Shown: positions 1-64,000 of the stretch, piece after piece
Layout of the letters: every line of letters starts with the position of its first letter
Numbering within the stretch: position 1 is the stretch's first letter
From: Octopus sinensis
Lineage: Eukaryota
Reading direction: 5' to 3'
Assembly (NCBI RefSeq): GCF_006345805.1
Contig: NW_021833764.1
Coordinates: forward strand, 12,487 to 76,486
DNA length: 64,000 nt
Made by a program: the position numbers and the translations under genes
The notes under the pieces: model-generated
Database searches by the model: none
Told to the model about the DNA's origin: nothing
The model's input: only the letters and a program-made list of their open reading frames with translations

Positions 1-371
1 GTCTGTCTGTCTGTCTCCTACGATTTAGATTCCTAACTACTCCCACATTTTGCGGTGCAGTTTAACCAAATTCGGGTATCTTATAGTCGTGATTCATATC
101 GAGCCCTTCTGGGTATTAGCGCGCGTCTACGATGAGTCTACGATTAAAAAAAGTTTACCATCAATTTTTCCCATTTTTAATGCATTTTTGGCATATATAA
201 GGGAAGTAACTCTCTAAAAATTTATTATTAAATCTCAGAACGTAAAAAGCTACAGTAACACCCCCCCCTTTGTGGTTAGCCATATTGAGATGGCTATTAT
301 ACTTTACATCTATAAAATGCATAAATAGTTATTTCCCTTACAACCCGAGCAATGCCGGGCGATACTGCTAG
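1..371 (+). mobile_element. Non-autonomous Helitron-like element, copy 1 (5' end cut by window)
   Basis: Ends in subterminal hairpin CCCGAGCAATGCCGGG followed by GATACTG-CTAG|T (CTAG at 368-371); near-identical to copies 2-3. Confidence 0.75.
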
Positions 372-378
372 TATATAT

Positions 379-773
379 TATATATATATAAAACTGTAGT
401 TGTGTGAGTGTCTGTCCCCTTCGATTTAGATTCTTAACTACTCCCACATTTTGCGGTGCAGTTTAACCAAAACCGGGTATCTTATAGTCGTGATTCATAT
501 CGAGCCCTTCTGGGTATTAGCGCGCGTCTACGATGAGTCTACGATTAAAAAAAGTTTACCATCAATTTTTCCCATTTTTAATGCATTTTTGGCATATATA
601 AGGGAAGTAACTCTCTAAAACTTTATTATTAAATCTCAGAACGTAAAAAGCTACAGTAACCCCCCCCCTTTGTGGTTAGCCATATTGAGATGGCTATTAT
701 ACTTTACATCTCTAAAAATGCATAAATAGTTATTTCCCTTACAAACCCGAGCAATGCCGGGCGATACTGCTAG
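379..773 (+). mobile_element. Non-autonomous Helitron-like element, copy 2
   Basis: Starts (T)ATATATATAAAACTGTAGTTGTGTGAGTGTCTGTC; ends with hairpin and CTAG at 770-773. Confidence 0.78.
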
Positions 774-781
774 TATATATA

Positions 782-1191
782 TCTATATATATAAAACTGT
801 AGTTGTGTGAGTGTCTGTCCCCTTCGATTTAGATTCTTAACTACTCCCACATTTTGCGGTGCAGTTTAACCAAAACCGGGTATCTTATAGTCGTGATTCA
901 TATCGAGCCCTTCTGGGTATTAGCGCGCGTCTACGATGAGTCTACGATGAGTCTACGATTAAAAAAAAAATTACTATCATTTTTTTCCATTTTTAATGCA
1001 TTTTTGGCATATATAAGGAAAGTAACTCTCTAAAAATTTATTATTAAATCTCAGAACGTAAAAAGCTACAGTAACACCCCCCCCCCTTTGTGGTTAGCCA
1101 TATTGAGATGGCTATTATACTTTACATCTCTAAAAATGCTTATATAGTTATTTCCCTTACAAACCCGAGCAACGCCGGGCGATACTGCTAG
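782..1191 (+). mobile_element. Non-autonomous Helitron-like element, copy 3 (intact termini)
   Basis: A|TCTATATATATAAAAC 5' end at 782; CCCGAGCAACGCCGGG hairpin and CTAG|T at 1188-1191. TC...CTAG termini between A and T with no TSD are the Helitron signature. Has an extra 11-bp CTACGATGAGT unit. Confidence 0.8.
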
Positions 1192-1195
1192 TATA

Positions 1196-1751
1196 TTTAT
1201 ATTATATAACTTGGTTTGAGAAGTGGCAATATTTAGATAACCATGATATAGTTATGAGTGGCATCAACATAATAAATATATATAACTCAATAACTACATC
1301 AAGACAAGGAAATATCAATATATTATTTAGAGTAGAAATAAGAAATACACGAGGTAAACTTTTCTTATTCCACAATGCCAAATTTAGGATCAATGGCAGC
1401 ATTCATAAATAAGAACAAAATCCAATATCAAACATTCAAAACTTCTAAAATTGACAGAAATTCAAATATAAATAATGTAAGTATATCAGGAACACCTAAC
1501 ATACATAATTCAGCATCAAATGAAAATAACTCCCACTCGTTGGTAGCCTTAAATAAAGTGAATCCCGCCCCCACCAAAAATAAAGACAATAGCAGACATA
1601 AATTGAGAAAGACATGTAGTTGTAAGAAAACCCATTCGTGTCTGCTTGAAGTATTTTGTCTCCGTAATGTAACATATTATTGTATAGATAAATTTCCTCT
1701 ATTTACATAATATTGAGGTCTCTTTCTTTTGTTATCTTACCGTTTTACCAA
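1196..1751 (+). mobile_element. Degenerate Penelope-like retroelement fragment (RT end and Cys-rich linker before GIY-YIG)
   Basis: Frame of ORF 1375-1710 reads VNFSYSTMPNLGS...KTCSCKKTHSCLLEVFCLRNVTYY, resembling the PLE motifs SYSCMPN and TCNC..CPL.G.CL..NV.Y (recalled family pattern, not aligned). Confidence 0.5.
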
Positions 1752-1762
1752 TATATATATAT

Positions 1763-1825
<63 letters not shown>
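1752..1825. repeat. (TA)n microsatellite
   Basis: Direct reading. Confidence 0.95.
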
Positions 1826-1830
<5 letters not shown>

Positions 1831-2327
1831 TGTAGTTGTGTGAGTGTCTGTCTCCTACGATTTAGATTCCTAACTCCTCCCACATTTTGTGGTGCAGTTT
1901 AACCAAATTCGGGTATCTTATAGTCGGGATTCATATCGAGCCCGTCTGAGTATTAGCGCGCGTCTACGATGAGTGTACGATTTTTAAAATAATTTAACAT
2001 CATTTTTTATTCCATTTTTAATGCATAATTTTTCGTGTGTCGATGGCGGCGGAGTTGGCGTCCATGGTCACACCTGCACCTGTTTGCTTCTCCCCCTTCT
2101 TCCCTCCCTCGTGAAGCTGTGGGGAAGGGAGTGTAAGGAAATCAACGTCGTAATGCGTTGTCAAGGAGACCAGCGTTCTTTAGAAACAACGACTTCATGG
2201 CTTGAAAACACCAAAACAGAAATGGCTAAGAAAGCCCGAATTGGCATCTATAGGGAAGTAACTCTCTAAAAATGCTTATATAGTTATTTCCCTTACAAAC
2301 CCGAGCAACGCCGGGCGATACTGCTAG
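1815..2327 (+). mobile_element. Non-autonomous Helitron-like element, copy 4 (structural variant)
   Basis: Same termini (CTAG at 2324-2327). Carries ~207 bp (2034-2240) absent from copies 1-3 and lacks ~100 bp present in them. Confidence 0.75.
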
Positions 2328-2347
2328 TATATATATATATATATAAT

Positions 2348-2407
<60 letters not shown>
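2328..2407. repeat. (TA)n microsatellite
   Basis: Direct reading. Confidence 0.95.
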
Positions 2408-2410
<3 letters not shown>

Positions 2411-2445
2411 GGAATGAAGTATTTAGCAGCCCTGTTTCTTCCTAA

Positions 2446-2476
2446 CGTGCTAACGTTTCTGCCAGCTCGCCGCCTC
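2446..2476 (-). mobile_element. 5' head fragment of a tRNA-derived SINE (A-box region)
   Basis: Reverse complement GAGGCGGCGAGCTGGCAGAAACGTTAGCACG matches my recollection of the head of the octopus SINE whose core forms the 152-bp satellite. Confidence 0.55.
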
Positions 2477-2861
2477 TTCCTACCGTCTTTGAACTTCTTA
2501 TGCAAACGAAAAACAGATGATCGTCTCATACAAGTTAATCTATGATCAGTATTTTATAAGTTGCCTAGTTCAACGCAAAACTTTATTGCATATCAAGCTT
2601 TCTGACCACGTTCTACAAACTAGTCATCTGTAATAAGCACAGTTAAGCAATGTGTGTTCAAAGAAGTGCTGTTACAACCGTCCCCTTCAATCTGGTAGAC
2701 CATAAGGGGGAGCTCGAGGTTATTAGATGCGTAGTAATGATGTTCTAACATCAGACTAATCTGGGTCAGTTGTAGCTGCCTCTCCAACAAAATTCTCAAA
2801 ACTTCTAGAATGCACCTCGTATTTGTGGCCATTGAGAATTTGATGGCTTTTAAATAGTCTT

Positions 2862-3003
2862 TGGTGTGTGTGTCTGTATATTTGTGTGCTTGTGTCCGTG
2901 TGTTAGCGTGTATACGTGTTCGTGTGTGTGTGGTCGTATGTGTGTGTGTGTGTGAGAGAGAGAGAGAGTTTCTTTGTGTGTGTTCGTGTGTGTGTGTGTG
3001 TGT
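2862..3003. repeat. Compound (GT)n/(GA)n microsatellite
   Basis: Direct reading. Confidence 0.9.
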
Positions 3004-3029
3004 ATGAGTTTTATAATTTTACTTGTTTC

Positions 3030-3171
3030 GTTCACGTTCCGAGTTCAAATTCCACTGAGGTCGACTTTGTCTTTCATCCATTTTGGTGGTACCAGTTGCG
3101 TACTGGGGCCGATGTAGTCAACTTACAACTCCTCCCCCTCCTCGAAACTGCTGTCCTTGTGACAAAATTTG
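3030..3171 (+). mobile_element. Diverged 5'-truncated SINE copy, sister subfamily of the satellite core
   Basis: GTTCCGAGTTCAAATTCCACTGAGGTCGACTTTGTCTTTCATCC...GTACCAGTTGCGTACTGGGGCCGATGTAGTCAACTT is colinear with the monomer core, then continues into a different tail (CCTCCCCCTCCTCGAAACTGCTGTCCTTGTGACAAAATTTG). Confidence 0.7.
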
Positions 3172-6100
3172 TTAAGTGAATGATTTTTTTAAATGAATTA
3201 TAAAATGTATTTCGTCTGCCGCTACGTTCTGAGTTCAAATTCCACCGAGGTCGACTTTGCCTTTCGTCCTTTCGGGGTCGATTAAATAAGTACCAGTTAC
3301 GCACTGGGGTCGATATAATCGACTTAAGTGAATGATTTTTTTAAATGAATTATAAAATGTATTTCGTCTGCCGCTACGTTCTGAGTTCAAATTCCACCGA
3401 GGTCGACTTTGCCTTTCGTCCTTTCGGGGTCGATTAAATAAGTACCAGTTACGCACTGGGGTCGATATAATCGACTTAAGTGAATGATTTTTTTAAATGA
3501 ATTATAAAATGTATTTCGTCTGCCGCTACGTTCTGAGTTCAAATTCCACCGAGGTCGACTTTGCCTTTCGTCCTTTCGGGGTCGATTAAATAAGTACCAG
3601 TTACGCACTGGGGTCGATATAAATGATTTAAGTGAATGATTTTTTTAAATGAATTATAAAATGTATTTCGTCTGCCGCTACGTTCTGAGTTCAAATTCCA
3701 CCGAGGTCGAATTTGCCTTTCGTCCTTTCGGGGTCGATTAAATAAGTACCAGTTACGCACTGGGGTCGATATAATCGATTTAAGTGAATGATTTTTTTAA
3801 ATGAATTATAAAATGTATTTCGTCTGCCGCTATGTTCTGAGTTCAAATTCCACCGAGGTCGACTTTGCCTTTCGTCCTTTCGGGGTCGATTAAATAAGTA
3901 CCAGTTACGCACTGGGGTCGATATATCGATTTAAGTGAATGATTTTTTTAAATGAATTATAAAATGTATTTCGTCTGCCGCTATGTTCTGAGTTCAAATT
4001 CCACCGAGGTTGACTTTGCCTTTCGTCCTTTCGGGGTCGATTAAATAAGTACCAGTTACGCACTGAGGTCGATATAATCGACTTAAGTGAATGATTTTTT
4101 AAAATGAATTATAAAATGTATTTCGTCTGCCGCTATGTTCTGAGTTCAAATTCAACCGAGGTCGACTTTGCCTTTCGTCCTTTCGGGGTCGATTAAATAA
4201 GTACCAGTTACGCACTGGGGTCGATATAATCGACTTAAGTGAATGATTTTTTTAAACGAATTATAAAATGTATTTCGTCTGCCGCTCTGTTCTGAGTTCA
4301 AATTCCACCGAGGTCGACTTTGCCTTTCGTCCTTTCGGGGTCGATTAAATAAGTACCATTTACGCACTGGGGTCGATATAATCGATTTAAGTGAATGATT
4401 TTTTTAAATGAATTATAAAATGTATTTCGTCTGCCGCTCTGTTCTGAGTTCAAATTCCACCGAGGTCGACTTTGCCTTTCGTCCTTTCGGGGTCGATTAA
4501 ATAAGTACCAGTTACGCACTGGGGTCGATATAATCGACTTAAGTGAATGATTTTTTTTAAATGAAATATAAAATGTATTTCGTCTGCCGCTACGTTCTGA
4601 GTTCAAATTCCACCGAGGTCGACTTTGCCTTTCGTCCTTTCGGGGTCGATTAAATAAGTACCAGTTACGCACTGGGTCGATATAATCGACTTAAGTGAAT
4701 GATTTTTTTAAATGAAATATAAAATGTATTTCGTCTGCCGCTACGTTCTGAGTTCAAATTCCACCGAGGTCGACTTTGCCTTTGGTCCTTTCGGGGTCGA
4801 TTAAATAAGTACCAGTTACGCACAGGTCGATAATCGACGACTTAAGTGAATGATTTTTTTAAATGAATTATAAAATGTATTTCGTCTGCCGCTACGTTCT
4901 GAGTTCAAATTCCACCGAGGTCGACTTTGCCTTTCGTCCTTTCGGGGTCGATTAAATAAGTACCAGTTACGCACTGGGGTCGATATAATCGACTTAAGAG
5001 AATGATTTTTTTTAATGAAATATAAAATGTATTTCGTCTGCCGCTACGTTCTGAGTTCAAATTCCACCGAGGTCGACTTTGCCTTTCGTCCTTTCGGGGT
5101 CGATTAAATAAGTACCAGTTACGCACTGGGTCGATATAATCGACTTAAGTGAATGATTTTTTTAAATGAATTATAAAATGTATTTCGTCTGCCGCTCTGT
5201 TCTGAGTTCAAATTCCACCGAGGTCGACTTTGCCTTTCGTCCTTTCGGGGTCGATTAAATAAGTACCAGTTACGCACTGGGGTCGATATAAATGATTTAA
5301 GTGAATGATTTTTTTAAATGAATTATAAAATGTATTTCGTCTGCCGCTACGTTCTGAGTTCAAATTCCACCGAGGTCGAATTTGCCTTTCGTCCTTTCGG
5401 GGTCGATTAAATAAGTACCAGTTACGCACTGGGGTCGATATAATCGATTTAAGTGAATGATTTTTTTAAATGAATTATAAAATGTATTTCGTCTGCCGCT
5501 ATGTTCTGAGTTCAAATTCCACCGAGGTCGACTTTGCCTTTCGTCCTTTCGGGGTCGATTAAATAAGTACCAGTTACGCACTGGGGTCGATATAATCGAT
5601 TTAAGTGAATGATTTTTTTAAATGAATTATAAAATGTATTTCGTCTGCCGCTATGTTCTGAGTTCAAATTCCACCGAGGTTGACTTTGCCTTTCGTCCTT
5701 TCGGGGTCGATTAAATAAGTACCAGTTACGCACTGAGGTCGATATAATCGACTTAAGTGAATGATTTTTTAAATGAATTATAAAATGTATTTCGTCTGCC
5801 GCTATGTTCTGAGTTCAAATTCAACCGAGGTCGACTTTGCCTTTCGTCCTTTCGGGGTCGATTAAATAAGTACCAGTTACGCACTGGGGTCGATATAATC
5901 GACTTAAGTGAATGATTTTTTTAAACGAATTATAAAATGTATTTCGTCTGCCGCTATGTTCTGAGTTCAAATTCAACCGAGGTCGACTTTGCCTTTCGTC
6001 CTTTCGGGGTCGATTAAATAAGTACCAGTTACGCACTGGGGTCGATATAATCGACTTAAGTGAATGATTTTTTTAAACGAATTATAAAATGTATTTCGTC

Positions 6101-9100
6101 TGCCGCTCGTTCTGAGTTCAAATTCCACCAGAGGTCGACTTTGCCTTTCGTCCTTTCGGGGTCGATTAAATAAGTACCAGTTACGCACTGGGGTCGATAT
6201 AATCGATTTAAGTGAATGATTTTTTTAAATGAATTATAAAATGTATTTCGTCTGCCGCTCTGTTCTGAGTTCAAATTCCCCGAGGTCGACTTTGCCTCCT
6301 TTCGTCCTTTCGGGGTCGATTAAATAAGTACCAGTTACGCACTGGGGTCGATATAATCGACTTAAGTGAATGATTTTTTTAAATGAATTATAAAATGTAT
6401 TTCGTCTGCCGCTATGTTCTGAGTTCAAATTCCACCGAGGTCGACTTTGCCTTCGTCGTCCTTTCGGGGTCGATTAAATAAGTACCAGTTACGCACTGGG
6501 GTCGATATAATCGACTTAAGTGAATGATTTTTTAAAATTAATTATAAAATGTATTTCGTCTGCCGCTATGTTCTAAGTTCAGATTCCACCGAGGTCGACT
6601 TTGCCTTTCGTCCTTTCGGGGTCGATTAAATAAGTACCAGTTACGCACTGGGGTCGATATAATCGACTTAAGTGAATGATTTTTTAAAATGAATTATAAA
6701 ATGTATTTCGTCTGCCGCTATGTTCTGAGTTCAAATTCCACCGAGGTCGACTTTGCCTTTCGTCCTTTCGGGGTCCATTAAATAAGTACCAGTTACGCAC
6801 TGGGGTCGATATAATCGACTTAAGTGAATGATTTTTTTAAATGAAATATAAAATGTATTTCGTCTGCCGCTACGTTCTGAGTTCAAATTCCACCGAGGTC
6901 GACTATGACTTTCGTCCTTCGGGGTCGATTAAATAAGAGTACCAGTTACGCACTGGGGTCGATATAATCGACTTAAGTGAATGATTTTTTAAATGAAATA
7001 TAAAATGTATTTCGTCTGCCGCTACGTTCTGAGTTCAAATTCCACCGAGGTCGACTTTGCCTTTCGTCCTTTCGGGGCCGATTAAATAAGTACCAGTTAC
7101 GAACTGGGGTCGATATAATCGACTTAAGTGAATGATTTTTTTAAATGAAATATAAAATGTATTTCGTCTGCCGCTACGTTCTGAGTTCAAATTCCACCGA
7201 GGTCGACTTGCCTTTCGTTTCGTCCTTTCGGGGTCGATTAAATAAACCAGTTACGCACTGGGTCGATATAATCGACTTAAGTGAATGATTTTTTTAAATG
7301 AAATATAAAATGTATTTCGTCTGCCGCTACGTTCTGAGTTCAAATTCCACCGAGGTCGACTTTGCCTTTGGTCCTTTCGGGGTCGATTAAATAAGTACCA
7401 GTTACGCACTGGGTCGATATAATCGACTTAAGTGAATGATTTTTTAAATGAATTATAAAATGTATTTCGTTGCCGCTACGTTCTGAGTTCAAATTCCACC
7501 GAGGTCGACTTTGCCTTTCGTCCTTTCGGGGTCGATTAAATAAGTACCAGTTACGCACTGGGGTCGATATAATCGACTTAAGAATGATTTTTTTAAATGA
7601 AATATAAAATGTATTTCGTCAGCCGCTACGTTCTGAGTTCAAATTCCACCAGAGGTCGACTTTGCCTTTCGTCCTTTCGGGGTCGATTAAATAAGTACCA
7701 GTTACGCACTGGGGTCGATATAATCGACTTAAGTGAATGATTTTTTTAAATGAAATATAAAATGTATTTCGTCTGCCGCTACGTTCTGAGTTCAAATTCC
7801 ACCGAGGTCGACTTTGCCTTTGCCTTTCGTCCTTTCGGGGTCGATTAAATAAGTACCAGTTACGCACTGGGTCGATATAATCGACTTAAGTGAATGATTT
7901 TTTTTAATGAATTATAAAATGTATTTCGTCTGCCGCTACGTTCTGAGTTCAAATTCCACCGAGGTCGACTTTGCCTTTCGTCCTTTCGGGGTCGATTAAA
8001 TAAGTACCAGTTACGCACTGGGGTCGATATAATCGATTTAAGTGAAAGATTTTTTTAAATGAATTATAAAATGTATTTCGTCTGCCGCTACGTTCTGAGT
8101 TCAAATTCCACCGAGGTCGAATTTGCCTTTCGTCCTTTCGGGGTCGATTAAATAAGTACCAGTTACGCACTGGAGTCGATATAAACGATTTAAGTGAATG
8201 ATTTTTTTAAATGAATTATAAAATGTATTTCGTCTGCCGCTATGTTCTGAGTTCAAATTCCACCGAGGTCGACTTTGCCTTTCGTCCTTTCGGGGTCGAT
8301 TAAATAAGTACCAGTTACGCACTGGGGTCGATATAATCGATTTAAGTGAATGATTTTTTAAAATGAATTATAAAATGTATTTCGTCTGCCGCTATGTTCT
8401 GAGTTCAAATTCCAACGAGGTCGACTTTGCCTTTCGTCCTTTCGGGGTCGATTAAATAAGTACCAGTTACGCACTGGGTCGATATAATCGATTTAAGTGA
8501 ATGATTTTTTAAAATGAATTATAAAATGTATTTCGTCTGCCGCTATGTTCTGAGTTCAAATTCCACCGGTTGACTTTGCCTTTCGTCCTTTCGGGGTCGA
8601 TTAAATAAGTACCAGTTACGCACTGGGGTCGATATAATCGATTTAAGTGAATGATTTTTTAAAATGAATATAAAATGTATTTCGTCTGCCGCTATGTTCT
8701 GAGTTCAAATTCCACCGAGGTTGACTTTGCCTTTCGTCCTTTCGGGGTCGATTAAATAAGTACCAGTTACGCACTGGGGTCGATATAATCGACTTAAGTG
8801 AATGATTTTTTAAAATGAATAATAAAATGTATTTCGTCTGCCGCTATGTTCTGAGTTCAAATTCCACCGAGGTCGACTTTGCCTTTCGTCCTTTCGGGGT
8901 CGGATTAAATAGTACCAGTTACGCACTGGGGTCGATATAATCGACTTAAGTGAATGATTTTTTAAATGATTTATAAAATGTATTTCGTCTGCCGCTCTGT
9001 CTGAGTTCAAATTCCACCGAGGTCGACTTTGCCTTTCGTACTTCGGGGTCGATTAAATAAGTACCAGTTACGCACTGGGGTCGATATAATCGATTTAAGT

Positions 9101-12100
9101 GAATGATTTTTTTAAATGAATTAAAAATGTATTTCGTCCTGCCGCTAGGTTCTGAGTTCAAATTCCACCACCGAGGTCGACTTTGCCTTTCGTCCTTTCG
9201 GGGTCGATTAAATAAGTACCAGTTACGCACTGGCGTCGATATAATCGACTTAAGTGAATGATTTTTTAAAATGAATTATAAAATGTATTTCGTCTGCCGC
9301 TATGTTCTGAGTTCAAATTCCACCGAGGTCGACTTTGACTTTCGTCCTTTCGGGGTCGATTAAATAAGTACCAGTTACGCACTGGGGTCGATATAATCGA
9401 CATAAGTAAATGATTTTTTTAAATGAAATATAAAATGTGTTTCGTCTGCCGCTACGTTCTGAGTTCAAATTCCACCGAGGTCGACTATGACTTTCGTCCT
9501 TTCGGGGTCGATTAAATAAGTACCAGTTACGAACTGGGGTCGATATAATCGACTTAAGTGAATGATTTTTTTAAATGAAATATAAAATGTATTTCGTCTG
9601 CCGCTACGTTCTGAGTTCAAATTCCACCGAGGTCAACTTTGCCTTTCGTCCTTTCGGGGTCGATTAAATAAGTACCAGTTACGCACTGGGGTCGATATAA
9701 TCGACTTATTAAGTGAATGATTTTTTTAAATGAAATATAAAATGTATTTCGTCTGCCGCTACGTTCTGAGTTCAAATTCAACCGAGGTCGACTTTGCCTT
9801 TCGTCCTTTCGGGGTCGATTAAATAAGTACCAGGTACGCACTGGGTCGATATAATCGACTTAAGTGAATGATTTTTTTAAATGAAATATAAAATGTATTT
9901 CGTCTGCCGCTACGTTCTGAGTTCAAATTCCACCGAGGTCAACTTTGCCTTTCGTCCTTTCGGGGTCGATTAAATAAGTACCAGTTACGCACTGGGGTCG
10001 ATATAATCGACTAAAGTGAATGATTTTTTAAAATGAATTATAAAATGTATTTCGTCTGCCGCTACGTTCTGAGTTCAAATTCCACCGAGGTCGACTTTGC
10101 CTTTCGTCCTTTCGGGGTCGATTAAATAAGTACCAGTTACGCACTGGGGTCGATATAATCGATTTAAGTGAAAGATTTTTTTAAATGAATTATAAAATGT
10201 ATTTCGTCTGCCGCTACGTTTCTGAGTTCAAATTCCACCGAGGTCGAATTTGCCTTCGTCCTTTCGGGGTCGATTAAATAAGTACCAGTTACGCACTGGA
10301 GTCGATATAAACGATTTAAGTGAATGATTTTTTAAAATGAATTATAAAATGTATTTCGTCTGCCGCTATGTTCTGAGTTCAAATTCCACCGAGGTCGACT
10401 TTGCCTTCGTCCTTTCGGGGTCGATTAAATAAGTACCAGTTACGCACTGGGGTCGATATAATCGATTTAAGTGAATGATTTTTTAAAATGAATTATAAAA
10501 TGTATTTCGTCTGCCGCTATGTTCTGAGTTCAAATTCCACCGAGGTTGACTTTGCCTTTCGTCCTTTCGGGGTCGATTAAATAAGTACCAGTTACGCACT
10601 GGGGTCGATATAATCGATTTAAGTGAATGATTTTTTAAAATGAATTATAAAATGTATTTCGTCTGCCGCTATGTTCTGAGTTCAAATTCCACCGAGGTTG
10701 ACTTTGCCTTTCGTCCTTTCGGGGTCGATTAAATAAGTACCAGTTACGCACTGGGGTCGATATAATCGACTTAAGTGAATGATTTTTTAAATGAATTATA
10801 AAATGTATTTCGTCTGCCGCTATGTTCTGAGTTCAAATTCCACCGAGGTCGACTTTGCCTTTCGTCCTTTCGGGGTCGATTAAATAAGTACCAGTTACGC
10901 ACTGGGTCGATATAATCGACTTAAGTGAATGATTTTTTTAAATGAATTAAAAATGTATTTCGTCTGCCGCTCTGTTCTTAGTTCAAATTCCACCGAGGTC
11001 GACTTTGCCTTTCGTACTTTTTCGGGTCGATTAATAAGTACCAGTTACGCCACTGGAGTCGATATAATCGATTTAAGTGAATGATTTTTTTAAATGAATT
11101 ATAAAATGTATTTCGTCTGCCGCTATGTTCTGAGTTCAAATTCCACCGAGGTCGACTTTGCCTTTCGTCTTTCGGGGTCGATTAAATAAGTACCAGTTAC
11201 GCACTGGCGGGTCGATATAATCGACTTAAGTGAATGATTTTTTAAAATGAATTATAAAATGTATTTCGTCTGCCGCTATGTTCTGGGTTCAAATTCCACC
11301 GAGGTCGACTTGCCTTTCGTCCTTTCGGGGTCGATTAAATAAGTACCAGTTACGCACTGGGGTCGATATAATCGACATAAGTGAATGATTTTTTTAAATG
11401 AAATATAAAATGTGTTTCGTCTGCCGCTACGTTCTGAGTTCAATTCCACCGAGGTCGACTATGACTTTCGTCCTTTCGGGGTCGATTAAATAAGTACCAT
11501 TACGCACTGGGGTCGATATAATCGACTTAAGTGAATGATTTTTTTAATGAAATATAAAATGTATTTCGTCTGCCGCTACTTTCTGAGTTCAAATTCCACC
11601 GAGGTCAACTTTGCCTTTCGACCTTTCGGGGTCGATTAAATAAGTACCGTTACGCACTGGGGTCGATATAATCGACTTAAGTGAATGATTTTTTTAAATG
11701 AAATATAAAATGTATTTCGTCTGCCGCAACGTTCTGAGTTCAAATTCCACCGAGGTCGACTTTGCCTTTCATCCTTTCGGGGTCGATTAATAAGTAGCAG
11801 TTACGCACTGGGTCGATATAATCGACTTAAGTGAATGATTTTTTAAATGAAATATAAAATGTATTTCGTCTGCCGCTACGTTCTGAGTTCAAATTCCACC
11901 GAGGTCAACTTTGCCTTTCGTCCTTTCGGGATCGATTAAATAAGTACCATTACGCACTGGGGTCGATATAATCGACTTAAGTGAATGATTTTTTTAAATG
12001 AATTATAAAATGTATTTCGTCTGCCGCTACGTTCTGAGTTCAAATTCCACCGAGGTCGACTTTGCCTTTCGTCCTTTCGGGGTCGATTAAATAAGTACCA

Positions 12101-15100
12101 GTTACGCACTGGGGTCGATATAATCGACTTAAGTGAATGATTTTTTTAAAATGAATATAAAATGTATTTCGTCTGCCGCTATGTTCTGAGTTCAATTCCA
12201 CCGAGGTCGACTTTGCCTTTCGTCCTTTCGGGGTCGATAAATAAGTACCAGTTACGCACTGGGGTCGATATAATCGACTTAAGTGAATGATTTTTTTAAA
12301 TGAATTATAAAATGTATTCGTCGGCTGCCGCTACGTTCTGGGTTCAAATTCCACCGAGGTCGACTTGCCTTTCGTCCTTTCGGGGTCGATTAAATAAGTA
12401 CCAGTTACGCACTGGGTCGATATAATCGATTTAAGTGAATGATTTTTTTAAATGAAATATAAAATGTATTTCGTCTGCCGCTACGTTCTGAGTTCAAATT
12501 CCACCGAGGTCGACTTTGCCTTTCGTCCTTTCGGGGTCGATTAAATAAGTACCAGTTACGCACTGGTGTCGATATAATCGACTTAAGTGAATGATTTTTT
12601 TAAATGAAATATAAAATGTATTTCGTCTGCCGCTACGTTCTGAGTTCAAATTCCACCGAGGTCAACTTCGCCTTTCGTCCTTTCGGGGTCGATTAAATAA
12701 GTTCCAGTTACGCACTGGTGTCGATATAATCGACTTAAGTGAATGATTTTTTTAAATGAAATATAAAATGTATTTCGTCTGCCGCTACGTTCTGAGTTCA
12801 AATTCCACCGAGGTCGACTTTGCCTTTCGTCCTTTCGGGGTCGATTCGATTAATAAGTACAGTTACGCACTGGGTCGATATAATCGACTTAAGTGGATGA
12901 TTTTTTTAAATGAATATAAAATGTATTTCGTCTGCCGCTACGTTCTGAGTTCAAATTCCACCGAGGTCGACTTTGCCTTTCGTCCTTTCGGGGTCGATTA
13001 TAAGTACCAGTTACGCACTGGGGTCGATAAATCGACATAAGTGAATGATTTTTTTAAATGAATTATAAAATGTATTTCGTCTGCCGCTACGTTCTGAGTT
13101 CAATTCCACCGAGGTCGACTTTGCCTTTCGTCCTTTCGGGGTCGATTAAATAAGTACCAGTTACGCACTGGGGTCGATATAATCGACTTAGTGAATGATT
13201 TTTTTAAATGAATATAAAATGTATTTCGTCTGCCGCTATGTTCTGAGTTCAAATTCCACGAGGTCGACTTTGCCTTTCGTCCTTCGGGGTCGATTAAATA
13301 AGTACCAGTTACGCACTGGGGTCGATATAATCGACTTAAGTGATGATTTTTTTTTAATGAATTATAAAATGTATTTCGTCTGCCGCTACGTTCTGAGTTC
13401 AAATTCCACCGAGGTCGACTTGCCTTTCGTCCTTTCGGGGTCGATTAAATAAGTACCAGTTACGCACTGGGTCGATATAATCGATTTAAGTGAATGATTT
13501 TTTTAAATGAAATATAAAATGTATTTCGTCTGCCGCTATGTTCTGAGTTCAAATTCCACCGAGGTCGACTTTGCCTTTCGTCCTTTCGGGGTCGATTAAA
13601 TAAGTACCAGTACGCACTGGGGTCGATTAATCGACTTAAGTGAATGATTTTTTAAATGAATTACAAAATGTATTTCGTCTGCCGCTACGTTCTGAGTTCA
13701 AATTCCACCGAGGTCGACTTTGCTTTCGTCCTTTCGGGGTCGATTAAATAAGTACCAGTTACGCACTGGAGTCGATATAATCGACTTAAGTGAATGATTT
13801 TTTTAATGAAATATAAAATGTATTTCGTCTGCCGCTACGTTCTGAGTTCAAATTCCACCGAGGTCGACTTTGCCTTTCGTCCTTTCAGGGTCGATTAAAT
13901 AAGTACCAGTTACGCACTGGGGTCGATATAATCGACTTAGTGAATGATTTTTTTAAATGAATTATAAAATGTATTTCGTCTGCCGCTACGTTCTGAATTC
14001 AAATTCCACCGAGGTCGACTTGCCTTTCGTCCTTTCGGGGTCGATTAAATAAGTACCAGTTACCACTGGGGTCGATATATCGATTTAAGTGAATGATTTT
14101 TTTAAATGAATAATACATGTATTCGTCTGCCGCTATGTTCTTATTCAAATTCCACCGAGGTCGACTTTGCCTTTCGTCCTTTCGGGGTCGATTAAATAGT
14201 ACCAGTTACGCACTGGGTCGATATAATCGATTTAATGAATGATTTTTTAAAATGAATTATAAAATGTATTCGTCTGCCGCTATGTTCTGAGTTCAAATTC
14301 CACCGAGGTCGACTTTGCCTTTCGTCCTTTCGGGGTCGATTAATAAGTACAGTTACGCACTGGGGTCGATATAATCGACTTAAGTGAATGATTTTTTAAA
14401 TGAAATATAAAATGTATTTCGTCTGTCGCTACGTTCTGAGTTCAAATTCCACCGAGGTCGACTTTGCCTTTCGTCCTTTCGGGGTCGATTAAATAAGTAC
14501 CAGTTACGCACTGGGTCGATAATCGACTTAAGTGAATGATTTTTTAAAATGAATATAAAATTATTTCGTCTGCCGCTATGTTCTGAGTTCAAATTCCACA
14601 CCGAGGTCGACTTTGCCTTCGTCCTTTCGGGGTCGATTAAATAAGTAGCAGTTACGCACTGGGTCGATATAATCGACTTAAGTGAATGATTTTTTAAATG
14701 AAATATAAAATGTATTTCGTCTGCCGCTACGTTCTGAGTTCAAATTCCACAGAGGTCGACTTTGCCTTTCGTCCTTTCGGGGTCGATTAAATAGTACCAG
14801 TTACGCACTGGGGTCGATATAATCGACTTAAGTGAATGATTTTTTTAAATGAATTATAAAATGTATTTCGTCTGCGCTACGTTCTGAGTTCAAATTCCAC
14901 CGAGTCGACTTTGCCTTTCGTCCTTTCGGGGTCGATTAAATAAGTACCAGTTACGCACTGGGGTCGATATAATCGACTTAAGTGAATGATTTTTTTAATG
15001 AAATATAAAATGTATTCGTCTGCCGCTACGTTCTGAGTTCAAATTCCACCAAGGTCGACTTTGCCTTTCGTCCTTTCGGGGTCGATTAATAAGTACCAGT

Positions 15101-18100
15101 TACGCACTGGGGTCGATATAATCGACTTAAGTGAATGATTTTTTAAATGAAATATAAAATGTATTTCGTCTGCCGCTAGTTCTGAGTTCAATTCCACCGA
15201 GGTCGACTTTGCCTTCGTCCTTTCGGGGTCGATTAAATAAGTACCAGTTACGCACTGGGGTCGATATAATCGACTTAAGTGAATGATTTTTTTAAATGAA
15301 TTATAAAATGTATTTCCTCTGCCGCTACGTTCTGAGTTCAAATTCCACCGAGGTCGACTTTGCCTTTCGTCCTTTCGGGCGATTAAATAAGTACCAGTTA
15401 CGCACTGGGGTCGATATAATCGATTTAAGTGAATGATTTTTTTAAATGAAATAAAATGTATTTCGTCTGCCGCTATGTTCTGAGTTCAAATTCCACCGAG
15501 GTCGACTTTGCCTTTCGTCCTTTCGGGGTCGATTAAATAAGTACCAGTTACGCACTGGGGTCGATATAATCGACTTAAGTGAATGATTTTTTTTAATGAA
15601 TTATAAAATGTATTTCGTCTGCCGCTATGTTCTGAGTTCAAATTCCCGAGGTCGACTTTGCCTTTCGTCCTTTCGGGGTCGATTAATAAGTACCAGTTAC
15701 GCACTGGGGTCGATATAATCGACTTAAGTGAATGATTTTTTTAAATGAAATATAAAATGTATTTCGTCTGCCGCTACGTTCTGAGTTCAAATTCCACCGA
15801 GTCGACTTTGCCTTTCGTCCTTTCGGGGTCGATTAAATAAGTACCAGTTACGCACTGGGGTCGATATAATCGACTTAAGTGAATGATTTTTTTAAATGAA
15901 ATATAAAATGTATTTCGTCTGCCGCTACGTTCTGAGTTCAAATTCCACCGAGGTCGACTTTGCCTTTCGTCCTTTCGGGGTCGATTAATAAGTACCAGTT
16001 ACGCACTGGGGTCGATTAATCGACTTAAGTGAATGTTTTTTTAATGAAATATAAAATGTATTCGTCTGCCGCGACGTTCTGAGTTCAAATTCCACCGAGG
16101 TCGACATTGCCTTCGTCCTTTCGGGGTCGATTAAATAAGTAGCAGTTACGCACTGGGTCGATATAATCGACTTAAGTGAATGATTTTTTTAAAATGAATA
16201 ATAAAATGTATTTCGTCTGCCGCTACGTTCTGAGTCAAATTCCACCGAGGTCGACTTTGCCTTTCGTCCTTTCGGGGTCGATTAAATAAGTACCAGTTAC
16301 GCACTGGGTCGATATAATCGACTTAAGTGAATGATTTTTTTAAATGAAATATAAAATGTATTTCGTCTGCCGCTACGTTCTGAGTTCAAATTCCACGAAG
16401 GTCGACTTTGCCTTTCGTCCTTTCGGGGTCGATTAAATAAGTACCAGTTACGCACTGGGGTCGATATAATCGACTAAGTGAATGATTTTTTTAAATGAAA
16501 TATAAAATGTATTCGTTGCCGCTATGTTCTGAGTTCAAATTCCACCGAGGTTCACTTTGCCTTTCGTCCTTTCGGGGTCGATTAAATAAGTACCAGTTAC
16601 GCACTGGGGTCGATATAATCGACTTAAGTGAATGATTTTTTTAAATGAAATATAAAATGTATTTCGTCCGCCGCTCTACGTTCTGAGTTCAAATTCCACC
16701 GAGGTCGACTTTGCCTTCGTCCTTTCGGGGTCGATTAATAAGTACCAGTTACGCACTGGGGTCGATATAATCGACTTAAGTGAATGATTTTTTAAATTAA
16801 ATATAAAATGTATTTCGTCTGCCGCTATGTTCTGAGTTCAAATTCCACCGAGGTCGACTTTGCCTTTCGTCCTTTCGGGGTCGTTAAAATAAGTACCAGT
16901 TACGCACTGGGGTCGATATAATCGACTTAAGTGAATGACTTTTTTAAATGAATATAAAATGTATTTCGTCTGCCGCTACGTTCTGAGTTCAAATTCCACC
17001 GAGGTCGACTTGCCTTTCGTCCTTTCGGGGTCGATTAATAAGTACCAGTTACGCACTGGGGTCGATATAATCGACTTAAGTGAATGATTTTTTTAAAAAA
17101 ATGATTATAAATGTATTTCGTCTGCCGCTCTGTTCTGAGTTCAAATTCCACCACCGGGGTCGACTTGCCTTTCGTCGTCCTTTCGGGGTCGATTAAATAG
17201 TACCAGTTACGCACTGGGGTCGATATAATCGATTTAAGTGAATGATTTTTTAAAATGAATTATAAAATGTATTTCGTCTGCCGCTATGTCTGATTTCAAA
17301 TTCCACCGAGGTCGACTTTGCCTTTCGTCCTTTCGGGGTCGATTAAATAGTACCAGTTACGCACTGGGTCGAATAATCGACTTAAGTGAATGATTTTTTT
17401 AAATGAATTATAAAATGTATTTCGTCTGCCGCTATGTTCTGATTCAAATTCCACCGAGGTCGACTTTGCTTTTGTCCTTTCGGGGTCGATTAATAAGTAC
17501 CAGTTACGCACTGGGGTCGATATAATCGACTTAAGTGAATGATTTTTTTTAATGAATTATAAAATGTATTTCGTCTGCCGCTACGTTTCTGAGGTTCAAT
17601 TCCACCGAGGTCGACTTTGCCTTTCGTCCTTTCGGGGTCGATTAAATAAGTACCAGTTACGCACTGGGGTCGATATAATCGACTTAAGTGAATGATTTTT
17701 TTAAATGAAATATAAAATGTATGTCGTCTGCCGCTACGTTCTGAGTTCAAATTCCACCGAGGTCGACTTTGCCTTTCGTCCTTTCGGGGTCGCTTAAATA
17801 TGTACCAGTTACGCACTGGGGTCGATATAATCGACTTAAGTGAATGATTTTTTTAAATGAAATATAAAATGTAGTTCGTCTGCCGCTATGTTCTGAGTTT
17901 AAATTCCACCGAGGTCGACTTTGCGTTTCGTCCTTTCGGGGTCGATTAAAAAGTACCAGTTACGCACTGGGGTCGATATAATCGACTTAAGTGAATGATT
18001 TTTTTAAATGAATTATAAAATGTATTTCGTCTGCGTCTGCCGTACGTTCTGAGTTCAAATTCCACCGAGTTCGACTTTGCCTTTCGTTCCTTTCGGGGTC

Positions 18101-21100
18101 GATTAAATAAGTACCAGTTACGCACTGGGGTCGATATAATCGACTTAGTGAATGATTTTTTAAATGAAATATAAAATGTATTTCGTCTGCCGCTACGTTC
18201 TGAGTTCAAATTCCACCGAGGTCGACTTGCCTTTCGTCGTTTCGGGGTCGATTAATAAGTACCAGTTACGCACTGGGGTCGATATAATCGACTTAAGTGA
18301 ATGATTTTTTAAATGAAATATAAAATGTATTTCGTCTGCCGCTACGTTCTGAGTTCAAATTCCACCGAGGTCGACTTGCCTTTCGTCCTTTCGGGGTCGA
18401 TTAAATAAGTACCAGTTACGCACTGGGGTCGATATAATCGACTTAAGTGAATGATTTTTTTAAATGAAATATAAAATGTATTTCGTCTGCGCTACGTTCT
18501 GAGTTCAAATTCCACCGAGGTCGACTTTGCCTTTCGTCCTTTCGGGGTCGATTAAATAAGTACCAGTTACGCACTGGGGTCGATATAATCGACTTAAGTG
18601 AATGATTTTTTTAAATGAATATAAAATGTATTTCGTCTGCCGCGACGTTCTGAGTTCAAATTCCACCGAGGTCGACTTTGCCTTTCGTCCTTTCGGGGTC
18701 GATTAATAAGTACCAGTTACGCACTGGGGTCGATATAATCGACTTAAGTGAATGATTTTTTTAAATGAAATATAAAATGTATTTCGTCTGCCGCTACGTT
18801 CTGAGTTCAAATTCCACCGAGGTCGACTTTGCCTTTCGTCCTTTCGGGGTCGATTAAATAAGTACAGTTACGCACTGGGGTCGATATAATCGACTTAAGT
18901 GAATGATTTTTTTAAATGATTATAAAATGTATTTCGTCTGCCGCTACGTTCTGAGTTCAAATTCCACCGAGGTCGACTTTGCCTTTCGTCCTTTCGGGGT
19001 CGATTAAATAAGTACCAGTTACGCACTGGGGTCGATATAATCGACTTAAGTGAATGATTTTTTAAATGAAATATAAAATGTATTTCGTCTGCCGCTACGT
19101 TCTGAGTTCAAATTCCACCAAGGTCGACTTTGCCTTTCGTCCTTTCGGGGTCGATAAATAAGTACCAGTTACGCACTGGGGTCGATATAATCGACTTAAG
19201 TGATGATTTTTTTAAATGAAATATAAAATGTATTCGTCTGCCGCTATGTTCTGAGTTCAAATTCCACCGAGGTCGACTTTGCCTTTCGTCCTTTCGGGGT
19301 CGATTAAATAAGTACCAGTTACGCACTGGGGTCGATATAATCGACTTAAGTGATGATTTTTTTAATGAATTATAAAATGTATTTCCTCTGCCGCTACGTT
19401 CTGAGTTCAAATTCCACCGAGGTCGACTTTGCCTTTCGTCCTTTCGGGGTCGATTAAATAAGTACCAGTTACGCACTGGGGTCGATATATCGACTTAAGT
19501 GAATGATTTTTTAAAATTAAATATAAAATGTATTTCGTCTGCCGCTATGTTCTGAGTTCAAATTCCACCGAGGTCGACTTTGCCTTTCGTCCTTTCGGGG
19601 TCGATTAAATAAGTACCAGTTACGCACTGGGGTCGATATAATCGACTTAAGTGAATGACTTTTTTAAATGAATTATAAAATGTATTTCGTCTGCCGCTAC
19701 GTTCTGAGTTCAAATTCCACCGAGGTCGACTTTGCCTTTCGTCCTTTCGGGGTCGATTAAATAAGTACCAGTTACGCACTGGGGTCGATATAATCGATTT
19801 AAGTGAATGATTTTTTTAAATGAATTATAAAATGTATTTCGTCTGCCGCTATGTTCTGAGTTCAAATTCCACCGAGGTCGACTTTGCCTTTCGTCCTTTC
19901 GGGGTCGATTAAATAAGTACCAGTTACGCACTGGGGTCGATATAATCGACTTAAGTGAATGATTTTTTAGATGAATTATAAAATGTATTTCGTCTGCCGC
20001 TATGTTCTGAGTTCAAATTCCACCGAGGTCGACTTTGCCTTTCGTCCTTTCGGGGTCGATTAAATAAGTACCAGTTACGCACTGGGGTCGATATAATCGA
20101 CTTAAGTGAATGATTTTTTTAAATGAAATATAATATGTATTTCGTCTGCCGCTACGTTCTGAGTTCAAATTCCACCGAGGTCGACTTTGCCTTTCGTCCT
20201 TTCGGGGTCGATTAAATAAGTACCAGTTACGCACTGGGGTCGATATAATCGACTTAAGTGAATGATTTTTTTAAATGAAATATAAAATGTATTTCGTCTG
20301 CCGCTACGTTCTGAGTTCAAATTCCACCGAGGTCGACTTTGCCTTTCGTCCTTTCGGGGTCGATTACATAAGTACCAGTTACGCACTGGGGTCGATATAA
20401 TCGACTTAAGTGAATGATTTTTTTAAATGAAATATAAAATGTATTTCGTCTGCCGCGACGTTCTGAGTTCAAATTCCACCGAGGTCGACTTTGCCTTTCG
20501 TCCTTTCGGGGTCGATTAAATAAGTAGCAGTTACGCACTGGGTCGATATAATCGACTTAAGTGAATGATTTTTTTAAATGAAATATAAAATGTATTTCGT
20601 CTGCCGCTACGTTCTGAGTTCAAATTCCACCGAGGTCGACTTTGCCTTTCGTCCTTTCGGGGTCGATTAAATAAGTACCAGTTACGCACTGGGGTCGATA
20701 TAATCGACTTAAGTGAATGATTTTTTTTAAATGAAATATAAAATGTATTTCGTCTGCCGCTACGTTCTGAGTTCAAATTCCACGAAGGTCGACTTTGCCT
20801 TTCGTCCTTTCGGGGTCGATTAAATAAGTACCAGTTACGCACTGGGGTCGATATAATCGACTTAAGTGAATGATTTTTTTAAATGAAATATAAAATGTAT
20901 TTCGTTTGCCGCTATGTTCTGAGTTCAAATTCCACCGAGGTCGACTTTGCCTTTCGTCCTTTCGGGGTCGTTTAAATAAGTACCAGTTACGCACTGGGGT
21001 CGATATAATCGACTTAAGTGAATGATTTTTTTAAATGAATTATAAAATGTATTTCGTCCGCCGCTACGTTCTGAGTTCAAATTCCACCGAGGTCGACTTT

Positions 21101-24100
21101 GCCTTTCGTCCTTTCGGGGTCGATTAAATAAGTACCAGTTACGCACTGGGGTCGATATAATCGACTTAAGTGAATGATTTTTTAAAATTAAATATAAAAT
21201 GTATTTCGTCTGCCGCTATGTTCTGAGTTCAAATTCCACCGAGGTCGACTTTGCCTTTCGTCCTTTCGGGGTCGATTAAATAAGTACCAGTTACGCACTG
21301 GGGTCGATATAATCGACTTAAGTGAATGACTTTTTTAAATGAATTATAAAATGTATTTCGTCTGCCGCTACGTTCTGAGTTCAAATTCCACCGAGGTCGA
21401 CTTGCCTTTCGTCCTTTCGGGGTCGATTAAATAAGTACCAGTTACGCACTGGGGTCGATATAATCGACTTAGGTGAATGATTTTTTAAAATGAATTATAA
21501 AATGTATTTCGTCTGCCGCTCTGTTCTGAGTTCAAATTCCACCGAGGTCGACTTTGCCTTTCGTCCTTTCGGGGTCGATTAAATAAGTACCAGTTACGCA
21601 CTGGGGTCGATATAATCGATTTAAGTGAATGATTTTTTAAAATGAATTATAAAATGTATTTCGTCGTCTGCCGCTATGTTCTGAGTTCAAATTCCACGAG
21701 GTCGACTTTGCCTTTCGTCCTTTCGGGGTCGATTAAATAAGTACAGTTACGCACTGGGGTCGATATAATCGACTTAAGTGAATGATTTTTTAAATGAAAT
21801 ATAAAATGTATTTCGTCTGCCGCTATGTTCTGAGTTCAAATTCCACCGAGGTCGACTTTGCCTTTTGTCCTTCGGGGTCGATTAAATAAGTACCAGTTAC
21901 GCACTGGGGTCGATATAATCGACTTAAGTGAATGATTTTTTTAAATGAAATATAAAATGTATTTCGTCTGCCGCTACGTTCTGAGTTCAAATTCCACCGA
22001 GGTCGACTTTGCCTTTCGTCCTTTCGGGGTCGATTAAATAAGTACCAGTTACGCACTGGGGTCGATATAATCGACTTAAGTGAATGATTTTTTAAATGAA
22101 ATATAAAATGTATTTCGTCTGCCGCTACGTTCTGAGTTCAAATTCCACCGAGGTCGACTTTGCCTTTCGTCCTTTCGGGGTCGATTAAATAAGTACCAGT
22201 TACGCACTGGGGTCGATATAATCGACTTAAGTGAATGATTTTTTAAATGAAATATAAAATGTATTCGTCTGCCGCTATGTTCTGAGTTTAAATTCCACCG
22301 AGGTCGACTTTGCGTTTCGTCCTTCGGGGTCGATTAAATAAGTACCAGTTACGCACTGGGTCGATATAATCGACTTAAGTGAATGATTTTTTTAATGAAT
22401 TATAAAATGTATTTCGTCTGCCGCTACGTTCTGAGTTCAAATTCCACCGAGGTCGACTTTGCCTTTCGTCCTTTCGGGGTCGATTAAATAAGTACCAGTT
22501 ACGCACTGGGGTCGATATAATCGACTTAAGTGAATGATTTTTTTAATGAATTATAAAATGTATTTCGTCTGCCGCTACGTTCTGAGTTCAAATTCCACCG
22601 AGGTCGACTTTGCCTTTCGTCCTTTCGGGGTCGATTAAATAAGTACCAGTTACGCACTGGGGTCGATATAATCGACTTAAGTGAATGATTTTTTTAAATG
22701 AAATATAAAATGTTCGTCTGCCGCTACGTTCTGAGTTCAAATTCCACCAGGTCGACTTTGCCTTTCGTCCTTTCGGGGTCGATTAAATAAGTACCAGTTA
22801 CGCACTGGGGTCGATATAATCGACTTAAGTGAATGATTTTTTAAATGAAATATAAAATGTATTTCGTCTGCCGCTATGTTCTGAGTTCAAATTCCACCGA
22901 GGTCGACTTTGCCTTCGTCCTTTCGGGGTCGATTAAATAAGTACCAGTTACGCACTGGGGTCGATATAATCGACTTAAGTGAATGATTTTTTAAATGAAT
23001 TATAAAATGTATTTCCTGCCGCTACGTTCTGAGTTCAATTCCACCGAGGTCGACTTTGCCTTTCGTCCTTTCGGGGTCGATTAAATAAGTACCAGTTACG
23101 CACTGGGGTCGATATAATCGACTTAAGTGAATGATTTTTTAAAATTAAATATAAAATGTATTTCGTCTGCCGCTATGTTCTGAGTTCAAATTCCACCGAG
23201 GTCGACTTTGCCTTTCGTCCTTTCGGGGTCGATTAAATAAGTACCAGTTACGCACTGGGGTCGATATAATCGACTTAAGTGAATGATTTTTTAAATGAAT
23301 TATAAAATGTATTTCGTCTGCCGCTACGTTCTGGGTTCAAATTCCACCGAGGTCGACTTGCCTTTCGTCCTTTCGGGGTCGATTAAATAAGTACCAGTTA
23401 CGCACTGGGTCGATATAATCGATTAAGTGAATGATTTTTTAAATGAAATATAAAATGTATTTCGTCTGCCGCTATGTTCTGAGTTCAAATTCCACCGAGG
23501 TCGACTTTGCCTTTCGTCCTTTCGGGGTCGATTAAATAAGTACCAGTTACGCACTGGGGTCGATATAATCGACTTAAGTGAATGATTTTTAGATGAATAT
23601 AAAATGTATTTCGTCTGCCGCTATGTTCTGAGTTCAAATTCCACCGAGTCGACTTTGCCTTTCGTCCTTTCGGGGTCGATTAAATAAGTACCAGTTACGC
23701 ACTGGGGTCGATATAATCGACTTAAGTGAATGATTTTTTAAATGAAATATAATATGTATTTCGTCTGCCGCTACGTTCTGAGTTCAAATTCCACCGAGGT
23801 CGACTTTGCCTTTCGTCCTTTCGGGGTCGATTAATAAGTACCAGTTACGCACTGGGGTCGATAATCGACTTAAGTGAATGATTTTTTTAAATGAAATATA
23901 AAATGTATTTCGTCTGCCGCTACGTTCTGAGTTCAAATTCCACCGAGGTCGACTTTGCCTTTCGTCCTTTCGGGGTCGATTAAATAAGTACCAGTTACGC
24001 ACTGGGGTCGATATAATCGACTTAAGTGAAATTTTTTTTTTAAATGAAATATAAAATGTATTTCGTCTGCCGCGACGTTCTGAGTTCAAATTCACCGAGG

Positions 24101-27100
24101 TCGACTTTGCCTTTCGTCCTTTCGGGGTCGATTAAATAAGTAGCAGTTACGCACGGGTCGATATAATCGACTTAAGTGAATGATTTTTTAAATGAAATAT
24201 AAATGTATTTCGTCTGCCGCTACGTTCTGAGTTCAAATTCCACCGAGGTCGACTTTGCCTTTCGTCCTTTCGGGGTCGATTAAATAAGTACCAGTTACGC
24301 ACTGGGGTATATAATCGACTTAAGTGAATGATTTTTTTAAATGAAATATAAAATGTATTTCGTCTGCCGCTACGTTCTGAGTTCAAATTCCACGAAGGTC
24401 GACTTTGCCTTTCTGTCGTCTTTCGGGTCGATTAAATAAGTACCAGTTACGCACTGGGGTCGATATAATCGACTTAAGTGAATGATTTTTTTAAATGAAT
24501 ATAAAATGTATTTCGTTTGCCGCTATGTTCTGATTCAAATTCCACCGAGGTCGACTTTGCCTTTCGTCCTTTCGGGGTCGTTTAAATAAGTACCAGTTAC
24601 GCACTGGGGTCGATATAATCGACTTAAGTGAATGATTTTTTAAATGAATTATAAAATGTATTTCGTCGCCGCCGCTACGTTCTGAGTTCAATTCCACCGA
24701 GGTCGACTTTGCCTTTCGTCCTTTCGGGGTCGATTAAATAAGTACCAGTTACGCACTGGGTCGATATAATCGACTTAAGTGAATGATTTTTTAAAATTAA
24801 ATATAAAATGTATTTCGTCTGCCGCTATGTTCTGATTCAAATTCCACCGAGGTCGACTTTGCCTTTCGTCCTTTCGGGGTCGATTAAATAAGTACCAGTT
24901 ACGCACTGGGGTCGATATAATCGACTTAAGTGAATGACTTTTTTAAATGAAATTATAATGTATTTCGTCTGCCGCTACGTTCTGAGTTCAAATTCCACCG
25001 AGGTCGACTTGCCTTTCGTCTTCGGGGTCGATTAAATAAGTACCAGTTACGCACTGGGGTCGATATAATCGACTTAGGTGAATGATTTTTTAAATGAATT
25101 ATAAAATGTATTTCGTCTGCCGCTCTGTTCTGAGTTCAAATTCCACCGAGGTCGACTTTGCCTTTCGTCCTTTCGGGGTCGATTAAATAAGTACCAGACG
25201 CACTGGGGGGACGATAATCGATTTAAGTGAATGATTTTTTAAATGAATTATAAAATATTTCGTCTGCCGCTATGTTCTGAGTTCAAATTCCACCGAGGTC
25301 GACTTTGCCTTTCGTCCTTTCGGGGTCGATTAAATAAGTACCAGTTACGCACTGGGGTCGATATAATCGACTTAAGTGAATGATTTTTTAAATGAATTAT
25401 AAAATGTATTTCGTCTGCCGCTATGTTCTGAGTTCAAATTCCACCGAGGTCGACTTTGCCTTTTGTCCTTTCGGGGTCGATTAAATAAGTACCAGTTACG
25501 CACTGGGGTCGATATAATCGACTTAAGTGAATGATTTTTTTTAATGAATTATAAAATGTATTTCGTCTGCCGCTACGTTCTGAGTTCAAATTCCACCGAG
25601 GTCGACTTTGCCTTTCGTCCTTTCGGGGTCGATTAAATAAGTACCAGTTACGCACTGGGGTCGATATAATCGACTTAAGTGAATGATTTTTTTAAATAAA
25701 ATATAAAATGTATTTCGTCTGCCGCTACGTTCTGAGTTCAAATTCCACCGAGGTCGACTTTGCCTTTCGTCCTTTCGGGGTCGATTAAATATGTACCAGT
25801 TACGCACTGGGGTCGATATAATCGACTTAAGTGAATGATTTTTTTAAATGAAATATAAAATGTATTCCGTCTGCCGCTATGTTCTGAGTTTAAATTCCAC
25901 CGAGGTCGACTTTGCGTTTCGTCCTTTCGGGGTCGATTAAATAAGTACCAGTTACGCACTGGGGTCGATATAATCGACTTAAGTGAATGGTTTTTTTAAA
26001 TGAATTATAAAATGTATTTCGTCTGCCGCTACGTTCTGAGTTCAAATTCCACCGAGGTCGACTTTGACTTTCGTCCTTTCGGGGTCGATTAAATAAGTAC
26101 CAGTTACGCACTGGGGTCGATATAATCGACTTAAGTGAATGATTTTTTTAAATGAATTATAAAATGTATTTCGTCTGCCGCTACGTTCTGAGTTCAAATT
26201 CCACCGAGGTCGACTTTGCCTTTCGTCCTTTCGGGGTCGATTAAATAAGTACCAGTTACGCACTGGGGTCGATATAATCGACTTAAGTGAATGATTTTTT
26301 TTAAATGAAATATAAAATGTATTTCGTCTGCCGCTACGTTCTGAGTTCAAATTCCACCAAGGTCGACTTTGCCTTTCGTCCTTTCGGGGTCGATTAAATA
26401 AGTACCAGTTACGCACTGGGGTCGATATAATCGACTTAAGTGAATGATTTTTTTAAATGAAATATAAAATGTATTTCGTCTGCCGCTATGTTCTGAGTTC
26501 AAATTCCACCGAGGTCGACTTTGCCTTTCGTCCTTTCGGGGTCGATTAAATAAGTACCAGTTACGCACTGGGGTCGATATAATCGACTTAAGTGAATGAT
26601 TTTTTTAAATGAATTATAAAATGTACTTCCTCTGCCGCTACGTTCTGAGTTCAAATTCCACCGAGGTCGACTTTGCCTTTCGTCCTTTCGGGGTCGATTA
26701 AATAAGTACCAGTTACGCACTGGGGTCGATATAATCGACTTAAGTGAATGATTTTTAAAATTAAATATAAAATGTATTTCGTCTGCCGCTATGTTCTCAG
26801 TTCAAATTCCACCGAGGTCGACTTTGCCTTTCGTCCTTTCGGGGTCGATTAAATAAGTACCAGTTACGCACTGGGGTCGATATAATCGACTTAAGTGAAT
26901 GACTTTTTTAAATGAATTATAAAATGTATTTCGTCTGCCGCTACGTTCTGAGTTCAAATTCCACCGAGGTCGACTTTGCCTTTCGTCCTTTCGGGGTCGA
27001 TAAATAAGTACCAGTTACGCACTGGGGTCGATATAATCGATTTAAGTGAATGATTTTTTAAAATGAATTATAAAATGTATTTCGTCTGCCGCTATGTTCT

Positions 27101-30100
27101 GAGTTCAAATTCCACCGAGGTCGACTTTGCCTTTCGTCCTTTCGGGGTCGATTAAATAAGTACCAGTTACGCACTGGGGTCGATATAATCGACTTAAGTG
27201 AATGATTTTTTTAAATGAATATTAAAATGTATTTCGTCTGCCGCTATGTTCTGAGTTCAAATTCCACCGAGGTCGACTTGCCTTTCGTCCTTTCGGGGTC
27301 GATTAAATAAGTACCAGTTACGCACTGGGGTCGATATAATCGACTTAAGTGAATGATTTTTTTAATGAAATATAAAATGTATTTCGTCTGCCGCTACGTT
27401 CTGAGTTCAAGTTCAAATTCCACCGAGGTCGACTTTGCCTTTCGTCCTTTCGGGGTCGATTAAATAAGTACCAGTTACGCACTGGGGTCGATATAATCGA
27501 CTTAAGTGAATGATTTTTTTAAATGAAATATAAAATGTATTTCGTCTGCCGCTACGTTCTGAGTTCAAATTCCACCGAGGTCGACTTTGCCTTTCGTCCT
27601 TTCGGGGTCGATTAAATAAGTACCAGTTACGCACTGGGGTCGATATAATCGACTTAAGTGAATGATTTTTTTAAATGAAATATAAAATGTATTTCGTCTG
27701 CCGCGACGTTCTGAGTTCAAATTCCACCGAGGTCGACTTTGCCTTTCGTCCTTTCGGGGTCGATTAAATAAGTAGCAGTACGACCTGGGTCGATATAATC
27801 GACTTAAGTGAATGATTTTTTAAATGAAATATAAAATGTATTTCGTCTGCCGCTACGTTCTGAGTTCAAATTCCACCGAGGTCGACTTTGCCTTTCGTCC
27901 TTTCGGGGTCGATTAAATAAGTACCAGTTACGCACTGGGGTCGATATAATCGACTTAAGTGAATGATTTTTTTTAAATGAATATAAAATGTATTTCGTCT
28001 GCCGCTACGTTCTGAGTTCAAATTCCACGAAGGTCGACTTTGCCTTTCGTCCTTTCGGGGTCGATTAAATAAGTACCAGTTACGCACTGGGGTCGATATA
28101 ATCGACTTAAGTGAATGATTTTTTTAAATGAAATATAAAATGTATTTCGTTTGCCGCTATGTTCTGAGTTCAAATTCCACCGAGGTCGACTTTGCCTTTC
28201 GTCCTTTCGGGGTCGATTAAATAAGTACCAGTTACGCACTGGGGTCGATATAATCGACTTAAGTGAATGATTTTTTTAAATGAATTATAAAATGTATTTC
28301 GTCCGCCGCTACGTTCTGAGTTCAAATTCCACCGAGGTCGACTTTGCCTTTCGTCCTTTCGGGGGCGATTAAATAAGTACCAGTTACGCACTGGGGTCGA
28401 TATAATCGACTTAAGTGAATGATTTTTTAAAATTAAATATAAAATGTATTTCGTCTGCCGCTATGTTCTGAGTTCAAATTCCACCGAGGTCGACTTTGCC
28501 TTTCGTCCTTTCGGGGTCGATTAAATAAGTACCAGTTACGCACTGGGGTCGATATAATCGACTTAAGTGAATGACTTTTTTAAATGAATTATAAAATGTA
28601 TTTCGTCTGCCGCTACGTTCTGAGTTCAAATTCCACCGAGGTCGACTTGCCTTTCGTCCTTTCGGGGTCGATTAAATAAGTACCAGTTACGCACTGGGGT
28701 CGATATAATCGACTTAAGTGAATGATTTTTTTAAATGAATTATAAAATGTATTTCGTCTGCCGCTCTGTTCTGAGTTCAAATTCCACCGAGGTCGACTTT
28801 GCCTTTCGTCCTTTCGGGGTCGATTAAATAAGTACCAGTTACGCACTGGGGTCGATATAATCGATTTAAGTGAATGATTTTTTAAAATGAATTATAAAAT
28901 GTATTTCGTCTGCCGCTATGTTCTGAGTTCAAATTCCACCGAGGTCGACTTTGCCTTTCGTCCTTTCGGGGTCGATTAAATAAGTACCAGTTACGCACTG
29001 GGGTCGATATAATCGACTTAAGTGAATGATTTTTTAAAATGAATTATAAAATGTATTTCGTCTGCCGCTATGTTCTGAGTTCAAATTCCACCGAGGTCGA
29101 CTTTGCCTTTTGTCCTTTCGGGGTCGATTAAATAAGTACCAGTTACGCACTGGGGTCGATATAATCGACTTAAGTGAATGATTTTTTTTAATGAATTATA
29201 AAATGTATTTCGTCTGCCGCTACGTTCTGAGTTCAAATTCCACCGAGGTCGACTTTGCCTTTCGTCCTTTCGGGGTCGATTAAATAAGTACCAGTTACGC
29301 ACTGGGGTCGATATAATCGACTTAAGTGAATGATTTTTTTAAATAAATATAAAATGTATTTCGTCTGCCGCTACGTTCTGAGTTCAAATTCCACCGAGGT
29401 CGACTTTGCCTTTCGTCCTTTCGGGGTCGATTAAATATGTACCAGTTACGCACTGGGGTCGATATAATCGACTTAAGTGAATGATTTTTTTAAATGAAAT
29501 ATAAAATGTATTTCGTCTGCCGCTATGTTCTGAGTTTAAATCCACCGAGGTCGACTTTGCGTTTCGTCCTTTCGGGGTCGATTAAATAAGTACCAGTTAC
29601 GCACTGGGGTCGATATAATCGACTTAAGTGAATGATTTTTTTAAATGAATTATAAAATGTATTTCGTCTGCCGCTACGTTCTGAGTTCAAATTCCACCGA
29701 GGTCGACTTGCCTTTCGTCCTTTCGGGGTCGATTAATAAGTACCAGTTACGCACTGGGGTCGATATAATCGACTTAAGTGAATGATCTTTTAAAATGAAA
29801 TATAAAATGTATTTCGTCTGCCGCTACGTTCTGAGTTCAAATTCCACCGAGGTCGACTTGCCTTTCGTTCTTTCGGGGTCGATTAAATAAGTACCAGTTA
29901 CGCACTGTGGTCGATATAATCGACTTAAGTGAATGATTTTTTAAAATGAATTATAAAATGTATTTCGTCTGCCGCTCTGTTCTAAGTTCAAATTCCACCG
30001 AGGTCGACTTTGCCTTTCGTCCTTTCGGGGTCGATTAAATAAGTACCAGTTACGCACTGTGGTCGATATAATCGATTTAAGTGAATGATTTTTTAAAATG

Positions 30101-33100
30101 AATTATAAAATGTATTTCGTCTGCCGCTATGTTCTGAGTTCAAATTCCACCGAGGTCGACTTTGCCTTTCGTCCTTTCGGGGTCGATTAAATAAGTACCA
30201 GTTACGCACTGGGGTCGATATAATCGACTTAAGTGAATGATTTTTTTAAATGAAATATAAAATGTATTTCGTCTGCCGCTATGTTCTGAGTTCAATTCCA
30301 CCGAGGTCGACTTTGCCTTTCGTCCTTTCGGGGTCGATTAAATAAGTACCAGTTACGCACTGGGGTCGATATAATCGACTTAAGTGAATGATTTTTTTTA
30401 ATGAATTATAAAATGTATTTCGTCTGCCGCTACGTTCTGAGTTCAAATTCCACCGAGGTCGACTTTGCCTTTCGTCCTTTCGGGGTCGATTAAATAAGTA
30501 CCAGTTACGCACTGGGGTCGATATAATCGACTTAAGTGAATGATTTTTTTAAAATGAATATAAAATGTATTTCGTCTGCCGCTACGTTCTGAGTTCAAAT
30601 TCCACCGAGGTCGACTTTGCCTTTCGTCCTTTCGGGGTCGATTAAATAAGTACCAGTTACGCACTGGGGTCGATATAATCGACTTAAGTGAATGATTTTT
30701 TTAAATGAAATATAAAATGTATTTCGTCTGCCGCTATGTTCTGAGTTTAAATTCCACCGAGGTCGACTTTGCGTTTCGTCCTTTCGGGGTCGATTAAATA
30801 AGTACCAGTTACGCACTGGGGTCGATATAATCGACTTAAGTGAATGATTTTTTTAAATGAATTATAAAATGTATTTCGTCTGCCGCTACGTTCTGAGTTC
30901 AAATTCCACCGAGGTCGACTTTGCCTTTCGTCCTTTCGGGGTCGATTAAATAAGTACCAGTTACGCACTGGGGTCGATATAATCGACTTAAGTGAATGAT
31001 TTTTTAAAATGAAATATAAAATGTATTTCGTCTGCCGCTACGTTCTGAGTTCAAATTCCACCGAGGTCGACTTGCCTTTCGTTCTTTCGGGGTCGATTAA
31101 ATAAGTACCAGTTACGCACTGGGGTCGATATAATCGACTTAAGTGAATGATTTTTTAAAATGAATTATAAAATGTATTTCGTCTGCCGCTCTGTTCTAAG
31201 TTCAAATTCCACCGAGGTCGACTTTGCCTTTCGTCCTTTCGGGGTCGATTAAATAAGTACCAGTTACGCACTGGGGTCGATATAATCGATTTAAGTGAAT
31301 GATTTTTTAAAATGAATTATAAAATGTATTTCGTCTGCCGCTATGTTCTGAGTTCAAATTCCACCGAGGTCGACTTTGCCTTTCGTCCTTTCGGGGTCGA
31401 TTAAATAAGTACCAGTTACGCACTGGGGTCGATATAATCGACTTAAGTGAATGATTTTTTTTAAATGAATTAAAATGTATTCGTCTGCCGCTATGTTCTG
31501 AGTTCAAATTCCACCGAGGTCGACTTTGCCTTTTGTCCTTTCGGGGTCGATTAAATAAGTACCAGTTACGCACTGGGGTCGATATAATCGACTTAAGTGA
31601 ATGATTTTTTAAAATGAAATATAAAATGTATTTCGTCTGCCGCTACGTTCTGAGTTCAAATTCCACCGAGGTCGACTTTGCCTTTCGTCCTTTCGGGGTC
31701 GATTAAATAAGTACCAGTTACGCACTGGGGTCGATATAATCGACTTAAGTGAATGATTTTTTTAAATGAAATATAAAATGTATTTCGTCTGCCGCTACGT
31801 TCTGAGTTCAAATTCCACCGAGGTCGACTTTGCCTTTCGTCCTTTCGGGGTCGATTAAATAAGTACCAGTTACGCACTGGGGTCGATATAATCGACATAA
31901 GTGAATGATTTTTTTAAATGAAATATAAAATGTATTTCGTCTGCCGCTACGTTCTGAGTTCAAATTCCACCGAGGTCGACTTTGCCTTTCGTCCTTTCGG
32001 GGTCGATTAAATAAGTACCAGTTACGCATGGGGGTCGATATAATCGACTTAAGTGAATGATTTTTTAAAATGAATTATAAAATGTATTTCGTCTGCCGCT
32101 ATGTTCTGAGTTCAAATTCCACCGAGGTCGACTTTGCCTTTTGTCCTTTCGGGGTCGATTAAATAAGTACCAGTTACGCACTGGGGTCGATATAATCGAC
32201 TTAAGTGAATGATTTTTTAAAATGAATATAAAATGTATTTCGTCTGCCGCTACGTTCTGAGTTCAAATTCCACCGAGGTCGACTTTGCCTTTCGTCCTTT
32301 CGGGGTCGATTAAATAAGTACCAGTTACGCACTGGGTCGATATAATCGACTTAAGTGAATGATTTTTTTAAATGAAATATAAAATGTATTTCGTCTGCCG
32401 CTACGTTCTGAGTTCAAATTCCACCGAGGTCGACTTTGCCTTTCGTCCTTTCGGGGTCGATTAAATAAGTACCAGTTACGCACTGGGTCGATATAATCGA
32501 CTTAAGTGAATGATTTTTTTAAATGAATTATAAAATGTATTTCGTCTGCCGCTACGTTCTGAGTTCAAATTCACACCGAGGTCGACTTTGCCTTTCGTCC
32601 TTTCGGGGTCGATTAAATAAGTACCAGTTACACTGGTGTCGATATAATCGACTTAAGTGAATGATTTTTTTAAATGAAATATAAAATGTATTTCGTCTGC
32701 CGCTACGTTCTGAGTTCAAATTCCACCGAGGTCGACTTTGCCTTTCGTCCTTTCGGGGTCGATTAAATAAGTACCAGTTACGCACTGGGTCGATATAATC
32801 GACTTAAGTGAATGATTTTTTTTAAATGAAATATAAAATGTATTTCGTCTCCCGCTACGTTCTGAGTTCAAATTCCACCGAGGTCGACTTTGCCTTTCGT
32901 CCTTTCGGGGTCGATTAAATAAGTACCAGTTACGCACTGGGGTCGATATAATCGACTTAAGTGAATGATTTTTTTAAATAAATTATAAAATGTATTTCGT
33001 CTGCCGCTACGTTCTGAGTTCAAATTCCACCGAGGTCGACTTTGCCTTTCGTCCTTTCGGGGTCGATTAAATAAGTACCAGTTACGCACTGGGGTCGATA

Positions 33101-36017
33101 TAATCGACTTAAGTGAATGATTTTTTAAAATGAATTATAAAATGTATTTCGTCTGCCGCTATGTTCTGAGTTCAAATTCCACCGAGGTCGACTTTGCCTT
33201 TTGTCCTTTCGGGGTCGATTAAATAAGTACCAGTTACGCACTGGGTCGATATAATCGACTTAAGTGAATGATTTTTTTAAATGAAATATAAAATGTATTT
33301 CGTCTGCCGCTACGTCTGAGTTCAAATTCCACCGAGGTCGACTTTGCCTTTCGTCCTTCGGGGTCGATTAAATAAGTACCAGTTACGCACTGGGGTCGAT
33401 ATAATCGACTTAAGTGAATGATTTTTTAAAATGAAATATAAAATGTTAGTCTGCCGCTACGTTCTGAGTTCAAATTCCACCGAGGTCGACTTTGCCTTTC
33501 GTCCTTTCGGGGTCGATTAAATAAGTACCAGTTACGCACTGGGGTCGATATAATCGACATAAGTGAATGATTTTTTTAAATGAAATATAAAATGTATTTC
33601 GTCTGCCGCTACGTTCTGAGTTCAAATTCCACCGAGGTCGACTTTGCCTTTCGTCCTTTCGGGGTCGATTAAATAAGTACCAGTTACGCACTGGGGTCGA
33701 TATAATCGACTTAAGTGAATGATTTTTTAAAATGAATATAAAATGTATTTCGTCTGCCGCTACGTTCTGAGTTCAAATTCCACCGAGGTCGACTTTGCCT
33801 TTCGTCCTTTCGGGGTCGATTAATAAGTACCAGTTACGCACTGGGGTCGATACAATCGACTTAAGTGAATGATTTTTTTAAATGAATTATAAAATGTATT
33901 TCGTCTGCCGCTACGTTCTGAGTTCAAATTCCACCGAGGTCGACTTGCCTTTCGTCCTCGGGGGTCGATTAAATAAGTACCAGTTACGCACTGGTGTCGA
34001 ATAATCGACTTAAGTGAATGATTTTTTTAAATGAAATATAAAATGTATTTCGTCTGCCGCTACGTTCTGAGTTCAAATTCCACCGAGGTCGACTTTGCCT
34101 TTCGTCCTTTCGGGGTCGATTAAATAAGTACCAGTTACGCACTGGGTCGATATAATCGACTTAAGTGAATGATTTTTTTAAATGAAATATAAAATGTCTT
34201 TCGTCTGCCGCTACGTTCTGAGTTCAAATTCCACCGAGTCGGTCGACTTTGCCTTTCGTCCTTTCGGGGTCGATTAAATAAGTACCAGTTACGCACTGGG
34301 GTCGATATAATCGACTTAAGTGAATGATTTTTTTAAATGAATTATAAAATGTATTTCGTCTGCCGCTACGTTCTGAGTTCAAATTCCACCGAGGTCGACT
34401 TTGCCTTCGTCCTTTCGGGGTCGATTAAATAAGTACCAGTTACGCACTGGTTGTCGATATAATCGACTTAAGTGAATGATTTTTTTAAATGAAATATAAA
34501 TGTATTTCGTCTGCCGCTACGTTCTGAGTTCAAATTCCACCGAGGTCGACTTTGCCTTTCGTCCTTTCGGGGTCGATTAAATAAGTACCAGTTACGCACT
34601 GGGGTCGATATAATCGACTTAAGTGAATGATTTTTTAAATGAAATAAAAATGTATTTCGTCTGCCGCTATGTTCTGAGTTCAAATTCCACCGAGGTCGAC
34701 TTTGCCTTTCGTCCTTTCGGGGTCGATTAAATAAGTACCAGTTACGCACTGGGGTCGATATAATCGACTTAAGTGAATGATTTTTTTAAAATGAATATAA
34801 AATGTATTTCGTCTGCCGCTACGTTCTGAGTTCAAATTCCACCGAGGTCGACTTTGCCTTTCGTCCTTTCGGGGTCGATAAATAAGTACCAGTTACGCAC
34901 TGGGGTCGATATAATCGACTTAAGTGAATGATTTTTTTAAAATGAAATATAAAATGTATTTCGTCTGCCGCTACGTTCTGAGTTCAAATTCCACCGAGGT
35001 CGACTTTGCCTTTCGTCCTTTCGGGGTCGATTAAATAAGTACCAGTTACGCACTGCGGTCGATATAATAACGACTTAAGTGAATGATTTTTTTAATGAAA
35101 TATAAAATGTATTTGTCTGCCGCTATGTTTTGAGTTCAAATTCCACCGAGGTCGACTTTGCCTTTCGTCCTTTCGGGGTCGATTAAATAAGTACCAGTTA
35201 CGCACTGGGGTCGATATAATCGACTTAAGTGAATGATTTTTTAAATGAATTATAAAATGTATTTCGTCTGCCGCTACGTTCTGAGTTCAAATTCCACCGA
35301 TGTCGACTTTGCCTTTCGTCCTTTCGGGGTCGATTAAATAAGTACCAGTTACGCACTGGGGTCGATATAATCGACTTAAGTGAATGATTTTTTAAATGAA
35401 TTATAAAATGTATTTCGTCTGCCGCTACGTTCTGAGTTCAAATTCCACCGAGGTCGACTTTGCCTTTCGTCCTTTCGGGGTCGATTAAATAAGTACCAGT
35501 TACGCACTGGGGTCGATATAATCGACTTAAGTGAATGATTTTTTTAATGAATTATAAAATGTATTTCGTCTGCCGCTACGTTCTGAGTTCAAATTCCACG
35601 AGGGTCGACTTTGCCTTTCGTCCTTTCGGGGTCGATTAAATAAGTACCAGTTACGCACTGGTGTCGATATAATCGACTTAAGTGAATGATTTTTTTAAAT
35701 GAATTATAAAATGTATTTCGTCTGCCGCTACGTTCTGAGTTCAAATTCCACCGAGGTCGACTTTGCCTTTCGTCCTTTCGGGGTCGATTAAATAAGTACC
35801 AGTTACGCACTGGGGTCGATATAATCGATTTAAGTGAATGATTTTTTTAAATGAAATATAAAATGTATTTCGTCTGCCGCTATGTTCTGAGTTCAAATTC
35901 CACCGAGGTCGACTTTGCCTTTCGTCCTTTCGGGGTCGATTAAATAAGTACCAGTTACGCACTGGGGTCGATATAATCGACTTAAGTGAATGATTTTTTA
36001 AGTGAATTATAAAATGT
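3172..36017 (+). repeat. 152-bp SINE-derived tandem satellite, ~216 head-to-tail monomers
   Basis: Monomer 3174-3325: AAGTGAATGATTTTTTTAAATGAATTATAAAATGT + ATTTCGTCTGCCGCTACGTTCTGAGTTCAAATTCCACCGAGGTCGACTTTGCCTTTCGTCCTTTCGGGGTCGATTAAATAAGTACCAGTTACGCACTGGGGTCGATATAATCGACTT. (35984-3174)/152 is about 216. One orientation throughout; I saw no interrupting insertion. Confidence 0.97.
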
Positions 36018-36704
36018 GCCAACAAATGATGAATGAGTGAATTGATGAATGTGAGTTTAAAATGAAGGAGTGAAAAGAATATTGGAATGGATAAATGATT
36101 GAATAACGAAGGAATTATCCATTGAAAGAAGGAATGAACAATGAAGGAATGGGATGGATGAATGAAGTGAAGAAAGAATGAGAGGCTGAATGAATGGATG
36201 AATGAATGAATGCACGAGAGGATGGGTGGGTGAATGAATGAATGAACGAGGAAATGGATGAATGAATGAATCGACTGAAGAATGAATTTATGAAAAGGTG
36301 AATGAGTGAATGAACGAATGCATGACTGAATCAAAGAAAAAACGAACGAAAGAACGAGGAATGAATGAATGAACGAAGGGGTAGATAAATGAAAGATTTA
36401 ATGAATGAATGAAGGGACGAGGGAATCGATGAAGGAATGGGATAGATGAATGAAGTGAAGAAAGAATGAGAGGCTGAATGAACGAATAAGCTAATGCATG
36501 AATGAAAACGAATTAATGAAGGAATAAATGTAAAACGCAGAATGAAATGAAGGAATGAAAGGGAAAAAATGAAGGAATGAATGAAGAGGTGACTGAACGA
36601 GTTGATAAATCAATGAATGAAAAGGAAGAAATGAATCGACGAACGAAGATCGAATGGACAAATGAATGGAAAACAAAAACAGGGACGAAGAAAGAAAATG
36701 AAGA
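36018..36704 (+). repeat. Degenerate GAAT-rich left flank containing a ~288-bp repeat unit
   Basis: ATGAAGGAATGGGAT(G/A)GATGAATGAAGTGAAGAAAGAATGAGAGGCTGAATG recurs at 36141 and 36429. Confidence 0.85.
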
Positions 36705-39700
36705 AATGAGTGAATGAGCGAATGAGTGAATGAGCGAATGAGTGAATGAGCGAATGAGTGAATGAGCGAATGAGTGAATGAGCGAATGAGTTGAAGACGA
36801 ATGAGTGAATGAAGTGAATGAGCGAATGAGTGGTGAATGAGCGAAATGAGTGAAGAGCGATGAGTGATCGATGAGCGATATGAAAGTGAATGAGTGAATG
36901 AGCGAATGAGTGAATGAGCGAATGAGTGAATGAGCGCAAAGAATGGAATGAGGAAATGAGTGATGAATGAGCGAATGAGTGAATGATTAGCGAATGAGTG
37001 AATGAACGAATAGTGATGAGAGTGAATGAGAGAAATGAGAATGAGAGATGCGAATGAGTGAGTGAATGAGCGAATGAGTGAATGAGCGCGAATGAGTGAA
37101 TGAACGAATGAGTGAATGAGTGAATGAACGAATGAGTGAATGAGTGAATGAGCGAATGAAAGAATGAGTGAATGAACGAATGAGATGAATGAGCGATCAA
37201 TGGGTGAATGAACAAATGAGTGAATGAAAGAAATGGAGTTGAATGAGCGAATGAGTGTGAATGAGCGAATGAGTGAATGAACGAATGAGTGAATGAGCGA
37301 ATGAGTGATGAACGAATGAGTGAATGAGGTGAATGAGCAATGAGTGAATGAGCGAATGAGTGAATGAGCGAATGAGTGATGAGCGAAGAGTGAATGAGTG
37401 AATGAGCGAAGGAGTGAATGAGCGAATGAGTGAATGAGCGAATGAGTGAATGAGCGAATTGATGTGAATGAACGAATGATGAATGAGCGAATGAGGTGAA
37501 TGAGCGAATGAAGTGAATGAACGAATGAGTGAATGAGCGAATGAGGGAATGAACGAGATGAAGCGAATGAGTGAATGAGCGCGAATGAGTGAATGAGCGA
37601 ATGAGTGAATGAAGCGAATGAGTGAATGAATGAATGAGCGAATGAGTGAATGACGCGAATGAGTGAATGAGCGAATGAGTGAATGAGCGAATGAGTGAAT
37701 GAACGAATGAGTGAAATGAGAGAATGAGTGACTGAACGAATTAGTGAATGAGTGAATGAGAAATGACGTGAATGAGGCGAATGAGTGAATGAGCGAATGA
37801 GGGAATGAAAGCGAATGAGTGAATGAACGAATGTGTGAGATGAGTGAATGAGTGATAATGAACGAATGAGTGAATGAGTGAATGAGCGAATGAACGAATG
37901 AGTGAATGAAAACGAATGAGTGAATGAGCAAATGAGTGAATGAACAAATGAGTGAATGAACGAAAATGATGTGAATGAGCGAATGAGTGAATGAGCAAAT
38001 GAGTGAATAAGCGAATGGTGAATGAACGATTGAGTGATGAGCGAATGAGTGAATGAACGAATGAGTGAATGAACGAACGAAAGAGTGATGAGTGAATGAG
38101 CGAATGAGTGAATGGGCGAATGAGTGAATGATGAGCGAATGAGAGAATGAGTGAATGAGCGAATGAGTGAATGAACAATGAGTGAATGAGCGAATGAGTG
38201 GAATGAGCGATGAAGAGTGAATGAGCGAATGAGTGAATGAGCGAATGAGTAAATGAGCAAATGAGTGAAGATGGAATGAGCGAATGAGTGAATGTGCGAA
38301 TGAGTGAGTGACATGAAGCGAATGAGCGAATGAGTGAATGAGTGAATGAGCGAATGATGTGAATGAAGCGAATGAGTGAATGAGCGAATGAGTGAATGAG
38401 CGAATGAGTGAATGAGTGAATGAGCGAATGAGTGAATGAGCGAATGAGTGAATGAGCGAATGAGTGAATGAGTGAATGAGCGAATGAGTGAATGAGCGAA
38501 TGAGTGAATGAACGAATGAGTGAATGAGCGAATGAGTGAATGAACGAATTAGTGAATGAGTGAATGAGAAATGAGTGAATGAGCGAATGAGTGAATGAGC
38601 GAATGAGTGAATGAGCGAATGAGTGAATGAACGAATGAGTGAATGAGTGAATGAACGAATGAGTGAATGAGTGAATGAGCGAATGAACGAATGAGTGAAT
38701 GAACGAATGACGTGAATGAGCAAATGAGTGAATGAACAAATGAGTGAATGAACGAATGAGTGAATGAGCGAATGAGTGAATGAGCGAATGAGTGAATGAA
38801 CGAATGAGTGAATGAGCCAATGAGTGAATGAACGAATGAGTGAATGAGTGAATGAGCGAATGAGTGAATGAGCGAATGAGTGAATGAGCGAATGAGTGAA
38901 TGAGCGAATGAGTGAATGAGTGAATGAGCGAAGGAGTGAATGAGCGAATGAGTGAATGAGCGAATGAGTGAATGAACGAATGAGTGAATGAGCGAATGAG
39001 TGAATGAGCGAATGAGTGAATGAGCGAATGAGTGAATGAGCGAATGAGTGAATGAACGAATGAGTGAATGAGCGAATGAGTGAATGAACGAATGAGTGAA
39101 TGAGTGAATGAGCGAATGAGTGAATGAGCGAATGAGTGAATGAGCGAATGAGTGAATGAGCGAATGAGTGAATGAGTGAATGAGCGAATGAGTGAATGAG
39201 CGAATGAGTGAATGCGCGAATGAGTGAATGAGCGAATGAGTTAATGAACGAATGAGTGAATGAGCGAATGAGTGAATGAACGAATTAGTGAATGAGTGAA
39301 TGAGAAATGAGTGAATGAGCGAATGAGTGAATGAGCGAATGAGGTGAATGAGCGAATGAGTGAATGAACGAATGTGGTGAAGGAGTGAATGGTGAATGGA
39401 AACGAATGAGTGAATGAGTGAATGAGCGAATGAACGAATGAGTGAATGAACGAATGAGTGAATGAGCAAATGAGTGAATGAACAAATGAGTGAATGAACG
39501 AATGAGTGAATGAGCGAATGAGTGAATGAGCAAATGAGTGAATAAGCGAATGAGTGAATGAACGAATGAGTGAATGAGCGAATGAGTGAATGAACGAATG
39601 AGTGAATGAGCGAATGAGTGAATGAGCGAATGAGTGAATGGGGCGAATGAGTGAATGAAGCGAATGAGAATGAGTGAAGAGGAATGAGCGAATGAGTGAA

Positions 39701-42700
39701 TGAACAAATGAGTGAATGAGCGAATGAGTGAATGAGCGAATGAGTGAATGAGCGAATGAGTAAATGAGCGAATGGTGAATTGAGTGAATGAGCGAATGAG
39801 TGAATGTGCGAATGAGTGAATGAGCGAATGAGCGAATGAGTGAATGAGTGTGAATGAGCGAATGAGTGAATGAGCGAATGAGTCAATGAGCGAATGAGTG
39901 AATGAGCGAATGAGTGAAGGAGTGAATGAGCGAATGAGTGAATGAGCGAATGAGTGAATGAGCGAATGAGTGAATGAGCGAATGAGTGAATGAGTGAATG
40001 AGCGAATGAGTGAATGAGCGAATGAGTGAATGAGCGAATGAGAGAATGAACGAATTAGTGAATGAGTGAATGAGAAATGAGTGAATGAGCGAATGAGTGA
40101 ATGAGCGAATGAGTGAATGAGCGAATGAGTGAATGAACGAATGAGTGAATGAGTGAATGAGTGAATGAACGAATGAGTGAATGAGTGAATGAGCGAATGA
40201 ACGAATGAGTGAATGAACGAATGAGTGAATGAGCAAATGAGTGAATGAACAAATGAGTGAATGAACGAATGAGTGAATGAGCGAATGAGTGAATGAGCAA
40301 ATGAGTGAATAAGCGAATGAGTGAATGAACGAATGAGTGAATGAGCGAATGAGTGAATGAACAAATGAGTGAATGAGCGAATGAGTGAATGGGCGAATGA
40401 GTGAATGAGCGAATGAGTGAATGAGTGAATAAGCGAATGAGTGTATGAACGAATGAGTGAATGAGCGAATGAGTGAATGAGCGAATGAGTGAATGAGCGA
40501 ATGAGTGAATGAGCGAATGAGTGAATGAGCGAATGAGTAAATGAGCGAATGAGCGTATGAGCGAATGAGTGAATGTGCGAATGAGTGAATGAGCGAATGA
40601 GCGAATGAGCGAATGAGTGAATGAGCGAATGAGTGAATGAGCGAATGAGTGAATGAGCGAATGAGTGAATGAGCGAATAAGCGAATGAGTGAATGAGCGA
40701 ATGAGTGAATGAGCGAATGAGTGAATGAGCGAATGAGCGAATGAGCGAATGAGCGAATGAGTGAATGAACGAATGAGCGAATGAACGAATGAGTGAATGA
40801 GCGAATGAGTGAATGAGCGAATGAGTGAATGAGCGAATGAGTGAATGAGCGAATGAGTGAATGAACGAATGAGTGAATGAGCGAATGAGTGAATGAGCGA
40901 ATGAGTGAATGTGCGAATGAGCGAATGAGTGAATGAGCGAATGAACGAATGAGCGAATGAGTAAATGAGCGAATGAGTGAATGAGCGAATGAGTGAATGA
41001 GCGAATGAGTGAATGAGAGAATGAACGAATGAGCGAATGAACGAATGAGTGAATGAGCGAATGAGTGAATGAGCGAATGAGTGAATGAACGAATGAGTGA
41101 ATGAGCGAATGAGTGAATGAGCGAATGAGTGAATGAGCGAATGAGTGAATGAGTGAATGAGTGAATGAGCGAATGAGTGAATGAGCGAATGAGTGAATGA
41201 GCGAATGAGTGAATCAGCGAATAAGTGAATGAGCAAATGAGTGAATGAACAAATGAGTGAATGAACGAATGAATGAATGAGCGAATGAGTGAATGAGCGA
41301 ATGAATGAATGAACGAATGAGAGAATGAACGAATGAGTGAATGAACGAATGAGTGAATGAGCGAATGATTGAATGAGCGAATGAGTGAATGAACAAATGA
41401 GTGAATGAACGAATGAGTGAATGAGCGAGATGAGTGAATGAACGAATGAGGTGAATGAACGAAATGAGTGAATGAAACGAATGAGTGAATGCCCGAATGA
41501 GTGAATGAGCGAATATGGTGAACGAGCGAATGAGTGAATGAACGAATGAGTGAATGAGCGAATGAGTGAATGAACGAATGAGTGAATGAACGAATGAGTG
41601 AATGAGCGAATGAGTGAATGAGCGAATGAGTGAATGAGCGAATGAGCGAATTAGTGAATGAGCGAATGAACGAATGAGCGAATGAGTGAATGAGCGAATG
41701 AGTGAATGAACGAATGAGTGAATGAACGAATGAATGAATGAACGAATGAGTGAATGAACGAATGAGTGAATGCCCGAATGAGTGAATAAGCGAATGAGTG
41801 AATGAGCGAATGAGTGAATGAACGAATGAGTGAATGAGCGAATGAGTGAAAGAGCGAATGAGTGAATGAGCGAATGAGTGAATGAACGAATGAGTGAATG
41901 AGCGAATGAGTGAATGAGCGAATGAGTGAATGAGCGAATGAGTGAATGAACGAATGAGTGAATGAGCGAATGAGTGAATGAACGAATGAGTGAATGAGTG
42001 AATGAGCGAATGAGTGAATGAGCGAATGAGTGAATGAGCGAATGAGTGAATGAGCGAATGAGCGAATGCGTGATGAGCGAATGATGTGAATGAGCGAATG
42101 AGTGAATGAGCGAATGAGTGAATGAACGAATGAGTGATGAGAGAACGAAGAATGAGTGAATGAATGAACGAATTAGTGAATGAGTGATGAGAAATGAGGA
42201 ATGAGCGACGAATGAGTGAATGAGCGAAAGAGTGAATGAGTGAATGAGTGAATGAGCGAATGAGTGAATGAACGAATGAGTGAATGACTGAATGAGTGAA
42301 TGAACGAATGAGTGAATGAGTGAATGAGCGAATGAGTGAATGAACGAATGAGTGAATGAGCAAATGAGTGAATGAACAAATGAGTGAATGAACGAATGAG
42401 TGAATGAGCGAATGAGGGAATGAGCAAATGAGTGAATAAGCGAATGAGTGAATGAACGAATGAGTGAATGAGCGAATGACTGAATGAACGAATGAGTGAA
42501 TGAGCGAATGAGTGAATGAGCGAATGAGTGAATGGGCGAATGAGTGAATGAGCGAATGAGTGAATGAGTGAATGAGCGAATGAGTGAATGAGCGAATGAG
42601 TGAATGAGCGAATGAGTGAATGAGCGAATGAGTGAAAGAGCGAATGAGTGAATGAGCGAATGAGTAAATGAGCGAATGAGCGAATGAGCGAATGAGTGAA

Positions 42701-45700
42701 TGTGCGAATGAGTTAATGAGCGAATGAGCGAATGAGTGAATGAGTGAATGAGCGAATGAGTGAATGAGCGAATGAGTGAATGAGCGAATGAGTGAATGAG
42801 CGAATGAGTGAATGAGTGAATGAGCGAATGAGTGAATGAGCGAATGAGTGAATGAGCGAATGAGTGAATGAGCGAATGAGTGAATGAGCGAATGAGTGAA
42901 TGAGTGAATGAGCGAATGAGTGAATGAGCGAATGAGTGAATGAACGAATGAGTGAATGAGCGAATGAGTGAATGAACGAATTAGTGAATGAGTGAATGAG
43001 AAATGAGTGAATGAGCGAATGAGTGAATGAGCGAATGAGTGAATGAGCGAATGAGTGAATGAACGAATGAGTGAATGAGTGAATGAGTGAATGAACGAAT
43101 GAGTGAATGAGTGAATGAGCGAATGAACGAATGAGTGAATGAACGAATGAGTGAATGAGCAAATGAGTGAATGAACAAATGAGTGAATGAACGAATGAGT
43201 GAATGAGCGAATGAGTGAATGAGCAAATGAGTGAATAAGCGAATGAGTGAATGAACGAATGAGTGAATGAGCGAATGAGTGAATGAACGAATGAGTGAAT
43301 CAGCGAATGAGTGAATGGGCGAATGAGTGAATGAGCGAATGAGTGAATGAGTGAATGAGCGAATGAGTGTATGAACGAATGAGTGAATGAGCGAATGAGT
43401 GAATGAGCGAATGAGTGAATGAGCGAATGAGTGAATGAGCGAATGAGAGAATGAGCGAATGAGTAAATGAGCGAATGAGCGAATGAGCGAATGAGTGAAT
43501 GTGCGAATGAGTGAATGAGCGAATGAGCGAATGAGCGAATGAGTGAATGAGCGAATGAGTGAATGAGCGAATGAGTGAATGAGCGAATGAGCGAATGAGT
43601 GAATGAGCGAATGAGTGAATGAGCGAATGAGTGAATGAGCGAATGAGTGAATGAGCGAATGAGCGAATGAGTGAATGAACGAATGAACGAATGAGCGAAT
43701 GAACGAATGAGTGAATGAGCGAATGAGTGAATGAGCGAATGAGTGAATGAGCGAATGAGTGAATGAGCGAATGAGTGAATGAACGAATGAGTGAATGAGC
43801 GAATGAGTGAATGAGCGAAAGAATGAATGTGCGAATGAGCGAATGAGTGAATGAGCGAATGAACGAATGAGCGAATGAGTAAATGAGCGAATGAGTGAAT
43901 GAACGAATGAGTGAATGAGCGAATGAGTGAATGAGCGAATGAGTGAATGAGAGAATGAACGAATGAGCGAATGAACGAATGAGTGAATGAGCGAATGAGT
44001 GAATGAGCGAATGAGTGAATGAACGAATGAGTGAATGAACGAATGAGTGAATGAGCGAATGAGTGAATGAGCGAATGAGTGAATGAGTGAATGAGTGAAT
44101 GAGCGAATGAGTGAATGAGCGAATGAGTGAATGAGCGAATGAGTGAATCAGCGAATAAGTGAATGAGCAAATGAGTGAATGAACAAATGAGTAAATGAAC
44201 GAATGAATGAATGAGCGAATGAGTGAATGAGCGAATGAATGAATGAACGAATGAGTGAATGAACGAATGAGTGAATGAACGAATGAGTGAATGAGCGAAT
44301 GATTGAATGAGCGAATGAGTGAATGAACAAATGAGTGAATGAACGAATGAGTGAATGAGCGAATGAGTGAATGAACGAATGAGTGAATGAACGAATGAGT
44401 GAATGAACGAATGAGTGAATGCTCGAATGAGTGAATGAGCGAATGAGTGAATGAGCGAATGAGTGAATGAACGAATGAGTGAATGAGCGAATGAGTGAAT
44501 GAACGAATGAGTGAATGAACGAATGAGTGAATGAGCGAATGAGTGAATGAGCGAATGAGTGAATGAGCGAATGAGCGAATGAGTGAATGAGCGAATGAAG
44601 GAATGAGCGAATGAGTGAATGAGCGAATGAGTGAATGAACGAATGAGTGAATGAACGAATGAGTGAATGCCCGAATGAGTGAATGAGCGAATGAGTGAAT
44701 GAGCGAATGAGTGAATGAACGAATGAGTGAATGAGAGAATGAGTGAATGAGCGAATGAGTGAATGAACGAATGAGTGAATGAGCGAATGAGTGAATGAGC
44801 GAATGAGTGAATGAGCGAATGAGCGAATGAGTGAATGAGCGAATGAAACGAATGAGCGATGAGTGAATGAGCGAATGAGTGAATGAGCGAATGAGTGAAT
44901 GAGCGAATGAGTGAATGAGCGAATGAGCGAATGAGGGAATGAGTGAATGAGCGAATGAGTGAATGAGCGAATGAGTGAATGAGCGAATGATGAGTGAACG
45001 AGCGAATGAGCGAATGAGCGAATGAGTGAATGAGCGAATGAGTGAATGAACGAATGAGTGAATGAGCGAATGAGTGAATGAGCGAATGAGTGAATGAGCG
45101 AATGAGTGAATGAGTGAATGAGTGAATGAGCGAATGAGTGAATGAGCGAATGAGTGAATGAGCGAATGAGTGAATCAGCGAATAAGTGAATGAGCAAATG
45201 AGTGAATGAACAAATGAGTGAATGAACGAATGAATGAATGAGCGAATGAGTGAATGAGCGAATGAATGAATGAACGAATGAGTGAATGAACGAATGAGTG
45301 AATGAGCGAATGATTGAATGAGCGAATGAGTGAATGAACAAATGAGTGAATGAACGAATGAGTGAATGAGCGAATGAGTGAATGAACGAATGAGTGAATG
45401 AACGAATGAGTGAATGCCCGAATGAGTGAATGAGCGAATGAGTGAATGAGCGAATGAGTGAATGAACGAATGAGTGAATGAGCGAATGAGTGAATGAACG
45501 AATGAGTGAATGAACGAATGAGTGAATGAGCGAATGAGTGAATGAGCGAATGAGTGAATGAGCAAATGAGTGAATGAACAAATGAGTGAATGAACGAATG
45601 AATGAATGAGCGAATGAGTGAATGAGCGAATGAATGAATGAGCGAATGAGTGAATGAGCGAATAAGTGAATGAGCGAATGAGTTAATGATCGAATGAGTG

Positions 45701-48090
45701 AATGAACGAATGAGTGAATGAACGAATGAGTGAATGAGCGAATGAGTGAATGAGCGAATGAGTGAATGAGCGAATGAGTGAATGAGCGAATGAGTGAATG
45801 AACGAATGAGCGAATGAGTGAATGAGCGAATGAACGAATGAGTGAATAAACGAATGAGTAAATGAGCGAATGAGTGAATAAGCGAATGAGTGAATGAGCG
45901 AATGAGTGAATGAACGAATGAGTGAATGAACGAATGAGTGAATGAGCGAATGAGTGAATGAGCGAATGAGTGAATAAGCAAATGAGTGAATGAACAAATG
46001 AGTGAATGAACGAATGAGTGAATGAGCGAATGAGTGAATGAGCGAATGAGTGAATGAGTGAATGAGTGAATGAGCGAATGAGTGAATGAGTGAATGAGTG
46101 AATGAGCGAATGAGTGAATGAGCGAATGAGTGAATGAGCGAATGAGTGAATCAGCGAATAAGTGAATGAGCAAATGAGTGAATGAACAAATGAGTGAATG
46201 AACGAATGAATGAATGAGCGAATGAGTGAATGAGCGAATGAATGCATGAACGAATGAGTGAATGAACGAATGAGTGAATGAACGAATGAGTGAATGAGCG
46301 AATGATTGAATGAGATGGCGAATGAGTGATGAACAAATGAGTGAATGAACGAATGAGTGAATGAGCGAATGAGTGAATGAACGAATGAGTGAATGAACGA
46401 ATGAGTGAATGCCCGAATGAGTGAATGAGCGAATGAGTGAATGAGCGAATGAGTGAATGAACGAATGAGTGAATGAGTGAATGAGTGAATGAACGAATGA
46501 GTGAATGAACGAATGAGTGAATGAGCGATGAGTGAGAGTGAATGAGCGAATGAGTGAATGAGCAATGAGTGAATGAACAAATGAGTGAATGAACGAATGA
46601 ATGAATGAGCGAATGAGTGAATGAGCGAATGAATGAATGAGCGAATGAGTGAATGAGCGAATAAGTGAATGAGCGAATGAGTGAATGATCGAATGAGGAA
46701 TGATGAACGAATGAGTGAATGAACGAATGAGTGAATGAGCGAATGAGTGAATGAGCGAATGAGTGAATGAGCGAATGAGTGAATGAGCGAATGAGTGAAG
46801 TGAATGAACGAATGAGCGAATGAGCGAATGAGTGAATGAGCGCAGTGAATGAACGAATGAGTGAATGAACGAATGAGTGAATAAGCGAATGAGTGAATGA
46901 TGAGCGAATGAGTGAATGAACGAATGAGTGAATGAACGAATGAGTGAATGAGCGAATGAGTGAATGAGCGAATGAGTGAATGAGCAAATGAGTGAATGAA
47001 CAAATGAGTGAATGAACGAATGAGTGAATGAGCGAATGAGTGAATGAGCGAATGAGTGAATGAGCGAATGAGTGAATGAGCGCATGAGTGAATGAGCGAA
47101 TGAGTGAATGAGCGAATGAGTGAATGAACGAATGAGCGATTGAGTGAATGAGCGAATGAACGAATGAGTGAATGAACGAATGAGTGAATGAGCGAATGAG
47201 TGAATGAGCGAATGAGTGAATGAGCGAATGAGTGAATGAGCGAATGAGTGAATGAACGAATGAGTGAATGAGCGAATGAGTGAATGAGCGAATGAGTGAA
47301 TGAGCGAATGAGTGAATGAGCAAATGAGTGAGTGAACGAATGAGTGAATGAACGAATGAGTGAATGAGCGAATGAGTGAATGAGCGAATGTGTGAATGTA
47401 CGAATGAGTGAATGAGCGAATGAGTGAATGAGCGAATGAGTGAATGAGCGAATGAGTGAATGAACGAATGAATGAATGAGTGAATGAGCGAATGAACGAA
47501 TGAGTGAATGAACGAATGAGTGAATGAGCGAATGAGTGAATGAGCGAATGAGTGAATGAGCGAATGAGTGAATGAACGAATGAGTGAATGAACGAATGAG
47601 TGAATGAGCGAATGAGTGAATGAGAGAATGAGTGAATGAGCGAATGAGTGAATGAACGAATGAGCGAATGAGTGAATGAGCGAATGAGTAAATGAGCGAA
47701 TGAGTGAATGAGCGAATTAGTGAATGAGCGAATGAGTGAATGAGTGAATGAGTGAATGAGCGAATGAGTGAATGAACGAATGAGTGAATGAACGAATGAG
47801 TGAATGAGCGAATGAGTGAATGAGCGAATGAGTGAATGAGCGAATGAGTGAATGAACGAATGAGCGAATTAGTGAATGAGCGCATGAGTGAATGAACAAA
47901 TGAGTGAATGAACGAATGAGTGAATGAGCGAATGAGTGAATGAGCGAATGAGTGAATGAGTGAATGAGTGAATGAGCAAATGAGTGAATGAGCGAATGAG
48001 TGAATGAACAAATGAGTGAATGAGCGAATGAGTGAATGAGCGAATGAGTGAATGAGCGAATGAGTGAATGAGTGAATGAGCGAATGAACA
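36705..48090 (+). repeat. Simple-sequence satellite (GAATGAGTGAATGAGC)n with GAAC/AAAT/GAGA variant tetramers, ~11.4 kb
   Basis: Direct reading; GAAT tetramers alternate with GAGT/GAGC/GAAC. The long minus-strand HSLIRSFT ORFs are its translation. Confidence 0.96.
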
Positions 48091-48990
48091 AAAGAAAGAA
48101 ACAATCAACGATTGATTGATTGAACAGATGGATGAACAAGTTTATAAATGAATGAGTGAATGAATGAACTAAAATAAATTGATAAACATGCGGATGAATG
48201 AATAAAATGATGAAGAAGTAAACGAATGAATTTATAGATGAATGAAGAGTAAATGGATAGACGAACAAAATAATGAATAAGCTGATGGAAGGATGAATGA
48301 ATGAATGAACGAAAGAGCAAAAGAATGAAAATGGAGAAATGAATGAATTAGTAAACGAGTGAACGAGCGAATGAACAAATGGACAAAAGGATGAATGAAA
48401 GAATCGACTGAAGAATGAATTTGAGAAAAGGTGAATGAATGAGTGAATGAACGAATGTATGACTGAATCAGAGAAAAAACGAACGAAAGAACGAGGGATG
48501 AATGAATGAATGAACGAAGGGGTAGATAAATGAACGATTTAATGAATGAATGAATGAATGAAAGGACGCGGGAATCGATGAAGGAATGGGATGGATGAAT
48601 GAAGTGAAGAATGAATGAGAGGCTGAATGAATGGATGAATGAATGAATGAATGCACGAGAGAATGGATGGGTGAATGAATGAATGAACGAGAGGATGGGT
48701 GGGTGAATGAATGAATGAATGAACGAGGAAATGGATGAATGAATCGAATCAATCAAGGAACGAACCAATGTATCAATAAATGGATGGATGGTTAGAATGA
48801 TTAGCGAACGAGCGACTGGACGGATGAATGATCTAATATACATGAATGAATGTGCGAGTGAATCAATAAACAAACACAAGAATGAAAAATGAAGAAATGA
48901 ATTATGAATGAACGAGTGATTAGATGAATCATTTAGTGAAGGAATAATTGGAGACGTAGAAAAGGCAGAGAGAAACGGAGAACATTGAAT
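48091..48990 (+). repeat. Degenerate GAAT-rich right flank containing a permuted copy of the ~288-bp unit
   Basis: 48401-48746 repeats blocks seen at 36141-36480 (GAATCGACTGAAGAATGAATTT...GGGGTAGATAAATGA...GAGAGGCTGAATGAATGGATG...GCACGAGAG). Confidence 0.85.
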
Positions 48991-49014
48991 GGGGGGGGGG
49001 CGCATGTAATCTTT

Positions 49015-49235
49015 TATCTTTTGAATGATTCAGTCATAAAACTGTGGCCACGCTGGGGCACCACCTTGCAGAATTTTTAATCGAATGAATTAACCCTTAT
49101 ACTTCTTTTTTTTTTTTAGTTTTTTTTCTTTTTAGGCCCGGTACATAATCTATGGGACGCTTTTGTCGAACTGATAGGTTACAGGGATGTAAACACACCA
49201 ACACCGATTATCAAGTTCTGGTGGGCGACATACAC
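49015..49235 (-). mobile_element. Diverged SINE body and tail
   Basis: Reverse complement reads GGTGTGTTTACATCCCTGTAACC...AAGGTGGTGCCCCAGCGTGGCCACAG...ATGACTGAA, homologous to the SINE at 54705-55098. Confidence 0.7.
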
Positions 49236-49367
49236 AAACACAAAGACACACACAAACGCACACACAAACACACACACACACATACACACACACACGCACA
49301 CACACACACACACATACACACACGCACGCACACACACAACACACACACACACACATACACACACACG
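49236..49367. repeat. (CA)n microsatellite
   Basis: Direct reading. Confidence 0.92.
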
Positions 49368-49899
49368 CGGGCGCCCTGAAGAAAAAAGACCCGGTATTTG
49401 AAATGCAATGGCAGCCATGTTAAACGATATGTCGTGGCCAGGAGGGACCCTTAGTTTCAGTGAGGCCCAGCATTCGAGGCCACGTTGACGGCTCTCGTCA
49501 CGTGTTGTGGTAGAGCTACGGTAACAGAGTGATTTCTTGATATCGTAGTGGTTTCTGCATTTCTGCTTCAGGGTGGAGGGGCGTTGCAGGAAGGCTGTTC
49601 ATTTTCGCTGTTAAAACGGAGATACGGTTGTTGTGACCCCACGGAGGGAAGCATGCGTTGGCAGCATGGTCGCTAGTCTGAAAGTAGTGCAGGTTTGGCG
49701 TGCGTTCATTCATTCAATGAATGAGAGAATGAAACAACGATTGAACAAACGAATAAAGAAATAAATGCTGCAATTTGATTGGTTGGCTGTGTGATTGGAT
49801 GAACATGTGAAAGAAAGCAGCGCTGACGGGTTATATCTAGGATTGAAAATTCAATGCATTATGTCATCCCTATATGCTAAAATATACATACTCATCAGT

Positions 49900-51150
<1,251 letters not shown>

Positions 51151-51620
51151 CACGTGTTTCTGCAACCTAATCGGTGGAGTAAATCCAGCGACCTTGACCT
51201 TTTAGGAAATGACCTCTGAGACGCGCGCACTGGGCGGGAAATATAGTAGTAGCAAATTGGAAAGAGAGTAGCGAGAGGAGGGGAACCTGTTAGAATGAAA
51301 GAGAGAGAGGTGTGAGGAAGAGAGAAAAGTAGGAGGAGGGAAGAATGGTTGGATGCCATAACTCATGGAACCGTACAGCTCCAAGTATGACATCATGAAG
51401 ATGAATTTTCCTCAGGCCGAATACGCCTCGTTGCGAATTCCATTAACAAAACAGATTCCGATAACGCGCCACTCAGAGACATGCTGGAGATCCAGAAACT
51501 GCGTGTGTAAGGCAGTTTGCTGACCACCACCACCACCACCACCACCCCCAAAACATACGCAGACAATCCGAAGGCTTCCTCACGTTTTCGGTTGTCCAAT
51601 GCCGCCCAGATATATATATT

Positions 51621-52026
51621 CTCTCTTTACTCTTTACTCTTTTTACTTGTTTCAGTCATTTGACTGCGGCCATGCTGGAGCACCGCCTTTAGTCGAGCAA
51701 ATCGACCCCGGGACTTATTCTTTTGTAAGCCCAGTACTTATTCTATCGGTCTCTTTTGCCGAACCGCTAAGTGACGGGGACGTAAACACACCAGCATCGG
51801 TTGTCAAGCAATGCTAGGGGAACAAACACAGACACACAAACACATACACGCACATACATATATATATATATACGACAGGCTTCTTTAAGTTTCCGTCTAC
51901 CAATTCCACTCACAAGGCATTGGTCGGCCCGGGGCTATAGTAGAAGACACTTGCCCAAGGTGCCACACAGTGGGACTGAACCCAGAACCATGTGGTTGGT
52001 AGGCAAGCTACTTACCACACAGCCAC
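51621..52026 (-). mobile_element. Near full-length tRNA-derived SINE (head, CA/TA linker, body, tail)
   Basis: Reverse-complement match to the copies at 54705-55098 and 61559-61968. Confidence 0.88.
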
Positions 52027-52027
52027 A

Positions 52028-52063
<36 letters not shown>

Positions 52064-52087
52064 ATTATTATTATTATTATTATTATC
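52027..52087. repeat. (ATT)n microsatellite
   Basis: Direct reading. Confidence 0.92.
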
Positions 52088-52197
52088 ATCAGAGATGCAC
52101 ATATAGTCAGCCACTAAGGGACATGCTCAACTGGTTAAGGTCAAACAACTGACAAGCAAATATGTGGTATTGAGCAGAATATTTGCTGTAGCCCATC

Positions 52198-52200
<3 letters not shown>
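52088..52200 (-). mobile_element. Internal fragment of the adjacent ~560-bp element
   Basis: ATCAGAGATGCACATAT...GCTGTAGCCCATCTTT is duplicated at ~52602-52714 with few substitutions. Confidence 0.85.
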
Positions 52201-52249
<49 letters not shown>

Positions 52250-52808
52250 GAGTGAGAGAGCAGTGCATGCCATCAAAGTGAAACTGTGGTACAAATATAC
52301 GAAGCCCAGTATACCCATCATGACTACCCGTCTGATAAGGGTACACCAGGCACATGCATCACAACCATATGTGCGCGACATGGTGATCCCATATCAAAAT
52401 AAACAGTGCATGAACGTAGAAGTGGTGTCCACTTAGAATTTTCTTCTGGCCGAGTAGCCCATCCCGCTCAAAAGGCACCTGAATAAGGGTTGTTTAAGGA
52501 TGTAGAACAAAACACCCATGTTTCCAGAGATCAATTATCCAAACCCCAAAGAATCCCTCTCAACACATGGCTATAATGCTCCCCAACTACTTTTTCTTGT
52601 GATCAGAGATGCACATATCGTCAGCCACCAAGGGACATGCTCAACTGGTTAAGGTCAAACAACTGACAAGCAAATCTGTGGTATTGAGGAGAATATTTGC
52701 TGTAGCCCATCTTTTATACCAAGACAAATCAATGTACATGATAACACTTCCAATCAGTTAAGATCAGAAGCCATGAGAGCCACTGCCTGGTACTGCATCA
52801 GGGCATTT
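52250..52808 (-). mobile_element. ~560-bp non-coding retroposon-like element with (AAT)n tail
   Basis: Bounded by (ATT)n on both sides; on the minus strand it ends ...GCACTGCTCTCTCACTC-AATAATAAT. Recognised from memory as a frequent octopus interspersed repeat. Confidence 0.6.
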
Positions 52809-52891
52809 TATTATCATTTTTCTTCTTCTTCTTCTTCTTCTTCTTATTATTATTATTATTATTATTATTCTTCTTCTTCTTCTTCTTCTTC

Positions 52892-52964
<73 letters not shown>

Positions 52965-52998
52965 GTTATTATTATTATTATTGTTGTTGTTGTTGTTA

Positions 52999-53048
<50 letters not shown>

Positions 53049-53049
53049 T

Positions 53050-53102
<53 letters not shown>

Positions 53103-53158
53103 CATTATCCCTACTATTATCATAATTATTATTATCATTATTATTATTATTATCATTA

Positions 53159-53222
<64 letters not shown>

Positions 53223-53274
53223 CATTATCATTACTATTATCATTATTATTATTATCATTATCATTACTATTATC

Positions 53275-53316
<42 letters not shown>

Positions 53317-53382
53317 GTTATTATTATTATTATCATTATCATTACTGTTATCATTATTATTATTATTATCATTATTATTATT

Positions 53383-53423
<41 letters not shown>

Positions 53424-53558
53424 CATTATATTATTATTATTATTATTATTATTATCATTATTATTATTATTATCATTATCATTACTGTTATCATTATTAT
53501 TATTATTATTATTATCATTATTATTATTATTGTTATTATTATTATTATTATTATTATT
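52809..53558. repeat. ~750-bp compound trinucleotide tract (ATT/ATC/TCT/GTT)
   Basis: Direct reading; source of the poly-I/Y/N/L ORFs. Confidence 0.95.
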
Positions 53559-54225
53559 CAGTAATCTTATTTTCATCACGTGCTTTCACTACACTACCGA
53601 ATGCAGCTCTGTGTGCCTTGGGTATGTGATGTGGTTTGTTGTGGTGCCCATTCTTTCACTGTACTGAAAGTGTTTTACATAGGATGCGTGCAGAGCCTAG
53701 TAGTGCAATTTTCTGTATGCGATATATATTTGTAAGTCCTTGTGTTTTGTTATGTATTTGTCTAAATGTTTTTATCATACCTGATGCATCTACTATGATG
53801 GGCGTTGTTTCTATTGGGTTGGGGCATAATTATTGCGGTTTTTTCTTCAACAAATTCTATTCAACAAAAACAATAACAATATTTTTTAAAAAACATCTTA
53901 AATGATGGTCTGACCGTCTGCCAAACAAAACGCCAAGCAGTAATTGAAGTAGATGGTGAATATGCTCCAGAATAATCATTTAAAGATGTTTTTGTTACAT
54001 GTTATTGTTTTTGTTGAATAAAATTTGTTGAAAAAAAGCCGCAATAATTATGCACCAGCCCAATATTTTTAAGTTCCACATTCGAAATACCTCTATTTCT
54101 AGATCTTTGTATTTTGAAATTTTCCCCTTTCTTTTAGAGAAACGTTGCCATCTGTTGGTATTGATATACCGTTTAGAAAACAATTTTTTTTCTTAGTAAT
54201 CTCTGACAACTATATCCGGTTTCTT
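53559..54225 (-). mobile_element. 3' fragment of an RLE-type non-LTR retrotransposon (R4/Dong-like), degenerate
   Basis: Minus strand reads KPDIVVRDY*EKNCFL..ISIPTDGNVSLKE/(frameshift)KISKYKDLEIEVFRMWNLK-[MITE]-IETTPIIVDASGMIK...IQKIALLGSARILCKTLSVQ* (stop at 53656-53658). This has the PD and KY..L motifs of the restriction-like endonuclease, a short 3' UTR and an (AAT)n tail. Confidence 0.8.
53814..54063 (+). mobile_element. Mariner-derived MITE (250 bp) with TA target duplication
   Basis: ~85-bp imperfect TIRs TTGGGTTGGGGCATAATTATTGCGG... / ...CCGCAATAATTATGCACCAGCCCAA; TA at 53812-53813 and 54064-54065. Internal remnant DRLPNK.QAVIEVDGEYAPE* resembles the mariner transposase C-terminus. 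Confidence 0.88.
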
Positions 54226-54460
54226 ACCTCCGCATTCGCGAAGGCGGAAGAATTGCTTCAGTCGTGTTCGTTTGTTTGTTTGTGCTATTGGATTTTTTGT
54301 CCATGGACAGGATATCTCGAGAACTGCTCCATGGATCCAGATGAAACTTTCAGTGATGTTTAGCCTCATGATCTGCACGAACTCGTTAGATTTTGGGATC
54401 AATTAGGGTTAGGGTTAGGGTACCGGACAAGGATTCTGGATAATTTGTCATATTTACTTT
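54224..54460 (+). mobile_element. Non-autonomous element with 5' hairpin and GTTT repeats (Helentron/HINE-like, tentative)
   Basis: TTACCTCCGC-ATTCGCGAAG-GCGGAAG hairpin, then (GTTT)n. A second fragment GGGATCGATC..ACCGGACAAGGATTCTGGATTAT lies at ~55851-55889. Confidence 0.45.
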
Positions 54461-54704
54461 ACTTTACAAGAAGTACTATGATCTTACGTTGACTTTCAAG
54501 CCTTTCTCTGATTATCTCCCTTGAAGCACGCTAATTTTTTCCAGGTAAGTTATGGTGGCGTTGCTGTTTCCAAAGTTTTATTTTCGTCTCTCTCTTATTA
54601 ATTTTACTCGTGTCTCTATCTTAGTAGAAACTGATGGATAAAGAAACCAAACTACATAAACAAATGACAGCAAAACCATTCAGAAATTAAATAACACTAA
54701 CATA

Positions 54705-55098
54705 GGCGCATGAGTGGCTGTGTGGTAAGTAGCTTGCTAACCAACCACATGGTTCTGGCTTCAGTCCCACTGCGTGGCATCTTGGGCAGGTGTCTTCTGC
54801 TATAGCCCCGGGCCGACCAATGCCCTGTGAGTGGATTTGGTAGACGGAAACTGAAAGAAGCCTGTCGTATATATGTATATATATGTATGTGTGTGTGTGT
54901 GTTTGTCCCCCTAGCATTGCCTGACAACCGATGCTAGTGTGTTTACGTCCCCGTCACTTAGCGGTTCGGCTAAAGAGACCGATAGAATAAGTACTGGGCT
55001 TACAAAGAATAAGTCCCGGGGTCGATTTGCTCGATTAAAGGTGGTGCTCCAGCATGGCCGCAGTCAAATGACTGAAACAAGTAAAAGAGTAAAGAGTA
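54705..55098 (+). mobile_element. Full-length tRNA-derived SINE
   Basis: Head GGCGCATGAGTGGCTGTGTGGTAAG with GTTCAGTCC-type B-box region, TA/TG linker, body ...GATAGAATAAGTACT...GGGGTCGATTTG..., tail GGTGCTCCAGCATGGCCGCAGTCAAATGACTGAAACAAGTAAAAGAGTA. At least three near-identical copies in the window. Confidence 0.9.
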
Positions 55099-55371
55099 TA
55101 TTCAGTAACAATAATTAATTTAATTTATCGTCGATAATTTTTAGTTTTACCAGTTTTTAATATATCACTCCTGATTAAAACCTCTTACCTAATTGACAAT
55201 TGCAGTTCTAGCTCTGCCTTGAAGGAAGCTTCACTTCTTGGACTCACATTTATGTGAACAACGACCCTTCCGTTAACAACGCAGTATGCAGGTCCTCTCC
55301 GTTTTCTTTCAAGCGAGGATAAATTTTTCACTGTAGACCTTAATGGCTGTAAAGACACTATATAAGTGTAT

Positions 55372-55756
55372 GGTGGAGGCGCAATGGCCCAGTGGTTAGG
55401 GCAGCGGACTCGCGGTCGTAGGATCGCGGTTTCGATTCCCAGACCGGGCGTTGTGAGTGTTTATTGAGCGAAAACACCTAAAGCTCCACGAGGCTCCGGC
55501 AGGGGATGGTGGTGATCCCTGCTGTACTCTTTCGCCACAACTTTCTCTCACTCTTACTTCCTGTTTCTGTTGTACCTGTTTTCCAAAGGGCCGGTCTTGT
55601 CACTCTCTGTGTCACGCTGAATATCCCCGAGAACTACGTTAAGGGTACACGTGTCTGTGGAGTGCTCAGGACACTTACACGTTAATTTCACGAGCAGGCT
55701 GTTCCGTTGATCGGATCAACCGGAACCCTCGTCGTCGTAACCGACGGAGTGCTTCC
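55372..55756 (+). mobile_element. tRNA-derived SINE, second family, with TSD
   Basis: A-box TGGCCCAGTGG and B-box GGTTTCGATTCC; near-identical to 63284-63655. TSD ATATAAGTG(T/G)AT at 55360-55371 and 55757-55768. Confidence 0.9.
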
Positions 55757-55939
55757 ATATAAGTGGATAGATTAAAACCGTCCCTGTTCCCACTGCAGAC
55801 TACACACACAGTATTACAAACACGGCACACTTGCCCACCTATGACTACTATTGGGATCGATCATTACCGGACAAGGATTCTGGATTATCTGTTCGGTTGT
55901 CAAGCGATTTGGGGGGGGGACAAACAAACAAACATATAC

Positions 55940-56096
55940 GGCTGTGTGGTAAGTAGCTTTCTTACGAACCACATGGCTCCGGGTTCAGTCCCACTGCGTG
56001 GCACCTTGGGCAACTATCTCCTACTATAGCCTCGGGCCGACCAAAGCCTTGTGAGTGGATTTGGTTGACGGAAACGGTAAGAAGCCCGTCGTATAT
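55940..56096 (+). mobile_element. SINE head (same family as 54705)
   Basis: GCTGTGTGGTAAGTAGC...GGGTTCAGTCCCACTGCGTGGCACC...GAAGCCCGTCGTATATA. Confidence 0.85.
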
Positions 56097-56100
56097 ACAT

Positions 56101-57158
56101 TAGTTAGTTAGTTAGTTAGTTAGTTAATTTGGCTCAAAAGCAAATAGCAAGGCCATGTAGGGGGACATGGAGTTAAGTACAGGGTGGTGTTCATGTAAAG
56201 AATTCAGGCCACTTGAGGTCCAGGGAGGCTTTGAACAAAGCGGTCGTCGGCATCTTCACCATCTCATCTGGCAGCTTGTTCCACGGATCCGCAACCCGGA
56301 CGGAGAAAGCTCCTCTCCTTCGATTGAGATGAAATCGTCGCAGGTAGAGCTTTTCGGAATGACCCCGCAGCCGACGCTCCGGAGCAGGAGTGAAGAACAG
56401 CTCTTTCGAGAGGTTACACTTCCCGCTTATGATGTTGTGGGCGAGAATGAGATCACCACGGCGGCGGCGTTTTCAAGAGAATAAAGGTCGAGCGTCTCAG
56501 CCTTTCTTCGTAGGACAAATTTTTGAGACCATGAACCACGCGGGTAGCCAGCCTCTGGACTCTTTCGAGGTGCTGTATGTCTTTGAGGAGATAAGGAGAA
56601 GAGGCTTGAATCCCATACTCCAATATGGGTCTCAACAGCGTGACATAGAGTGGCAGGAATATGGCTGCTGTGAGCACTCCGAATGACCGTCGAATCAAAA
56701 ACAGAATTCCGCGCGCTTGTTGGCAGCATGGACGCACTGGGCCGAAGGCGAAAAGGAGGAATCCACCAAGATACCCAGGTCCTTTACCTGATCGGTCCTC
56801 TCCAGCAGCAGACGACCCGGCTCGAAATCAAGTGAGTTGTAGGAGTAGAGCCGACAGGCAGATGACAGCACTTTGACACGTTCAGACACAGGTCCCAATC
56901 GTTAGACCACTTCCAAATTTGGTGGAGGCATCGACGAAGATCCTCTATACTACCGCGAGGAGCGACCAGTTTGATATCGTCGGCAAATAGAAGGGTGTGT
57001 TGCGTGAGGTCGTCGGGCAAGTCATTTATGAAGACTAAGAACAACAAGGGCCCAAGCACTGAACCTTGAGGCACGCCACTGCTCGCACTGGAGACGTCGG
57101 ACCGCGAACCATTAACTTGAACTTGGAAGGAGCGATCTGAGAGGAAGGCACCAACCCA
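56101..57158 (-). mobile_element. 5'-truncated CR1-like LINE (RT domain to 3' end), frameshifted
   Basis: Minus strand reads AFLSDRSFQVQVNG...GVPQGSVLGPLLFLVFINDLP...LLFADDIKL...LNVSKC, then KDLGILVDS, LYVTLLRPILEY...LERVQRLATR...SYEERL, RRRRGDLI...PWNKLP; stop at 56191-56193; (AACT)n tail at 56101-56126. Confidence 0.92.
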
Positions 57159-57257
57159 TATGAAATACTTTTCTATTCCTGTGTGTTATACTAGTACATC
57201 TGTTTTTATTGTACACCACCTGTCTTCGTCTTTTGTTTTTTCGTAAACTCTCCCCAT

Positions 57258-57288
<31 letters not shown>

Positions 57289-57292
<4 letters not shown>

Positions 57293-57946
57293 AACTCAGG
57301 ACACTTACATTAAAGAATTAATATTTCGGATTATGTATGTTCTTATGGTTGATAAATAAATAAGTCAACATTCTAATATCCTAAAGCTGATAAGCCAACT
57401 AATGTGTTTCTCCATTTTCTTATTTGTAATATAAATTAATAGTAAAATATTTCTTTACCTTCACCCATTTAATACAATAAGTAAGTTTATTGCATTGCGA
57501 TGAAAAACACTTGTGTATGGATAATTTGGGTATTATACCAACAGTATATTGGATAAGTATTATCCATTAGTGGGTTAGATACACAACCCCTAACTTGTTA
57601 AATAATAAGGAATAATGAGGAACATAATAATGAGGAATAACTATTGCTAATAATTGTATATGTATATACTATCTATGCAACTTTGAGGGTATTGCTGGTA
57701 AAACTGAGTACGTTTGAGTATGGTATGATAGTCACTCAAATTGAATATTGTTGGAAAAATGGAGATAATACGGGTGGATTCATCGCTAAAGGATATACCA
57801 ATACCAAATAAGGACACTTACATTAAGGAATTAATATTTAAGATTATGGATGTTATTTTGGTTGTCGTTTTAATAAATAAAATAAAATAAAATAATATCC
57901 TAAAGCTGATAAACCAACTAATATGTTTCTCCATTTTCTATTTGTT
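57289..57946. repeat. ~660-bp element bounded by ~140-bp diverged direct repeats
   Basis: AGGACACTTACATTAA.GAATTAATATTT...AATATCCTAAAGCTGATAA.CCAACTAAT.TGTTTCTCCATTTTCT at 57289-57430 and 57802-57946; flanked by (TA)n. Confidence 0.7.
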
Positions 57947-57973
57947 ATATATTATATATATATATAGTGTGTT

Positions 57974-58008
<35 letters not shown>

Positions 58009-58110
58009 ATTGTATATATATATATATATATGCATATATATATATTTATATTTATATTTATACATATATAATAATATTATTATTTATATTTATATATATA
58101 CATATATATG

Positions 58111-58144
<34 letters not shown>

Positions 58145-58220
58145 ATATACACATATTTATATATATAAGTAAATATATAAATATATTTAATATATATTCA
58201 CGCACACCACACACACACAC

Positions 58221-58262
<42 letters not shown>

Positions 58263-58407
58263 TAATACTGTTAAGCAGTGTTTGGCCGTAAGTAACTGTA
58301 GTTTGTGAAAAATGTTTCTGATATGTTTAGAAGGTGAAATATGTCGCAAAAATATTTTAACTAAGATAAAGTTCATATTACATATTGTTCTATGTTAGAT
58401 ACCATCA

Positions 58408-58448
<41 letters not shown>

Positions 58449-58538
58449 TTATAATGTGTGTGTATATATACATATATATATATCTACATATCTACATATA
58501 TATCTACATATATATATAGATATAGATATATATAATAT

Positions 58539-58588
<50 letters not shown>

Positions 58589-59011
58589 TACATACATATA
58601 GATATATATGTATTTATTTATATTATATATATATATGTGTGTGTGTGTGGAGGCGCAATGGCCCAGTGGTTAGGGTAGCGGATCGCGGTTTCGATTCCCA
58701 GGCCGGGCGTTGTGTGTGTTTATTGAGCGAAAACACCTAAAAAACTCCACGAGGCTCCGGCAGGGGGTGGTGATCCCTGCTGTACTCTTTCACCACTCTT
58801 TCTCTCACTCTTTCTGCTGTTGGCCTGCTCGCTTAGCCAGCGGGGTTGCGTCATTCGAAGGCTAAAACAATGCGAACGCATTGTGACCAGCGATGTGTAG
58901 CAACATCTGATGGTCTGGTCGGTCACGTGACCACGTAATCTATATATATATATACATATATATATATATACATACATATAGATATATATAGTGATTTATA
59001 TATGTATATAT

Positions 59012-59050
<39 letters not shown>

Positions 59051-59113
59051 TACACACACATAATATTATATACATACATACATATAGATATATATGTATT
59101 TATATATGTATAT

Positions 59114-59149
<36 letters not shown>

Positions 59150-59294
59150 CATATATACACACACATATATATATACATACATACATATAGATAATATGTA
59201 TTATATATGTATATATATGATATATAAATATATATATATATATATAATACCACACACATATATATATGTCACTATATATATATATACACATAAA

Positions 59295-59345
<51 letters not shown>
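57946..59345. repeat. (TA)n-dominated microsatellite field interrupted by a SINE and short unique stretches
   Basis: Direct reading. Confidence 0.85.
58647..58930 (+). mobile_element. tRNA-derived SINE with the 55372-type head but a different 3' half
   Basis: GTGGAGGCGCAATGGCCCAGTGGTTAGGG...CTCTCACTCTT, then GGCCTGCTCGCTTAGCCAGCGGGG...GGTCGGTCACGTGA. Confidence 0.8.
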
Positions 59346-59347
<2 letters not shown>

Positions 59348-59757
59348 GTCACTAGAGTAACTGAAAGCACCAGTATTGCTAGAAATAAGAGTTAAAACAA
59401 CTCCTAACCACAAAAAATGCACTTATCTTAATGACCAAACTAAATTAAAACGTGACTTATGCCTATAAACATGCATATGAATTAATAATATGTAGGAATG
59501 AAAATTATGATATATAATAATGAAAAGACTATATAATTACATTCGTAACCGTTAAAATATAGAAATTGGTATTGGATTATAATAAAGTTATTAAGAGACC
59601 TGACGATTGGGGGTTGCATTTAAGAAACGTTCCTGTAACGAACGTTAAACGTATCTCATGAAACGCGTGTAGCAGAGAAATTTAGAAATGATTAGTAAGT
59701 ATTATAATAAAATTCTTTTATTTGGTGTGATGTATATTAGGAGTTGATGAATTGTAT
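59345..59757 (+). mobile_element. Possible Penelope-like 3' end / pseudo-LTR remnant
   Basis: ELIICRNENY* (from 59479) resembles the PLE C-terminal ELI..CRH.N motif; downstream CTGACGA...GAAAC and GAAACGCGT are hammerhead-like motifs. Confidence 0.35.
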
Positions 59758-59802
59758 GGGGACTTCTATCTCTAAAAACACACACACACACACACAACAC
59801 AC

Positions 59803-59842
<40 letters not shown>

Positions 59843-59879
59843 ATTATACATACATACATACCATACATACATTCATACA

Positions 59880-59915
<36 letters not shown>

Positions 59916-59950
59916 TATTATTATATATATTATATATATATTTATATATA

Positions 59951-60257
59951 GAGGGCATTATACATACATGCCAGACGGCATTATACATACATGCCAAACG
60001 CTAAGAGGGACAATCAGTCATTTCTACCAAAAATATTACTAATCCCACCGAATGCAATTTTTCAAAGTAAGACATTTAAAAATATAGACCTGTATCACAG
60101 TGATTTCATATAGATACAGGTCTATATTTTAAATGTCTTACTTTGAAAAATTGCATTCGGTGGGATTAGTAATATTTTTGGTAGAAATGACTGATTGTCC
60201 CTCTTAGCGTTTGGCATGTATGTATAATGCCGTCTGGCATGTATGTATAATGCCCTC
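59951..60257. mobile_element. 307-bp foldback element (MITE-like), GAGGG...CCCTC termini in TA repeats
   Basis: Arms 59951-60096 and 60113-60257 are reverse complements except for one A indel; 16-nt spacer ACAGTGATTTCATATA. Confidence 0.9.
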
Positions 60258-60381
60258 TATATATATTAATATGTTCAATAAGAAATAATTATTTCGAAAT
60301 TTTTTCTCTTATGAGGTTTTTACGCTATCTACCTGACAATTTCTTGTTAAGTTTTCCTTATTAAGTAGTTGTCCTTAATTG

Positions 60382-60419
<38 letters not shown>

Positions 60420-60469
60420 TATATAATATATATATATATATGTGTGTAATATATATTATATATATATTA

Positions 60470-60586
60470 GAGGGAAGCCACCATGTGGACACCAATTGCC
60501 AGATCCGTTACGGTCTCACCACCAAGAAATAGGGACCGTAGCGGATCTATTTCTAGCATATGGGTGTCCACATGATGGCTTCCCTC
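60470..60586. mobile_element. 117-bp foldback element, GAGGG...CCCTC termini in TA repeats
   Basis: Outer arms of 24 bp (GAGGGAAGCCACCATGTGGACACC, 1 mismatch); inner arms of 15 bp (AGATCCGTTACGGTC, 1 mismatch). Confidence 0.85.
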
Positions 60587-60718
60587 TAATATATATTTAA
60601 TACAGTTTTACTGAACCTTCAGTTTTTTTTATGCTAGACCACTGGTGTGAAATCGATGTTAAATTAATATCTAATTTCTCCCCATTAATTTAGATATAAA
60701 ATTATATATATATATATA

Positions 60719-60933
60719 TTAGAAAAAATACCTTTTATCAATGCAAAATGAACAATTAAATTACACTATATATAAAATTACATATAATAGAAATATTAAA
60801 ATTAAAATAACAATAAAATACCAATTATATACGTTTTATTGTTATTTTAATCTTAATATTTCTATTATATGTAATTTTCTAGATTGGTAATTTAATTGTT
60901 CACTTTGAATTGATAAAATGTGTTTTTTTCTAA
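60719..60933. repeat. ~215-bp AT-rich imperfect inverted repeat
   Basis: CATATAATAGAAATATTAAAATTAAAATAACAATAAAA (60781-60818) pairs with 60834-60871 (1 mismatch); pairing extends outward with more mismatches to TTAGAAAAAA/TTTTTTCTAA. Confidence 0.8.
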
Positions 60934-61558
60934 TTTATATATATATTATATATATATATATATATATCTATATATATATATACATAGTGTGAAATTTGAT
61001 TTAGTATTTCTAATTGAATTTTTTCCCTGTAAGTTAGGATTAATATTCCCTCAAATAATTATTGTATATATATATATTAAATTAGAGATAAAACCACTAT
61101 TAGGCAAATCAAACAGTGAACATCATAAGCCAATACATAGAAATAAAATTAATTTTAAAAATATATAAAAAATATAAAATATAAAATATAAAATTCCAAA
61201 TTTTTATATTTAAATTAAAGTTAAAATTTTTAAATTATTTAAATTAATAATTTAAACTTATAAATATATATATTAGAAGGTTTGGAGATGGTGTACAGGT
61301 ATTTTGTATTAGAAGAAATGAGGTACTCAGAAATTCGGATGGTTTTATATTTACAGATATTTATTTGTATATTACATGTTTTTATGCATCATATAACATA
61401 TCATATATCATATATTAGCGCTTTCGTCGATTCTGGTGGATTTTTCAAATTGAACTAAGTTCCTGTGGAAAAATCTTTGACCATTTTATAGTGTTATTGA
61501 GTGTGTAGTGGTGGGGGGGATATAAGATAGTACAAGAGGATGATGATATATATATTCA

Positions 61559-61968
61559 AGGCGCCGGAGTGGCTGTGTGGTAAGTAGCTTGCTAACCAGC
61601 CACATGGTTCTGGGTTCAGTCCCACTGCGTGGCATCTTGGGCTAGTGTCTTCTGCTACAGCCCCGGGCCGACCAATGCCTTGTGAGTCGATTTGGTACAC
61701 GGAAACTGAAAGAAGCCTGTCGTATATATGTATATATATATATGTATGTGTGTGTGTTTGTGCGTCTGTGTTTGTCCCCCTAGCATTGCTTGACAACCGA
61801 TGCTGGTGTGTTTACGTCCCCGTCACTTAGCGGTTCGGCAAAAAGAGACCCATAGAATAAGTACTGGGCTTACAAAAAGAATAAGTCCCGGGGTCGAGTT
61901 GCTCGACTAAAGGCAGTGCTCCAGCATGGCCGCAGTCAAATGACTGAAACAAGTAAAAGAGTAAAGAG
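61559..61968 (+). mobile_element. Full-length tRNA-derived SINE (54705 family) with 10-bp TSD
   Basis: Near-identical to 54705-55098; TSD TATATATTCA at 61549-61558 and 61969-61978. Confidence 0.92.
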
Positions 61969-62013
61969 TATATATTCATATATACATACATATATGCTTG
62001 TGTCTGTGATTAT

Positions 62014-62196
62014 CTTCCACTACCGCTTAGTGTGTTCACGTACCTGTAACTTAGTAGTTCGGCAAAGGAGAACGATAGAATAAGTGGAGCCAGATTTTAA
62101 AAACATAGGTATTGGTGTCGATACATTTGACTAAAATTCTACAAGGTGGTGCCCTAGCATGGCCGCAATCCATTGACTGAAACAAGTAAAAGATAC
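62014..62196 (+). mobile_element. Older diverged SINE body and tail
   Basis: GTGTTCACGTACCTGTAACTTAG..GTTCGGCAAA...AAGGTGGTGCCCTAGCATGGCCGCAATCCATTGACTGAAACAAGTAAAAGA. Confidence 0.75.
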
Positions 62197-62479
62197 AAAA
62201 AGAGATGTGTGCGTGTGTGTGCGTACGTGTGTGTGTCTAGCTTTATGTACTTCGAGATCCTCTGTTCCAAAAGTTTAATTGTTTCATCTTCCCTATGGTG
62301 TCTATTGATCAATTCTTATGATTGATGAAGCGTTTTTAATTCATTTGCTTCCAATTTAGCAATTAGAACGCATCTGATACACTAATTACCTTAGCACAAA
62401 TTAATTGATTTATCATTCGTCGACAAAAGCAGAGCTCTAGAAGGTCAAGGACTTTGGGGCCATACACGTTCCAGATATA

Positions 62480-62650
62480 TCTATTATATAAAATCCGTTA
62501 TGTCTGTGTGTGTGTCTTCTAGGATCTCGGGCATCCTCCATCCGATTGCGCTCAAATTTGATATGTAGATACCGATGGTATCATGGCGTGTATAAGTCTT
62601 GAAAAAATTTTTAAAATCGATTCCAGGTGAGAATGCGATCGATAAAGCCG
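62480..62650 (+). mobile_element. 5' part of a second Helitron-like family (tentative)
   Basis: A|TCTATTATATAAAATCCGTTATGTCTGTGTGTG start resembles Helitron 5' ends; no CTAG 3' end found. Confidence 0.4.
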
Positions 62651-63004
62651 TTTTTCTCCTGCTTTTCTTCTATCAACCTGTACATAACTGCACCTTCCAT
62701 TACTGCTTAAAGGCACGTTTCTTTCCTGCCAAGCTTACTCTTTAAACCATGTTTGTGTTCTCCCAGTCAACAGCCTTATCATTACTGGTACTTTAAACCC
62801 TTCGGTTGCATATGTGTGTGAATAAAATCGTTTTTCTTTGGAATAGAAAGAAAAGCCTATCTTTATTTCTTCTTTTGCTGGTGTCTCAAATTTAGGTTAA
62901 ATTAGTGTTTCTCAAAGGGGAGGCCTATGGGACGGTCGGACAAGTTGTTTTGAGAAAATTTGGCTAAAATGTTTGACAACTCAGCACCGTCCATTGGACG
63001 GTGG

Positions 63005-63242
63005 GCGTTTTGTCAAACGTGGCTCGAGAAGGAACAAACAAGGGACGGTTTCCCGGTTTTATGGCGTATAAGTTCTCCACCTGAACGGGACCCCAGTCCG
63101 TAGCTGGAATACTCATTGTTGCCAGTTGAGTGAAATGAAGAGTTTTGCTCAAGAACACAATGCGTCGCGCGGCCCAGGAACCGAATGCTTAACATTACTT
63201 CCATGAGTCCAACATGCTAACCACTAATCCACGCGCCTCCAC
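63005..63242 (-). mobile_element. Diverged tRNA-derived SINE, third family
   Basis: Reverse complement GTGGAGGCGCGTGGATTAGTGGTTAGCATGTTGGACTC...TTCGGTTCC...TTGTGTTCTTGAGCAAAAC. Confidence 0.65.
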
Positions 63243-63283
63243 AAGCTATAAGATAACATTCAAGTACTCAGCTATAAGTCCAC

Positions 63284-63655
63284 TGTGGAGGCGCAATGGC
63301 CCAGTGGTTAGGGCAGCGGACTCGCGGTTTCGATTCCCAGACCGGGCGTTGTGAGTGTTTATTGAGCGAAAACACCTAAAGCTCCACGAGGCTCCGGCAG
63401 GGGATGGTGGTGATCCCTGCTGTACTCTTTCACCACAACTTTCTCTCACTCTTACTTCCTGTTTCTGTTGTACCTGTATTTCAAAGGGCCAGCCTTGTCA
63501 CTCTCTGTGTCACGCTGAATATCCCCGAGAACTACGTTAAGGGTATACGTGTCTGTGGAGTGCTCAGCCACTTACACGTTAATTTCACGAGCAGGCTGTT
63601 CCGTTGATTCGGATCAACCGGAACCCTCGTCGTCGTAACCGACGGAGGGCTTCCA
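63284..63655 (+). mobile_element. tRNA-derived SINE (55372 family) with 11-bp TSD
   Basis: TSD TATAAGTCCAC at 63273-63283 and 63656-63666. Confidence 0.92.
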
Positions 63656-63816
63656 TATAAGTCCACGGCTGTAAGCTATTCAAGTTCATAACATATTGGG
63701 TTTTCTTCCTCTATCTTCCCTTTTTTCTTATTGCCGCTCAATACTCGTCTCACGCTTCGTTCGGAAACATACATAGATTGAGTTCTATCCCAGGTTAATA
63801 GTCTGACTATGCCTAA

Positions 63817-63985
63817 ACGTAGGAGTGGCTGTGTGGTAAGTAGCTTGTTTACCAACCACATGGTTCCGTTTTCAGTCCCACTGTGTGGCACCTTGGGCAA
63901 GTGTCTTCTGCTATAGCCTCGGGCCGACCAAAGCCTTGTGAGTGGATTTGGTAGACGGAAACTGAAAGAAGCCTATCGTATATAT
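63817..63985 (+). mobile_element. SINE head (54705 family), may continue beyond the window
   Basis: CGTAGGAGTGGCTGTGTGGTAAGTAGC...GAAACTGAAAGAAGCCTATCGTATATA. Confidence 0.85.
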
Positions 63986-64000
63986 GTTATATTATATATA

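What the first reader, a model, noticed from the sequence alone, without database searches (positions are those of the whole stretch)
3172..36017. 33-kb satellite born from the internal core of a tRNA-derived SINE
Seen: ~216 uninterrupted head-to-tail 152-bp monomers. 117 bp of each is colinear with the dispersed SINE remnant at 3030-3171 and shares GAT(A/T)AAATAAGTAC and GGGGTCGAT motifs with the SINE family at 54705 and 61559. The monomer lacks both the SINE head and tail. Knowledge: TE-derived satellites occur in plants and animals, and ~150-bp monomers are nucleosome-sized. Inference: a SINE-core satellite that amplified locally and may be undescribed for this genome.
Basis: partly seen in the sequence, partly recalled or inferred. 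Interest (0 to 1): 0.8.

Follow-up and report, generated by a model that had tools for sequence, protein, structure and literature searches.

The report
Octopus satellite built from SINE fragment
A 33-kb block of about 217 head-to-tail 152-bp repeats in an octopus-type genome, each unit made of a 121-bp internal piece of an abundant short retrotransposon (SINE) plus a 31-bp AT-rich spacer: a clean but not unprecedented case of a mobile-element fragment turned into satellite DNA.

Summary
Positions 3172-36017 hold 217 complete monomers and one 40-bp partial monomer of 152 bp. The array is uninterrupted and averages 97% identity to its consensus.

About 121 bp of each monomer matches positions 47-167 of a high-copy dispersed SINE ("SINE-B", my label). 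I recovered that SINE from Octopus bimaculoides DNA, where it gave 14 hits in 62 kb. The remaining 31 bp is a non-SINE spacer.

- The monomer keeps the 3' half of the SINE head, including its B-box-like motif. It lacks only the first ~46 nt and the tail.
- The parent is not the SINE family at 54705/61559, which shares only a weak ~80-bp similarity.
- The remnant at 3030-3176 is an older, separate copy.
- tRNA ancestry could not be confirmed with Rfam or ARAGORN.

Both array ends lie in the spacer, giving the layout spacer-(core-spacer)x217. Multi-monomer blocks are duplicated inside the array (3 kb at 98.5% against 95-96% in controls). This points to growth by unequal exchange.

SINE-derived satellites are already documented in squamates, and tandem SINE arrays in bivalves. 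I found no paper describing one in an octopus. Verdict: new member of a known kind, moderate interest. Genome-wide abundance, chromosomal location and read support could not be tested.

The parts
3172..36017 (+). 152-bp satellite array: 217 full monomers plus a terminal 40-bp partial unit. Layout is spacer-(SINE core-spacer)x217.
   Evidence: TRF; segmentation and alignment
3176..3206 (+). Non-SINE spacer of the first monomer (GTGAATGATTTTTTTAAATGAATTATAAAAT). It recurs in every unit at monomer positions 5-35.
   Evidence: SINE homology stops at ...CGACTTAA and restarts at GTATTTCG. The spacer does not align to SINE tails. Its first 8-mer GTGAATGA is the core word of the neighbouring 16-bp satellite: 596 copies there, 0 in the other 18 kb.
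3207..3327 (+). SINE-derived core of the first monomer (monomer positions 36-152 plus the next TTAA). It equals SINE-B positions ~47-167.
   Evidence: blastn to O. bimaculoides locus L001 and to Logan/ENA contigs, up to 93% identity; alignments
3232..3242 (+). B-box-like motif AGTTCAAATTC (9 of 11 positions of GGTTCGANNCC) in the first monomer. It is intact in 193 of 217 monomers.
   Evidence: Read from the sequence; counted. It ranks 37 of 152 among 11-mers, so it is not specially conserved.
3030..3176 (+). Older 5'-truncated SINE-B-like copy of a different tail subfamily. It sits in a (GT)n tract and its 3' end abuts the first monomer.
   Evidence: blastn at 75% identity; tail alignment to L001 54731-54888
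35978..36017 (+). Terminal partial unit (CGACTTAA plus spacer). The array ends inside the spacer, with no SINE tail following.
19042..22071 (+). 20-monomer block duplicated 48 monomers downstream at 26279-29317.
   Evidence: 98.5% identity against 95.3-96.5% for control blocks; lag analysis
26279..29317 (+). Second copy of the duplicated 20-monomer block.
36123..48790 (+). Adjacent simple satellite, (TGAATGAA)n / (AATGAGTGAATGAGCG)n. It is context and a possible source of the first 8 bp of the spacer.
   Evidence: TRF; GC skew about 0.7; k-mer counts

Best explanation
This is a satellite DNA array in an octopod genome. Its 152-bp unit is a composite of two parts. One is a 121-bp internal fragment of a young copy of an abundant dispersed SINE, running from the middle of the head (with its B-box-like motif) through the body to ...ATCGACTTAA. 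The other is a 31-bp AT-rich non-SINE spacer.

Shown: the homology, the shared truncation points in every unit, the direction SINE to satellite, and the internal block duplications.

Inferred: one such composite segment was duplicated in tandem. It then expanded to about 217 copies by repeated unequal crossing-over or replication slippage involving single units and multi-unit blocks of 8, 11, 24 and 48 units. Ongoing homogenisation keeps monomers about 97% like the consensus. The array has no coding capacity and most likely behaves as a neutral or heterochromatic block. Because it lacks the A-box half of the promoter, the monomer is unlikely to be an autonomous Pol III unit.
For: The array and its homogeneity are established.

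Translating an array ORF hits only O. bimaculoides and unnamed Logan/ENA proteins, and only over the SINE-coded third of the query.

In 62 kb of O. bimaculoides chromosome CM046612.1 the monomer gives 12 hits, all to monomer positions 36-152 and up to 93% identical. The full-length element of about 217 bp gives 14 hits there, with a head, a body and at least 3 tail types.

All 217 monomers match the same interval, SINE-B 47/49-166/167, at 87-90.5% identity.

The monomer carries the diagnostic bases of one subfamily (GATTAAATAAG, ACGCACTG), which are also seen in L001 33676-33784.

The spacer is not alignable to SINE tails.

Block duplication: 98.5% identity against 95-96% in controls. Mean differences at informative sites are 1.25 against a background of 6.8. 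Periodicities are seen at lags 8, 11, 24 and 48.

The consensus is CpG-rich (observed/expected 1.86) with only modest CpG decay, and the monomer consensus differs from its closest subfamily copies at only a few sites. Both are consistent with a young array.

The literature shows that the process is known elsewhere (PMC10702118, PMC11481361).
Against: Neither end of the array carries the parent SINE's head or tail. Most squamate SINE-derived satellites do have such a terminal unit (PMC10702118). So birth at this exact site is not demonstrated, and the ends may have been remodelled or the array imported.

The origin of the spacer is unresolved. The whole spacer shows no similarity to the flank beyond composition. 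Only the 8-mer GTGAATGA links it to the neighbouring satellite, with a rough chance estimate of 0.01-0.02, which is my own estimate.

Copy number and part of the indel variation cannot be checked without reads. One T of the T7 run is missing in 46 of 217 units, and there are 310 deleted bases against 621 substitutions. Some of this may be long-read consensus error.

Genome-wide distribution, chromatin state and any function are untested.
Confidence: 0.85

Rival explanations
1. The array, or its seed, was not born here. It arose elsewhere in the genome and was inserted or seeded at this site, for example through extrachromosomal circular DNA, rolling-circle amplification or ectopic recombination between satellite loci. 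It then continued to expand.
For: Both ends fall in the spacer at an arbitrary phase (217.26 units), with no SINE head or tail in either flank. The whole spacer shows no significant similarity to local flanks.
Against: The spacer begins with GTGAATGA, the dominant 8-mer of the directly adjacent 16-bp satellite, which is absent from the other 18 kb. The layout R-(U-R)n is what unequal exchange between flanking direct repeats produces in situ (described for bivalve SINE arrays, PMC11481361).
Confidence: 0.3
2. The array is a multimer of independent SINE retrotranspositions into the same site (tail-targeted tandem insertions), not an amplified DNA segment.
For: SINE-B copies do pile up head-to-tail. 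L001 58990-59615 holds three adjacent copies that are 96%, 84% and 74% identical to the consensus. The older remnant directly abuts the array.
Against: All 217 units share identical 5' and 3' truncation points, lack both tail and head start, and carry the same 31-bp spacer. Independent insertions would differ in truncation, tails and target-site duplications.
Confidence: 0.02
3. The direction is reversed: the dispersed SINE family acquired its body from this satellite.
For: Homology alone does not give a direction.
Against: The shared segment starts inside the SINE head and runs across the head/body boundary. Dispersed copies span 74-96% identity to their consensus and occur in O. bimaculoides and other samples, whereas the array is homogeneous and nests within one subfamily.
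Confidence: 0.03
4. The length of the array is an assembly artefact: a short tandem repeat over-expanded, or a longer one collapsed.
For: Read support cannot be checked here. Homopolymer-length variation in the T7 run suggests a noisy long-read consensus.
Against: There are 194 distinct monomers of 217. Variation is structured, with block duplications and regional differences in divergence. No exact repeat exceeds 396 bp. Artefactual expansion would give identical copies.
Confidence: 0.07

Closest known systems
SINE-derived satellites (sSats) of squamate reptiles (Vassetzky, Kosushkin & Ryskov 2023, PMC10702118)
   Same: Tandem repeats made from a portion of a dispersed SINE with a Pol III-type head. 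Loci reach about 1000 units. Longer loci are more homogeneous, which is interpreted as duplication, then amplification, then concerted evolution.
   Different: Most squamate loci have a longer terminal unit that reaches a SINE terminus. This array has none at either end. This monomer also carries 31 bp of non-SINE spacer, and the host is a cephalopod mollusc.
Tandem SINE arrays TSD-(SINE-TSD)n in bivalves, especially Scapharca broughtonii (PMC11481361)
   Same: The host is a mollusc. The formal layout R-(U-R)n is the same, and it is attributed to unequal homologous recombination between flanking direct repeats.
   Different: Those arrays are made of full-length SINEs with 4-15 units. Here the unit is an internally truncated fragment lacking the head start and the tail, and there are about 217 units.
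tRNA-like Pol III tandem families of amphibians (PolIII/TAN of newt, Xenopus OAX/satellite I, Rana/polIII, Hy/polIII), as reviewed in PMC10702118
   Same: They are tandem repeats containing tRNA-like or Pol III promoter-like sequence.
   Different: No parent SINE is known for them (the cited authors call the SINE link inconclusive). Here the parent SINE is demonstrable, but tRNA likeness is not, and the unit has only the B-box side of the promoter.
Octopus CORE-SINEs OR1/OR2 (Ohshima & Okada 1994, as cited in PMC4758252, PMC4824008 and PMC5804259)
   Same: They are dispersed octopus SINEs. The family at 54705/61559 has a best local match to the CORE hallmark CCTTGGGCAAGT.
   Different: I could not obtain the OR1 or OR2 sequences.

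Membership tests
Satellite DNA | Long array of head-to-tail monomers with high mutual similarity | tested here: met
   217.2 copies, 95% matches; 97% identity to consensus
Satellite DNA | Multiple or large loci genome-wide, with heterochromatic (centromeric or subtelomeric) location | not testable with these tools
   No access to the host assembly, reads or cytology. No hit for the junction 23-mer in metagenome or prokaryote collections, which are uninformative here.
SINE-derived satellite | Monomer homologous to part of a dispersed SINE that itself has a head, body and tail | tested here: met
SINE-derived satellite | Terminal unit extending to a SINE terminus (common in squamate sSats, not obligatory) | tested here: not met
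   Both ends lie in the spacer. The left neighbour is a different, older SINE copy.
tRNA-derived SINE (the parent element SINE-B) | 5' head recognisably related to a tRNA | tested here: inconclusive
   No Rfam tRNA hit at E<=10 on a 93% copy or on the monomers. ARAGORN finds nothing at 100-80% thresholds. The ARAGORN call at the 70% threshold is not informative, because at that setting every test sequence got a call.
tRNA-derived SINE (the parent element SINE-B) | Internal Pol III A and B boxes | tested here: inconclusive
   The B-box-like AGTTCAAATTC matches 9 of 11 positions, and the A-box region GAGCTGGCAGA is only weakly consensus-like. Both were read from the alignment. No transcription data are available.
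tRNA-derived SINE (the parent element SINE-B) | Short, high-copy, dispersed, with variable 3' tails | tested here: met
   14 hits in 62 kb of O. bimaculoides, plus copies in three other samples, with at least 3 tail types
CORE-SINE superfamily (parent element) | Presence of the conserved CORE domain | tested here: inconclusive
No curated CORE profile was available.
Tandem multimer of independent SINE insertions | Each unit is a separate insertion with its own head, tail and target-site duplication | tested here: not met
   Truncation points and spacer are identical in all units.

The most novel reading that the evidence does not exclude
The array may be more than inert DNA. It places about 190-200 intact B-box-like TFIIIC-type sites at nucleosome-length spacing. 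It could act like a giant cluster of 'extra TFIIIC' sites, serving as a chromatin boundary, a condensin-loading site or a nuclear-positioning element. Alternatively, it could be one locus of a major, lineage-specific octopod satellite with a centromeric or sex-chromosome role. Either reading would make it the first functional SINE-derived satellite described in a cephalopod.
Probability: 0.07. Interest if true: 0.7.

Novelty: new member of a known kind. Interest (0 to 1): 0.4.

Why it matters
Well-documented SINE-to-satellite transitions are few. The 2023 squamate study judged earlier examples inconclusive (PMC10702118). This is a clear case from a distant phylum, with the parent element, the exact breakpoints and a composite monomer all visible.

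It also has a practical consequence for octopus genomics. SINEs are reported to make up 11.6% of the genome, and 'TE hotspots' are called per 100-kb window (PMC13282606). A 33-kb array like this would be masked as more than 200 SINE fragments. That would inflate SINE counts and age landscapes and could create a spurious hotspot.

If the monomer proves abundant genome-wide, it would be a candidate cytogenetic marker (FISH, or a SalI/DraI/AflII ladder) for octopod chromosomes. I found no satellite DNA described for octopods in the held literature.

Tried and rejected
1. Rfam scans, at gathering threshold on the whole window and at E<=10 on 2990-3640, 54690-55120 and L001 5880-6160, gave no tRNA or other credible family.
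2. ARAGORN on the window and L001, and on consensus heads with relaxed thresholds, gave nothing for SINE-B down to 80%. At 70% everything is called, so that result is not informative.
3. Strict-scoring alignment of the monomer against the 54705/61559 SINEs was not significant. Permissive scoring gave a modest colinear match.
5. The spacer does not align to SINE-B tails, so it is not a deleted tail. The whole spacer shows nothing beyond composition against the right flank, the neighbouring satellite or control regions.
6. The monomer folded as single-stranded DNA is no more stable than shuffles (z=-0.86). Only short dyads such as GTCGAT/ATCGAC are present.
7. The B-box-like 11-mer is not more conserved than other 11-mers.
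8. Scans for the junction 23-mer in metagenome and prokaryote genome collections gave 0 hits.
9. I tried to identify the source assembly through exact look-up of window ORFs. None is on record (P0003 likewise).
10. Text searches for sequence strings in papers gave nothing relevant. Gilbert & Labuda 1999 is not held.
11. Array edges are not more diverged than the centre. The most divergent monomers are about 40-100, so a simple 'old edges, young centre' model does not fit.
Full report
**1. Observation**

Tandem Repeats Finder reports one array at 3172-36017 with period 152, 217.2 copies, 95% matches and score 59405. I segmented it independently with a fuzzy anchor. That gave 218 starts with spacings of 146-159 bp, so nothing interrupts the array.

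A MAFFT alignment gives a 152-bp consensus. Monomers average 97.2% identity to it, with a minimum of 90.8%. Mean pairwise identity between monomers is about 94.5%.

There are 194 distinct monomer sequences among 217, and the longest exact internal repeat is 396 bp. The consensus has one site each for SalI, DraI, AflII and RsaI. SalI occurs 200 times in the array.

**2. What the monomer is made of**

Within the window, the only significant match outside the array is 3034-3122, at 75% identity and E 7e-16.

To reach related DNA I translated an array ORF (4298-4672, minus strand) and searched the protein collection. All six hits cover only about a third of the query. Three are 'uncharacterized proteins' of Octopus bimaculoides and the others are unnamed ENA or Logan ORFs.

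The gene for the best hit sits in a 62-kb stretch of O. bimaculoides chromosome CM046612.1 (locus L001). In that stretch:
- The monomer has 12 BLAST hits, all confined to monomer positions 36-152 and up to 93% identical.
- Aligning these copies with their flanks reveals a dispersed element of about 217 bp, which I call SINE-B. It has a head starting GGCGGCGAGCTGGCAGAA, a B-box-like GAGTTCAAATTCC, a body (...TTTCGGGGTCGATAAATTAAGTACCAGTTACGTACTGGGGTCGATCTAATCGACT) and at least three alternative tails.
- The full element gives 14 hits in L001 and further hits in contigs from three other samples.

Every monomer in the array matches the same interval, SINE-B positions 47/49 to 166/167, at 87-90.5% identity. 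The homology ends at ...ATCGACTTAA. The next 31 bp (GTGAATGATTTTTTTAAATGAATTATAAAAT) do not align to any SINE-B tail.

So the unit is a 121-bp SINE fragment plus a 31-bp spacer. The fragment carries the diagnostic bases of one subfamily (GATTAAATAAG, ACGCACTG), as in L001 33676-33784.

**3.

- *Head.* The monomer is not headless. It begins in the middle of the head and keeps the B-box-like AGTTCAAATTC, which matches 9 of 11 positions of GGTTCGANNCC and is intact in 193 of 217 units. It lacks the first ~46 nt and the whole tail.
- *Remnant.* The remnant at 3030-~3176 is a separate, older, 5'-truncated copy of another tail subfamily. Its tail...CTGCTGTCCTTGTGACAAAATTTG, aligns with L001 54731-54888. 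It is less like the monomer (75%) than O. bimaculoides copies are (87-93%), so it is not the progenitor.
- *The 54705/61559 family.* This is a different SINE ("SINE-A"), with 7 copies or fragments in the window and about a dozen in L001. BLAST sees only an 11-mer in common with the monomer, and strict alignment is not significant. A permissive local alignment gives an ~80-bp colinear match (GTC.ACTT.GC..TTCG...CGAT..AATAAGTAC...TTAC...GGGGTCGA...TCGA.TTAA). It scores z=5.7 (0 of 1000 dinucleotide shuffles) for the 54705 copy and z=3.2 (15 of 1000) for the 61559 copy. That suggests a distantly shared body module, not parentage.
- *tRNA origin.* It could not be confirmed for SINE-B. The literature says octopus SINEs OK, OR1 and OR2 are tRNA-derived, and that OR1 or OR2 (the cited papers differ on which) belongs to the CORE-SINEs (PMC4758252, PMC4824008, PMC5804259). 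I could not obtain those sequences.

**4. Anatomy of the ends**

The array starts with a spacer immediately after the 3' end of the older SINE copy (…AAAATTTG|TTAAGTGAATGA…). It ends inside a spacer (…AATTATAAAATGT|GCCAACAAATGATGAATGAG…), which runs into a degenerate and then regular (TGAATGAA)n / (AATGAGTGAATGAGCG)n satellite at 36123-48790.

The layout is therefore spacer-(core-spacer)x217, with neither the head nor the tail of the parent SINE at either side. This differs from most squamate SINE-derived satellites, which retain a terminal unit reaching a SINE end (PMC10702118). It formally resembles the TSD-(SINE-TSD)n arrays of bivalves, which are attributed to unequal recombination between flanking direct repeats (PMC11481361).

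The spacer's first 8-mer, GTGAATGA, is the dominant word of the adjacent 16-bp satellite: 596 occurrences there and none in the remaining 18 kb. The spacer as a whole has no similarity to the flank beyond composition. Birth in situ at the edge of the simple satellite is therefore plausible but unproven. Import of a seed array from elsewhere remains a live alternative.

**5. How it grew**

Divergence is not highest at the edges. Monomers ~40-100 are the most diverged, and the right half is the most homogeneous.

Informative-site distances reveal multi-monomer periodicities at lags 8, 11, 24 and 48. The clearest case is monomers 106-125 (19042-22071) against 154-173 (26279-29317). These are 98.5% identical over 3 kb, against 95.3-96.5% for control block pairs. 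This is the signature of unequal exchange involving blocks of units.

The consensus is CpG-rich, with 11 CpG and observed/expected 1.86. CpG transitions are about 2.7 times more frequent per site than other C/G transitions. One CpG>TpG variant is present in about 40% of units. Together with the small distance between the monomer consensus and its closest SINE-B subfamily copies, this points to a relatively young array.

One caveat applies. The T7 run is one T short in 46 units, and indels are frequent (310 deleted bases against 621 substitutions). Part of the variation may be long-read consensus error.

**6. Function**

Nothing indicates a coding or structured-RNA role:
- ORFs are short and repeat-derived.
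- There is no Rfam family match.
- The single-strand fold is no better than shuffles (z=-0.86).
- The B-box-like motif is not preferentially conserved.

The most likely status is neutral or heterochromatic satellite DNA. The 152-bp period is nucleosome-sized, but that is only a correlation. The speculative alternative, an array of TFIIIC-type sites with a chromatin role, is not excluded, and I give it a low probability.

**7. Host**

The SINE families, the protein hits and a third shared repeat (93.7% identity to L001) place the window in an octopod related to O. bimaculoides. I could not identify the species.

**8. Novelty**

TE-derived satellites, including SINE-derived ones, are an established category (PMC10702118, PMC12692304), and tandem SINE arrays occur in molluscs (PMC11481361).

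No paper in the held library describes satellite DNA, or a SINE-derived satellite, in an octopus. The O. vulgaris genome paper and the 2026 repeat re-annotation do not mention satellites.

I therefore rate it a new member of a known kind, of moderate interest. Its practical relevance is to SINE and TE-hotspot annotation in octopus genomes.

Noticed in passing
window 36123-48790: A 12.7-kb simple satellite with period 8 (TGAATGAA) and 16 (AATGAGTGAATGAGCG, about 717 copies at 88% matches). It is strongly strand-asymmetric (GC skew about 0.7, few C on the + strand) and directly abuts the 152-bp array. Two unrelated satellites sit side by side.
   Followed up: partly
window 8-1208 (and ~2200-2330, minus strand): A 401-bp tandem repeat of 3 copies at 94% matches, cut off by the window start, so it may be the edge of another array. 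A related piece lies at about 2200-2330 on the minus strand. It has no match in the O. bimaculoides locus.
   Followed up: partly
window 2446-2474 (minus strand): A perfect 29/29 match to the first 29 nt of the SINE-B head (GGCGGCGAGCTGGCAGAAACGTTAGCACG), followed by unrelated sequence and a (TA)n tract. It could be another element sharing the same head, or a truncated or recombined copy.
   Followed up: partly
window 54403-54420: A short interstitial telomere-like (TTAGGG)3 just upstream of a SINE-A copy.
   Followed up: no
window 56453-57074 (minus strand): ORF fragments with reverse-transcriptase motifs (…LLFADDIKL…), indicating a LINE remnant. It was not classified and is a possible partner of the local SINEs.
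   Followed up: no
window 49123-49257(-), 51628-52026(-), 54704-55098(+), 55940-56097(+), 61559-61970(+), 62030-62193(+), 63822-64000(+): Seven copies or fragments of the ~400-bp SINE-A family, which has an internal TG/TA microsatellite. They are 71-93.5% identical to the 61559 copy, and the best O. bimaculoides copies reach 88%. Its best local match to MIR is the CORE hallmark CCTTGGGCAAGT, but the match is not statistically significant.
   Followed up: partly
L001 58990-59615 (minus strand): Three SINE-B copies of different ages (96%, 84% and 74% identical to the consensus) lie directly head-to-tail in O. bimaculoides. This suggests that new copies tend to insert at the ends of older ones, the same arrangement seen for the old remnant next to the array in the window.
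   Followed up: partly
window 3172-36017, monomer position ~17 (T7 run): One T of the T7 run is missing in 46 of 217 monomers, and indels are unusually common relative to substitutions. This may reflect homopolymer errors of a long-read assembly rather than biology.
   Followed up: no
window 52808-53558 and 49-61 kb generally: A very long (TTA)~250 tract and dense TA, AC and ACAT microsatellites flank the satellites. GC content falls to 24-29% in places. The whole window is repeat-dominated, and I saw no convincing host gene.
   Followed up: no
window 55359-55579, 58625-58827, 63285-63484: A third dispersed repeat family of about 220 bp is shared with L001 13778-14009 at 83-94% identity. It was not characterised.
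   Followed up: no

What the first reader, a model, noticed from the sequence alone, without database searches (positions are those of the whole stretch)
15000..30000. 24-monomer (~3.62 kb) higher-order repeat built from 11 + 13 monomers
Seen: rare variants recur at fixed distances. AAAATTAAATAT occurs at 19513/23141/26757 and 21184/24793/28429 (steps 3609-3636 bp; offset between the two series 1671 bp = 11 monomers). GCCGCGACG with AGTAGCAG occurs at ~20455/24071/27703, CCACGAAGG at ~20781/24391/28027, and GAGTTTAAAT at ~22287/25888/29534. The preceding step is ~4390 bp (29 monomers). Knowledge: higher-order repeats typify primate alpha satellite and other actively homogenising centromeric arrays. 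I know of no description for cephalopods but cannot verify that.
Basis: seen in the sequence. Interest (0 to 1): 0.7.

Follow-up and report, generated by a model that had tools for sequence, protein, structure and literature searches.

The report
Local 24-monomer repeat in octopus satellite
A 33-kb tandem array of a 152-bp satellite, itself derived from an octopus SINE, contains a real but short and low-contrast 24-monomer higher-order repeat made by block duplications; this is ordinary satellite behaviour and says nothing yet about a centromere.

Summary
Every quoted k-mer sits at the stated coordinates with the stated steps. The array is 217 uninterrupted 152-bp monomers (3172-36017). Monomers 106-177 form three tandem 24-monomer units (B, C, D). 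An older fourth copy (A, monomers 77-100) lies 29 monomers upstream. An 8-monomer tail block is re-duplicated downstream.

At lag 24, substitution differences per monomer pair fall from 3.99±0.25 to 1.52. Thirty-six derived substitutions are shared by all three units, against 5 in lag-23 and lag-25 controls. Rare-variant sharing at lag 24 has z=10.5 over the whole array and 19 within the block. The 11+13 substructure is partly real: unit positions 1-7 match 12-18, and lags 11-13 recur elsewhere in the array.

The repeat is local, with 3-4 copies, and low-contrast: monomers are about 97% alike and units about 99.4% by substitutions. Indels ignore the period and look like homopolymer noise.

At least nine copies occur in 62 kb of Octopus bimaculoides.

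The best explanation is repeated out-of-register exchange in a young SINE-derived satellite. A centromeric role is untested. This is a new member of a known kind.

The parts
2999..3171 (+). Degenerate monomer-like copy at the left edge. It is a 5'-truncated SINE copy that still carries the SINE 3' tail (3126-3171), which the array monomers lack.
   Evidence: BLAST of the monomer to 3034-3082, 90%. Alignment with O. bimaculoides SINE copies. Pairwise alignment to monomer positions 5-155.
3172..36017 (+). Uninterrupted head-to-tail array of a 152-bp satellite: 217 full monomers plus a 36-bp partial one. Mean pairwise substitution difference is about 3%.
   Evidence: TRF period 152, 217.2 copies, 95% matches. 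Monomer decomposition with lengths 147-158 and no insertions. Pairwise substitutions 4.6 per monomer.
3172..5903 (+). Separate 11-monomer-offset duplication at the left end of the array (monomers 1-7 against 12-18).
   Evidence: Edit distances 0,4,2,0,1,0,1 at lag 11. 396-bp exact repeat at shift 1669.
14678..18292 (+). Copy A of the 24-monomer unit (monomers 77-100). It is older and lies 29 monomers upstream of B.
   Evidence: Low substitution differences at lag 29 for monomers 77-92 and 97-100. 28 derived substitutions shared by A, B, C and D, with 44 private to A. A-B identity 96.6%. Column-66 and column-194 strings match B-D.
18293..19045 (+). Five extra near-consensus monomers (101-105) that lengthen the first step to 29 monomers.
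   Evidence: column 66 reads 'CCCCC'.
19046..22676 (+). Copy B of the 24-monomer unit (monomers 106-129, 3631 bp).
22677..26282 (+). Copy C of the 24-monomer unit (monomers 130-153, 3606 bp). It has the most private indels.
26283..29924 (+). Copy D of the 24-monomer unit (monomers 154-177, 3642 bp).
19046..21773 (+). Internal 11-monomer-offset correspondence inside the unit, shown for copy B: positions 1-7 (19046-20101) against positions 12-18 (20709-21773).
   Evidence: Shared derived substitutions: 19 at offset 11/13 against 7-12 at other offsets. The column-66 pattern CTCTCTT occurs twice per unit. Rare 30-mers are shared at lag 11 by monomers 108-110, 132-133 and 157-158.
28714..31896 (+). 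The last 8 monomers of unit D (170-177) are repeated at 178-185 and partly at 186-190. This is a nested 8-monomer repeat and explains GAGTTTAAAT at 29532 and 30743.
   Evidence: Lag-8 substitutions 3,0,3,0,4,0,1,2 then 1,0,2,3,3. Column 66 reads TTTCCTCC twice. A>C at column 65 in monomers 170/178/186.
36123..48790 (+). Neighbouring strand-asymmetric satellite, abutting the 152-bp array (context, not part of the HOR). Its units are TGAATGAA and the 16-mer AATGAGTGAATGAGCG. The 31-bp non-SINE spacer of the 152-bp monomer (GTGAATGA...AAATGAAT) resembles its motif.
   Evidence: TRF, GC skew about 0.7, junction sequence, kb-scale internal shifts.

Best explanation
This is a young, uninterrupted 33-kb array of a 152-bp satellite. 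Each monomer is an internal ~118-bp fragment of an abundant octopus tRNA-like SINE (B-box region plus core) joined to a ~31-bp AT-rich spacer.

The array has grown and been reshuffled by out-of-register exchange or duplication of multi-monomer blocks, through unequal sister-chromatid or homologue crossing-over, or replication or repair template switching.

Inferred order of events:
1. An ~11-13-monomer register left its trace across the whole array.
2. An 11-step and a 13-step together formed a 24-monomer block.
3. That block was duplicated once, giving copy A, which later gained or kept 5 extra monomers.
4. It was then amplified to three adjacent copies B, C and D, which differ by 0.5-0.7% in substitutions.
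5. The last 8 monomers of D were re-duplicated.

The result is a local, nascent higher-order repeat. It is a by-product of tandem-array dynamics, and no function needs to be invoked.

Shown: the anatomy, the periodicities and the SINE homology. Inferred: the exchange mechanism and the order of events.
For: - Substitution differences per monomer pair within monomers 106-177 are 1.52 at lag 24 and 1.29 at lag 48, against 3.99±0.25 at other lags.
- Derived substitutions in the B/C/D triples: 36 shared by all three, 43 private and 9 shared by two. Controls at lag 23 and lag 25 give 5 shared by all three.
- Four-copy pattern: 28 shared by all four, 6 by B, C and D only, 44 private to A.
- Unit identities are 97.4-98.3% overall, with only 17-26 mismatches per 3.6 kb.
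- The C/T strings at two common polymorphic columns are identical in B, C and D and nearly identical in A.
- Nested lags: 8 at monomers 170-190; 11 at monomers 1-7; 11 and 13 enriched outside the block with z=4.1-5.2.
- There are no foreign insertions in the array.
- SINE origin: monomer positions 36-153 match at least nine dispersed sites in 62 kb of O. bimaculoides chromosome CM046612.1 at 74-93% identity, plus two other contigs. The alignment shows a full element with a 5' head and a 3' tail that the monomer lacks.
- TE- and SINE-derived satellites, and HORs as units of co-amplified monomers, are established (PMC12692304; PMC10702118; PMC5615363).
Against: - No reads are available, so copy number and the private differences cannot be validated.
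- Indels (87 private against 1 shared by B, C and D) are regionally clustered and sit in homopolymers. Consensus quality is therefore uneven, and some private substitutions may also be errors.
- The exchange mechanism is inferred from the pattern alone.
- The order of events rests on small counts, for example 6 substitutions shared by B, C and D only.
- The 11+13 origin is supported for only 7 of the 11 positions.
Confidence: 0.8

Rival explanations
1. Assembly artefact. The three 24-monomer units, or some of them, were created by the assembler. This could be mis-threading of a repeat graph or stacking of the two haplotypes in tandem, with the differences between copies being heterozygosity plus consensus errors.
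For: - Substitution divergence between units (0.5-0.7%) is of the order of the octopus heterozygosity reported for other species (0.95-1.1%, PMC9795677).
- Private indels are numerous, homopolymer-bound and regionally clustered, which shows imperfect consensus in this array.
Against: - There are three young copies plus an older one plus nested 8-monomer repeats, which is more than two haplotypes can give.
- Nine substitutions are shared by exactly two of the three units, in all three combinations. Each unit is therefore distinct in a structured, non-random way.
- The longest exact self-match is only 396 bp, and within the block only 311-351 bp.
- Similar block duplications occur elsewhere in this array and in the neighbouring satellite.
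Confidence: 0.08
2. Functional centromeric HOR. The 152-bp family is the octopus centromeric or pericentromeric satellite, and the 24-mer reflects kinetochore-linked homogenisation as in primate alpha satellite.
For: - The monomer is of roughly nucleosomal length (152 bp).
- The array is uninterrupted and young, and the HOR organisation is real.
- The region is repeat-rich, with a second satellite adjacent.
- Cephalopod centromere sequences appear undescribed in the searched library.
Against: - The array is only 33 kb and ends in non-satellite, TE-rich DNA on both sides within 64 kb.
- There are only 3-4 units and no array-wide HOR.
- Local multi-monomer duplications arise in any tandem array.
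- The protein-space search found no other tandem copies of this monomer, which is weak evidence.
- SINE-derived satellites in squamates are low-copy and probably subtelomeric (PMC10702118).
Confidence: 0.07
3. Chance or mutational hot spots. The recurring rare variants are independent hits at mutable sites (for example CpG) that happen to fall at regular spacing.
For: Some variants are CpG transitions, for example the C/T at alignment column 66 in GCTACG/GCTATG.
Against: - Many different columns show the same lag.
- z=10.5-19 against permutation.
- The lag-23 and lag-25 controls collapse.
- Linked multi-variant haplotypes recur, for example columns 19, 24, 27 and 66 together in monomers 109/120/133/144/157/168.
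Confidence: 0.01

Closest known systems
Primate alpha-satellite higher-order repeats
   Same: - Tandem monomers of about nucleosomal size.
- A multi-monomer unit is repeated head to tail.
- Position-equivalent monomers are more alike than neighbours.
- A unit size of 24 falls in the 2-34 range quoted in PMC5615363.
- A nested or variant unit length is present (29-mer, 8-mer tail).
   Different: - Within-unit monomers are about 97% identical here, against 70-90% in alpha satellite.
- There are only 3-4 units rather than hundreds to thousands.
- The repeat is not array-wide, and no chromosome-specific family has been shown.
- There is no centromere evidence.
- The sequence is unrelated and is SINE-derived.
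Non-primate and invertebrate HORs and complex HORs (beetles, mouse, bovids and others, as reviewed in PMC5615363 and PMC8122249)
   Same: They show that multimeric periodicity arises wherever blocks of adjacent monomers are co-amplified. The mechanism matches the one inferred here, and local or short HORs are common.
   Different: Most described invertebrate HORs are dimers or trimers of clearly distinct monomer subtypes. This one is a long (24-monomer) unit of barely differentiated monomers, visible only through rare variants.
SINE-derived satellites of squamate reptiles (sSat; Vassetzky et al. 2023, PMC10702118)
   Same: The tandem repeat unit is a portion of a tRNA-related SINE that is also dispersed in the genome, and amplification is modest compared with classical satellites.
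   Different: - The host phylum and the SINE family are different.
- The unit here includes a ~31-bp non-SINE spacer.
- A 217-copy array with higher-order structure was not among the points I read in that paper. I read only its abstract, outline and background.
Octopus tRNA-derived SINEs (OR1/OR2/OK of Ohshima & Okada 1994; the tRNA-Core and tRNA-Deu families that dominate octopus repeatomes, PMC8967140)
   Same: The monomer core matches a dispersed ~250-bp element that is very frequent in O. bimaculoides (at least nine copies in 62 kb). That element has a head carrying A-box-like and B-box-like motifs.
   Different: - The family was not named here, because no Repbase or Dfam library was available.
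- ARAGORN and Rfam do not call the head a tRNA.
- The resemblance of the core to the CORE/MIR domain is from memory only.

Membership tests
Higher-order repeat (HOR) satellite organisation | Head-to-tail array of a basic monomer | tested here: met
   217 monomers of 147-158 bp with no gaps or insertions.
Higher-order repeat (HOR) satellite organisation | A block of several adjacent monomers is itself repeated in tandem | tested here: met
   Units B, C and D (19046-29924) are contiguous, at 3631, 3606 and 3642 bp. Copy A lies 29 monomers upstream.
Higher-order repeat (HOR) satellite organisation | Position-equivalent monomers of different units are more similar than monomers within a unit | tested here: met
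   1.52 against 3.99±0.25 substitutions per pair. 52 of 72 monomers have their homologue among their nearest neighbours.
Higher-order repeat (HOR) satellite organisation | Strong contrast: within-unit monomer identity about 70-90%, inter-unit identity above 95% (PMC5615363, PMC8122249) | tested here: not met
   Inter-unit identity is 97.4-98.3%, which meets the second half. Within-unit monomers are about 97% identical by substitutions, or about 96% with indels.
Higher-order repeat (HOR) satellite organisation | The unit is reiterated many times and homogenised across the array | tested here: not met
   There are 3 young copies and 1 older one. The rest of the array shows only lags 8 and 11-14.
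Centromeric satellite | Association with CENP-A/CENH3 chromatin or the primary constriction | not testable with these tools
   No chromatin, FISH or chromosome-position data were available. The array is 33 kb and bounded by TE-rich DNA.
SINE-derived satellite | The monomer is homologous to part of an element that is dispersed (non-tandem) in the genome | tested here: met
   Monomer positions 36-153 hit at least nine separate sites in O. bimaculoides L001 (74-93% identity), and also L002 and L003. The flanks of those copies are unrelated to each other.
SINE-derived satellite | The dispersed element is a SINE: pol III head (tRNA-like A and B boxes), body and tail | tested here: inconclusive
   The consensus head GGCGGCGAGCTGGCAGAATCGTTAGC...GAGTTCAAATTCC shows A-box-like and B-box-like motifs, and the copies share a 3' tail. 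ARAGORN and Rfam find no tRNA. Target-site duplications were not examined.

The most novel reading that the evidence does not exclude
The 152-bp SINE-derived family is the centromeric or pericentromeric satellite of this octopus, and the nested 8/11/13/24-monomer periodicities record ongoing kinetochore-linked homogenisation. That would make this the first sequence-level description of a cephalopod centromere repeat, one born from the lineage-specific SINE expansion.
Probability: 0.07. Interest if true: 0.7.

Novelty: new member of a known kind. Interest (0 to 1): 0.33.

Why it matters
This is a clean, fully resolved example of how a tandem array builds higher-order structure. The steps go from an 11-13-monomer register to a 24-monomer unit, to three or four tandem units, to a nested 8-monomer repeat. 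The satellite's birth from an abundant octopus SINE can also be read directly.

SINEs are the largest TE class in octopus genomes (PMC8967140). My searches of the held library found no satellitome or centromere study for cephalopods. A catalogue of such SINE-derived arrays would therefore fill a gap and give probes for octopus cytogenetics.

By itself the finding is expected satellite behaviour and does not change any concept.

Tried and rejected
1. Gap-inclusive MAFFT distances and a whole-array lag profile almost hid the signal. Separating substitutions from indels was necessary.
2. A monomer dot plot on edit distance was uninformative, because most monomers are near consensus.
3. ARAGORN on the window and on L001, and Rfam at gathering threshold on the window and at E<=1 on one SINE copy, gave no tRNA or other RNA family.
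4. A scan of metagenome contigs for the monomer junction TCGACTTAAGTGAATGA gave 13 single hits. None contains the monomer, so they are chance matches.
5. A full-text search for monomer substrings found only unrelated primer or sequence hits.
6. Megablast self-comparison of the second satellite returned almost nothing. It was replaced by rare-k-mer shift counts.
8. Species identification beyond 'octopod' was not pursued, because another whole-database protein search would not change the verdict.
9. Chance periodicity was considered and rejected.
Full report
**Observation.** TRF reports one 152-bp tandem array from 3172 to 36017, with 217 copies and 95% matches. The two AAAATTAAATAT series have steps of 3609-3636 bp and are offset by 1652-1672 bp. 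GCCGCGACG, AGTAGCAG, CCACGAAGG and GAGTTTAAAT recur at about 3.6 kb. Each has one earlier occurrence about 4.39 kb upstream. A consensus-guided decomposition gives 217 monomers of 147-158 bp with no foreign insertions. So 3.62 kb is 24 monomers, 1.67 kb is 11, and 4.39 kb is 29.

**Is it more than chance?** Yes.
- Rare variants (2-12 carriers) shared between monomers peak at lag 24: 36 observed, 7.2 expected, z=10.5. Further peaks are at lags 48 (z=7.8), 11 (7.0), 53 (6.5) and 77 (6.1).
- Restricted to monomers 77-177, lag 24 reaches z=19.
- An alignment-free count of rare 30-mers gives the same ranking: 24, 11, 48, 13, 29.
- Within monomers 106-177, substitution differences per monomer pair are 1.52 at lag 24 and 1.29 at lag 48, against 3.99±0.25 at other lags.
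- 52 of 72 monomers have their lag-24/48 homologue among their nearest neighbours, against 1-11 for control lags.
- In the B/C/D triples, 36 derived substitutions are shared by all three, against 5 when the register is slid to 23 or 25.

**Anatomy of the block.**
- Copy A is monomers 77-100 (14678-18292).
- Five extra near-consensus monomers follow (18293-19045).
- Copy B is 19046-22676, copy C is 22677-26282 and copy D is 26283-29924.
- The C/T state at alignment column 66 reads CTCTCTTCCCCCTCTCTTTCCTCC identically in B, C and D, and almost identically in A. Column 194 is identical in all four.
- Unit identities are B-C 97.6%, B-D 98.25%, C-D 97.4% and A-B 96.6%. There are only 17-26 mismatches per 3.6 kb among B, C and D.
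- With A included, 28 derived substitutions are shared by all four copies, 6 by B, C and D only, and 44 are private to A. So A is older.
- After D, its last eight monomers (170-177) recur at 178-185 and partly at 186-190. This explains the extra GAGTTTAAAT at 30743.

**The 11+13 claim.** It is partly right.
- In the consensus unit, positions 1-7 correspond to positions 12-18. There are 19 shared derived substitutions at cyclic offset 11/13, against 7-12 at every other offset. The column-66 motif CTCTCTT occurs twice per unit.
- Positions 8-11 against 19-22 do not correspond.
- Lags 11-13 are also enriched outside the block: monomers 1-76 give z=5.2 at lag 13 and 4.1 at lag 11, and monomers 178-217 give z=4.9 at lag 11.
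- This includes a 396-bp exact repeat at shift 1669 at the left end.
- An 11-13-monomer register therefore pervades the array, and the 24-mer plausibly joins one step of each.

**How strong is the HOR?** It is weak by the classical yardstick.
- Reviews define HORs by 70-90% identity among monomers of a unit and more than 95% between units, reiterated many times (PMC5615363; PMC8122249).
- Here monomers are about 97% identical by substitutions, and there are 3 young units plus 1 older one.
- The rest of the array is not organised in 24-mers.
- It is best called a local, nascent HOR, or a series of nested block duplications.

**Indels.** They behave differently from substitutions.
- Only one indel is shared by B, C and D, against 87 private ones.
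- They sit in T7, G4 and A3 runs.
- They cluster regionally, around monomers 60-108 and 123-147.
- Either homopolymer slippage is very fast, or consensus quality is uneven, as in a long-read assembly. This bears on the artefact rival.
- Against that rival, nine substitutions are shared by exactly two of the three units, in all combinations. The longest exact self-match in the block is 311-351 bp. Three young units, an older one and nested repeats also exceed what haplotype stacking could give.

**What the monomer is.**
- A translated two-monomer ORF hits only Octopus bimaculoides 'uncharacterized proteins' and unnamed contigs, each over about one third of the query.
- Fetching one such locus gave 62 kb of O. 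bimaculoides chromosome CM046612.1. Monomer positions 36-153 match at least nine separate sites there at 74-93% identity, and also match two other contigs.
- The alignment shows a ~250-bp dispersed element. Its 5' head is GGCGGCGAGCTGGCAGAATCGTTAGCACGCC...GAGTTCAAATTCC, with A-box-like and B-box-like motifs. It also has a body and a 3' tail.
- The satellite monomer keeps only the B-box region and the body, up to CGACTTAA. It adds a 31-bp AT-rich spacer, GTGAATGATTTTTTTAAATGAATTATAAAAT.
- The left edge of the array (2999-3171) is a degenerate monomer-like copy that still has the SINE tail.
- The right edge ends inside the spacer and runs into a 12.7-kb TGAATGAA-type satellite whose motif the spacer resembles.
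- ARAGORN and Rfam do not recognise the head as a tRNA, so 'tRNA-derived' is an inference from motifs.
- Octopus repeatomes are dominated by tRNA-Core and tRNA-Deu SINEs (PMC8967140), and OR1 of octopus is a CORE-SINE (PMC4824008). I could not name the family.

**Mechanism (inferred).** Out-of-register exchange between sister chromatids or homologues, or template switching during replication or repair, duplicates blocks whose length equals the register shift. Repeated events with shifts of 11-13, 24, 29 and 8 monomers account for everything seen. The array has no insertions, and its outermost monomers are at consensus. This fits a young or actively turning-over array. No function needs to be invoked.

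**Comparison with known systems and novelty.**
- HORs are known well beyond primates, in beetles, mouse, bovids and others.
- TE- and SINE-derived satellites are known (PMC12692304; squamate sSats, PMC10702118).
- My library searches found no cephalopod satellitome, HOR or centromere paper. The cephalopod repeat paper I read does not mention satellites or tandem repeats at all.
- So this is a new member of known kinds: a SINE-derived satellite with a local HOR, in a clade where such repeats are undescribed.
- A centromeric role is untested and, given a 33-kb array bounded by TE-rich DNA, unlikely.

**Verdict.** The feature is real with about 0.8 confidence pending read-level validation. It is ordinary in kind and of modest interest.

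Noticed in passing
window 36123-48790: A second, strongly strand-asymmetric satellite abuts the 152-bp array. Its units are TGAATGAA and the 16-mer AATGAGTGAATGAGCG, with GC skew about 0.7. Rare 40-mers recur at shifts of about 2928, 3696, 990 and 768 bp, so it too contains kb-scale internal block duplications.
   Followed up: partly
window 3172-36017, especially about 11.7-19.3 kb and 21.6-25.4 kb: Single-base indels in T7, G4 and A3 runs are regionally clustered and do not follow the 24-monomer period (1 shared against 87 private). This suggests uneven consensus quality of a long-read assembly, or very fast slippage.
   Followed up: partly
window 51628-52026, 54704-55101, 61559-61973 (-), 63823-64000; also 55361-55764 / 63273-63662: Two other dispersed repeats of about 400 bp occur in several copies and both orientations at 91-93% identity. 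The first is also present many times in the O. bimaculoides locus L001.
   Followed up: partly
window 56784-57074 (-): A reverse-transcriptase fragment (Pfam RVT_1, E=6.8e-13), probably a decayed non-LTR retrotransposon. The adjacent ORFs are broken.
   Followed up: partly
window 8-1208: A 401-bp unit repeated 3 times in tandem (94% matches). It is unrelated to the 152-bp monomer.
   Followed up: no
window 52808-53558; 59950-60000 and 60208-60258: A (TTA) tract of about 250 copies, and a 23-bp motif present 2.2 times in each of two inverted arms about 200 bp apart (possible small hairpin or MITE-like element).
   Followed up: no
L001 33667-33849 (O. bimaculoides CM046612.1): Two partial copies of the same SINE lie side by side across a run of N. 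This could be a small tandem duplication of the SINE in another octopus, or a scaffold gap artefact.
   Followed up: no
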